From the NCBI GenBank assembly GCA_964016885.1, contig OZ024752.1, positions 33,356,001 through 33,420,000 on the forward strand: 64,000 nucleotides of DNA, given 5' to 3'. Under the pieces are notes generated by a model. The model saw only the letters and a list, made by a program, of their open reading frames with translations. It had not been told where the DNA came from and did not search any database. Position 1 is the first letter of the stretch, and the number at the start of each line of letters is the position of its first letter. Source of the stretch: Eledone cirrhosa (taxonomy: Eukaryota). Of this stretch, positions 1-64,000 are shown in pieces. The translations under genes and the position numbers were made by a program.

Positions 1-2383
1 ACTTTGCTCCATTCAATAGACAATACACATTGCTCCATTCAATAGACAATACACATTGCTCCATTCAATAGACAATACACATTGCTCCATTTAATAGACA
101 ATACACTTTGCTCCATTCAATAGACAATACACTTTGCTCCATTCAATAGACAATACACATTGCTCCATTCAATAGACAATACACATTGCTCCATTCAATA
201 GACAATACATATTGCTCCATTCAATAGACAATACACTTTGCTTCATTCAATAGACAATACATATTGCTCCATTCAATAGACAATACACTTTGCTCCATTC
301 AATAGACAATTCACATTGCTCCATTCAATAGACAATACACATTGCTCCATTCAATAGACAATACACTTTGCTTCATTCAATAGACAATACACTTTGCTTC
401 ATTCAATAGACAATACATATTGCTCCATTCAATAGACAATACATATTGCTCCATTCAATAGACAATACATATTGCTCCATTCAATAGACAATACACATTG
501 CTCCATTCAATAGACAATACATATTGCTCCATTCAATAGATAATACATATTGCTCCATTCAATAGACAATACACATTGCTCCATTCAATAGATAATACAC
601 ATTGCTCCATTCAATAGACAATACACATTGCTCCATTCAATAGACAATACATATTGCTCCATTCAATAGACAATACACTTTGCTTCATTCAATAGACAAT
701 ACATATTGCTCCATTCAATAGACAATACACTTTGCTCCATTCAATAGACAATTCACATTGCTCCATTCAATAGACAATTCACATTGCTCCATTCAATAGA
801 CAATACATATTGCTCCATTCAATAGACAATACACTTTGCTTCATTCAATAGACAATACATATTGCTCCATTCAATAGACAATACACTTTGCTCCATTCAA
901 TAGACAATTCACATTGCTCCATTCAATAGACAATACACATTGCTCCATTCAATAGACAATTCACATTGCTCCATTCAATAGACAATACATATTGCTCCAT
1001 TCAATAGATAATACACATTGCTCCATTCAATAGACAATACACATTGCTCCATTCAATAGACAATACATATTGCTCCATTCAATAGATAATACACATTGCT
1101 CCATTCAATAGACAATACACTTTGCTCCATTCAATAGACAATTCACATTGCTCCATTCAATAGACAATTCACATTGCTCCATTCAATAGACAATACATAT
1201 TGCTCCATTCAATAGACAATACACTTTGCTTCATTCAATAGACAATACATATTGCTCCATTCAATAGACAATACACTTTGCTCCATTCAATAGACAATTC
1301 ACATTGCTCCATTCAATAGACAATACACATTGCTCCATTCAATAGACAATTCACATTGCTCCATTCAATAGACAATACATATTGCTCCATTCAATAGATA
1401 ATACACATTGCTCCATTCAATAGACAATACATATTGCTCCATTCAATAGACAATACATATTGCTCCATTCAATAGACAATACATATTACTCCATTCAATA
1501 GACAATACACATTGCTCCATTCAATAGACAATACACATTGCTCCATTCAATAGATAATACATATTGCTCCATTCAATAGACAATACACATTGCTCCATTC
1601 AATAGATAATACACATTGCTCCATTCAATAGACAATACATATTGCTCCATTCAATAGACAATACATATTGCTCCATTCAATAGACAATACATATTGCTCC
1701 ATTCAATAGACAATACATATTGCTCCATTCAATACACAATACACATTGCTCCATTCAATAGACAATACATATTACTCCATTCAATAGACAATACACATTG
1801 CTCCATTCAATAGACAATACACATTGCTCCATTCAATAGATAATACATATTGCTCCATTCAATAGACAATACACATTGCTCCATTCAATAGACAATACAC
1901 ATTGCTCCATTCAATAGACAATACACATTGCTCCATTCAATAGACAATACACTTTGCTTCATTCAATAGACAATACACATTGCTCCATTCAATAGACAAT
2001 ACACATTGCTCCATTCAATAGACAATACACATTGCTCCATTCAATAGACAATACACATTGCTCCATTCAATACACAATACACATTGCTCCATTAAATAGA
2101 CAATACATATTGCTCCATTCAATAGACAATACATATTGCTCCATTCAATACACAATACACATTGCTCCATTCAATAGACAATACATATTACTCCATTCAA
2201 TAGACAATACACATTGCTCCATTCAATAGACAATACACATTGCTCCATTCAATAGATAATACACATTGCTCCATTCAATAGACAATACACATTGCTCCAT
2301 TCAATAGATAATACACATTGCTCCATTCAATAGACAATACATATTGCTCCATTCAATAGACAATACATATTGCTCCATTCAAT
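1..2383. repeat. 26-bp minisatellite (ACATTGCTCCATTCAATAGACAATAC)n, ~91 copies, runs off the window start
   Basis: Direct tandem repetition with minor variants (actttg/atattg, gataat). Confidence 0.97.
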
Positions 2384-2425
2384 AATCAACAGAGATTGCT
2401 GCATGTTTTTTTATTGACAATATGT

Positions 2426-2746
2426 GGAGGCACATGGCTTAGTGGTTAGAGCATTGACCTTGCAATCGAAAGGTTGTGAGTTCAATCCTCAGACCGGGTG
2501 ATGTGTTGTTTCCTTGAGCAAGACACTTTATTTCACATTGCTCCAGTTTACTCAGCTGTAGAAATGAGATGATAGGGACTGGGGTCCCTATCATTCCACT
2601 GCAAAGTGGTCGTGGAGGTGCCACGGCAAAAAAGCACCCAGCACTCACTGTAAATGAGGTTGGTTTTAGGAAGGGCATCCAGCTGTAGAAATCAAGCCAG
2701 AATCAGTTCCCGTCCCACCCTTGCAAGCAGGGAAAAGCGGACGTTA
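2426..2746 (+). mobile_element. tRNA-derived SINE (family A) with RTE-LINE-like 3' tail
   Basis: A-box-like TGGCTTAGTGG and B-box-like GAGTTCAATCC; tail CCCACCCTTGCAAGCAGGGAAAAGCGGAC; several near-identical copies in the window. Confidence 0.85.
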
Positions 2747-2829
2747 AAAAAAATAAAAAAATAAAAAAATGACCCCCTCGCCCACCCTCAATATAGTTTA
2801 CATAGTTTTTTATTTTATTTACTTTATAG

Positions 2830-2885
2830 TGAAGAAGATGATGAGATTGTTGAATGTGATAATTGTGGTGTGTCTGTTCACGAAG
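2830..2885 (+). CDS. PHF14: PHF14 coding exon 1 in window (EEDDEIVECDNCGVSVHE-G), PHD1
   Basis: tttatag acceptor, G|gtaag donor; matches recalled PHF14 DEIIQCDNCGITVHEG. Confidence 0.92.
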
Positions 2886-3321
2886 GTAAGGGATTTAATC
2901 TACATTTTTATTGTATTTTTCTCTTTGTATAACTTTTTATCCAAAATGCCATAAAATACTTCAAGTATGTTTTCGTTATATAGGAATATTTTAATGAATA
3001 ACTAAATTACGCAAGTGCCTTCTTCTTCACTCACTTACTGTGGGGGAAGAGTCCTCAAACACTCCTTCTAGCAGGTCCTGTCATAAGCAACTGTCTCCAA
3101 TTGATCCGGCAGGATTTCCAAGCAAGACCAGCCAATCTCATGGATGTTATCCAGCTATCTTACTCAGGGTCTCCCCCTGGCTCTCATGCCAGTTGTGCAT
3201 TTTAGATTAATTATATAAAGAAACTAAATATAAATATCTTATCTACAAAGAGATCTTAACATCTTTAACAAACTTTCCATAATGTTTATATTTAAAAATA
3301 ACAAACTTCTGTTCACTGCAG

Positions 3322-3422
3322 GTTGTTATGGAATTAGTGATAACCAGTCTGCTGCCAGTACAGAATCATCAGCAAGTACAGAACCCTGGTTTTGTGATGC
3401 TTGTAAAGCTGGTGTTAAACCT
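3322..3422 (+). CDS. PHF14: PHF14 exon 2 (CYGISDNQSAASTESSASTEPWFCDACKAGVKP)
   Basis: ctgcag/gtaagt borders; phase fits exon 1; STEPWFCDACK motif. Confidence 0.95.
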
Positions 3423-4009
3423 GTAAGTAATCAGCACCCTTGCTCTCATATCTTTTTCTTTGTATCTTATATATTCTATTGGTATGTAAATAAAAGACAA
3501 AATACTTAATATCATAGTACCAAGTACTTATTACTTATAGTATGGTAGAATTTATTACATTCATTTGTTTGTAGATTCAGTTTCTTTCTACTACTAGTAG
3601 ATTTTCCTGTGTGACAATTTTCCAAAACCTCTGAAGGTGGGGACCTCAGAGTTACAGCAAAGTGAGGTTTTATCTTGTAAGCACACATACAACCACACAC
3701 ATAGAGGAGGAATATAAATGAGATGCAGGCCTCTTTTTCCTTGAATTCTCTTCTGATGTATTACCTTGGCAATCTAACCCTCTTGCATTGCACGGATTTC
3801 TAAACAAACAAACAGACTTCTATATATACATGTATGTTTGTGTAACTTGATGCTTGCTCTCTTGTCTTACTCTCATCATTGCTTCCAGCTGGGCTAAGGA
3901 GGCAAAAAGAGCAATGTGAAATAAAGTGTCTTGCTGAAGGACATAATGCAATGCCCTGACTGGGAATTAAATTCGCAATCCTACGATTGTGAATCTAATT
4001 CTTTAACCA

Positions 4010-4419
4010 TTAACCCTTTAGCATTTAAACCGGCTGCATCTGGCCAGAACTCTCTCACCTCTCTCTGTTCAAACCAGCTGTAACTCACCGCTCACATCTA
4101 TATTAAGGTGTTGTTCTCAAAATAAATAACATCAAAATCTCGATTTGATATTATGTGAGATAAAGACTTTACTGTGAAAATACAATAGCAAATATAGAAT
4201 AATTGTTTCTACTTTAGGCACAAGGCCAGCAATTACCCAGTGTATTACTGGTACTTTATTTTATCGACCTTGTAAGGATGAAAGGCAAAGTCAACCTCGG
4301 CGGGATTTGAACTCAGATCGTAAAGGGACGTAACTATGCTGGAAAGCATGGCGTCCGACCCTCTACCGATACTGCCAATCCACCGCAAATATAGAATAAT
4401 GTAAATGCTAAAGGGTTAA
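4010..4419. mobile_element. TTAA-flanked MITE (piggyBac-like ends) with a nested SINE
   Basis: TTAA-CCCTTTAGCATTTA ... TAAATGCTAAAGGG-TTAA terminal inverted repeats. Confidence 0.85.
4204..4384 (-). mobile_element. tRNA-derived SINE (family B) with 16-bp target-site duplication
   Basis: Reverse complement starts GGTGGATTGGCAGTATCGG and has GAGTTCAAATCC; flanked by GCAAATATAGAATAAT at 4188-4203 and 4385-4400. Confidence 0.88.
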
Positions 4420-4494
4420 ACCATACACCTTAGAATTATAAGATGAAAAAAAACCAATTAATATGTCTTCTTTCTTAAATCTTATTTTCTACAG

Positions 4495-4550
4495 AGTTGT
4501 GAATTGTGTCCAAATTATGGTGGCATCTTCAAAGAAACTGATGCAGGAAA
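4495..4550 (+). CDS. PHF14: PHF14 exon 3 (SCELCPNYGGIFKETDAG-K), Zn knuckle
   Basis: ctacag/gtaagt borders; matches recalled SCELCPNQDGIFKETDAGR. Confidence 0.95.
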
Positions 4551-5135
4551 GTAAGTATTATATGATGTAATTAATGTGTTTTTTAATGTAATTTCTAGTT
4601 TTAATGAGTCAGATGTTTAGTTTATCACATAACTGAATGCTGATCTTTAAAATTGATTAAGCGTCCCTGATTATGTTAAGGAATGTACCATTATCCCAGA
4701 CCATCCTTTATAAATCTGAGGCCTCCTATCTATCTAAGATATCTATATTGTGGACAAAAATGTATTTATTGATAAATCTAAGGCCTTCTCACTATCTAAG
4801 AGATCAATGTTGTGGAGAAAAAATGTATTTATTGATAAAATCAATGGATTCTTATTTAGGTACAAGGCCAATAATTTAGTGGGGGAAGGAAAGTCAATTA
4901 AATTAAACTCTGTTTGATAGGTACATTATTTTTTTTTACTGACCCCTAGAAAGATGAAAGGGAAGTTGACCTCAGTGGATTTTGAATTCAAGCGTAGAAG
5001 GGCAGAACCTATAAACTAAATAAACTATAGCTTAAGACCCTACACCCTTGGGGATTTCATTTTTTAAAATATATTTTTATTCTATAACACTAAATCATCA
5101 AAAATTATATATATATATATATATATATATGAGGT

Positions 5136-5577
5136 GAAGGTGCATGGCTTAGTGGTTAGAGCATTGGGTTTGCAATCGAAAGGTTGTGAGTTCAATTCTC
5201 GGACCGGGTGATGTGTTGTTTCCTTGAACAAGATACTTTATTTCACATTGCTCCAGTTTACTCAGCTGTAGAAATGAGATGATAGGACTGGGGTCCCTAT
5301 CATTCCACTGCAAAGTGGTCGTGGAGGTGCCACGGCAAAAAATCACCCAGCCTACACTGTAAAGTGGACGTGTAAGTGCCATGGAAAAAAAGAACCCACC
5401 ACTCACTGTAAATGAGGTTGGTGTTAGGAAGGGCATCCAGCTGTAGAAATCAAGCCAGAATCAGTTCCCGTATGAGCAAGACAAGGTCAGCCGACCAGAC
5501 ACTGCCCACAACAGGACACCCTGTCTAACCCATGCGAGTGTGGAAGAACGGATGTAAAACGGTGATGATGATGATGA
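5136..5577 (+). mobile_element. SINE family A copy with (GAT)n tail
   Basis: Same head and body as 2426-2746, two internal 48-bp units, alternative tail ending in GATGATGAT. Confidence 0.85.
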
Positions 5578-5825
5578 TATATATATATTATTCTTTATCA
5601 TTAACATTGATATAAAAAATAATTATATTTTTTTAGAGAAGACCTCAAATTTCATATTTCATATAGAAAGTCCTGTCTTGGCCAGAACAAATACTACAAA
5701 GATTTTCCCCAGTGCTCTAATGATTCTGCCAACCCAGCTCTTATTTATTGATAAAATTAACAAAACTAATCATAACTAATTGGCAATTTTAATGTTTTGT
5801 TTTGTTTTGTTTTCTTCTTCTTTAG

Positions 5826-5937
5826 ATGGGTTCATTTGGTGTGTGCATTATATACCCCAGGGGTAGCTTTTGGAGACGTTGACCGATTGAGTGCTGTTAC
5901 ATTATTTGAAATGCCATATGCTAGATGGGGAGCCAAA
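5826..5937 (+). CDS. PHF14: PHF14 exon 4 (WVHLVCALYTPGVAFGDVDRLSAVTLFEMPYARWGAK)
   Basis: tttag/gtaatt borders; WVHxVCALYxPGVAFGD motif. Confidence 0.95.
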
Positions 5938-5989
5938 GTAATTATCAATTCTTTATCAATTACAATGTTTATTGTATTCAACATATATA

Positions 5990-6767
5990 TATAAAGTAGT
6001 TTTTAATGGCCATGTTGATATAAAGTAATTTTAATTGCTGTGTTGATATAAAGTAATTTTAATGGTTATGTTGATATAAAGTAATTTTAATGGATGTGTT
6101 GATATAAAGTAATTTTAATGGTTGTGTTGATATAAAGTAATTTTAATGGTTGTGTTGATATAAAGTAATTTTTAATGATTGTGTTGATATAAAGTAATTT
6201 TAATGGATGTGTTGATATAAAGTAATTTTAATGGATGTGTTGATATAAAGTAATTTTTAATGGTTGTGTTGATATAAAGTAATTTTAATGGATGTGTTGA
6301 TATAAAGTAATTTTAATGGATGTGTTGATATAAAGTAATTTTTAATGGCTGTGTTGATATAAAGTAATTTTAATGGATGTGTTGATATAAAGTAATTTTT
6401 AATGGTTGTGTTGATATAAAGTAATTTTTAATGGTTGTGTTGATATAAAGTAATTTTAATGGATGTGTTGATATAAAGTAATTTTAATGGATGTGTTGAT
6501 ATAAAGTAATTTTAATGGTTGTGTTGATATAAAGTAATTTTAATGGTTGTGTTGATATAAAGTAATTTTAATGGTTGTGTTGATATAAAGTAATTTTAAT
6601 GGTTGTGTTGATATAAAGTAATTTTAATGGATGTATTGATATAAAGTAATTTTAATGGATGTATTGATATAAAGTAATTTTTAATGGCTATGTTGATATA
6701 AAGTAATTTTTAATGGCTGTGTTGATATAAAGTAATTTTTAATGGTTGTGTTGATATAAAGTAATTT
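5990..6767. repeat. 28-29-bp minisatellite (GTGTTGATATAAAGTAATTTTAATGGTT)n, ~27 copies
   Basis: Direct tandem repeats filling most of the intron. Confidence 0.95.
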
Positions 6768-6820
6768 TTTTTTTTGCTATTTTAACTGAAATATTACAAT
6801 ATTTATTATTTCTTTGTTAG

Positions 6821-6915
6821 GACTGTTCATTGTGTGAAGATAACCGCTTTAGTCGAACCGGAGTGTGTATTAGCTGTGATGCAGGAATGTGCCGGGCTTA
6901 TTTTCATGTTACTTG
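6821..6915 (+). CDS. PHF14: PHF14 exon 5 (DCSLCEDNRFSRTGVCISCDAGMCRAYFHVT-C), PHD2
   Basis: gttag/gtaag borders; RTGVCISCDAGMCRAYFHVTC motif. Confidence 0.96.
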
Positions 6916-7232
6916 GTAAGATTCCTATTCTGTTGTATCATCATCATCATCGTTTTTACGTCCATTTTTCTACACTTGGACGTAAAAAAAACGATGATGA
7001 TGATACATGGTTCCTTTTCCTTTTTCCAATGTTACTTCGAAAGAAAAAGTTGTTTTCTTTTAAAATAACAGTGTAAATAAATGGTAAATTTTTTAGTTTT
7101 ATTTCATCATATATATTTTTTTTTCAACAATATTATAAAAAAATATAATATGAAAATTTCTCAGAAATCTTTACAAAGACTTTTGATTTTTTTCCCAATT
7201 TTGAAAAGATTGTTGTTACTTTTCTAATGTAG

Positions 7233-7281
7233 TGCTCAGCGGGAAGGTTTATTAGCTGAAGCTCCTCCTGAAGAAGTAATG
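7233..7281 (+). CDS. PHF14: PHF14 exon 6 (AQREGLLAEAPPEEVM); possible alternative donor after 7275
   Basis: tgtag acceptor, ATG|gtaagt donor; CAQxEGLL motif. Confidence 0.92.
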
Positions 7282-8124
7282 GTAAGTACTACTACTACTA
7301 CTACTGCTAATCATTTAACTTGTAATAAATTATATTTTAGTTTTTTTCAAAAACCCTTACTGTCCTGAAAAGATGTTGATAGGCGACAGATTGGGGGAGT
7401 CGTTAGAATGTTTTGCAGTATTAGTTTTGGCCCTTTGCTCTCTGAGTTCAAATCCTGCTGCGGTTAACTTTGCCTTTCTTCCATTTAAGGTTGATAAAAA
7501 AAAGTACCAGTCAAGTACTGGGGTAAATTCTTCCTCTATATCTCTTTCTCACTTCCTCTCTCTCACTCTCTCTCTCCCTCTCTGGAAGAAATCTCTTTTG
7601 TTCAGACCTGCAGAGGAGATGGGCTCTGCCAAGTTTTAAAATGCAGTAGAAATGCCGTTTGTCAATGCAGCACCTCTATGACTCCCTCAGTAGTTATGGG
7701 GCCAGGCATGCAGGCAAAAAATGTTGATACAATAAAAAGAACAAATAAAAACAATCATAGGCATATTGTTTCAACTGATAAACAGTATCAGCAATGGAAA
7801 CATTGTTCCTTTGGTCCGATTTGATGAATTTCACCAGTGTATATTTCAATATGATATTTCAGGGCTATTACCCTCTTTTCAAATATGAAATGGAAATGGT
7901 TCAAAACAAGAACAAACAATTGGTATGTTCTTCCTCAACTGGTCTACGTGTCTGAAATATGCATGTTTTGAACTGTTTCTATTTCACATAGGCTAATAGC
8001 CTTGAAATATACTGGGTAAAACATTACTTTGTTTGGTTTTATTTGTCATCCCTTGCCCTTTATATATTTCTACTGCATTGTAACTACTTTTTGAAACTTA
8101 GTCATTTATTACATACCTCACATA

Positions 8125-8380
8125 TCATCATCACCGTTTTACGTCCGTTCTTCCACGCTAGCATGGGTTAGACGGGTTGTCCTGTTGTGGGCAGTGTCTG
8201 GTCGGCTGACCATGCCTTGCTCATACAGGAACTGATCTGGCTTGATTTCTACAGCTGGATGCCCTTCCTAACACCAACCTCATTTACAGTGAGTGCTGGG
8301 TGCTTTTTCGTGGCGCCTACACGTCCACTTTACAGTGTGGGCTGGGTGCTTTTTTGCCGTGGCACCTCCACGACCACCTT
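8125..8380 (-). mobile_element. 5'-truncated SINE family A copy
   Basis: Reverse complement of the 3' half of 5136-5577. Confidence 0.8.
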
Positions 8381-8554
8381 GCGGTGGGGGGGGGGGGGGG
8401 GGCATATTGTTTATATGCTTCAGCATGTACCCATGGGAGGTCGGGTACCCTGTATTACTGCGTGACGCCAGAAGTCACGGTCGTGTGTCATTGACTTTGA
8501 GAGGTGTAGTTGGGTAAGGTCGGCTTTTACAATGCTTTCTATTAACTATACGTA

Positions 8555-10021
8555 TCATCATCATCATCATCATATGTCCGCTTTTCCCTGCTTGCAAGGG
8601 TGGGACGGGTCTTATTCAGCACAGCATCTCTCCACTCGTCACGGTCCCTCGTCATCTCCACCGTGAGCTTCAATGATCTGAGGTCTGTTCTCACCACCTC
8701 CGCCCATGTTTTTCGTGGTCTACCTCTACCACGTCTTCCTTCAACTGGCAATTCCTGGCACTTCTTCACCCATCGGTCATCCTCCATGCACATCACATGT
8801 CCATACCACCTCAGTCTCCTCTCCCGTACACTACATTCTATCCCTCTCAGACACAGTTTCTCTCTCAACACATTTATGCTGGGTCGTTCACGCACATTTA
8901 CACATCCAACGGAGCATGCTTACCTCATTTCTCTCCAGCTGTCGCATATCCTCTGCAGTTGCTGCCCATGTCTCACTACCATGCAGCATCGCGCTCCTCA
9001 CACAGGCATCATACAACCGGCCTTTCGTACGCAGGGAGAAACCCTTCTTCGTCAACAGAGGAAGCAGCTCCCTAAACTTCTTCCAACCTGTCCTTATTCT
9101 AGATACTATGGCCTCGGAACACCCTCCTCCCCTGCTAATCTGATCTCCTAGGTACCGGAAGCTATCCACCACTTCTATAGCGCTCTCTTGCATTTGAAAA
9201 ATGTGTCTATCAGTGCGACTTCTACTGTCTAATTTCCCTGTTCATCTACTGCATACATATTTCTCCCTACCTGTTAGTTTGCCTGCTATCCCGCTACATC
9301 TCTTGTGTACCCAGGATCTGCATTGTGTGCATTTTATAGAATTTATGCCAGTTCCTTTTCTGCATATCGAACATGGCCATTTCCCTGACGGAATCAGGGT
9401 TTTGTCCTCTTTTCTACTCATCAACACTTTTGTCTTAGCTAGATTCACCCTCAGTCCTCTTGCTTCCAACTGCTGTTTCCATAGCCAGAATTTATTCTCT
9501 AGCTCCTCTACTGATTCTGCTATAAGAACCAGATCGTCAGCATAGAGAAGTTCCCATGGACAGCCAGTCTTAAACTCCTCTGTTATGGCTTGGAGGACTA
9601 TAATGAACAAGAGCAGGCTGAGGACCGAACCCTGATGTACTCCTACTTGTATCTGGAATTCCTCACTAAACTCCATTCCTACCCTGACTTTACTGAGAGT
9701 ACCTCTGTACAAAGTTTGCACTGTCCTCACAAGCCATTCCTCAACACCTAGCTTCCTTAGGGACCACCAGATGACAGATCGGGGTACCCTATCAAAGGCC
9801 TTCTCTAGGTCAGAAAGGCTAAGTATAGTGGCTTATTCTTCTCTAAGAACCTCTCTTGCAATTGTCTCACCAAGAAGAGGGCATCTGTTGTACTCTTACC
9901 AGGCACAAAACCAAACTGCATCTCATCTAGTTTGACCCTTTCTCTAATTAGTTGTGCTAAAATCCTTTCTGCCACTTTCATAACCTGATCTATCAGTTTT
10001 ATACCCCTATAATTGCTCCTC
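8555..10021 (-). mobile_element. 5'-truncated, frameshifted RTE-clade LINE (reverse transcriptase remnant)
   Basis: ORFs with GVHQGSVLS, LLYADDLVL, FRYLGD and RLRWYGHV...GRGRPRKTW; (GAT)n 3' tail. Confidence 0.92.
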
Positions 10022-10465
10022 TATATATAAATAAATTATCGAGAATCGGAACTTCGGCCCGCGAAATAACGAAACACAATCTTCGAAATGTGCTCAATAG
10101 TTCGGATAAACCAGAGCTATAACTAACGTTTAATACCAACACACTGAGACGATGCTTAAACAATCATTCGCACAGCCAAAAATACGACCAAGAAAATTTC
10201 GGGTCAGACAAATAAAAATATATATGAATGAAAAATATATATGAATGAAATATATACATATATCATCATCGTTTAACATCTATCTTCCACACTAGCATGG
10301 GGTAGACTGTTTTGTTCCATTTGATGCGTGATTGATCGGCAGACCGTGTCTCGCTCGTACAGAACTATCTCTGGGAGGTTTTCTACGGCTGGATGCCCTT
10401 CAAAACACAAACCACATATACAGTGTGGACTGTATACATACATATATATATATATATACATATAT

Positions 10466-10632
10466 ATAGGAAAATGTTTAACCCCGACGGCAGAGCTCAA
10501 GCCGTTTTGGCAGCTATTTCTGAACGGCTTGAGCTCTGCCGTCGGAGTTAAACATTTTCCTATTACCCACTTTACTACCCCAAGTGTTGAGTACTCTGGT
10601 GTGTTATGGTCCATCTGGTTCCTTACCACACA
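10466..10632 (+). mobile_element. Fold-back element (~98-bp hairpin plus one-sided tail) in a (TA)n tract
   Basis: ATAGGAAAATGTTTAACCCCGACGGCAGAGCTCAAGCCGTT is inverted at ~10523-10563; related copy at 49871-50063 in the opposite orientation. Confidence 0.8.
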
Positions 10633-10804
10633 CATATATATGTGTGTGTGTGATTGATTTTTTTAGTTTCAGAAGATCCGGTTAAGGGTGAAAGCAGCGA
10701 TTCTTTGCTTAAACTTTAATCTGTTATTTTAATAAATATATATATACATACATGCACAAATATGTATATACATACTAAAATTTAAGATTATTTTGTATAT
10801 TCAG

Positions 10805-10945
10805 GATATTGCTGACCCATTCTTTGCATACTGTAAAATGCATGCTGACAAAACCACAGCTCGAGCCAAAAGACGCAACTGGTTGGCTATTCAGTCACAT
10901 GTGAAAATGCATTCAGAGAAAGAGATAGAAGATGAAAAAGAAAAA
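10805..10945 (+). CDS. PHF14: PHF14 exon 7 (DIADPFFAYCKMHADKTTARAKRRNWLAIQSHVKMHSEKEIEDEKEK)
   Basis: ttcag/gtaagt borders; DIADPFFAYCKxHAD motif. Confidence 0.96.
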
Positions 10946-11049
10946 GTAAGTTCATTTTTTTTCTTCTAGTTTGGATAAAAATAAAAATAAATAAAAATCT
11001 ACAAAATGTGATGGTTAGATGATTGAAATTGTTGTGGATGCCATCATTA

Positions 11050-11710
11050 TGAAAAGCACCCAGTTCACCCTGTAAGGTGGTAGTGCTGGTGACAATGAAA
11101 ATTACCAAGTTCACCCTGTAATGTGGTAGTGCTGGTGACAATGAAAATTACCAAGTTCACCCTGTAAGGTGGTAGTGTTGGTGACACAATGAAAATTACC
11201 CAGTTCACCCTGTAAGGTGGTAGTGCTGGTGACAATGAAAATTACCCAGTTCACCCTGTAAGGTGGTAGTGCTGGTGACAATGAAAACCACCCAGTCCAC
11301 CCTGTAAGGTGGTAGTGCTGGTGACAATGAAAATCACCCAGTCCACTCTGTAAGGTGGTAGTGTTGGTGACACAATGAAAATTACCCAGTTCACCCTGTA
11401 AGGTGGTAGTGTTGGTGACAATGAAAATTACCCAGTTCACCCTGTAAGGTGGTAGTGCTGGTGACACAATGAAAATTACCCAGTCCACCCTGTAAGGTGG
11501 TAGTGTTGGTGACACAATGAAAATTACCCAGTCCACCCTGTAAGGTGGTAGTGCTGGTGACACAATGAAAATTACCCAGTCCACCCTGTAAGGTGGTAGT
11601 GTTGGTGACAATGAAAATTACCCAGTTCACCCTGTAAGGTGGTAGTGTTGGTGACAATGAAAATTACCCAGTTCACCCTGTAAGGTGGTAGTGCTGGTGT
11701 CAATGAAAAA
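11050..11710. repeat. 46-48-bp minisatellite related to the SINE-A internal unit, ~14 copies
   Basis: Unit AAAATTACCCAGTTCACCCTGTAAGGTGGTAGTGCTGGTGACAATG resembles AAAAGCACCCAGCACTCACTGTAAAGTGGTCGTG. Confidence 0.9.
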
Positions 11711-11934
11711 CACTGTCCACCCTTTAACACTTGATATCGTAGCAAAAGATTCTCAATGTTTCAGACACTAATCCTTCATCCGAAGATAGAATGAGAAATA
11801 AAAGATGAAATAGAAAGATAGAGTGAGAAGAGGAAGGCACAGAAAAAGTTTTCTTTCTTTTTTTGTTGAGAAAATGGATATATAATATATATTGTCATCA
11901 TCGTCATTTAACATTCATTCAATTTACTTTTCAG

Positions 11935-12010
11935 GCAAGATTTCAAAGAAAACTGAATAGACGTCGTCAGAAATATCTCCTTGCAAAAGCAAGAAGTACA
12001 CCATCATGGG
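11935..12010 (+). CDS. PHF14: PHF14 exon 8 (ARFQRKLNRRRQKYLLAKARSTPSW-V)
   Basis: ttcag/gtaagg borders; phase continuity with the neighbouring exons. Confidence 0.9.
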
Positions 12011-12093
12011 GTAAGGCTGTAAGTCATCATATAAACTAACAGGAATGAACCTGCTTCTGTTGTGTTAAGCCTTTCCTCTTCTATACCTATACA

Positions 12094-12499
12094 TTAACCC
12101 TTTAGCATTTAAACCTGTTGTATCCGACCAGAATTCTCTCACATCGTTCTGTTCAAACCGGTTGTGACTGGCCAGAATTCTCTCACCTTGTTCTGTCTCA
12201 AACCAGTTGCAACCGGTCAGGATTCTCTCACCTCATTCTGTTCAAACCAGCTGTAGCCAGCTAGAATTATCTCACCTCGTTCTGTTCATACCAGCTGTAA
12301 TCAGCCAGAATTCTCTCACCGTATTCTGTTCAAACTGGCTGTAACCGGCTAATTATACTAATGTTAAGATATTGTTCTCAAAATGAATAATATCAAAATC
12401 TTATAGATTTGATATTATGTGAGATAATTATGTAAGATAAAGCATTTACCTTGAAAATATAATAGCAAATATTGAGTAATGTAAATGCTAAAGGATTAA
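12094..12499. mobile_element. TTAA-flanked MITE with internally amplified ~43-46-bp repeats
   Basis: Same TIRs as 4010; about 5 copies of CCAGAATTCTCTCACC..TTCTGTTCAAAC. Confidence 0.85.
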
Positions 12500-12849
12500 A
12501 TACAAACTAACAGGAATCAAGCTGCTTCTGTTATGGTAAACCTTTCCTCTTATATAGCTATACATTAAATTATTTACAGACATTAGTGTTGTTTCAACTG
12601 AACTGATGAACCTCACAGGATAAAGGATGATTTAAGTTAATTTTTTCACCGAGTTCATGCTATCATAAAGCCAAAGCTTCAATCTTGTTGCTAAAATATT
12701 TTATATGTGAGAGGCAACTAGTGTCAGACTTTCATCACTCAATTTAATCAGTCCCAGAACTTAACTAGTCTCTTACTACTACTAAATTCATCCATTTCTT
12801 TGTGGTGACATGATAAAATATTTCAATCTCATATGATTCAACATTAACT

Positions 12850-13100
12850 ACCTCAGTTCTTTACCGGAGCTGGATAATTCTGTATCTTCCTCAATAACTC
12901 TCTCTAATGTCTTAAGAGGTCTTCCGTGTTTGAGTTTCACATTAGTGGGCCCCCATAGTAAAAGTTTTGTAACAGGTTCATTACCCCTCATGACATGACC
13001 TGCAAGTTGAAGACACCTGATACGGATGGTATGGTTAATAGGCGGGAGCTTGTAGTAGAGAATTTTGTTTGTAACACGGTCGAGAGGTTTGTTTTTTATC
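12850..13100 (-). mobile_element. Degenerate 3' fragment of a second LINE family (RTE-like)
   Basis: ORF with IRIRCLQLAGHVMR...LLLWGP...GRPLKT, typical of a non-LTR RT C-terminus. Confidence 0.7.
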
Positions 13101-13224
13101 CTTCGTAGCATCCTGTATAGCAACCATCTAAAGCTTTGGTGAATATCACATAAGTTAAACACAATACCTTTTTTTAATTTGTGCCTTTAATTTTCTTTTT
13201 TGTCTTTTGCTACATTTCTACTAG

Positions 13225-13319
13225 TGCCAACACAAAAATTGATTCGACATTTATCATCAAGTCCATCTGTTGTAAAGAAGATGTTGCGAAAAGCTGAATT
13301 GATGGGAATTATAACACAG
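13225..13319 (+). CDS. PHF14: PHF14 exon 9 (PTQKLIRHLSSSPSVVKKMLRKAELMGIITQ)
   Basis: ctag/gtcagt borders; RKAELMGI motif. Confidence 0.94.
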
Positions 13320-13372
13320 GTCAGTCAAATCTCATTCTCATTAAATTATGAACATATATATATATATATATA

Positions 13373-13770
13373 TATAATATAAAACGAAAAATCAGTGATG
13401 CATCTGAACTCAATTTATTGTGTGTTACATGTGTGCAGCATATTCTCTCACTGGGGTATCTGACCCTCTGGGTCAGTACCGTCAAAAACCTTTGACGGTA
13501 CTGACCCAGAGGGTCAGATACCCCAGTGAGAGAATATGCTCCGAAATCATTAGACGTGTCCATCGAACCTGCGGGTCCCGAATCAGACAGATCCACACAA
13601 TGATCGCGTCTCGAGCTGTCCACCGGCGAAACAATTGTAACACACAATAAATTGAGTTCAGATGCATCACTGATTTTTCGTTTTATATTATATCATACTC
13701 TGCTCTGTAAGAGCATAGAGTGCTCAACCAGGATACTGCCTATGGAAGCATCTTAGCTACCATCAGACAC
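13373..13770 (+). mobile_element. Nested fold-back element with one-sided tail in (TA)n
   Basis: Outer ~57-bp perfect inverted repeat (13373/13692), inner ~49-bp perfect inverted repeat (13438-13539), tail ATACTCTGCTCTGTAAGAGCATAGAGTGCTC. Confidence 0.85.
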
Positions 13771-13787
13771 ACACACATTTATATATA

Positions 13788-13819
<32 letters not shown>

Positions 13820-14107
13820 CATACAGTACTCACTGTAAATGTGGTTGGCGTTAGGAAGGGCATCCAGCTGTAGAAACAAAGCCAAAATCAGTTTTGTATG
13901 AGTAAGACATGGTCACCTGATCCGGTATTTCACACAACAGGGCAGCTCGTCCGACACATGCTAGTGTGGGAAAATGGACGTTAAATGGTGGTGATGATAT
14001 ATATATATATGTATATATATATATAATGCTGATGCTGTACATTTTAGTTTCTTTGTTACTTTTATTCTTCAATACATCAAACTATTTGTTTTGTTTTTTG
14101 TATCCAG

Positions 14108-14198
14108 GTCCAAAGTGTATCTCAAGATAAACAAGAATCTCGGAAAAAATGGCATTTGTCTCCAGCAATGTCCTTAGAATATATAAGCTATTATCTTG
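14108..14198 (+). CDS. PHF14: PHF14 exon 10 (VQSVSQDKQESRKKWHLSPAMSLEYISYYL-D)
   Basis: ccag/gtatgt borders; aligns with recalled RRKHKQPALTADFVNYYFE. Confidence 0.9.
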
Positions 14199-14265
14199 GT
14201 ATGTTTGCAAAGTTTTCATTCCAAAGATGATTATATTTTATTCTTTATTTCTTCATATCTGTTGT

Positions 14266-14478
14266 TTAACTCTTTAGCATTTAAACGGGTCGTATCTGGC
14301 CAGAATTCTCTCACCTCTTTCTGTTCAAACTGGCCATAACCAGCCTCTGATACTGACATTAAGGCGTTGTTCTCAAAATAAATAATATTAATATTATGTG
14401 AAATAATTATGTAAGATAAAGTGTTTACCATGAAAATACGATAGTATATATAGAGTAATGTAAATGCTAAAGGGTTAA
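14266..14478. mobile_element. TTAA-flanked MITE
   Basis: Same TIR family as 4010. Confidence 0.82.
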
Positions 14479-15748
14479 CACTAGCACCTGTCCCCTTTGA
14501 TGCTATTAGTATAACTCCACTTGGTTACAAACCTTTAGATCAGGTTTCCCATGCAAGGATAACTCAGTGTCTTGGTGTCTGGCTTCTTATAGCAGCAGCC
14601 TTATTCTCCTCTGACTTAGCATTAAAAACCATTATAAGAATTTTATGTATTTCTTCTTGTGAAATATTAAATTTCCACAAAAGAGGCTGGAGACACAACA
14701 ATCGGAAGATGATAGCTATAGTGATGGTTGTTATAGCAAGACACATTATTTCACGTTACTCCAGTTCACTCAGCTGTAGAAATGTGTTTCAATGTCACAG
14801 GTGCCATCAGTCATTGCCTCTCCCTTGGACAACATTGGTGGCGTGGAGAGAGAGACTGGTATGGGCGACTGCTGGTCTTCCACAAATAACCTTGCCCGGA
14901 CTTGTGCCTCAAAGGGGAACTTTCTAGGTGCAAATCTCATGGTAATTCGTGACCAAAGGGGGTCTTTACTCTAGCGGTGAGGGCAATGTAATTTTACTAA
15001 AAGACCAAACACACTTATGTTTTGGTGCCTACACGTCCACTTTACCCAGCTCTCACTGTAAAGTGGACGTGTAGGCACCACGGAAAAAAAGCACCCACCA
15101 CTCACTGTAAATGAGGTTGGTGTTAGGAAGGGCATCCAGCTGTAGAAATCAAGCCAGAATCAGTTCCTATATGAGCAAGGCATGGTCAACCGACCAGCTA
15201 CTGTCCACAACAGGCCAACCCATCTAACCCATGCTAGCGTGGAAGAACGGACGTAAAACGGGGATGATGATGTCAAGAGGACCTTTGCAGATGCCACAAT
15301 AAAATACATCCAGTACAGTGGTTGGTGTCAGGAAAGGCATTTCTCATTATCATCATCCTCATTTTAATGTCTGCTTTCCCTGCTAGCAAGGGTTGGGCAG
15401 GTCTATATAGACCTATACAGTGTTGAAGCAGGGCTACTGATCTCCCAACACCAGGCTGACTTACTCAGACTATAACAACCCATCCAACCCATGCCAACAT
15501 GGAAAATAGATATGAAATGGTGTGTATGACACAATAATGGTTTCTGATTTAGGTACAAGGCCAACAATTTTTGGGAGAGGGAAAAGATATTAATCGACTC
15601 CAATGGATTACTGGTATTTTATTTAATCAACCCTGTAAGGATGAAAGGCAAAACTAACCTTTGAAATCAGAACGTAAAGGGCTGTAACTGTATGTTGTCT
15701 AACATTCTACTGACAAAAATAACATTAAATGTTTTATCCTTCTTACAG

Positions 15749-15855
15749 ATAGAAATGCTCGTATAGATACAATGAGAATTAACATGAAGGAATTGTCAAC
15801 TCAGAACTGTAAGCTTCAAGAACAACAGAAAATATTAAGAGTACAATATGATCAG
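15749..15855 (+). CDS. PHF14: PHF14 exon 11 (RNARIDTMRINMKELSTQNCKLQEQQKILRVQYDQ), coiled coil
   Basis: ttacag/gtaagt borders; phase continuity. Confidence 0.9.
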
Positions 15856-16103
15856 GTAAGTAGAGACTTTGAATGGTTAAGAGGACTGGGGAACATCAGG
15901 AGATTTGGATATAGAAGTTTCTAAATAAAATCATTGAAACATTAATAGATTGAAGCTTATTGTTATTGTTTAGCCATAAGTCAGGCCTGATTAAACAGAT
16001 CTATGGCATAGAAATACTTGCTTGAGGCGGGTTTTCTTCTCTGAAGACCTTCTGTTCTCCAGCTCTCCTGAGAGTTACTTACCACCTATATATATATATT
16101 TAT

Positions 16104-16545
16104 ATCATCATCATCATCATACGTCCGCTTTTCCCTGCTTGCAAGGATGGGACGGGTCTTATTCAGCACAGCATCTCTCCACTTGTCACGGCCCTTCGTC
16201 ATCTCCACCGTGAGCTTCAGTGATCTGAGGTCTGTTCTCACCGCCTCCGCCCATGTTTTTCGTGGTCTACCTCTCCCACGTCTTCCTTCAACTGGCATTT
16301 CCTGGCACTTCTTCACCCATCGGTCATCCTCCATGCGCATCACATGTCCATACCACCTCAGTCTCCTCTCCCGTACACTACATTCTATCTCTCTCAACAC
16401 ATTTATGCTGGGTCGTTCATGCACATTGACATTGCACATCCAACGGAGCATGCTTGCCTCATTTCTCTCCAGCCGTTGCATATCCTCTGCAGTTGTTGCC
16501 CATGTCTCACTACCATGCAGCATCGCGCTCCTCACACAGGCATCA
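16104..16545 (-). mobile_element. Short 3' fragment of the same RTE LINE as 8555-10021
   Basis: Near-identical sequence and (GAT)n tail. Confidence 0.9.
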
Positions 16546-16557
16546 TATATATATATA

Positions 16558-16714
16558 TGAGTTCTGGGTTCAATTGGGTAACCACAGTAAGTGAAGCACT
16601 CAACACATAGTAGAGTATATATAAAATTTAATATAGAAATGGCTTCTACAGTACTAGGACTGCTTTCTTTCGAATGAAACAGTTCTAGTCTTGTAGAAAC
16701 CATTTCTATATTAA
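16558..16714 (-). mobile_element. Short fold-back element with one-sided tail in (TA)n
   Basis: Imperfect inverted repeat 16628-16714 (TTAATATAGAAATGG...CCATTTCTATATTAA); tail reverse complement ATACTCTACTATGTGTTGAGTGCT. Confidence 0.7.
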
Positions 16715-17060
16715 GGCACATGGGTTAGTGGATAGAGCATTGGCCTTGCAATCGAAAGGTTGTGAGTTCAATTCTCAGACCGGGTGATGTGTTGTTTCCT
16801 TGAGCAAGACACTTTATTTCACATTGCTCCAGTTTACTCAGCTGTAGAAATGAGATGATAGGGACTGGGGTCTGGTCCCTATCATTCCACTGCAAAGTGG
16901 TCGTGGAGGTGCCACGGCAAAAAAGCACCCAGCACTCACTGTAAATGAGGTTGGTGTTAGGAAGGGCATCCAGCTGTAGAAATCAAGCCAGAATCAGTTC
17001 CCGTCCCACCCTTGCAAGCAGGGAAAAAGTGGACGTAAAATGAAATGATGATGATGATGA
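16715..17060 (+). mobile_element. SINE family A copy
   Basis: Same head, body and tail as 2426-2746. Confidence 0.85.
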
Positions 17061-17495
17061 TATATAAATATGGGCTGAAAACACTTTCTTGTGGAGTTTC
17101 TTCTCTGAAGACTTTCTGTTATTCAGCTCTCCCAAGAGTTTCTTACCACTAGAGTCAATAGGTTAACTAGATGTAATCCACAAATATATTTCTGAAGTTA
17201 AACCATGTTTTCTACTTGTGTAACACTATATTGTGGAGCATGAAAAAAAAAAAGCAACACGTCCACATATGATAAACCACTGGATGTTAGAGTATATATA
17301 TATATATTTAGGTTTGTTGGTTCACCACTGGTTAGAACTGGTCATTCCGTATGCTCAACCTCGATGTAATATTATGGAGAGCACTCGACGTAATGCAACT
17401 CATCCGTCTTCGTTTGTGTTGGTGGTGCGAGTACGGAGTTAATTATTATAAAATAACAGGAGGCTGGACTGGTGTAATTCCTTAAAAGGTTTATT

Positions 17496-17553
17496 ATACT
17501 ATGATCATTTCAATGACTGGGTTTGGTATGAATCCGGTGACATCATCAGGTAT
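17496..17553 (-). ncRNA. Putative type I hammerhead ribozyme (left-arm copy)
   Basis: Reverse-complement copy of 17721-17778 with intact CTGATGA and GAAATGATCATA. Confidence 0.5.
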
Positions 17554-17720
17554 TCTAAATATAACAAAGGAATATAATAGACAAAATCCATGGTGCTGAA
17601 AATCAGAGACATGAGGGCGGCTGACTATTTAGCAGCTACCAACCCGGTCAACCGCCCTCAAGTGTCTCTGATTTTCAGCACCATGGATTTTGTCTATTAT
17701 ATTCCTTTGTTATATTTAGA

Positions 17721-17778
17721 ATACCTGATGATGTCACCGGATTCATACTGAACCCGGTCATTGAAATGATCATAGTAT
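17721..17778 (+). ncRNA. Putative type I hammerhead ribozyme
   Basis: ATAC-CTGATGA-[stem II ACCGG/CCGGT, TTCA/TGAA]-GAA-ATGATCAT-A-GTAT; palindromic stem III; base of stem II imperfect. Confidence 0.55.
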
Positions 17779-17844
17779 AATAAACCTTTTAAGGAATTAC
17801 ACCAGTCCAGCCTCCTGTTATTTTATAATATATATATATATATA

Positions 17845-18101
17845 TTAAGTGTTTCCGAAGGAAAGGAGAGTGGTCTATGTAGGCTACAGAGCTATTTAGT
17901 TATGTAATTAACAACATAAGACAATTATTCCATTTACCAAAGGTTTCACGAAGACAGATGAGCTCGACACAGACGTCTGAAATCGTTCATCAGAAATTCA
18001 GTTTCTGATGAACGATTTCAGATGTCTCTGTCAAGCTCGTGTGTCTTCGTGAAACGTTTGGTAAATGGATTAATTGTCTTATGTTGTTTATTACATAACT
18101 A
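17845..18101. mobile_element. ~205-bp fold-back element with hammerhead cores on both arms plus tail
   Basis: Inverted arms 17897-18101; plus arm CTGATGA-ACGA...TCGT-GAAAC-GTTTG-GTA (18005-18063); tail 17845-17896 related to 50314-50380. Confidence 0.8.
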
Positions 18102-18214
18102 TATATATATATATATATAACTTTGATAGGTTTTGGCCAGTATTGGCCCAGGCCATGTCTAACTTAATAGCACCAATATATATAATATTTATGGTTTGTG
18201 GATGGGAGAGGCTA

Positions 18215-19088
18215 TTTATTGCTAGTGTTTATATTTGAACTCTTTCAGTGAATAATTTTATTGCTAGTGTCTATATTTGAACTCTTTCAGTGAATAATTT
18301 TATTGCTAGTGTCTATACTTGAACTCTTTCAGTGAATAATTTTATTGCTAGTGTCTATATTTGAACTCTTTCAGTGAATAATTTTATTGCTAGTGTTTAT
18401 ATTTGAACTCTTTCAGTGAATAATTTTATTGCTAGTGTCTATATTTGAACTCTTTCAGTGAATAATTTTATTGCTAGTGTTTATATTTGAACTCTTTCAG
18501 TGAATAATTTTATTGCTAGTGTCTATATTTGAACTCTTTCAGTGAATAATTTTATTGCTAGTGTCTATATTTGAACTCTTTCAGTGAATAATTTTATTGC
18601 TAGTGTTTATATTTGAACTCTTTCAGTGAATAATTTTATTGCTAGTGTCTATATTTGAACTCTTTCAGTGAATAATTTTATTGCTAGTGTCTATATTTGA
18701 ACTCTTTCAGTGAATAATTTTATTGCTAGTGTCTATACTTGAACTCTTTCAGTGAATAATTTTATTGCTAGTGTTTATATTTGAACTCTTTCAGTGAATA
18801 ATTTTATTGCTAGTGTCTATACTTGAACTCTTTCAGTGAATAATTTTATTGCTAGTGTCTATATTTGAACTCTTTCAGTGAATAATTTTATTGCTAGTGT
18901 CTATACTTGAACTCTTTCAGTGAATAATTTTATTGCTAGTGTTTATATTTGAACTCTTTCAGTGAATAATTTTATTGCTAGTGTCTATATTTGAACTCTT
19001 TCAGTGAATAATTTTATTGCTAGTGTTTATATTTGAACTCTTTCAGTGAATAATTTTATTGCTAGTGTTTATATTTGAACTCTTTCAG
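18215..19088 (+). repeat. 42-bp minisatellite ending at the exon 12 acceptor, 21 copies
   Basis: Unit TGAATAATTTTATTGCTAGTGTCTATATTTGAACTCTTTCAG; terminal AGs from 18248 to 19088 at 42-bp spacing. Confidence 0.96.
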
Positions 19089-19184
19089 TTACTGAATGAA
19101 ATGAATCGGTTGAAAGATTCCACCCACAAACTTCAACAAAATGGAGAAGAAACCTGGAGTATTCTAACTGACCTTTCAGGACAG
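19089..19184 (+). CDS. PHF14: PHF14 exon 12 (LLNEMNRLKDSTHKLQQNGEETWSILTDLSGQ)
   Basis: tttcag/gtaaat borders; aligns with recalled LCESLEELQNLNGKLRSEGQGIWALLGRITGQ. Confidence 0.9.
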
Positions 19185-19712
19185 GTAAATAAAAACAAAC
19201 TAACATAAAATGGAATGTTAACAACAGCATCTTTAAATGTATATTTTACCTCTAATTTTGAAAACTGTCAAATTTAATTGCTTCCATTTGAATATCATTG
19301 TCATTTTAATGTCCACTTTCCCTGCTAGGTTTGGAGATGTCAACATAGACCAATCAATACTAAAGCAGAGCCACTGATCTCCCAGACAGGCCAGGGATCT
19401 GTGTGTCGCTTATGTACGGTCTCATAATATGATAGCAATAATTAAATATAGTCATTGCATCTATCATGTTGAAATCAGATTTTCGTATCAGTCTGCCATA
19501 GTAAATAAATATTGAGTTATTCTACAGCCCTGAGATAAAATTCAATCTTGAGTCTATGTTGTCACCTAACTATCTTTTTATATATGGAGGCAGGTACTGT
19601 ATTTTTCAGTGAGCTATATTTTTAAATCTAGAATAATCTGCCTTGTATGAAGAATAATGAAATTACTTGCAGCAAGTATAACCTCTGAAGTGTTGTTCTA
19701 ATTATTTCAACA

Positions 19713-19941
19713 TTAACCCTTTAGCATTTAAACCAGCCATATGAGGCTAGAATTCTCTCACCTCTTTCCATTCGAACTGGCCACAACTGGCCGCTTATAC
19801 TGATGTTAAGGTATTGTTCTCAAAATAAATAATATCAAAATCTCATAGATTCGATATTATGTGAAATAATTATGTAAGGTAAAGCCTTTACCACAAAAAT
19901 ACAATAGTATATATAGAGTAATGTAAATGCTAAAGGGTTAA
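19713..19941. mobile_element. TTAA-flanked MITE
   Basis: Perfect TTAACCCTTTAGCATTTA TIR pair. Confidence 0.85.
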
Positions 19942-20083
19942 AACAAAACATATCTTCACTTATGATTCAGTAAGTCCATCCATAACCTTTTTTTATTTCA
20001 AGTGTTTAAGAGATGGCTTTAAGTGTTGTCTTTTGTTGTCTTGTCTTGCTATTTTATTCTAAATCTTTGGTATTAATTCATAG

Positions 20084-20184
20084 GAAATTAACACTCCAGA
20101 GATGTTCCGTGTCCGTAAATCTCCTCGTTCTCCAACAAAACGTGACCCTCAACCTAAATCACCCTCAGCACCAACCATCCAACA
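20084..20184 (+). CDS. PHF14: PHF14 exon 13 (EINTPEMFRVRKSPRSPTKRDPQPKSPSAPTIQ-H)
   Basis: catag/gtaagt borders; phase 0 in and phase 2 out fit exons 12 and 14. Confidence 0.85.
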
Positions 20185-21657
20185 GTAAGTTCTGCTACTT
20201 CACTTTTCCATTCACTTCTTCCCTTCAGTTTAGTTGTGCTTATCCTATATTTGCATTTTTCCTTTTTTTGAAAGATTTCCTCTCACCTCCCTGTTCTTTA
20301 TTTTTAACTTTCTATCTCATTTATATCTTTCTTCTCTTTAAGACTGTTGTTCTTTCATTGCTATTTACTAAATAGCTGTTTGTTATGAGATTTCCTAAAA
20401 TTCCCTCTAATTTTGAGAATTCTATGAGCCTCAATGAGCAATAGGAATTGAGTGTTGTTTGCACAGAGAAAAGAGAAAAAAAAACTAGGTTATATGAATG
20501 TATAAGACTGTCAAATGTTATGGGTAATTGAAACAACAACAATCATCATCATCATCATCATCGTTTAATATCCATTTTCCATGCTAGCATGGGTTCGACA
20601 AATTGGTTATTCCGTTGTGAGACAAGTCGGATCAGAGGACCGTGTCTTACTTATACAGAACTTTCTGGTTTGGTTTCTATGGCTTGATGCCATTCCTAAC
20701 ACCAACCACATTTACAGAGTAAGAAAGTTGAGTTTGAAGCCCAGCAAAGGAATCAGCTAGTAAAAAATGGTAGAGAAGTACATAAGATATTTAAGATATT
20801 ACTTGTATAAAATAAAGTTGATTATATTGAACAGTATAGGAATTTCGTTAGTAAGTCATTTATTACACTTGGGAGCGGGGGGATCCCAAAATATGCTTTT
20901 ATGTTCTATACCTGTTGCAGTTCTTTGGCACACAATACTCTTATTATCAACAGAGACTTCTTTATCCAAAAAAATATTACAACAATTTCAATAAACTTGG
21001 AAGGTGGAGGGTCTTTTTTATTTTTATACATATTGTATATAGAATACCAAAGTCTGAGGATTTTAATAAAGTAAAATTGTTTCACTTTTGGGTATTTGTT
21101 TCATAAATCTAAAGCAGATTTTTGTCAATATTTGGTCACAATAGTCAACATCTTTAAGTGATAATTTTTTAAAATTTTTATATCAGGTTTAGAGTAACAG
21201 ATTCCATAAGTTATTGCCAAATTGTTAATAAAATTTTAAGAACTTTAAATCAAAAATATATTTCATTTTAACACTTTCTGTTCATACCATTATTTCAATA
21301 CTTATATTGGAGGTAGGATTTTGTGATAGAAAAAAAAACATTGGAATTTCTTCTTTTTTTTTTTAATCCTTTATTGATTAACCTTTATTAATTAACCTTC
21401 TAGAATTGCATGATTTTTGTGTTTTGTGTTAATTATAGAAAAACAAAAATGTTTTTTATTGGTGTGTTTTTTTTCTTAGATATTTTTTAGTGAATAATTT
21501 ATATAACACTGCTGTAATTAATTTATTTGTGAATGAATGCACATGACCAACTAAATGTTGAGTGACACTTGAAAGTAAATATATATACACATGTATGTAT
21601 ATATATATATATATACACACACATATATATATACAGGAAGGTAAAAACCTGGCCACG

Positions 21658-21704
21658 ACACCTACTGGTTTCGGCTTGTATTCTGAAAGCCTTTTCAAGA
21701 GTGT
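21658..21704 (-). ncRNA. Putative minimal type I hammerhead ribozyme with U3-A8 core variant
   Basis: Minus strand ACACTC-TTGAAAA-GGCTT-tcagaatac-AAGCC-GAA-AC-CA-GT-A-GGTGT, inside a ~215-bp insert in (TA)n. Confidence 0.6.
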
Positions 21705-21862
21705 ACAGCCTTGCTGAATTGCCAAATATATGCTGAAATTGCAAGGCGTTACGGTTGGTTTTTTTATCTTCCTCTAGACCCACTCTGCTTCTTCCCCTGC
21801 ATAGAATACTGCCTTGATTTGTAGTCTCCCCAGTCTTGGCATTGAAGACTTTATACATACAT

Positions 21863-21890
<28 letters not shown>

Positions 21891-21893
<3 letters not shown>

Positions 21894-21972
21894 AAGGTGT
21901 CCAAAAAGTCACTAGACAATTTTATATGTATATTTATATAAAATTGTCTGATGACTTTTGGGACACCCTGTA
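21891..21972. mobile_element. Tc1/mariner-type mini-MITE (palindromic, TA-flanked)
   Basis: TA-CAAGGTGTCCAAAAAGTCA ... TGACTTTTGGGACACCCTG-TA. Confidence 0.7.
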
Positions 21973-22547
21973 TAATATACATGCAGAGAGTGGCAGAGAG
22001 CAAAACTCAAACAAAACTATTTGGTTAGAGAATGTTATAGAGCAGAGAGAGAGAGAGAGAGAGGAGTTCTTTTGTCATAATAGTAAGGATATGTCAGTTC
22101 CCGTCCCAGCCTTGCAAGCAGGGAAAAAGCGGACGTAAAATGAAATGAAATGATGAATGAATGTACTGATATCACAGCCATACATTACTAAACAGAAACA
22201 GTACACTCTGTTATATATTTTTATATAAACAGTAAACCCTATTTACTTCCTTTATCTACCATTATCAATTGCTCTTTATTTATTCTTCCTAGTAATAATT
22301 AGACATAACTTGTTAAACATCAGAATTTTACTGAAATCTCCAATCAGATAGAAACTTTTAATGAGTTCTATATCGATTTTAAAAAATCAATAAAATTTAA
22401 CAAATAGATGTAAAGATTTTTTTTTTTCTCTCCAGTCCAGAATTTTTAATTTTTTAGTTATTGTTGGATAAAATAGTTTCACACTGGCAACTTATGTCTA
22501 TTTCTTCCTGTAATATTATCTGTCAGGCGGGCTGCTATTGACATGTT

Positions 22548-22921
22548 TCATCATCATCATCATCATCATCGTTTAACGTCCATCTTCCATGCTAGCATGG
22601 GTTGGACGGTTTTGCCCCACTTGAGGCAAGATTGGTCGGGTGACCGTGTCTCGCTCATACAGAACTGTCTCTAGCAGCTTTTCCATGGCTGGATGCCCTT
22701 TCTAACACCAACAACATTTACAGTGTGAACTGGGAGCCTTTTTACCGTGTCTCCTACACGACCACTTTACAGTGTGGACTGGATGCTTTTTGTCATGTCA
22801 CTTACATGACCACTTTACAGTGTGGACTGGGAGCCTTTTTACTGTCTCTCCTACACGACCACTTTACAGTGTGGATTGGGTGCTTTTTGTCGTGTCACCT
22901 ACACGACCACTTTACAGTGGA
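22548..22921 (-). mobile_element. SINE-A-related 3' fragment with ~4 tandem 48-bp units
   Basis: (CAT)n tail, CCATGCTAGCATGGGTTGGAC and repeated CACTTTACAGTGTGGACTGG. Confidence 0.75.
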
Positions 22922-23472
22922 CGGAAATGGGAGAATGCAGTGGGGTGGTGGTATATATTGAGTTAAGAGGTGCCTACTGACTGTAGGTTTAAGTTTGTAT
23001 GCAAGGGAAAGTGGGTCTTCTGTATAACTGCATAGCACCAAAGATCTCGATCCAGTGACGTTTTAGAGTTTCTTTAGTATAATTTAGTGTTGTTAATTCT
23101 TTTAATTTTTTTTTCTATATATATATATTGCTTGATAATGTATCCTGATAATGACCATAGCAAATTCAACATCAGACTTTTTGTTTTTAATTCTTTAACT
23201 GCTCTGGTTTATTTCTGGCTGTTTTGCTTCTATTACTTACTACATGGCTTCATTATCTTCATTGTGTGTTCATTTCTAATGACTATTTTAGATCAGATCT
23301 TCTTTATTTTAAAAAAATCATTTCTAAATTTTGCTTTTAGGTCTTAATTTTTTTTTTCTTTCCTCATTCAAGAATATTAAAGAATCAATGTAAGTGGCCA
23401 TCGCTAACGTGTCAAATTAACTTTAGGATTTTCTTACTATTTATTTATTAGATATAACTTGTTAATTGGCAG

Positions 23473-23604
23473 TTGTGGAATCTGTAAAAAATCAACAAAC
23501 CAGCATCTGTTGGCCAAATGTGATTCATGTAGCAAACACTACCATCTTGGCTGTCTTGATCCACCACTCTCACGTATGCCCAAGAAAACCAAGCTACAAG
23601 GCTG
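23473..23604 (+). CDS. PHF14: PHF14 exon 14 (CGICKKSTNQHLLAKCDSCSKHYHLGCLDPPLSRMPKKTKLQG-W), PHD3
   Basis: ggcag/gtaagt borders; C4HC3 PHD pattern with YHLGCLDPPL. Confidence 0.96.
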
Positions 23605-23862
23605 GTAAGTAGTAACCGGCAACTACATTACTAAAACCAATTTTATCTAGAAAACAACCAAAATAGACATGTCAAGATTTCATCCTTTCCACTCTTCACT
23701 ATACTACAAAGCTGCTAAATAAATAAACTATGTTTTGTATGGTTTAAGCATTAAACTGGATAAAAGTTTTTATGGATATTATATTTTTCTTTTGCAGTGA
23801 CTAGATCTTTAAGGCAAATTTAATTTTATATGTTCCATCTTAGAGGAAAATGAATTTAAAAT

Positions 23863-24222
23863 TTAACCTCTTCAGTGCCGTAGACGAGATAACTCGACCT
23901 AACATGTATGCATTCCAGTGCCATGGACGAGATAACTCGTCCTAACATGTATGCTTTCCAGTGCCACGGACGAGATAACTCGTCTTAACATGTTTGGATT
24001 ATTTTCCAACAGTTCATAACTTCAAAGTTATGAACTCATTTCAAACAGTTCATAACTTCAAAGCTAGATGGAGTTACTAGTTTATTGATGTGATGTTTGT
24101 CAATCATTCAGATATGTGTTGTTAATAAATGTTTGTTTAAAAAAATAGTTATTTTACTGAAAAATAAAAACCGGCACAGCAGCTGTAGCTGTGTAAAATA
24201 TACACAGCAGTCAACAGGTTAA
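23863..24222. mobile_element. Second TTAA-flanked non-autonomous element with three ~44-bp internal repeats
   Basis: TTAACCTCTTCAGTGC ... GCAGTCAACAGGTTAA ends; repeated CAGTGCC..GACGAGATAACTCG. Confidence 0.65.
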
Positions 24223-24673
24223 ACCCACTTATAGAATGTATCAAGTTTGCAAAATGACATCTGTAATTGACCCCAAAGAAATAAAAAATTTAAATGCTTT
24301 TAATTATATTCCATATTAGTTTTTGATAAAATGGGGTTTATTTCCATTTCTCGTTATTCAGTAATATAGAAAATTATATGTATTTCTTCTCTTGATTAGG
24401 TTGGGACTTGGGGTTTATTATTTTAATTTTATTAGTTTCATATATTTCCATTTGAAAATAATTTCAAGATCTTCAATGATATAATTTGCTATTGATGTTA
24501 GTAATGGAAATGTTATAATTATATTAGGGGAATGAAAAGTTGTGAAATTGTCTCCTGTACTTGCTGGGAAAATGAAGATAATATTAGTCAATGTCTAATG
24601 TTATTTTTCATCACATAATTATTTCTAGTTAGCCTTTTTAATGATACCTGTATTAGATATCTTAACATTTAAC

Positions 24674-24898
24674 TTAACCCTTTAACATTTACATTACTCC
24701 ATATTTACTATTGTATTTTTGTGGTAAATGCTTTATCTTACATAATTATCTCAAATAATATCAATTCTATGAGATGTTGATATTTATTTTAAGAACAATA
24801 TCTTAACATCAGTATGAGGGGCCTTTGAGGCCAGTTTGAACAGAAAGAGGTGAGAGAATTCTGGCCAGGTATGGCCGGTTTAAATGCTAAAGGGTTAA
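24674..24898. mobile_element. TTAA-flanked MITE (opposite orientation)
   Basis: Same TIR family as 4010. Confidence 0.82.
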
Positions 24899-25223
24899 CT
24901 GAGTTTTACAATATAGTTGGGACAATAGGACATGTTTATGTGTGTGTGTGTTGTTTCTGGGTACTTGAGAGGAACTCATATTCTGTTGACTTTCAGCCAT
25001 ACCAGATTTACCATTGTGCTTAGGTGTGCTTAAGCACAGGGTCCTGCTGGCCAGGGAAGCCCATCTTTCTACCAAGCAAATTTTTTACCTCCTTCAGCGC
25101 CTAAGTAAGTGGCCTCATAACTTCACTAGCACATGGCCTCATTTGTCCTAAATCCCTCCTTTAGTTGTGTGGGCACCTTGGATAGATACAGTATTTCACA
25201 GTATTGTGGAAGTATTTAGCTAC

Positions 25224-25431
25224 TTAACCCTTTAGCATTTACATTACTCTATATATACTATTATATTCTCATGGTAAAGGCTTTATCTCACATAATATCG
25301 AATATATATGAGATTTTGATATTATTTATTTTGAGAACATATACCTTAACATTGGTCTGAGCAGCCAGTTTGAACAGAAAGAGGTGAGAGAATTCTGGCC
25401 GGATACGGCTGGTTTAATGCTAATGGGTTAA
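25224..25431. mobile_element. TTAA-flanked MITE (opposite orientation)
   Basis: Same TIR family as 4010. Confidence 0.82.
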
Positions 25432-25829
25432 TTTCAATAGACAAAATCTAAGGATACTATCTACAGACATTTCCGTTCATCTGATAATGGAACTAGTTAT
25501 GTATAAAGAAGAGAAATGAGAAAGATAATAGATCCCTAGAGAAAGACTAAGTTGATGTTTTGAGTCATGTGTCTACAAATGTGATAATAAAAAGCCAAAT
25601 CACTGGAGAAATTTGTAATGCCAGTTTGAGGTATAGGTAAAGAATTTAGCCATTATGTGAAAAGATTTGCTAATGTCAAACAACAAATTTGTCTTTCATC
25701 TCAGGTGTAGGTAAGCAATTTAGCCATTCTGTGAAAAGATTTGCTAATGTCAAACAACAAATTTGTCTTTCATCTCAGGACAATTAATGTGTGATATAGT
25801 CATTAGTTTGTATTACTCATTATGTAGAA

Positions 25830-26196
25830 TATCATCATCATCATCACCGTTTTTACATCCGTTCTTCCACGCTAGCATGGATTAGACGGGTTGTCCTGTT
25901 GTGGGCAGTGTTCGGTCGGCTGACTTTGTCTTGCTCATACAGGAACTGATTCTGGCTTGATTTCTACAGCTGGATGCCCTTCCTAACACCAACCTCATTT
26001 ACAGTGTGGGCTGGGTGCTTTTTTGCCGTGGCACCTCCACGACCACTTTGCAGTGGAATGATAGGGACCCCAGTCCAATCATCTCATTTCTACAGCTGAG
26101 TAAACTGGAGCAATGTAAAATAAAGTGTCTTGCTTAAAGAAATAACACATCAACCTTTCGATTGCAAGCCCAATGCTCTAACCACTAAGCCATGCG
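25830..26196 (-). mobile_element. SINE family A copy
   Basis: Reverse complement of the 5136-type copy with a small head deletion. Confidence 0.82.
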
Positions 26197-26489
26197 TAGT
26201 ATATAGTAATTACTAATTACTAATGAGAGATATATACTCAAAATTATCAATATTGTTGTAACTATTTAACTCTAGGTCAAACTTGACTAATTAAATACAT
26301 TTCACCTGTAGCCATCTGATTTTTTTAGCAGTATGTAGTACTACAGTATCTAATGAGTCTTTTCCTATTTTGTAAAACGGTAGGATGTAATTTGAGAAAT
26401 ATTTGGCTGTTTAAGTGATGGCATAGAGACTCCCTTGCTGGCTCATATATTCAAGATGTTTAAGGCTGTGTTGGTACAGTGAAATTCCG

Positions 26490-26897
26490 GGTGGTTGGTT
26501 GGCTGTATTGGTAGAGCGTTGGACGCCATGCTTTTCAGCATAGAGCTGTCGCCCTTTACATTCTCTGTTCAAACCCCACCAAAGTTAGCTTTGCCTTTCA
26601 TCCTTACGGGATCGATAAAATAAAATACCAGTAACGTAGAAACAATTATTATTATTGTTTTGTTGTTTTAGCTTAGTTCAATAGATTGGCAGGATCAGTA
26701 GAGCGTCGGACCATACATTTTGTGGCATATAGTTTACACTTTCTCAATTCTGAGTTCAAATCCTGACATGGTCAACTTTGCCTTTCTTCTTTCCGACGTC
26801 GATAAAATAAAGCACCAGTTAAGTACTGGGGTCAATTTATTCAACTTTCCCCCCTTCCTCCAAATTGCTGGCCTTGTGCCAATGGTAGAAATAATTA
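26490..26897 (+). mobile_element. Two adjacent SINE family B copies
   Basis: Each has a tRNA-like head and TTTGCCTTTC...GATAAAATAAA..ACCAGT body. Confidence 0.7.
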
Positions 26898-27129
26898 TTT
26901 TCTTAGTTTTACCATAATGACAGAAAACAGTGGAGTTTTTTTCCTGAAAGTTTGTAAATTTTGTTTTAATTTCTGAAATGAGGAATTGTTATTATAAACT
27001 GATTTTTTTTCAAACTAGAATCCTCATCTTGGTCATTATAATTACAATATTTAGCCACTATATACTCCGGCATTCTTCAGATGGATGCCTGTCACATTCA
27101 GTAATGTCCTTAAAATTTCAAACCATGAG

Positions 27130-30100
27130 TCTATAGACTGTTGTCATACCATTGTCCATTATAGACTGCTGTCATACCATTGTCCATTCCCTGTATATAG
27201 ACTGCTGTCATACCATTGTCCATTCTCTGTATATAGACTGTTGTCATACCATTGTCCATTCCCTGTATATAGACTGTTGTCATACCATTTTCCATTCCCT
27301 GTATATAGACTGTTGTCATACCATTGTCCATTCTCTGTATATAGACTGTTGTCATACCATTGTCCATTCCCTGTATATAGACTGTTGTCATACCATTGTC
27401 CATTCCCTGTATATAGACTGTTGTCATACCATTGTCCATTCCCTGTATATAGACTGTTGTCATACCATTGTCCATTCCCTGTATATGGACTGTTATACCA
27501 TTGTCCATTCCCTGTGTATGGAATGTTGTCATACCATTGTCCATTCCCTGTGTATAGACTGTTGTTGTACCATTGTCCATTCCCTGTATATAGACTGCTG
27601 TCGTACCATTGTCCATTCCCTGTATATAGACTGCTGTCGTACCATTGTCCATTCCCTGTATATAGACTGTTGTCATACCATTGTCCATTCCCTGTATATA
27701 GACTGCTGTCATACCATTGTCCATTCCCTGTATATAGACTGTTGTCATACCATTGTCCATTCCCTGTATATAGACTGCTGTCGTACCATTGTCCATTCCC
27801 TGTATATAGACTGTTGTCATACCATTGTCCATTCCCTGTATATAGACTGTTGTCATACCATTGTCCATTCCCTGTATATAGACTGCTGTCATACCATTGT
27901 CCATTCCCTGTATATAGACTGTTGTCATACCATTGTCCATTCCCTGTATATAGACTGCTGTCATACCATTGTCCATTCCCTGTATATAGACTGCTGTCAT
28001 ACCATTGTCCATTCCCTGTATATAGACTGTTGTCATACCATTGTCCATTCCCTGTATATAGACTGCTGTCATACCATTGTCCATTCCCTGTATATAGACT
28101 GTTGTCATACCATTGTCCATTCCCTGTATATAGACTGCTGTCATACCATTGTCCATTCCCTGTATATAGACTGTTGTCATACCATTGTCCATTCCCTGTA
28201 TATGGACTGTTATACCATTGTCCATTCCCTGTGTATGGAATGTTGTCATACCATTGTCCATTCCCTGTGTATAGACTGTTGTTGTACCATTGTCCATTCC
28301 CTGTATATAGACTGTTGTCATACCATTGTCCATTCCCTGTATATAGACTGCTGTCGTACCATTGTCCATTCCCTGTATATAGACTGTTGTCATACCATTG
28401 TCCATTCCCTGTATATAGACTGCTGTCATACCATTGTCCATTCCCTGTATATAGACTGTTGTCATACCATTGTCCATTCCCTGTATATAGACTGCTGTCA
28501 TACCATTGTCCATTCCCTGTATATAGACTGTTGTCATACCATTGTCCATTCCCTGTATATAGACTGCTGTCATACCATTGTCCATTCCCTGTATATAGAC
28601 TGTTGTCATACCATTGTCCATTCCCTGTATATAGAGTGTTGTCATACCATTGTCCATTCCCTGTATATAGACTGCTGTCATACCATTGTCCATTCCCTGT
28701 ATATAGAGTGTTGTCATACCATTGTCCATTCCCTGTATATAGACTGTTGTCATACCATTGTCCATTCCCTGTATATAGACTGCTGTCATACCATTGTCCA
28801 TTCCCTGTTTATAGACTGTTGTCATACCATTGTCCATTCCCTGTATATAGAGTGTTGTCATACCATTGTCCATTCCCTGTATATAGACTGCTGTCATACC
28901 ATTGTCCATTCCCTGTATATAGACTGTTGTCATACCATTGTCCATTCCCTGTATATAGACTGTTGTCATACCATTGTCCATTCCCTGTATATAGACTGCT
29001 GTCATACCATTGTCCATTCCCTGTATATAGAGTGTTGTCATACCATTGTCCATTCCCTGTATATAGACTGTTGTCATACCATTGTCCATTCCCTGTTTAT
29101 AGACTGTTGTCATACCATTGTCCATTCCCTGTATATAGAGTGTTGTCATACCATTGTCCATTCCCTGTATATAGACTGCTGTCATACCATTGTCCATTCC
29201 CTGTATATAGACTGTTGTCATACCATTGTCCATTCCCTGTATATAGACTGTTGTCATACCATTGTCCATTCCCTGTATATAGACTGCTGTCATACCATTG
29301 TCCATTCCCTGTATATAGAGTGTTGTCATACCATTGTCCATTCCCTGTATATAGACTGTTGTCATACCATTGTCCATTCCCTGTTTATAGACTGTTGTCA
29401 TACCATTGTCCATTCCCTGTATATAGAGTGTTGTCATACCATTGTCCATTCCCTGTATATAGACTGCTGTCATACCATTGTCCATTCCCTGTATATAGAC
29501 TGTTGTCATACCATTGTCCATTCCCTGTATATAGACTGTTGTCATACCATTGTCCATTCCCTGTATATAGACTGCTGTCATACCATTGTCCATTCCCTGT
29601 ATATAGAGTGTTGTCATACCATTGTCCATTCCCTGTATATAGACTGTTGTCATACCATTGTCCATTCCCTGTATATAGACTGTTGTCATACCATTGTCCA
29701 TTCCCTGTATATAGACTGCTGTCATACCATTGTCCATTCCCTGTATATAGACTGTTGTCATACCATTGTCCATTCCCTGTATATAGAGTGTTGTCATACC
29801 ATTGTCCATTCCCTGTATATAGACTGCTGTCATACCATTGTCCATTCCCTGTATATAGAGTGTTGTCATACCATTGTCCATTCCCTGTATATAGACTGTT
29901 GTCATACCATTGTCCATTCCCTGTATATAGACTGCTGTCATACCATTGTCCATTCCCTGTTTATAGACTGTTGTCATACCATTGTCCATTCCCTGTATAT
30001 AGAGTGTTGTCATACCATTGTCCATTCCCTGTATATAGACTGCTGTCATACCATTGTCCATTCCCTGTATATAGACTGTTGTCATACCATTGTCCATTCC

Positions 30101-33100
30101 CTGTATATAGACTGTTGTCATACCATTGTCCATTCCCTGTATATAGACTGCTGTCATACCATTGTCCATTCCCTGTATATAGAGTGTTGTCATACCATTG
30201 TCCATTCCCTGTATATAGACTGTTGTCATACCATTGTCCATTCCCTGTTTATAGACTGTTGTCATACCATTGTCCATTCCCTGTATATAGAGTGTTGTCA
30301 TACCATTGTCCATTCCCTGTATATAGACTGCTGTCATACCATTGTCCATTCCCTGTATATAGACTGTTGTCATACCATTGTCCATTCCCTGTATATAGAC
30401 TGTTGTCATACCATTGTCCATTCCCTGTATATAGACTGCTGTCATACCATTGTCCATTCCCTGTATATAGAGTGTTGTCATACCATTGTCCATTCCCTGT
30501 ATATAGACTGTTGTCATACCATTGTCCATTCCCTGTTTATAGACTGTTGTCATACCATTGTCCATTCCCTGTATATAGAGTGTTGTCATACCATTGTCCA
30601 TTCCCTGTATATAGACTGCTGTCATACCATTGTCCATTCCCTGTATATAGACTGTTGTCATACCATTGTCCATTCCCTGTATATAGACTGTTGTCATACC
30701 ATTGTCCATTCCCTGTATATAGACTGCTGTCATACCATTGTCCATTCCCTGTATATAGAGTGTTGTCATACCATTGTCCATTCCCTGTATATAGACTGTT
30801 GTCATACCATTGTCCATTCCCTGTATATAGACTGTTGTCATACCATTGTCCATTCCCTGTATATAGACTGCTGTCATACCATTGTCCATTCCCTGTATAT
30901 AGACTGCTGTCATACCATTGTCCATTCCCTGTATATAGACTGCTGTCATACCATTGTCCATTCCCTGTATATAGACTGTTGTCATACCATTGTCCATTCC
31001 CTGTATATAGACTGCTGTCATACCATTGTCCATTCCCTGTATATAGACTGTTGTCATACCATTGTCCATTCCCTGTATATAGAGTGTTGTCATACCATTG
31101 TCCATTCCCTGTATATAGACTGCTGTCATACCATTGTCCATTCCCTGTATATAGAGTGTTGTCATACCATTGTCCATTCCCTGTATATAGACTGTTGTCA
31201 TACCATTGTCCATTCCCTGTATATAGACTGCTGTCATACCATTGTCCATTCCCTGTTTATAGACTGTTGTCATACCATTGTCCATTCCCTGTATATAGAG
31301 TGTTGTCATACCATTGTCCATTCCCTGTATATAGAGTGTTGTCATACCATTGTCCATTCCCTGTATATAGACTGTTGTCATACCATTGTCCATTCCCTGT
31401 ATATAGACTGTTGTCATACCATTGTCCATTCCCTGTTTATAGACTGTTGTCATACCATTGTCCATTCCCTGTATATAGACTGTTGTCATACCATTGTCCA
31501 TTCCCTGTATATAGACTGTTGTCATACCATTGTCCATTCCCTGTATATAGAGTTGTCATACCATTGTCCATTCTCTGTATATAGACTGTTGTCATACCAT
31601 TGTCCATTCCCTGTATATGGACTGTTGTCATACCATTGTCCATTCCCTGTATATAGACTGTTGTCATACCATTGTCCATTCCCTGTATATAGACTGTTGT
31701 CATACCATTGTCCATTCCCTGTATATAGAGTTGTCATACCATTGTCCATTCTCTGTATATAGACTGTTGTCATACCATTGTCCATTCCCTGTATATGGAC
31801 TGTTGTCATACCATTGTCCATTCCCTGTTTATAGAGTGTTGTCATACCATTGTCCATTCCCTGTATATAGACTGTTGTCATACCATTGTCCATTCCCTGT
31901 ATATAGACTGTTGTCATACCATTGTCCATTCCCTGTATATAGACTGTTGTCATACCATTGTCCATTCCCTGTTTATAGAGTGTTGTCATACCATTGTCCA
32001 TTCCCTGTATATAGACTGTTGTCATACCATTGTCCATTCCCTGTTTATAGACTGTTGTCATACCATTGTCCATTCCCTGTATATAGACTGTTGTCATACC
32101 ATTGTCTATTCCCTGTATATAGACTGTTGTCATACCATTGTCTATTCCCTGTATATAGACTGTTGTCATACCATTGTCCATTCCCTGTATATAGACTGTT
32201 GTCATACCATTGTCCATTCCCTGTATATAGAGTGTTGTCATACCATTGTCCATTCCCTGTATATAGACTGTTGTCATACCATTGTCCATTCCCTGTATAT
32301 AGAGTGTTGTCATACCATTGTCCATTCCCTGTATATAGACTGTTGTCATACCATTGTCCATTCCCTGTATATAGAGTTGTCATACCATTGTCCATTCTCT
32401 GTATATAGACTGTTGTCATACCATTGTCCATTCCCTGTATATGGACTGTTGTCATACCATTGTCCATTCCCTGTTTATAGAGTGTTGTCATACCATTGTC
32501 CATTCCCTGTATATAGACTGTTGTCATACCATTGTCCATTCCCTGTATATAGACTGTTGTCATACCATTGTCCATTCCCTGTATATAGACTGTTGTCATA
32601 CCATTGTCCATTCCCTGTTTATAGAGTGTTGTCATACCATTGTCCATTCCCTGTATATAGACTGTTGTCATACCATTGTCCATTCCCTGTTTATAGACTG
32701 TTGTCATACCATTGTCCATTCCCTGTATATAGACTGTTGTCATACCATTGTCTATTCCCTGTATATAGACTGTTGTCATACCATTGTCTATTCCCTGTAT
32801 ATAGACTGTTGTCATACCATTGTCCATTCCCTGTATATAGACTGTTGTCATACCATTGTCCATTCCCTGTATATAGAGTGTTGTCATACCATTGTCCATT
32901 CCCTGTATATAGACTGTTGTCATACCATTGTCCATTCCCTGTATATAGAGTGTTGTCATACCATTGTCCATTCCCTGTATATAGACTGTTGTCATACCAT
33001 TGTCCATTCCCTGTATATAGACTGTTGTCATACCATTGTCCATTCCCTGTATATAGAGTGTTGTCATACCATTGTCCATTCCCTGTTTATAGACTGTTGT

Positions 33101-36100
33101 CATACCATTGTCCATTCCCTGTATATAGACTGTTGTCATACCATTGTCCATTCCCTGTATATAGAGTGTTGTCATACCATTGTCCATTCCCTGTATATAG
33201 ACTGTTGTCATACCATTGTCTATTCCCTGTATATAGACTGTTGTCATACCATTGTCTATTCCCTGTATATAGACTGTTGTCATACCATTGTCCATTCCCT
33301 GTATATAGACTGTTGTCATACCATTGTCCATTCCCTGTATATAGAGTGTTGTCATACCATTGTCCATTCCCTGTATATAGACTGTTGTCATACCATTGTC
33401 CATTCCCTGTATATAGAGTGTTGTCATACCATTGTCCATTCCCTGTATATAGACTGTTGTCATACCATTGTCCATTCCCTGTATATAGAGTGTTGTCATA
33501 CCATTGTCCATTCCCTGTATATAGACTGTTGTCATACCATTGTCCATTCCCTGTATATAGACTGTTGTCATACCATTGTCCATTCCCTGTATATAGAGTG
33601 TTGTCATACCATTGTCCATTCCCTGTTTATAGACTGTTGTCATACCATTGTCCATTCCCTGTTTATAGACTGTTGTCATACCATTGTCCATTCCCTGTAT
33701 ATAGAGTGTTGTCATACCATTGTCCATTCCCTGTATATAGACTGTTGTCATACCATTGTCCATTCCCTGTATATAGACTGTTGTCATACCATTGTCCATT
33801 CTCTGTATATACACTGTTGTCATACCATTGTCCATTCCCTGTATATAGACTGTTGTCATACCATTGTCCATTCCCTGTATATAGACTGTTGTCATACCAT
33901 TGTCCATTCTCTGTATATAGACTGTTGTCATACCATTGTCCATTCCCTGTTTATAGACTGTTGTCATACCATTGTCCATTCCCTGTGTATAGACTGTTGT
34001 CATACCATTGTCCATTCCCTGTATATAGACTGTTGTCATACCATTGTCCATTCCCTGTATATAGACTGTTGTTGTACCATTGTCCATTCCCTGTATATAG
34101 ACTGCTGTCGTACCATTGTCCATTCCCTGTATATAGACTGCTGTCATACCATTGTCCATTCCCAGTATATAGACTGTTGTCAGACCATTGTCCATTCCCT
34201 GTATATAGACTGCTGTCATACCATTGTCCATTCCCTGTATATAGACTATGGTTGTACCATTGTCCATTCCCTGTATATAGACTGTTGTCATACCATTGTC
34301 CATTCCCTGTATATAGACTGCTGTCGTACCATTGTCCATTCCCTGTATATGGACTGTTGTCATACCATTGTCCATTCCCTGTATATAGAGTGTTGTCATA
34401 CCATTGTCCATTCCCTGTTTATAGACTGTTGTCATACCATTGTCCATTCCCTGTTTATAGACTGTTGTCATACCATTGTCCATTCCCTGTATATAGAGTG
34501 TTGTCATACCATTGTCCATTATCTGTATATAGACTGTTGTCATACCATTGTCCATTCCCTGTATATAGAGTGTTGTCATACCATTGTCCATTCCCTGTAT
34601 ATAGACTGTTGTCATACCATTGTCCATTCCCTGTATATAGAGTGTTGTCATACCATTGTCCATTCCCTGTTTATAGACTGTTGTCATACCATTATCCATT
34701 CCCTGTTTATAGACTGTTGTCATACCATTGTCCATTCCCTGTATATAGACTGTTGTCATACCATTGTCCATTCCCTGTATATAGAGTGTTGTCATACCAT
34801 TGTCCATTCCCTGTATATAGACTGTTGTCATACCATTGTCCATTCCCTGTATATAGACTGCTGTCGTACCATTGTCCATTCCCTGTATATAGACTGCTGT
34901 CGTACCATTGTCCATTCCCTGTATATAGACTGCTGTCGTACCATTGTCCATTCTCTGTATATAGACCGTTGTCATACCATTGTCCATTCCCTGTATATGG
35001 ACTATTGTCATACCATTGTCTATTCCCTGTATATAGACTGTTGTCATACCATTGTCCATTCCCTGTATATAGACTGTTGTCATACCATTGTCCATTCTCT
35101 GTATATAGACTTGTCATACCATTGTCCATTCCCTGTATATAGACTGCTGTCGTACCATTGTCCATTCCCTGTATATAGACTGTTGTCATACCATTGTCCA
35201 TTCCCTGTATATAGACTGTTGTCATACCATTGTCCATTCCCTGTATATAGACTGTTGTCATACCATTGTCCATTCCCTGTATATAGACTGTTGTCATACC
35301 ATTGTCCATTCTCTGTATATAGACTTGTCATACCATTGTCCATTCCCTGTATATAGACTGCTGTCGTACCATTGTCCATTCTCTGTATATAGACTGTTGT
35401 CATACCATTGTCCATTCCCTGTATATAGATTGCTGTCGTACCATTGTCCATTCCCTGTATATAGACTGCTGTCGTACCATTGTCCATTCCCTGTATATAG
35501 ACTGCTGTCGTACCATTGTCCATTCTCTGTATATAGACCGTTGTCATACCATTGTCCATTCCCTGTATATGGACTATTGTCATACCATTGTCTATTCCCT
35601 GTATATAGACTGTTGTCATACCATTGTCCATTCCCTGTATATAGACTGTTGTCATACCATTGTCCATTCTCTGTATATAGACTGTTGTCATACCATTGTC
35701 CATTCCCTGTATATAGAGTGTTGTCATACCATTGTCCATTCCCTGTTTATAGACTGTTGTCATACCATTGTCCATTCCCTGTTTATAGACTGTTGTCATA
35801 CCATTGTCCATTCCCTGTATATAGAGTGTTGTCATACCATTGTCCATTCCCTGTATATAGACTGTTGTCATACCATTGTCCATTCCCTGTATATAGTGTT
35901 GTCATACCATTGTCCATTCCCTGTATATAGACTGTTGTCATACCATTGTCCATTCCCTGTATATAGACTGCTGTCATACCATTGTCCATTCCCTGTATAT
36001 AGACTGCTGTCGTACCATTGTCCATTCTCTGTATATAGACCGTTGTCATACCATTGTCCATTCCCAGTATATAGACTGTTGTCAGACCATTGTCCATTCC

Positions 36101-39100
36101 CTGTATATAGACTGTTGTTGTACCATTGTCCATTCCCTGTATATAGACTGTTGTCATACCATTGTCCATTCCCTGTATATAGACTGCTGTCGTACCATTG
36201 TCCATTCCCTGTATATGGACTGTTGTCATACCATTGTCCATTCCCTGTATATAGAGTGTTGTCATACCATTGTCCATTCCCTGTTTATAGACTGTTGTCA
36301 TACCATTGTCCATTCCCTGTTTATAGACTGTTGTCATACCATTGTCCATTCCCTGTATATAGAGTGTTGTCATACCATTGTCCATTCCCTGTATATAGAC
36401 TGTTGTCATACCATTGTCCAGTCCCTGTATATAGAGTGTTGTCATACCATTGTCCATTCCCTGTATATAGACTGTTGTCATACCATTGTCCATTCCCTGT
36501 ATATAGAGTGTTGTCATACCATTGTCCATTCCCTGTTTATAGACTGTTGTCATACCATTGTCCATTCCCTGTTTATAGACTGTTGTCATACCATTGTCCA
36601 TTCCCTGTATATAGAGTGTTGTCATACCATTGTCCATTCCCTGTATATAGACTGTTGTCATACCATTGTCCATTCCCTGTATATAGAGTGTTGTCATACC
36701 ATTGTCCATTCCCTGTATATAGACTGTTGTCATACCATTGTCCATTCCCTGTATATAGACTGCTGTCGTACCATTGTCCATTCTCTGTATATAGACCGTT
36801 GTCATACCATTGTCCATTCCCTGTATATGGACTATTGTCATACCATTGTCTATTCCCTGTATATAGACTGTTGTCATACCATTGTCCATTCCCTGTATAT
36901 AGACTGTTGTCATACCATTGTCCATTCTCTGTATATAGACTGTTGTCATACCATTGTCCATTCCCTGTATATAGAGTGTTGTCATACCATTGTCCATTCC
37001 CTGTTTATAGACTGTTGTCATACCATTGTCCATTCCCTGTTTATAGACTGTTGTCATACCATTGTCCATTCCCTGTATATAGAGTGTTGTCATACCATTG
37101 TCCATTCCCTGTATATAGACTGTTGTCATACCATTGTCCATTCCCTGTATATAGTGTTGTCATACCATTGTCCATTCCCTGTATATAGACTGTTGTCATA
37201 CCATTGTCCATTCCCTGTATATAGACTGCTGTCATACCATTGTCCATTCCCTGTATATAGACTGTTGTCATACCATTGTCCATTCCCTGTATATAGAGTG
37301 TTGTCATACCATTGTCCATTCCCTGTATATAGACTGTTGTCATACCATTGTCCATTCCCTGTATATAGACTGCTGTCGTACCATTGTCCATTCTCTGTAT
37401 ATAGACCGTTGTCATACCATTGTCCATTCCCTGTATATGGACTATTGTCATACCATTGTCTATTCCCTGTATATAGACTGTTGTCATACCATTGTCCATT
37501 CCCTGTATATAGACTGTTGTCATACCATTGTCCATTCTCTGTATATACACTGTTGTCATACCATTGTCCATTCCCTGTATATAGACTGTTGTCATACCAT
37601 TGTCCATTCCCTGTATATAGACTGTTGTCATACCATTGTCCATTCTCTGTATATAGTGTTGTCATACCATTGTCCATTCCCTGTATATAGACTGTTGTCA
37701 TACCATTGTCCATTCCCTGTATATAGACTGTTGTCATACCATTGTCCATTCTCTGTATATAGTGTTATCAGACCATTGTCCATTCCCTGTATATAGACTG
37801 TTGTCATACCATTGTCCATTCCCTGTATATAGACTATTGTCATACCATTGTCCATTCTCTGTATATAGTGTTGTCAGACCATTGTCCATTCCCTGTATAT
37901 AGACTGTTGTCATACCATTGTCCATTCTCTGTATATAGTGTTGTCATACCATTGTCCATTCCCTGTATATAGACTGTTGTCATACCATTGTCCATTCCCT
38001 GTATATAGACTGTTGTCATACCATTGTCCATTCCCTGTATATAGACTGTTGTCATACCATTGTCCATTCCCTGTATATAGACTGTTGTCATACCATTGTC
38101 CATTCCCTGTTTATAGACTGTTGTCATACCATTGTCCATTCCCTGTATATAGACTGTTGTCATACCATTGTCCATTCCCTGTATATAGACTGTTGTCATA
38201 CCATTGTCCATTCCCTGTATATAGACTGTTGTCATACCATTGTCCATTCCCTGTATATAGACTGTTGTCATACCATTGTCCATTCCCTGTATATAGACTG
38301 TTGTCATACCATTGTCCATTCTCTGTATATAGTGTTGTCATACCATTGTCCATTCCCTGTATATAGACTGTTGTCATACCATTGTCCATTCCCTGTATAT
38401 AGACTGTTGTCATACCATTGTCCATTCTCTGTATATAGTGTTGTCATACCATTGTCCATTCCCTGTATATAGACTGTTGTCATACCATTGTCCATTCCCT
38501 GTATATAGACTGTTGTCATACCATTGTCCATTCTCTGTATATAGTGTTGTCAGACCATTGTCCATTCCCTGTATATAGACTGTTGTCATACCATTGTCCA
38601 TTCCCTGTTTATAGACTGTTGTCATACCATTGTCCATTCCCTGTATATAGAGTGTTGTCATACCATTGTCCATTCTCTGTATATAGTGTTGTCATACCAT
38701 TGTCCATTCCCTGTATATAGACTGTTGTCATACCATTGTCCATTCCCTGTATATAGACTGTTGTCATACCATTGTCCATTCCCTGTATATAGACTGTTGT
38801 CATACCATTGTCCATTCTCTGTATATAGTGTTGTCAGACCATTGTCCATTCCCTGTATATAGACTGTTGTCATACCATTGTCCATTCCCTGTTTATAGAC
38901 TGTTGTCATACCATTGTCCATTCCCTGTATATAGAGTGTTGTCATACCATTGTCCATTCTCTGTATATAGTGTTGTCATACCATTGTCCATTCCCTGTAT
39001 ATAGACTGTTGTCATACCATTGTCCATTCCCTGTATATAGACTGTTGTCATACCATTGTCCATTCTCTGTATATAGTGTTGTCATACCATTGTCCATTCC

Positions 39101-42100
39101 CTGTATATAGACTGTTGTCATACCATTGTCCATTCCCTGTATATAGACTGTTGTCATACCATTGTCCATTCTCTGTATATAGTGTTGTCATACCATTGTC
39201 CATTCCCTGTATATAGACTGTTGTCATACCATTGTCCATTCCCTGTATATAGACTGTTGTCATACCATTGTCCATTCCCTGTATATAGACTGTTGTCATA
39301 CCATTGTCCATTCCCTGTATATAGACTGTTGTCATACCATTGTCCATTCCCTGTATATAGACTGTTGTCATACCATTGTCCATTCCCTGTTTATAGACTG
39401 TTGTCATACCATTGTCCATTCCCTGTATATAGACTGTTGTCATACCATTGTCCATTCCCTGTTTATAGACTGTTGTCATACCATTGTCCATTCCCTGTAT
39501 ATAGACTGTTGTCATACCATTGTCCATTCCCTGTATATAGACTGTTGTCATACCATTGTCCATTCCCTGTATATAGACTGTTGTCATACCATTGTCCATT
39601 CCCTGTATATAGACTGTTGTCATACCATTGTCCATTCCCTGTATATAGACTGTTGTCATACCATTGTCCATTCCCTGTATATAGACTGTTGTTGTACCAT
39701 TGTCCATTCCCTGTATATAGACTGTTGTCATACCATTGTCCATTCCCTGTATATAGACTGTTGTCATACCATTGTCCATTCTCTGTATATAGAGTGTTGT
39801 CATACCATTGTCCATTCCCTGTATATAGACTGTTGTCATACCATTGTCCATTCCCTGTATATAGACTGTTGTCATGCCATTGTCCATTCCCTGTATATAG
39901 ACTGTTGTCATACCATTCCCTGTGTATAGACTGTTGTCATACCATTGTCCATTCCCTGTGTATAGACTGTTGTCATACCATTGTCCATTCCCTGTGTATA
40001 GACTGTTGTCATACCATTGTCCATTCCCTGTATATAGACTGTTGTCATACCATTGTCCATTCCCTGTGTATAGACTGTTGTCATACCATTGTCCATTCCC
40101 TGTATATAGAGTGTTGTCATACCATTGTCCATTCCCTGTATATAGACTGTTGTCATACCATTGTCCATTCCCTGTATATAGACTGTTGTCATGCCATTGT
40201 CCATTCCCTGTATATAGACTGTTGTCATACCATTCCCTGTGTATAGACTGTTGTCATACCATTGTCCATTCCCTGTGTATAGACTGTTGTCATACCATTG
40301 TCCATTCCCTGTATATAGACTGTTGTCATGCCATTGTCCATTCCCTGTATATAGACTGTTGTCATACCATTCCCTGTGTATAGACTGTTGTCATACCATT
40401 GTCCATTCCCTGTATATAGACTGCTGTCATACCATTGTCCATTCCCTGTGTATAGACTGTTGTCATACCATTGTCCATTCCCTGTGTATAGACTGTTGTC
40501 ATACCATTGTCTATTCCCTGTGTATAGACTGTTGTCATACCATTCCCTGTGTATAGACTGTTGTCATACCATTGTCCATTCCCTGTGTATAGACTGTTGT
40601 CATACCATTGTCCATTCCCTGTGTATAGACTGTTGTCATACCATTGTCCATTCCCTGTATATAGAGTGTTGTCATACCATTGTCCATTCCCTGTATATAG
40701 ACTGTTGTCATACCATTGTCCATTCCCTGTATATAGAGTGTTGTCATACCATTGTCCATTCCCTGTATATAGAGTGTTGTCATACCATTGTCCATTCCCT
40801 GTGTATAGACTGTTGTCATACCATTCCCTGTGTATAGACTGTTGTCATACCATTGTCCATTCCCTGTGTATAGACTGTTGTCATACCATTGTCCATTCCC
40901 TGTGTATAGACTGTTGTCATACCATTGTCCATTCTCTGTTTATAGACTGTTGTCATACCATTGTCCATTCTCTGTATATAGACTGTTGTCATACCATTGT
41001 CCATTCTCTGTATATAGACCGTTGTCATACCATTGTCCATTCCCTGTATATGGACTATTGTCATACCATTGTCCATTCCCTGTATATAGACCGTTGTCAT
41101 ACCATTGTCCATTCCCTGTATATGGACTATTGTCATACCATTGTCCATTCCCTGTATATAGACTGTTGTCATACCATTGTCCATTCTCTGTATATAGACT
41201 GTTGTCATACCATTGTCCATTCTCTGTATATAGACTGTTGTCATACCATTGTCCATTCTCTGTTTATAGACTGTTGTCATACCATTGTCCATTCTCTGTA
41301 TATAGACTGTTGTCATACCATTGTCCATTCTCTGTATATAGACTGTTGTCATACCATTGTCCATTCCCTGTTTATAGACTGTTGTCATACCATTGTCCAT
41401 TCCCTGTATATAGAGTGTTGTCATACCATTGTCCATTCCCTGTATATAGACTGTTGTCATACCATTGTCCATTCCCTGTATATAGAGTGTTGTCATACCA
41501 TTGTCCATTCCCTGTATATAGACTGTTGTCATACCATTGTCCATTCCCTGTTTATAGACTGTTGTCATACCATTGTCCATTCCCTGTATATAGACTGTTG
41601 TCATACCATTGTCCATTCCCTGTATATAGACTGCTGTCGTACCATTGTCCATTCCCTGTATATAGACTGCTGTCGTACCATTGTCCATTCCCTGTATATA
41701 GACTGTTGTCATACCATTGTCCATTCCCTGTATATAGACTGCTGTCGTACCATTGTCCATTCTCTGTATATAGACCGTTGTCATACCATTGTCCATTCCC
41801 TGTATATAGACCGTTGTCATACCATTGTCCATTCCCTGTATATGGACTGTTGTCATACCATTGTCCATTCTCTGTATATAGACTGTTGTCATACCATTGT
41901 CCATTCTCTGTATATAGACTGTTGTCATACCATTGTCTATTCCCTGTATATAGACTGTTGTCATACCATTGTCCATTCCCTGTATATAGACTGTTGTCAT
42001 ACCATTGTCCATTCTCTGTATATAGACTGTTGTCATACCATTGTCCATTCTCTGTATATAGACTGTTGTCATACCATTGACCATTCCCTGTATATAGACT

Positions 42101-45100
42101 GTTGTCATACCATTGTCCATTCCCTGTATATAGACTGTTGTCATACCATTGTCCATTCTCTGTATATAGACTGTTGTCATACCATTGTCCATTCCCTGTT
42201 TATAGACTGTTGTCATACCATTGTCCATTCCCTGTATATAGACTGTTGTCATACCATTGTCCATTCCCTGTATATAGTGTTGTCATACCATTGTCCATTC
42301 CCTGTATATAGAGTGTTGTCATACCATTGTCCATTCCCTGTGTATAGACTGTTGTCATACCATTGTCCATTCCCTGTATATAGACTGTTGTCATACCATT
42401 GTCCATTCCCTGTATATAGACTGCTGTCGTACCATTGTCCATTCCCTGTATATAGACTGTTGTCATACCATTGTCCATTCGCTGTATATAGACTTGTCAT
42501 ACCATTGTCCATTCCCTGTATATAGACTGTTGTCATACCATTGTCCAATCCCTGTATATAGACTGCTGTGATACCATTGTCCATTCCCTGTATATAGACT
42601 GTTGTCATACCATTGTCCATTCCCTGTATATAGACTGTTGTCATACCATTGTCCATTCTCTGTATATAGTGTTGTCAGACCATTGTCCATTCCCTGTATA
42701 TAGACTGTTGTCATACCATTGTCCATTCCCTGTATATAGACTGTTGTCATACCATTGTCCATTCTCTGTATATAGTGTTGTCAGACCATTGTCCATTCCC
42801 TGTATATAGACTGTTGTCATACCATTGTCCATTCTCTGTATATAGTGTTATACCATTGTCCATTCCCTGTATATAGACTGTTGTCATACCATTGTCCATT
42901 CCCTGTATATAGACTGTTGTCATACCATTGTCCATTCTCTGTATATAGTGTTGTCAGACCATTGTCCATTCCCTGTATATAGACTGTTGTCATACCATTG
43001 TCCATTCTCTGTATATAGTGTTGTCATACCATTGTCCATTCCCTGTATATAGACTGTTGTCATACCATTGTCCATTCCCTGTATATAGACTGTTGTCATA
43101 CCATTGTCCATTCTCTGTATATAGTGTTGTCATACCATTGTCCATTCCCTGTATATAGACTGTTGTCATACCATTGTCCATTCCCTGTATATAGACTGTT
43201 GTCATACCATTGTCCATTCTCTGTATATAGTGTTGTCAGACCATTGTCCATTCCCTGTATATAGACTGTTGTCATACCATTGTCCATTCCCTGTATATAG
43301 ACTATTGTCATACCATTGTCCATTCTCTGTATATAGTGTTGTCAGACCATTGTCCATTCCCTGTATATAGACTGTTGTCATACCATTGTCCATTCTCTGT
43401 ATATAGTGTTGTCATACCATTGTCCATTCCCTGTATATAGACTGTTGTCATACCATTGTCCATTCCCTGTATATAGACTGTTGTCATACCATTGTCCATT
43501 CCCTGTATATAGACTGTTGTCATACCATTGTCCATTCCCTGTATATAGACTGTTGTCATACCATTGTCCATTCCCTGTTTATAGACTGTTGTCATACCAT
43601 TGTCCATTCCCTGTATATAGACTGTTGTCATACCATTGTCCATTCCCTGTATATAGACTGTTGTCATACCATTGTCCATTCCCTGTATATAGACTGTTGT
43701 CATACCATTGTCCATTCCCTGTATATAGACTTGTCATACCATTGTCCATTCCCTGTATATAGACTGTTGTCATACCATTGTCCATTCTCTGTATATAGTG
43801 TTGTCATACCATTGTCCATTCCCTGTATATAGACTGTTGTCATACCATTGTCCATTCCCTGTATATAGACTGTTGTCATACCATTGTCCATTCTCTGTAT
43901 ATAGTGTTGTCATACCATTGTCCATTCCCTGTATATAGACTGTTGTCATACCATTGTCCATTCCCTGTATATAGACTGTTGTCATACCATTGTCCATTCT
44001 CTGTATATAGTGTTGTCAGACCATTGTCCATTCCCTGTATATAGACTGTTGTCATACCATTGTCCATTCCCTGTTTATAGACTGTTGTCATACCATTGTC
44101 CATTCCCTGTATATAGAGTGTTGTCATACCATTGTCCATTCTCTGTATATAGTGTTGTCATACCATTGTCCATTCCCTGTATATAGACTGTTGTCATACC
44201 ATTGTCCATTCCCTGTATATAGACTGTTGTCATACCATTGTCCATTCCCTGTATATAGACTGTTGTCATACCATTGTCCATTCTCTGTATATAGTGTTGT
44301 CAGACCATTGTCCATTCCCTGTATATAGACTGTTGTCATACCATTGTCCATTCCCTGTTTATAGACTGTTGTCATACCATTGTCCATTCCCTGTATATAG
44401 AGTGTTGTCATACCATTGTCCATTCTCTGTATATAGTGTTGTCATACCATTGTCCATTCCCTGTATATAGACTGTTGTCATACCATTGTCCATTCCCTGT
44501 ATATAGACTGTTGTCATACCATTGTCCATTCTCTGTATATAGTGTTGTCATACCATTGTCCATTCCCTGTATATAGACTGTTGTCATACCATTGTCCATT
44601 CCCTGTATATAGACTGTTGTCATACCATTGTCCATTCTCTGTATATAGTGTTGTCATACCATTGTCCATTCCCTGTATATAGACTGTTGTCATACCATTG
44701 TCCATTCCCTGTATATAGACTGTTGTCATACCATTGTCCATTCCCTGTATATAGACTGTTGTCATACCATTGTCCATTCCCTGTATATAGACTGTTGTCA
44801 TACCATTGTCCATTCCCTGTATATAGACTGTTGTCATACCATTGTCCATTCCCTGTTTATAGACTGTTGTCATACCATTGTCCATTCCCTGTATATAGAC
44901 TGTTGTCATACCATTGTCCATTCCCTGTTTATAGACTGTTGTCATACCATTGTCCATTCCCTGTATATAGACTGTTGTCATACCATTGTCCATTCCCTGT
45001 ATATAGACTGTTGTCATACCATTGTCCATTCCCTGTATATAGACTGTTGTCATACCATTGTCCATTCCCTGTATATAGACTGTTGTCATACCATTGTCCA

Positions 45101-48100
45101 TTCCCTGTATATAGACTGTTGTCATACCATTGTCCATTCCCTGTATATAGACTGTTGTTGTACCATTGTCCATTCCCTGTATATAGACTGTTGTCATACC
45201 ATTGTCCATTCCCTGTATATAGACTGTTGTCATACCATTGTCCATTCTCTGTATATAGAGTGTTGTCATACCATTGTCCATTCCCTGTATATAGACTGTT
45301 GTCATACCATTGTCCATTCCCTGTATATAGACTGTTGTCATGCCATTGTCCATTCCCTGTATATAGACTGTTGTCATACCATTCCCTGTGTATAGACTGT
45401 TGTCATACCATTGTCCATTCCCTGTGTATAGACTGTTGTCATACCATTGTCCATTCCCTGTGTATAGACTGTTGTCATACCATTGTCCATTCCCTGTATA
45501 TAGACTGTTGTCATACCATTGTCCATTCCCTGTGTATAGACTGTTGTCATACCATTGTCCATTCCCTGTATATAGAGTGTTGTCATACCATTGTCCATTC
45601 CCTGTATATAGACTGTTGTCATACCATTGTCCATTCCCTGTATATAGACTGTTGTCATGCCATTGTCCATTCCCTGTATATAGACTGTTGTCATACCATT
45701 CCCTGTGTATAGACTGTTGTCATACCATTGTCCATTCCCTGTGTATAGACTGTTGTCATACCATTGTCCATTCCCTGTATATAGACTGTTGTCATGCCAT
45801 TGTCCATTCCCTGTATATAGACTGTTGTCATACCATTCCCTGTGTATAGACTGTTGTCATACCATTGTCCATTCCCTGTATATAGACTGCTGTCATACCA
45901 TTGTCCATTCCCTGTGTATAGACTGTTGTCATACCATTGTCCATTCCCTGTGTATAGACTGTTGTCATACCATTGTCTATTCCCTGTGTATAGACTGTTG
46001 TCATACCATTCCCTGTGTATAGACTGTTGTCATACCATTGTCCATTCCCTGTGTATAGACTGTTGTCATACCATTGTCCATTCCCTGTGTATAGACTGTT
46101 GTCATACCATTGTCCATTCCCTGTATATAGAGTGTTGTCATACCATTGTCCATTCCCTGTATATAGACTGTTGTCATACCATTGTCCATTCCCTGTATAT
46201 AGAGTGTTGTCATACCATTGTCCATTCCCTGTATATAGAGTGTTGTCATACCATTGTCCATTCCCTGTGTATAGACTGTTGTCATACCATTCCCTGTGTA
46301 TAGACTGTTGTCATACCATTGTCCATTCCCTGTGTATAGACTGTTGTCATACCATTGTCCATTCCCTGTGTATAGACTGTTGTCATACCATTGTCCATTC
46401 CCTGTGTATAGACTGTTGTCATATCATTGTCCATTCCCTGTGTATAGACTGTTGTCATACCATTGTCCATTCCCTGTATATAGAGTGTTGTCATACCATT
46501 GTCCATTCCCTGTATATAGAGTGTTGTCATACCATTGTCCATTCCCTGTGTATAGACTGTTGTCATACCATTGTCTATTCCCTGTGTATAGACTGTTGTC
46601 ATACCATTGTCCATTCCCTGTGTATAGACTGTTGTCATACCATTGTCTATTCTCTGTATATAGACTGTTGTCATACCATTGTCCATTCCCTGTATATAGA
46701 CTGCTGTCATACCATTGTCCATTCCCTGTGTATAGACTGTTGTCATACCATTGTCCATTCTCTGTATATAGACTGTTGTCATACCATTGTCCATTCCCTG
46801 TATATAGAGTGTTGTCATACCATTGTCCATTCCCTGTATATAGAGTGTTGTCATACCATTGTCCATTCCCTGTGTATAGACTGTTGTCATACCATTGTCC
46901 ATTCCCTGTGTATAGACTGTTGTCATACCATTGTCCATTCCCTGTGTATAGACTGTTGTCATATCATTGTCCATTCCCTGTGTATAGACTGTTGTCATAC
47001 CATTGTCCATTCCCTGTATATAGAGTGTTGTCATACCATTGTCCATTCCCTGTATATAGAGTGTTGTCATACCATTGTCCATTCCCTGTATATAGACTGT
47101 TGTCATACCATTGTCCATTCCCTGTATATAGACTGTTGTCATACCATTGTCCATTCCCTGTATATAGACTGCTGTCGTACCATTGTCTATTCCCTGTGTA
47201 TAGACTGTTGTCATACCATTGTCCATTCCCTGTGTATAGACTGTTGTCATACCATTGTCCATTCCCTGTGTATAGACTGTTGTCATACCATTGTCCATTC
47301 CCTGTATATAGACTGTTGTCATACCATTGTCCATTCCCTGTATATAGACTGTTGTCATACCATTGTCCATTCCCTGTATATAGACTGCTGTCGTACCATT
47401 GTCTATTCCCTGTGTATAGACTGTTGTCATACCATTGTCTATTCCCTGTGTATAGACTGTTGTCATACCATTGTCCATTCCCTGTATATAGACTGTTGTC
47501 ATACCATTGTCCATTCCCTGTATATAGACTGCTGTCATACCATTGTCCATTCCCTGTTTATAGACTGTTGTCATACCATTGTCCATTCTCTGTATATAGA
47601 CTGTTGTCATACCATTGTCCATTCCCTGTGTATAGACTGTTGTCATACCATTGTCCATTCTCTGTATATAGACTGTTGTCATACCATTGTCCATTCCCTG
47701 TATATAGACTGCTGTCATACCATTGTCCATTCCCTGTTTATAGACTGTTGTCATACCATTGTCCATTCTCTGTATATAGACTGTTGTCATACCATTGTCC
47801 ATTCCCTGTATATAGACTGTTGTCATACCATTGTCCATTCCCTGTATATAGACTGTTGTCATACCATTGTCCATTCCCTGTATATAGTGCTGTCATACCA
47901 TTGTCCATTCCCTGTATATAGTGTTGTCATACCATTGTCCATTCTCTGTATATAGACTGTTGTCATACCATTGTCCATTCCCTGTATATAGTGTTGTCAT
48001 ACCATTGTCCATTCCCTGTATATAGTGTTGTCATACCATTGTCCATTCCCTGTATATAGTGTTGTCATACCATTGTCCATTCCCTGTATATAGTGTTGTC

Positions 48101-48830
48101 ATACCATTGTCCATTCCCTGTATATAGACTGTTGTCATACCATTGTCCATTCTCTGTATATAGACTGTTGTCATACCATTGTCCATTCCCTGTATATAGA
48201 CTGTTGTCATACCATTGTCCATTCTCTGTATATAGACTGTTGTCATACCATTGTCCATTCCCTGTTTATAGACTGTTGTCATACCATTGTCCATTCCCTG
48301 TATATAGACTGTTGTCATACCATTGTCCATTCTCTGTATATAGACTGTTGTCATACCATTGTCCATTCCCTGTATATAGAGTGTTGTCATACCATTGTCC
48401 ATTCCCTGTATATAGTGTTGTCATACCATTGTCCATTCCCTGTATATAGTGTTGTCATACCATTGTCCATTCCCTGTATATAGTGCTGTCATACCATTGT
48501 CCATTCCCTGTATATAGTGTTGTCATACCATTGTCCATTCTCTGTTTATAGACTGTTGTCATACCATTGTCTATTCCCTGTTTATAGACTGTTGTCATAC
48601 CATTGTCCATTCCCTGTGTATAGACTGTTGTCATACCATTGTCCATTCCCTGTATATAGTGCTGTCATACCATTGTCCATTCCCTGTATATAGACTGCTG
48701 TCATACCATTGTCTATTCCCTGTGTATAGACTGCTGTCATACCATTGTCTATTCCCTGTGTATAGACTGTTGTCATACCATTGTCTATTCCCTGTTTATA
48801 GACTGTCGTCATACCATTGTCCATTCCCAG
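27130..48830. repeat. 36-bp satellite (TATATAGACTGTTGTCATACCATTGTCCATTCCCTG)n, ~600 copies, ~21.7 kb, intronic
   Basis: Continuous tandem array with point variants and 29/33/34-bp deletion units. Confidence 0.98.
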
Positions 48831-48886
48831 TGTAACATTGTGTTAATTATTGGTAGTCTTGCTTGTATGTACTAATTAAACTAGAT

Positions 48887-49282
48887 CAGCGGTAGCCAAC
48901 TGGTGGTACGCAGAAAATTGTTGACATTATTTGCAATTTTTATTGCTAATAAAACAAAAATAATATTCGGTTAAAGTATATCTTATAACACACCTAAAGA
49001 TGTTTCTCCTCAGTAAATAACGAACATCCATAAAGTACCAGTAATGCACTGGGTAATTTGCTGGCCTTGTGCCTAAAGTAGAAACAATTATTATATATAT
49101 ATGTGTCATCTATCGACAATATGACACACGTACACTTCAGTATTGTTTAATAAAATGGAAGTTCTCTGATCATTATTTTACAAATGTTTTTTTTTTTTTT
49201 TTTTAAATTCATATTAGTGGACCACAGGGTTTAAAATAATGAATTTAGTGGTCTGCGAGGTCAGAAAGGTTGGCAGCAGCTG
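48887..49282. mobile_element. Degenerate hAT (Charlie-like) MITE
   Basis: CAGCGGTAGCCAAC ... GTTGGCAGCAGCTG ends; flanks AACTAGAT/AACTCGAG resemble a decayed 8-bp TSD. Confidence 0.55.
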
Positions 49283-49488
49283 AACTCGAGAGTATCTAAC
49301 TATACTAAACCATGGATTGAACTGTTGACCAGCAGATAAACTTGATCCCTTAACACAACCATTGATTATATCAATTATATTGGTTATATCGATTATATTA
49401 GTTATATTGATTGTATTGGATATTGATTATATTGGTTATTGATTGTATTGACCCATTGATGGAAATTAAGATAGAAAGACTATTAAAC

Positions 49489-49716
49489 TTAACCCTCTAG
49501 CATTTAAACCAGCTGTATCCGGTCAGAATTCTCTCACCTCTTTCTGTTCAAACTGACTGTAACTTGCTACTCATACTTATATTAAGGTATTGTTCTCAAA
49601 ATAAATAATATCAAAATCTCAAAGATTCAATATTATGTGAGATATTATTTGAGATAAACCCTTTAATGTGAAAATACAATATTATATATAGAGAAATGTA
49701 AATGCTAAAGGGTTAA
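49489..49716. mobile_element. TTAA-flanked MITE
   Basis: Same TIR family as 4010. Confidence 0.82.
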
Positions 49717-49870
49717 GACATAAACAAGTGACATTTAAAGCTCCTTATTTCCATCACACAGTTTTCCCACGAGATACTAACATAATTAATATATGTGTTG
49801 GTTACATATTAAGGGAACTTTCTGATGGTTGTGAGTTCAATCCCTAGGTTTATATATATATATATATAAA

Positions 49871-50063
49871 ACGAAGGAAGTGTGGTAAGGAACCAGATAG
49901 ACCATAAGGCACCAGAGTACTCAGTACTTAGGGTAGTAGAGTGGGTAATATGAAAATGTTTAACCCCGACAGCAGAGCTCAAGCCGTTTTGACGGCTATT
50001 TCTAGACTGAAATAGCTATTGAAATGGCTTGAGCTCTGCCGTCGGGGTTAAACATTTCCATAT
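49871..50063 (-). mobile_element. Fold-back element plus tail, same family as 10466-10632
   Basis: Hairpin 49948-50063 and tail homologous to the reverse complement of 10564-10632. Confidence 0.8.
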
Positions 50064-50069
50064 ACATAT

Positions 50070-50380
50070 ATAATAAACAACATAATATAATTATTCCATT
50101 ACCCAAAGTTTCACAAAATTGGACAATTCTAACAGAAACATCAAGTTCGTTCATCAGATGAATGGATCAGATATGGAATTAAAAATCTATCATATCTTAT
50201 GTCCATAACATAAACATTTCATCTGATGAACGAACTTGATGTTTCTGTTAGAATTGTCTAATTTTGTGAAACCTTAGGTAATGGAATAATTACATTGTGT
50301 TGTTTATTATATAATGAAATAGCTCTGTACAATACATAGAGCACACTTCTTTCCTTTACCTTTTCTACAGAAATACTTAA
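50070..50380 (+). mobile_element. Fold-back element with divergent hammerheads plus tail
   Basis: ~95-bp inverted arms (50070-50313) around a ~50-bp spacer; tail AAATAGCTCTGTACAATACATAGAGCAC. Confidence 0.8.
50216..50287 (+). ncRNA. Type I hammerhead ribozyme, complete core
   Basis: ATTTCAT-CTGATGA-ACGAA...TTTGT-GAA-ACC-TTA-GGT-A-ATGGAAT: 7-bp stem I, 5-bp stem II base, 3-bp stem III, GUA cleavage triplet; mirror copy on the minus strand at ~50093-50164. Confidence 0.72.
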
Positions 50381-50402
50381 CACACAGACACGCACACATA
50401 TA

Positions 50403-50748
50403 TCATCATCATCATCATCATTTCATTTTACGTCCACTTTTCCCTGCTTGCTAGGGTGGGACGGGAACTGATTCTGGCTTGATTTCTACAGCTGGATGCC
50501 CTTCCTAACACCAACCTCATTTACAGTGAGTGCTGGGTGCTTTTTTGCCGTGGCACCTCCACAACCACTTTGCAGTGGAATGATAGGAACCCCAGTCCCT
50601 ATCATCTCATTTCTACAGCTGAGTAAACTGGAGCAATGTGAAATAAAGTATCTTGCTCAAGGAAACAACACATCACCCGGTCTGAGAATTGAACTCACAA
50701 CCTTTCGATTGCAAGGCCAATGCTCTAACCACTAAGCTATGTGCCTCC
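50403..50748 (-). mobile_element. SINE family A copy
   Basis: Reverse complement of the 2426-type copy. Confidence 0.85.
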
Positions 50749-51178
50749 AGTGTACATACATACTCACTCTGTTTTAAGCAGAACAAGCAAGTGGCATTAA
50801 ATAAATAAGTAACTAATTGACTCATCATTATCATCATCACTATCATCACCACCATCATCATCGTTGTCACCGTCTGGTTTAATGTCTTCTTTACTAATAC
50901 AACGATATCTTGGACATAGATGCAATAATAACCATCTATCCCAGGGGTTTGCATTAAGGGCTAGGTTTGAAATACTGATGTATTTGTACCAAATTCAAGT
51001 GTACACCTGAAGGTGGGAGTATTAACAGGTAAAATATTGTGATTATAAACCCAAGATGAGGACACTATTCAGTTAGTTATAATGAAGGTTTACAATATTG
51101 CAAATGTTTTTAAAATGTTTTGTATTTTTTTTCATCCTCCACGACCACATTTTAGGCATGTTATTAGTCATTTCTTTC

Positions 51179-51211
<33 letters not shown>

Positions 51212-51213
51212 TA

Positions 51214-51275
<62 letters not shown>

Positions 51276-51480
51276 ATTATATTTATATATATATATATAT
51301 ACACATAATTATATTTATATATATATGTATATATATACACATAATTATATTTATATATATATATATATATATATATACATGCATATCTGTATATATATAT
51401 ATATACATACAATACACTCTGAAATTGCCATGCTGTTCATCATACACTGACTGCTGGCTTGACGTGACAGAGTTTCTAGG

Positions 51481-51515
<35 letters not shown>

Positions 51516-51516
51516 G
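51179..51516. repeat. Compound (TA)n/(CA)n tract and (GTT)n microsatellite
   Basis: Direct reading. Confidence 0.95.
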
Positions 51517-51924
51517 AATGCATCTCTTTACCTGGCATGTGCTCAGTCATTGGTTTGGTGTTGTTTTGTTTTTCTTAATTTTTGAATGATTTAATGAGCT
51601 CCATTAATTAAGACAAACCGATAACCTTTGTTTTGTTTCAGAAATTTCTACTAAATAATAATACTACTACTACTACTACTATTACACTGTGACTATTATA
51701 CTTTTTGTAAAGCATCTTTAATGAAACAAACAATTAAGATTTTGCAGATGAAGGCACCATGCAAGGGTTTCCACCAAAATTGATGAACACATGGAAACAT
51801 ATTTTTTTTTAGAATGAAACAAACCAAAAACAGCGCATTCACCGTTATCATTATCATCCTCATTATCCTGTTAACATCCGTATCCATGTTTTTCCATGCT
51901 TGCATGGATTGGACGTTAAGTTAC

Positions 51925-54900
51925 AGTGGTCGTGTAGGTGTGACGACAAATAGCACATAGTCCACAGTGTAAAGTGGTCGTGTAGGAGACACAGCAAAAA
52001 GCACCCAGCACGCACTGTAAAGTGGTCATGTAGGAGACACGGCAAAAAGCACCCAGCACGCACTATAAAGTGGTCGTGTAGGAGACACGGCAAAAAGCAT
52101 CCAGCACGCATTGTAAAGTGGTCGTGTAGGAGACATGGCAAAAAGCACCCAGTACGCACTGTAAAGTGGTTGTGTAGGAGACATAGGAAAAAGAACCCAG
52201 CACGCACTGTAAATTGGTCGTGTAGGAGACACGGCAAAAAGCACCCAGCACGCACTGTAAAGTGGTCGTGTAGGAGACACGGCAAAAAGCACCCAGTACG
52301 CACTGTAAAGTGGTTGTGTAGGAGACATAGGAAAAAGAACCCAGCACGCACTGTAAATTGGTCGTGTAGGAGACACGTCAAAAAGCACCCAGCACGCACT
52401 GTAAAGTGATTGTGTAGGAGACATGGCAAAAATCACCCAGCACTCACTGTAAAGTGGTCATGTAGGAGACATGACAAAAAGCACCCAGCAGGCACTGTAA
52501 AGTGGTCGTGTAGGAGACATGACAAAAAGCACCCAGCACACACTGTAAAGTGGTCGTGTAGGAGACATGACAAAAAGCACCCAGCAGGCACTGTAAAGTG
52601 TTTGTGTAGAAGACATGGCAAAAAGCACCCAGCATGCACTGTAAAGTGGTCGTGTAGGAGACACGGCAAAAAGCACCCAGTACGCACTGTAAAGTGGTTG
52701 TGTAGGAGACATGGGAAAAAGAACCCAGCACGCACTGTAAATTGGTCGTGTAGGAGATACGGCAAAAAGCACCCAGCACGTACTGTAAAGTGGTCATGTA
52801 GGAGACACGGCAAAAAGCACCCAGCACGCACTATAAAGTGGTTGTGTAGGAGACATGGCAAAAATCACCCAGCACTCACTGTAAAATGGTCGTGTAGGAG
52901 ACATGACAAAAAGCACCCAGCACACACTGTAAAGTGGTCGTGTAGGAGACATGACAAAAAGCACCCAGCAGGCACTGTAAAGTGGTTGTGTAGGAGACAC
53001 GGCAAAAAGCACCTGGCATGCACTGTAAAGTGGTTGTGTAAAAATACGGAAAAAAGCACTTAGCACGCACTGTAAAGTGGTTGTGTAGGTGTCATGACAA
53101 AAAGCACCCAGCACACACTGTAAGGTGGTTGTGTAGGTGTCATGACAAAAAGCACCCAGCACACACTGTAAAGTGGTTGTGTAAGTGTCATGACAAAAAG
53201 CACCCAGCACACACTGTAAAGTGATTGTGTAGGAAATACGGCAAAAAGCACCCAGCATGCACTGTAAAGTGGTTGTGTAGGAAATACGGCAAAAAGCACC
53301 CAGCATGCACTGTACAGTGGTTGTGTAGGAGACACGCCAAAAAGCACCCAGCATGCACTGTAAAGTGGTCGAGTAGGAGACACGGCAAAAAGCACCCAGC
53401 TGGCACTGTAAAGTGGTCATGTAAGAAATACGATAAAAAGCACCCAGCACGCACTGTAAAGTGGTCGTGTAGGAGATACGGAAAAAAGCACCCAGCACGC
53501 ACTGTAAAGTGGTCGTGTAGGAGACACGACAAAAAGCACCCAGCATGCACTGTAAAGTGGTTGTGTAAGAAATACGGCAAAAAGCACCCAGCACGCACTG
53601 TAAAGTGGTTGAGTAGGAGACACAGCAAAAAACACCCAGCATGCACTGTAAAGTGGTTGTGAAGTAGATACGGAAAAAAGCACTTAGCACGCACTGTAAA
53701 GTGGTTGTGTAGGTGTCATGACAAAAAGCACCCAGCACACACTGTAAAGTGGTTGTGTACGTGTCATGACAAAAAGCACCCAGCACACACTGTAAAGTGA
53801 TTGTGTAGGAAATACGGCAAAAAGCACCCAGCATGCACTGTAAAATGGTTGTGTAGGAAATACGGCAAAAAGCACCCAGCACACACTGTAAGGTGGTTGT
53901 GTAGGGGACATGCCAAAAAGCACCCAGCATGCACTGTAAAGTGGTCGAGTAGGAGACACGGTAAAAAGCACCCAGCAAGCACTGTAAAGTGGTCGTGTAG
54001 GAGACATGGCAAAAAGCACCCAGCAGGCACTGTAAAGTGGTTGTGTAAAAAATATGGCAAAAAGCACCCAGCAAGCACTGTAAAGTGGTCGTGTAGGAGA
54101 CACGGCAAAAAGCACCCAGCTGGCACTGTAAAGTGGTCATGTAAGAAATACGGCAAAAAGCACCCTGCATGCACTGTAAAGTGGTCGTGTAGGAGACACG
54201 ACAAAAAGCACCCAGCAAGCACTGTAAAGTGGTTGTGAAGGAGATACGGAAAAAAGCACTTAGCACGCACTGTAAAGTGGTTGTGTAGGTGTCATGACAA
54301 AAAGCACCCAGCGTGCACTGTAAAGTGGTTGTGTAGGAGACACGCCAAAAAGCACCCAGCATGCACTGTAAAGTGGTCGTGTAGGAGACACGGCAAAAAG
54401 CACCCAGCATGCACTGTAAAGTGGTCGTGTTGGAGACACGGCAAAAAGCACCCAGCAGGCACTGTAAAGTGGTCGTGTAAGAAATATGGCAAAAAGCACC
54501 CAGCACGCACTGTAAAGTGGTCGTGTAGGAGACATGGCATAAAGCACCCAGCATGCACTGTATAGTGGTCGTGTAGAAGACACGACAAAAAGCACGCAGC
54601 ATGCACTGTAAAGTGGTTGTGTAGGAGACACGACAAAAATCACCCAGCACGCACTGTAAAGTGATTGTGTAGGAAATACGGCAAAAAGCACCCAGCATGC
54701 ACTGTAAAGTGGTCGTGTAGGAGACACGACAAAAATCACCCAGCACGCACTGTAAAGTGATTGTGTAGGAAATACGGCAAAAAGCACCCAGCACGCACTG
54801 TAAAGTGGTCGAGTAGGAGACACGCCAAAAAGCACCCAGCACGCACTGTAAAGTGGTCGAGTAGGAGACACAGCAAAAAGCACCCAGCAGGTACTGTAAA

Positions 54901-56255
54901 GTGGTCGTGTAGGAGACATGGTAAAAAGCACTCAGCACGCACTGTAAAGTAGTTGTGTAGGAGACACGGCAAAAAGCACTTAGCACGCACTGTAAAGTGG
55001 TTGTGTAGGTGTCATGACAAAAAGCACCCAGCAGGTACTGTAAAGTGGTCATGTAGGAGACATGGTAAAAAGCACTCAGCACGCACTGTAAAGTGTTTGT
55101 GTAGGAGACACGGCGAAAATCACCCAGCACGCACTGTAAAGTGGTTGTGTAGGAGATACGGCAAAAAGCACCCAGCACGCACTGTAAAGTGGTCGAGTAG
55201 GAGACACGGCAAAAAGCACCCAGCACGCACTGTAAAGTGGTCGAGTAGGAGACATGGCAAAAAGCACCCAGCACACACTGTAAAGTGGTCGAGTAGGAGA
55301 CATGGCAAAAAGCACCCAGCACGCACTGTAAAGTGGTCGAGTAGGAGATACGGAAAAAAGCACCCAGCACGCACTGTAAAGTGGTCGAGTAGGAGACACG
55401 GCAAGAAGCACCCAGCAAGCACTGTAAAGTGGTCGAGTAGGAGATACGGAAAAAAGCACCCAGCACGCACTGTAAAGTGGTCGAGTAGGAGACACGGCAA
55501 GAAGCACCCAGCAAGCACTGTAAAGTGGTCGAGTAGGAGATACGGAAAAAAGCACCCAGCACGCACTGTAAAGTGGTCGAGTAGGAGACACGGCAAGAAG
55601 CACCCAGCAAGCACTGTAAAGTGGTCGAGTAGGAGATACGGAAAAAAGCACCCAGCACGCACTGTAAAGTGGTCGAGTAGGAGACACGGCAAGAAGCACC
55701 CAGCAAGCACTGTAAAGTGGTCGTGTAGAAGACACGGCGAAAATCACCCAGCACACTGTAAAGTGTTTGTGTAGAAGACATGGCAAAAATCACCCAGCAC
55801 GCACTGTAAAGTGGTTGTGTAGGAGATACGGCAAAAAGCACCCAGCACGCACTGTAAAGTGGTCGAGTAGGAGACACGGCAAGAAGCACCCAGCATGCAC
55901 TGTAAAGTGGTCGTGTAGGAGACACGGCAAAAAGCACCCAGCATGCACTGTAAAGTGGTTGTGTAGGAGACACGGCAAGAAGCACCCAGCACGCACTGTA
56001 AAGTGGTCGTGTAGGAGACACGGCAAAAAGCACCCAGCACGCACTGTAAAGTGGTTGTGTAGGAGACACGGCAAAAAGCACCCAGCACGCACTGTAAAGT
56101 GGTCGTGTAAGAAATACGGCAAAACGCACCCAGCATGCACTGTAAAGTGGTCGAGTAGGAGATATGGCAAGACATGGTCACCTGACCCAACTTTCTCTAA
56201 TAGGACAAACCCGTCTAACCCATGCTAGCGTGCAATAGACATCAAATGATGATGA
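51925..56255 (+). repeat. 48-bp minisatellite (~88 copies) of the SINE-A internal unit, ending in a SINE-type tail
   Basis: Unit AAAGTGGTCGTGTAGGAGACACGGCAAAAAGCACCCAGCACGCACTGT followed by CAAGACATGGTCA...CTAACCCATGCTAGCGTG...ATGATGATG. Confidence 0.95.
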
Positions 56256-57012
56256 AGACCATTTTTGCTCCTATCTGTCCACAAAACACTCAGCGAACAT
56301 CCTAAACCAAACACCAACATGCACTCATGATTCTTGAACCACCCTCTAAATTCGGCAGACTGCCCACCTTTCCAAACGTGGCTAACCGAACAGAAACTGC
56401 AACAGCCACATAATGGGAAGAGAGATGTTATCAGCCTACAGCTGTCATATTACGTAGTTTCTATATAATAAAGCTAATATTATCTGTAATTCAATCCAGC
56501 CATTGGGAAACTATACCGGGAGAGAGGTTCGTGTCAAATTAGTTTGGTATCTTGTACAAGAAGACAGCATAATACACCATACTCTGTGTTTTAAGTAACA
56601 GGCATCAATAACATTGCTAACACTATTACTACTGATGCTGTACAACAGATTTCTGTATACTGACTCTTATTTTACCACATATGAGGCTTGATGATACAAC
56701 AATCAACCATTACTACTGATGTTAGACATTAGATTTGGTGTGCAAACAAGAGGATTGTGTAAATGAGAGATTGATAGGTTTCACTCAAACTATAGTTTTC
56801 ACCATAATTTACAATCTGGGTATATCTTGATTATTTTCCAAGATATTTAGTCACTAATGGAGAGATTGAATCTCCAATAAAACACCAAACTTTGTTTTAT
56901 ATTTCAGTTTTATTTTTTGCATAATTAATAATCTTTAATTATTTATTCATTAATTTTATAAAAATATTAGTAATAACTGCATAATTATGCCATTATTTTT
57001 CAGCTTTATAAT

Positions 57013-57196
57013 GGTGGATTGGCAGTATCGGTAGAGGGTCGGACGATATGCTTTGACGCATAGAGTTACGGATCTTTCCATTCTGAGTTCAAATCCCGCC
57101 GAGGTCAACTTTGCCTTTCATCCTGACGGGGTCGATAAAATAAAGTACCAGTAATGTACTGGATAATTGCTGGCCTTGTGCCAAAAGTAGAAACAA
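57013..57196 (+). mobile_element. SINE family B copy with ~21-23-bp target-site duplication
   Basis: Flanked on both sides by ATTATTTTTCAGCTTTATAAT(GG); similar to 4204-4384. Confidence 0.88.
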
Positions 57197-58455
57197 TTAT
57201 TTTTCAGCTTTATAATGGATTGTTATAGTTGTTTTCTTGACTGGTGGATTGTGTAAAATGACAGACTTTGTGGTATTTAGCACTGTAGGGAGTTCAACCC
57301 ACTCAACTCTATACCTTTGCTACCAAATGTATGGATTTCTATTAATGTAAACAATTTTTAACCCATGCTAGCATGGAAAATGGATGTTAAATGATGAAGA
57401 TGATGATGATGATAAATTAATATTCTTCTTTGCCCACTTATTCCTGAGAGGGTCACAGGGGCAGGGACTTCAAACATTCCTTCCAGTCAGAAGCAACCAT
57501 CTCCATTTGATCTAGCTGGATCTCCAAATGAGACCAATCAAGCTCATGGATTTTATCTAAACATCTTACTCAGTGTCTACCCCTGGATCTTCTGCCTGTT
57601 GGTTTTGCCTGTAAAATCCATCCAGTGATACTATAGGCATATGGTTAGAATGTTTTAGGATAGAATCACTGGACAGATGATAAATTAATATTAAGTTTTA
57701 ATGTTAGAGATTTTTTAAAACTTCAATCACTCAAGGTGAACCATGTATCGGCTCATAGAAAGTTATTTTCCAAGCCACAGGCTTAAGCAAGTTTTTTTTT
57801 TTTTTAATGAACTACCAACAGTTGCCTATGCAGCAAATTCCCCATACCGAGACCACCAATGTTACCCAACAGATAAGCAATGAGCGATACATATAGGTAC
57901 CAGTGAGCTATCTCATCATATCATGGGATATCTCAGAACATAAAGAGTCTGAAAAATACTGCAAAACATTTTGTCAAACACTAATAACAATTCCACCACC
58001 ATTTTGTCTTTTGTCGTTCCTGGAAGGAGGATAAAAGACAGTTAACTTCAGCAGGATTTAATCCTTTAGCCGTTACATTACTCTATATATACTATTGTAT
58101 TTTCATGGTAAAGGCTTTATCTCACATAATATCGAAGCTATGAGATTTTTATGTTATTTATTTTGAGAACAATACCTTAATATCAGTATGAGCGGCCAGT
58201 TACAGCCCGTTTGAACAGAAAGAGGTGAGAGAATGCTGGCCAGATACGGCTAAAGGGCCAGAACAAATATCTCAAGGAATTTTGTCTGATGTTCTAATGG
58301 TTCAGTCAATGCACCATCTTAGATATCAGCCCTGAAATTATCATTATTTATAATTATCATCATCAATGTTCATTTTCCATGCTTGCATGAGTTAGACATG
58401 TCTTACGTTGAGAGATGGGTCAGGCCAGGAGACCGAGTCTTGCTCATACAGATCT

Positions 58456-58486
<31 letters not shown>

Positions 58487-58585
58487 CAATAATATAATTT
58501 TTGTATCATTGTATATATTTTAAACATTGATTTTTTTCCTCCCATGGCATTTCATGTGTTTTCTTCTTCTTCTCTCCATCTGTAG

Positions 58586-58721
58586 GCAATGTTCTGAATG
58601 TGCCAGCTCTAGTAGTGATGTTTCTGAAGAAACGGGAGTCGATGTAGACGCTCCTCGCAAACTACGAGAGAAGATCAAAGAACCTATTAAGTTTGAACAA
58701 TTACAATTAGATATAAAATCA
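58586..58721 (+). CDS. PHF14: PHF14 exon 15 (QCSECASSSSDVSEETGVDVDAPRKLREKIKEPIKFEQLQLDIKS)
   Basis: Strong pyrimidine tract with tgtag, gtaagt donor; completes W-QCSEC of PHD3; IKEPxKF motif. Confidence 0.94.
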
Positions 58722-59359
58722 GTAAGTATTTTCTTTTATGTTCCTTTTCATTATTAATGCTCGGTGTATTTTGTTTTCACATTGAAACGCAAGCTTACTA
58801 ATGAGAAAGTTAGTTATATTACTAAATCCCTCCAAATTCCTGATTATTTTCAAAATGATAGGATGCAAGACATAAGCTTTGTGAGTTGTCATACTTTTCA
58901 AAGTTTTGGAGTGGCTTGTCTGGTTAGCTGCTGTTCCTATAACTAACCACTTATCCTAAAACTAAATGTTATCATACCAGCAGCGTTAGAGCGTCTTTGC
59001 TATACTGTATCAATTTCTAATCTGAGCTACTGCTCTCCTAGAATAGGTTATCTTCACTACAGCTTACAGGGTCCACAACCCCATATAAGTATTTAGTTGA
59101 AGTTACTGCTTTCCTTTCTGCCAGGAGCTGCAACCAGTAGATGGTATCAGCAATGAAAACATTGTTTCCTTGGTTCGATTTGAAGGGTTCCACCCTACTC
59201 GATCAGCAAATGAGTTCTGGGATCTTGTCAACCAACCTCTATGCTCTCCTACATACACCCCAAAAATAGAAAGATATATATATAGTGGTAGTAAGAAACA
59301 CACAGGAGAGCTGGACAAGTGAAGGTTTTCTTTATTTATATATATATAAGGGCCAAAAG

Positions 59360-59480
59360 ATTGTTTCTGAAGACGGTTTGATCGGACCTATACATGAAAT
59401 CCGATAGTATAGTTATAAAACTGCTATAGATCAGTCAATATGTCGATATGATCAAGCCTCCGAAACGATCATAAAACAAT
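59360..59480 (+). ncRNA. Degenerate type I hammerhead with long stem II
   Basis: ATTGTTT-CTGAAGA-cGGTTTGATC...GATCAAGCCtcc-GAA-ACGATCAT-A-AAACAAT; perfect 7-bp stem I; insert bounded by (TA)n. Confidence 0.55.
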
Positions 59481-60337
59481 GATATGAATAGGTAAAATAA
59501 CTCGGCTTTGTTATTATTTTCATTGTTAAATTAATACCTAATATATACATATATATGAAACTCAGGCACTCTCAATTGCCATAACTTGAACATAAATACA
59601 ACCTGAATTAAACGAAAGCCAAACAAACATAAACCATCCTACGCTTATATGTAATCCCAAACCTTAGACCCTGATGGCTCAAGGAAGAGTTAAATCATGT
59701 ACATTCTTCTATGTCTCAACCTCCCAGGAAACCAGTCGCCTACCTCGCTCCTACTTTTGCAGTTTCTGGAGTAGTTTTTTTTTTATAGGGGTTAGCTTAT
59801 TGGCCCAATGCCCAACTTTCCTTTTCTTAAACCAGCCACTAACCCACATCAATTACTGGTATGGAAATGACAGCTGTCATCAGAATGTGTCTGTCATATT
59901 ATATAACTAGCAAATTTACCCAAGAATATTCAGCTAGGAAGTAAATTGAATGGAAAATCCCATAATGATTTAGTTTTTATGGGTTTGCTGACACAGGCAT
60001 GTGACTTAGAAGAAAATTGATGCTCGCTTAAGAGCCTTGTAGTGCAGAGAATAAACACCTACAATTTTGTCGCGAGTGACAAAATAATGTGCAAGCTACA
60101 GCTGAAAAGTTGTAAGTCCCATAAGGATTTTGTTTTCATTTCAACTTTAGGAAAAAATAATTTTGCTATCGATTTTTTATTGCGCAACTTGGGTTGATTT
60201 AAACATTTTTTGTGATGTGATCATCTTAGCGACAGTTGCAACATGCACAGAAAATTTAGTCAAATTCGGTTGGGAATTGTAAAAGCCTTAGCTGTCCAGA
60301 CACACATCCTTGCTTTTATATAATTGAGTTTTTAAAT

Positions 60338-60606
60338 GAAGGCATATGGCTTAGAGTATTGGCCTTGCAATCGAAAGGCTGTGAGTTCAATTCTCAGACC
60401 GGGTGATGTGTTGTTTCCTTGAGCAAGGCACTTTATTTCACATTGCTCCAGCTGTAGAAATGAGATGATAGGGACTGGGGTCCATATCATTCCACGGCAA
60501 AAAAAAGCACCCACTGTAAATAAGGTTGGTGTTAGGAAGGGCATCCAGCCAAAATCAGTTGCCGTCCCACCCTTGCAAGCAGGGAAAAAGCGGACATAAA
60601 ATGAAA
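60338..60606 (+). mobile_element. SINE family A copy with internal deletions
   Basis: Same head and RTE-like tail as 2426-2746. Confidence 0.8.
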
Positions 60607-61387
60607 TAAGTTAGTGGTGGTTGTTAAAATTGTATTCCATTCTTACTAACTTTATCCCTTTAACATTACTCTATATTTACTATTGTATTTTCATGGTAAA
60701 CCCTTCATTTCTCGTAGATTCGATATTATTTCAAAACTATGAGCAGCCGGCTAGGATCGGTTTAAACGCTATAGTGAGGCAAACAGAATTATATATAAAA
60801 CACTAATACACACTTGGTATCAGACAGCTTCGCAAAGCTGCAATGTTTATCATTCCATTTATTTCTATAACTAATAAGAGCTTCATAACTTAATTTTAAA
60901 TAAGTGCTATCAAATATCTGAGAGATTGTTAGCTTTATTTTAACCAGCCAGAATTCTCTCACCTCATACTGATGTTAAGGTATTGTTCTCAAAACCTCAG
61001 ATTCCATATTATGCGAGATAAAGCCTTTACCACAAAGATATAATAGTATATGACCTTGTCTTGCTCATACCAGAATCAGTTCCCGTATGAGCAAGACAAC
61101 CCATGCTAACATGGAAGAACGGACGTAAAACGGTGATGATAGAGTAATGTAAACCTCTATCATTTTATTCACAGAAACAGCTACAATTTGAAGGGAGGGG
61201 AAAAATTATTAAATTGACCCCAGTGGGTTACTAGTGTTTTATATTTTATCAACCTAACCTCAGCAGCATTTGAACATAAAAGGCCATAAAATTTACTTCA
61301 ACATACAAATTATTTCAATTCTCTTGGACAACTTCTCTTCAGATATTTGTTTTCTACATTTTATTTTTTTAACTTTTCCTGTAACAG

Positions 61388-61513
61388 GAAAAACGTCTGC
61401 GGAATCGGTCAAATTCTAAACAGAAAAAAGGAAAGAAACGAAAGTCTATGAAGCTAGAAAAAGTTGGCAAACGAGAAGAGAATGAAGATTCTGAGGAAGT
61501 GATGGAACTGTGA
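61388..61513 (+). CDS. PHF14: Probable PHF14 terminal coding exon (EKRLRNRSNSKQKKGKKRKSMKLEKVGKREENEDSEEVMEL*)
   Basis: Pyrimidine tract with aacag, phase 0 fits exon 15, basic NLS-like stretch, TGA at 61511-61513; low sequence conservation. Confidence 0.72.
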   Translation, partial: EKRLRNRSNSKQKKGKKRKSMKLEKVGKREENEDSEEVMEL

Positions 61514-61891
61514 TTCAGTTTTGAATTTGTTGTACAAGCTACAATACCTGGTACTAAATTGACAACTTACCAACACTATGTGGTGCTAGCTGTACAAAAT
61601 TAACTGACAACTTACCAACACTAGTGACTGGAAATTTTTCTTCGATAAAAAAAAAAAAAATTTTACTATGAATATTAGTTTTCAATTAACATTTAAATGA
61701 AGATTAATTTTCTGAAAATGAAATGTGTATTTATTGTTGTATGGAGTGTTTTGTTCAGTTCTTGGTTCAAATTAAAAGGATCAGCTATGGTTTATCAAGT
61801 TCAGTTGATCACCAGTGCCCTACAAAGTAATTATGTTTTCGTATCATTGATAAACATTTTCTCTATTTATTTCTCAGGAGTTTAAAGGTCC

Positions 61892-61998
61892 TTAACCCTT
61901 TAGCATTTAAACCGGCCACTCATATTGATAAGGTATCAATATCTGAGATAAAGCCTTTGCTGTGAAAATATAGAGTAATGTAAATGCTAAAGGGTTAA
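61892..61998. mobile_element. Internally deleted TTAA-flanked MITE
   Basis: Perfect TIR pair only ~107 bp apart. Confidence 0.82.
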
Positions 61999-63415
61999 AT
62001 AACCTTTGGACGGCTATAAATTAATTCATTGATTATGCTGGTGGTCAACAGAATTATGCAAAGGTAGTAAGGTGGCTTATAAAATGTTTAAAGGTTTTCT
62101 TTTTGCAAGCTAGCATGGGTTGGCTAAAGATCTGTAATACAGCATTAAGTTTGATTGAACTATTTTATGATGAAAAGGTGTTTAACACATAGAAACCAAG
62201 CCTAAAACAGTTTCCTGATCGGACAACTCATCTAACCCTCCCATGCTACTGTGATCTTAAGTTTTGTTCAAGCTATCCCTTACCCTACTTATTGATCATG
62301 TCACATTATACAGCCAACTCCTTCCATTCCACCTCTAGTGACTGAAAGGCAGCATCCATCATTTTTTTAAGCTTCCCGAAGCCTAGCCCAAGCGTACTAC
62401 TAGGAGTGGGCAACAAATACCATACTGTTTATGCAAGAACCTTTGCTTCAAACACCATATAACTAAGTCTTTTGAAAATAAGTTAATCATCGAATGACGC
62501 TGAAACATAATTCATTCATGATCGTTTGGGTGAGGCATGGTCTCCCGACCATACGGAAGTGTTATTTATTAGATCTAGTTGGTATATAACATTACCTTTT
62601 ATTCCTAATAATTTAAAAGGTGAGGTAAACAGGTTATAACTACATCGGAGTAGTAATGTTTTATATCACATACCAGTGATCTCTACCATCACTAAACTTG
62701 GATTAAAAGTTTGCCAATCTAAAGAAGTGAAGGCATAGAAACTAAAAGATCTAGCTGTTCAGATTTCTACATCCATAAGAATACAAAATTAAATTTATTT
62801 GTGATGATGTACTGACCACCTGAAAGTAAAAGATGAGCTATGGAGCAACACATGACATTGATACTACTAATCTTGGAAAGGCACGAACAGTAAAATACCC
62901 TCCCAGCCCACAAATATACGATACTCTAGTGATTAGTCAAACAAATCTTCCTCTGAACTAATAATCCCATGTCTAAGAAATATATGCTGAAAGCAGAATG
63001 GCTTTATATTTCACTAGAAATATGGTAACAAAAGGATTAAATTAAAATCCAAAATTCATTTATCATGTGAATGATAATGTAAGATTTCAATACGGTAGTT
63101 AGTCTTGTTACATTCTATGTATCAAAGATAAAATTTAGTAAAATCTTTCATTTAAGTAATGTTTACAGTTCATTCTTGGCAGCCATAAAGTAAAAACAAT
63201 TGAACAAAAAAAAAAAAAAAAGTCAATATTTCTACAGTAAATTCTAAGAAGCAACAGGTTACTACTATTCAACTGTTAGGAGGTATACTAAAAATCTATA
63301 CTTGAGGACCAAGTGCAATATGTCTATTGTTTGTGTCAGCCATTTAAGACTACTAAGATGGAGATGAGGGGAAACTAAGAAGTGCTGTACAAGGTAACAT
63401 CCAAGTAGATCTGTG

Positions 63416-63552
63416 CTAACCCTTTAGCATTTAAACCGGCCCGAATTCTGTCACTAATGTTAAAATATTCTCAAAATTTCATAGATTCAATATTATGTGA
63501 GGTAAAGCCTTTACTCTATATTTTCATGGTAATGTAAGTGCTAAAGGATTAA
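63416..63552. mobile_element. Short degenerate copy of the TTAA-flanked MITE
   Basis: AACCCTTTAGCATTTA ... TAAGTGCTAAAGGATTAA. Confidence 0.7.
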
Positions 63553-64000
63553 GACAGATGATGGTAATGAGTGTCGAAAAATTAAGAACTATGACAGTAA
63601 AACCGTCTATAAGGTATTTTAAAAATCAGAAAAAGGATGTGGCTTGTTACATTTTCCTCTAAGACAGAGTTGTGAAATAATTGGTTTCACAGAACATACA
63701 CCAATTTTCAAATGTCCATCTTTTTTTTTGGGGGGGGGGGGGGGGGGTAAGAAAACGAAGAATGTTACTTTAATTGGATTAAATTTGTGTAAATAAGTTA
63801 AAAAAAAAAAAAAAAAAAAAAAAAGGTCTACGAGAATTAAGTATAACAAATGAAATTAAATTGATCATTCAAAAACAAACAAAAAATGTCCAAGAGGATT
63901 TAAAATATGACATGAAATGGTTGAAATTAAAGTGATCATTCAAAAAACAAACAAACGAAAAAAAAAAAAGGAAACATGTTTGAGCTTTGACAAACTTAAC

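Follow-up and report, generated by a model that had tools for sequence, protein, structure and literature searches.

Nine inserts in the introns of PHF14

The window analysed is a 64,000-nt stretch of Eledone cirrhosa DNA (OZ024752.1, 33,356,001-33,420,000, forward strand), and all coordinates given here refer to it. The host gene PHF14 spans the window on the + strand: an exon of the PZP domain lies at 5824-5937 (+; E 3.2e-14 to the PHF14 chains 7d8a and 7d86), a PHD exon lies at 23483, and further PHF14 exons were also identified. A preliminary description had placed nine inserts in the introns of this gene; all nine are real, and the exon matches confirm their setting. Seven are palindromes with a tail on a single side, as described, and all seven arm pairs were located (10466-10563, 13372-13693, 16628-16714, 17444-17830, 17893-18105, 49948-50063 and 50067-50313). 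Of the two inserts described as non-palindromic, the one at 59350 is a solo sense copy; the one at 21635 belongs to family F, the consensus of which combines a tail with a palindrome of 93%, and it matches that consensus on both strands, with a direct arm-to-arm alignment score of 34 vs 35 for the best of 500 shuffles. The number of families is eight, not the five to seven first proposed (10466 and 49948 belong to the same family; 17893 and 50067 to sister families).

Family C represents the pLTR belonging to a Hydra-type ORF, and its two stubs retain only the 3' half of a hammerhead. The first (+; arms 10466-10506 and 10523-10563, tail to ~10630) has the GAAA damaged on both arms, and its tail carries a bulged hairpin, hereafter the box, at 10569-10595 (+) with one substitution in the 5' strand; the second (-; 49870-50063) has its palindrome at 49948-50063 and its tail at 49870-49947. 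The family D stub (+; 13372-13769) is made up of an inverted end of 58 bp (13372-13429), an inner palindrome (13437-13540), a main arm reaching 13693 and a tail (13694-13769), and it includes a long-stem-II type I hammerhead with the degenerate core CCATCGA (13555-13644, +) and an intact tail box (13697-13724, +). In the family G stub (-; 16560-16714) the palindrome (16628-16714) is centred in hammerhead loop II, only the 3' half of the hammerhead is present, and the tail (16560-16627) holds a box at 16595-16616. The family A stub (17298-17830) has arms at 17444-17611 (-) and 17663-17830 (+) around a 51-nt centre that is a native hairpin of the element, a tail at 17298-17443 (-) with a box at 17380-17439, and a minimal type I hammerhead at 17721-17778 (+; core 17725, 4-bp stem I, palindromic stem III), the mirror copy of which has its core at 17549 on the - strand. 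The family B2 stub (17845-18105; arms 17893-17996 and 18002-18105, tail 17845-17892, -) has cores at 17993 (-) and 18005 (+), and its junction cuts stem I to 2 bp. The family F stub, which is old (21636-21860), comprises a degenerate palindrome (21636-~21775), a tail with a damaged box to ~21860 (+) and a hammerhead of the U3-A8 variant, whose core on the - strand reads TTGAAAA (21698-21692). The family B stub (50067-50381; arms 50067-50162 and 50218-50313, tail with box 50314-50381, +) has cores at 50157 (-) and 50223 (+); the latter, with a 7-bp stem I, is the best-formed ribozyme in the window. The family E stub (59349-59542, +) has neither inverted arm nor tail and carries a long-stem-II hammerhead (core 59367) in which a small deletion shifts the stem II register relative to the family.

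Outward-pointing CTGATGA..GAAA..UH cores, reported on both arms of three palindromes, were verified in those at 17444, 17893 and 50067; four inserts have no working core (10466, 49948, 16628 and the degenerate 13373). The family D core reads CCGTCGA in 22 of 30 distinct copies and CCGAAGA in one older copy. In the scan with hammerhead models proposed earlier, a strict descriptor returned 5 hits vs a mean of 0.9 (maximum 3) in 30 shuffles, three of the five inside inserts. Rfam matched none of its hammerhead families at E<=1; what it returned were look-alikes of miRNA hairpins that scored below their gathering thresholds. The descriptor missed the cores at 17549, 21635 and 59350 and those of both 17893 arms. 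Hammerhead-like hits at 7491 (+) and 7882 (-) were set aside as within the shuffle range, and a scrambled-order hammerhead considered for family D was dropped once an ordinary upstream core was found.

The association with (TA)n tracts was also upheld: a microsatellite adjoins the 3' end in 162 of 195 family loci vs 1050 of 9750 control windows (10.8%), in a non-random sample of best BLAST matches that omits family F (25 loci), for which the C, D and G queries included the tail and the G query both arms, and in which about 5 loci are second arms of elements already counted. Target-site duplications are masked by (TA)n at these inserts, and exact end positions are blurred by the TA-rich ends. 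No empty-site joint appeared among the rows listed from three runs as contigs of one sample, which were dominated by repeat copies.

Repeat families and Hydra-type Penelope-like elements

First-look candidates genome-wide numbered 1453 for family A, 1362 for B, 633 for B2, 1806 for C, 2414 for D, 1072 for E, 347 for F and 2160 for G. The proposed link to ORFs of Penelope-like elements (PLEs) encoding RT and GIY-YIG domains was found for families C and D. An open 720-aa RT/GIY-YIG ORF lies between two C pLTRs in locus L347, and a broken one is present in L345. For family D, a same-strand unit lies 1.3-2.5 kb downstream of GIY-YIG in 10 of 20 loci and an inverted copy lies upstream in all four loci with upstream DNA; RT and GIY-YIG fragments occur in L209 and L173, and the D copies examined are 5'-truncated. 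The six other families gave no ORF link in the loci examined, all but A being followed over 1.5 kb, and PLE ORF fragments beside A copies (L005, L026, L281, L285) were attributed to other families inserted nearby.

The family C ORF (P0040) contains RWR and DKT, in line with the definition of the Hydra clade (N-terminal RWK, and DKT for DKG). Both it and the D ORF of L209 lack CCHH; they have a CxCX5C linker, and their conserved E and N are flanked by CxxC and CxH. The same RW(K/R), DKT, linker and E/N features, together with the hammerhead and insertion into (TA)n, characterize the C-terminal EN+ PLEs of the Hydra clade, including Hydra-1_Obim, in Craig et al. 2021 (PMC8557442); likeness to the published Hydra proteins (supplement rows) was judged by eye. 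The Eledone families differ from Hydra-1_Obim, likewise in a comparison by eye only, and from the clade as described there in their 3' UTRs (0.6-2.5 kb), tails (50-146 nt vs 30-40) and variant cores (U3-A8, U4C, A6U). A Neptune-type assignment of the ORFs was rejected on reading the clade definition. Most homologues of the D ORF fragment carry PF26215 and two carry RVT_1; for the ORF fragments of D and H themselves, a Pfam scan gave no assignment.

Within the pLTRs, full hammerhead motifs occur in families A, B, B2, C (U3-A8), E, F and G, and a degenerate core in D. Published PLE hammerheads are alike in their minimal or palindromic stem III, U3-A8 covariant core, opposed motifs 100-700 bp apart and low monomer activity; several Eledone families differ from them, in that stem II carries a long insert (30-75 nt) or begins with a mismatched pair, or, in family C, that stem III is stable at 5 bp. 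Family A derives from a PLE, is non-coding and has a head-to-tail unit of ~2.1 kb, observed as a partial tandem. Being non-coding, hammerhead-bearing and head-to-tail, it resembles the non-LTR retrozymes (bioRxiv 10.64898/2026.07.22.740005) and the non-autonomous PLE MRC1 (PMC8557442), and differs in the length of its unit and in its mostly truncated, dispersed copies. A non-LTR retrozyme was rejected as the identity of the inserts: none lies in a tandem array, and no tandem of complete hammerhead units was found.

The inserts are thus almost certainly stubs of Hydra-type PLEs. The earlier choice between PLE derivatives and retrozyme-like elements is settled in favour of the former, with C and D joining Hydra-type ORFs and A non-coding; retrozyme arrays and self-contained fold-back mini-elements do not fit. 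Families A, B, B2, E, F and G are placed with Hydra on their shared box, hammerhead and architecture only. Quite probably, the inserts are short 5'-truncated pLTR ends of Hydra-clade PLEs and of non-coding derivatives, set in (TA)n tracts, with palindromes arising from two box-set cDNAs.

The tail box and the origin of the palindromes

Inverted copies make up 114 of the 195 sampled loci, the other 81 having no inverted partner. Among 109 inverted copies, a single arm bears the tail in 104, both arms do in 1 and neither does in 4. The 3' ends are bimodal, with 18 family A ends at the arm end and 12 at +142..146, and B and B2 alike; since both 3' ends are found on non-inverted copies too, each is an independent end. 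Junctions are distinct between copies (22/22 in C, 6/6 in A, 12/12 in B, 8/8 in B2; one shared pair, in G), which indicates that the palindrome is rebuilt at each insertion. They fall within the 51-nt hairpin in A, within hammerhead loop II in G and just past stem II in C. The 5' ends of families A and C cluster at a single spot regardless of inversion: among the listed copies in which a crude filter saw no long inverted arm, about 10 of 21 in A begin at the 5' edge of the hairpin and 6 of 7 in C start within a few bases of one spot. Family D 5' ends range over more than 1 kb. A MITE or fold-back DNA element was rejected on the variable junctions, the tail outside the inverted arms and the range of the D 5' ends. 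In families C, E, F and B, loci seemed to have long stretches in common upstream or downstream; these proved to be only (TA)n or unrelated neighbours and were discarded.

The CTCT..GAG words picked out in the preliminary description proved real and structured. They form a bulged hairpin with covarying pairs, RCUCY...RUW-GAGY, which each of the eight families has 0-11 nt beyond its arm end; families A and C have a second box, 2-5 nt beyond the tail end. This second box was sought in A, C and D. Both A read-through loci have it, and among 30 such loci in C a pattern search located it in 19 and inspection by eye in one more, making 20; the three pattern matches in D were not real. A box descriptor gave 260 hits in 1,095,443 bases vs 3-6 in three shuffles. 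A sequence-only descriptor gave 174 hits, which fall into 31 clusters that are not independent lineages and include singletons some of which may be chance: the closing pair is U-A in 148, C-G in 20, U-G in 6 and C-A in 0, and the outer pair A-U in 139, G-C in 30, G-U in 4 and A-C in 1. A pair count on an alignment agrees with this structure, with some circularity: the descriptor that selected its 14 rows demanded the outer pair. Boxes are also visible in published Hydra consensuses from coral and sea cucumber; the consensus files of PMC8557442 contain the tail box, which the main text does not mention. We found no published description of the box; the inverted truncated copy, the one-sided tail (both described for PLEs in PMC8557442), (TA)n targeting and opposed hammerheads are already published.

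Judged from sequence, the pair of boxes likely marks two start sites of reverse transcription, and we lean towards palindromes built from two box-primed cDNAs. In the proposed mechanism, the PLE protein would bind the boxes on the RNA and nick both strands of (TA)n, and each nick would prime reverse transcription on the AU-rich bases immediately 5' of a box. Priming at box 1 would yield a tail-less arm, and priming at box 2 an arm with box 1 as its tail. Both cDNAs would extend to the 5' end of the RNA, probably a start site within the pLTR, and would be joined head to head with a variable junction. A start site inside the pLTR is suggested only by the clustered 5' ends and Inr-like words. A parallel is offered by the Poseidon PLE of Anolis, for which Frangieh et al. 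2024 (PMC11167929) report, in vitro, two internal RT start sites bounding the tail, nicking of both strands, AT-rich target DNA and insertion for which hammerhead cleavage is unnecessary. Poseidon belongs to another clade and initiates inside an AC-rich stem-loop, whereas in Eledone a bulged hairpin that occurs twice, fixed in sequence and showing covariation, lies immediately 3' of the ends.

The same elements could instead form palindromes by self-priming, a snap-back at a hairpin of one cDNA or antisense template, which we consider unlikely. The junctions do fall in or beside native hairpins in A, G and C, and junction palindromes are so interpreted in rotifer PLEs, in Arkhipova et al. 2013 (PMC3846280), where the Penelope elements of Adineta vaga share the head-to-head inverted pLTR, the optional one-sided tail, the junction palindromes and pLTRs sufficient in trans, and differ in self-priming on an antisense template and in target-site duplications that are visible, not masked by (TA)n as in Eledone. 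However, the 5' spot is shared by the copies listed without a long inverted arm, both 3' ends occur on non-inverted copies as well, and snap-back does not itself explain a box at both ends.

A role of the box other than in RT initiation, as a DNA-level signal (endonuclease recognition of the element's own tail DNA) or a post-transcriptional one (translation, stability), seems more doubtful still. The tail of D. virilis Penelope is required for endonuclease recognition of plasmid DNA, according to PMC11167929, and in family C some 70 nt separate box 2 from the ORF start downstream. Against a DNA-level signal, G-U is tolerated and its mirror C-A nearly absent (6 vs 0 closing, 4 vs 1 outer; small counts), so a hairpin on the sense RNA fits; against translation, family A, which is non-coding and has nothing to translate, keeps the box.

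On balance, we read the twice-repeated bulged hairpin of Hydra PLEs from coral to octopus (RCUC/GAGY stem, 3' UW bulge, covarying Y-R pair) as a predicted template-boundary signal for the element protein, which would explain the tail, the inverted ends and the trans-mobilisation of riders such as family A, with decay of the hammerhead (family D) tolerated. If so, these properties would follow from one cis-element, and the hammerhead could decay while spread continues. On how PLEs choose the RT start and come to carry a one-sided tail, one clade has been tested in vitro, with its binding motif localised only to 172 nt (PMC11167929). The box, by its size of 25 nt, its covariation, its place at each of the two end points and its presence in a family that has an open ORF, is amenable to direct mutate-and-rescue. 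Telomerase-related RTs starting at a structure-defined internal RNA site are of general interest, and non-coding riders of Hydra elements could be tracked down by means of the box. The palindromic hammerhead inserts as first reported are an ordinary PLE footprint; the box is the part that would matter.

The antisense arm and the sense hammerhead

The pre-mRNA had been said always to contain a sense ribozyme that its own antisense arm could lock. Imposing the hammerhead fold on the three full palindromes costs 82-95 kcal/mol, vs 4-13 on single arms (4.4 kcal/mol above the free ensemble for the 50223 arm, 10-13 for six others), and by this folding model the antisense arm would lock the sense ribozyme in all three; 'always' does not hold, given the solo copy at 59350 and the four inserts without a working core. 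By geometry, transcription of either strand reaches the antisense arm first, and in PHF14 pre-mRNA this arm would pair with the sense hammerhead and block its folding as a result of insertion geometry. The self-silencing looks like a by-product of insertion, because junctions differ, many copies have no inverted arm and four inserts have half or dead cores. That the inserts are self-contained fold-back retrozyme-like elements, with the antisense arm selected as a self-silencing device protecting the host pre-mRNA, is highly improbable: the folding costs, the order of transcription and the non-coding nature of family A are compatible with it, but the sampled junctions all differ bar the one G pair, 81 of 195 copies are not inverted, a solo sense copy (59350) sits in the same gene, the C, G and D stubs are palindromic yet have no working core, and dual hammerheads on opposite strands have already been ascribed to truncated PLEs (PMC4209133). 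No one-way A-to-G excess was seen between the arms of five window palindromes, which show few differences. Through such stubs, introns would gain long double-stranded RNA, on which the RNA editing of cephalopods would be likely to act.

Insert families and their architecture

The host gene of the inserts is PHF14, on the + strand, and the preliminary description of them was mostly right: its seven palindromes, assigned here to families C (10466, 49948), D (13373), G (16628), A (17444), B2 (17893) and B (50067), are all there, at most a few bases from where they had been placed, each with a one-sided tail (an extra stretch beyond one arm). Two inserts had been called non-palindromic: the one at 59350 (family E) is a true solo copy, and the one at 21635 (family F) was found to be an old palindrome. 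The relatives of each insert number in the hundreds to thousands across the 3.0-Gb genome; the first-look candidates (A 1453, B 1362, B2 633, C 1806, D 2414, E 1072, F 347, G 2160) are not copy numbers, 40 matches having been scored per search.

Across seven families (all but F), 114 of the 195 loci that matched best showed an inverted partner, or 89/170 once G, whose query itself forced the partner, was dropped. Of the 109 inverted copies for which a tail was defined, 104 bore it on a single arm (both arms, 1; neither, 4), and a microsatellite adjoined the 3′ end in 162/195 loci vs 10.8% of control windows. In A, B and B2, whose queries lacked the tail, each family shows two 3′-end positions, one where the arm stops and one where the tail stops. 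The 5′ ends of A and C cluster at one spot common to inverted and non-inverted copies. The arm-arm junctions were all distinct in C (22/22), A (6/6), B (12/12) and B2 (8/8), and in 22/23 copies of G; since they differ among copies, the palindrome is rebuilt at each insertion. Stubs (short 5′-truncated copies of element ends) of separate families accumulate in one TA tract: A beside B2 (17298-18105) and C beside B (49870-50381); at another genomic locus (L325), C, D and B stubs lie inside ~1.7 kb.

ORFs linked to the inserts

The proposed origin from Penelope-like elements (PLEs) was borne out: the search for RT/GIY-YIG ORFs beside arms and tails found them adjoining families C and D, and family A is a non-coding PLE derivative. 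Long D copies extend upstream via the 3′ UTR into the GIY-YIG domain; a D unit lies on the same strand, 1.3-2.5 kb downstream, in 10/20 loci chosen by the D GIY-YIG protein, and an inverted D copy lies 5′ of the truncated ORF in 4/4 loci with upstream DNA. In C read-through copies the tail leads into the ORF, and one locus (L347) holds an open 720-aa frame (P0040) flanked by two C units. Its predicted protein has RWR, DKT, a CxCX5C linker, CxxC and CxH, lacks CCHH, and so matches the definition of the Hydra clade, which is based on this motif set, including the absence of CCHH (PMC8557442, section 11). The elements are further members of an already known kind. In families B, B2, E, F and G, the search found no linked ORF within 1.5 kb. 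The D GIY-YIG protein gave 57,965 first-look candidates genome-wide, the best 150 of which were scored; this number points to a very large genomic load of related elements.

At two loci, the family A tail continues directly into the same body as is found ahead of the arm, so that a head-to-tail unit of ~2.1 kb results. Three long copies contain no stop-free stretch >95 codons, nothing matched among the PLE proteins tried, and no autonomous partner was found. Family A is young (arms 98-99% identical); its unit at L279 (G000:C2:120052000-120060700, 6430-8512) holds an internal ~300-bp duplication.

The tail box and a proposed insertion mechanism

The CTCT..GAG words noticed in the tails are real and belong to one structured motif, here called the tail box, which is the part of the finding that merits experiment. 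Its RCUC/GAGY stem carries a 2-nt UW bulge in the 3′ strand, and beyond these come a Y-R pair and an upper stem-loop that varies between 7 and 75 nt. Its descriptor gave 260 matches (including overlaps and double counts) in 1,095,443 bases of fetched loci vs 3-6 in three shuffles, and matches extend to families absent from the window. With a descriptor making no pairing demand (174 matches), the Y-R pair was U-A in 148, C-G in 20, U-G in 6 and C-A in 0, and the outer pair A-U in 139, G-C in 30, G-U in 4 and A-C in 1; by cluster, the Y-R pair was U-A in 22 and C-G in 9 of 31, the clusters not being independent.

In the families of the window, the box starts 0-11 nt beyond the arm end (box 1). 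A second one (box 2) lies past the tail end in 2/2 read-through loci of family A, and in family C in 19 of the 30 fetched matches (31 in all) by pattern, 20 with one identified by eye; in D, this search yielded 3 matches, none with a second box. In published Hydra consensus files (PMC8557442), the box is readable at the 3′ end of coral Hydra-2_Amil, twice at the start of sea-cucumber Hydra-1_Ajap, and in the entry preceding Hydra-1_Crog; the main text of the same paper makes no mention of it. No description was found in the literature searched, whose coverage leaves most subscription journals and Repbase notes outside.

The 3′ ends are of two kinds, each closely followed by a box in A and C; the arms point outward, the junctions vary, and the 5′ ends cluster. 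From these observations we propose a mechanism. The PLE protein would bind the boxes, both nicked strands of (TA)n would prime immediately 5′ of the two boxes, copying would proceed to the RNA 5′ end, and the two cDNAs would be joined head to head; longer copies would derive from read-through or tandem transcripts. For another PLE clade, PMC11167929 describes a tail bounded by two internal RT start sites, nicking of both DNA strands, and hammerhead cleavage that is dispensable in vitro. Formation of the palindrome by snap-back self-priming (PMC3846280) stays a fair rival to such twin priming, because the arm junctions are located at hairpins.

Hammerhead ribozymes and their predicted locking

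Full hammerhead cores had been reported on both arms of three palindromes, and are present in those at 17444, 17893 and 50067. Rfam missed the hammerheads of the inserts; a strict descriptor gave 5 matches in the window vs 0.9 expected, 3 of them within inserts. The CTGA(T/C)GA core is kept by most copies of A, B and B2; the E core is mostly CCGAAGA (U4C); F and C carry the U3-A8 variant, a PLE hammerhead already in print (PMC4209133). Of the stubs in the window, the two of family C and the one of family G retain only the GAAA-stem III-cleavage half, and the D hammerhead is degenerate further. Stem covariation, to which the preliminary description had given weight, was seen between sister families (B vs B2, old vs young D).

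The D core is CCGTCGA in 22/30 distinct copies (L091-L120, L209) and CCGAAGA in one older copy. An abundant D subfamily has spread with its core altered at U4 and A6 and its stems retained, which suggests that cleavage is dispensable in vivo. U4C and A6 changes reduce activity in vitro (PMC3088659, in passages that do not deal with A6U itself).

A built-in self-silencing arrangement had also been claimed. Its antisense arm would indeed lock the ribozyme by folding prediction, because forcing the active fold costs 82-95 kcal/mol inside full palindromes vs 4.4 kcal/mol in the arm at 50223 and 10-13 in the other six arms tested; a built-in device, however, is unsupported. Against universal silencing, the antisense arm is absent in 81/195 copies, and the 59350 insert is a solo sense copy in the same gene. 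Coreless stubs are no less palindromic than those with a core. Locking is most simply read as a by-product of insertion. Pairs of minimal hammerheads on opposite strands, 100-700 bp apart, have previously been ascribed to truncated PLEs (PMC4209133). For family A, the lowest-energy fold predicted is a core-burying alternative pairing. A U-U opposition at the stem II base is kept in A (17725-17770), an A-like family (L280, ~6330-6400) and G, and a compact U3-A8 minimal hammerhead look-alike (7870-7890, - strand, core 7882) is within the shuffled-control range.

Other repeats share the window. Two further small palindromes were found at 15012-15092 and 21889-21974; the latter is located within a TA tract and resembles a Tc1/mariner-type miniature element. 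Non-LTR retrotransposon ORF fragments, presumably RTE-like, lie in two introns (~8546-10020 and ~16130-16545, - strand). A 36-bp tandem array (~607 copies, 21.7 kb, 95% matches) occupies one PHF14 intron (27160-48828), and other arrays span 4-2384 (26 bp), 5989-6768, 11049-11709, 18215-19089 and 51925-56170 (48 bp).
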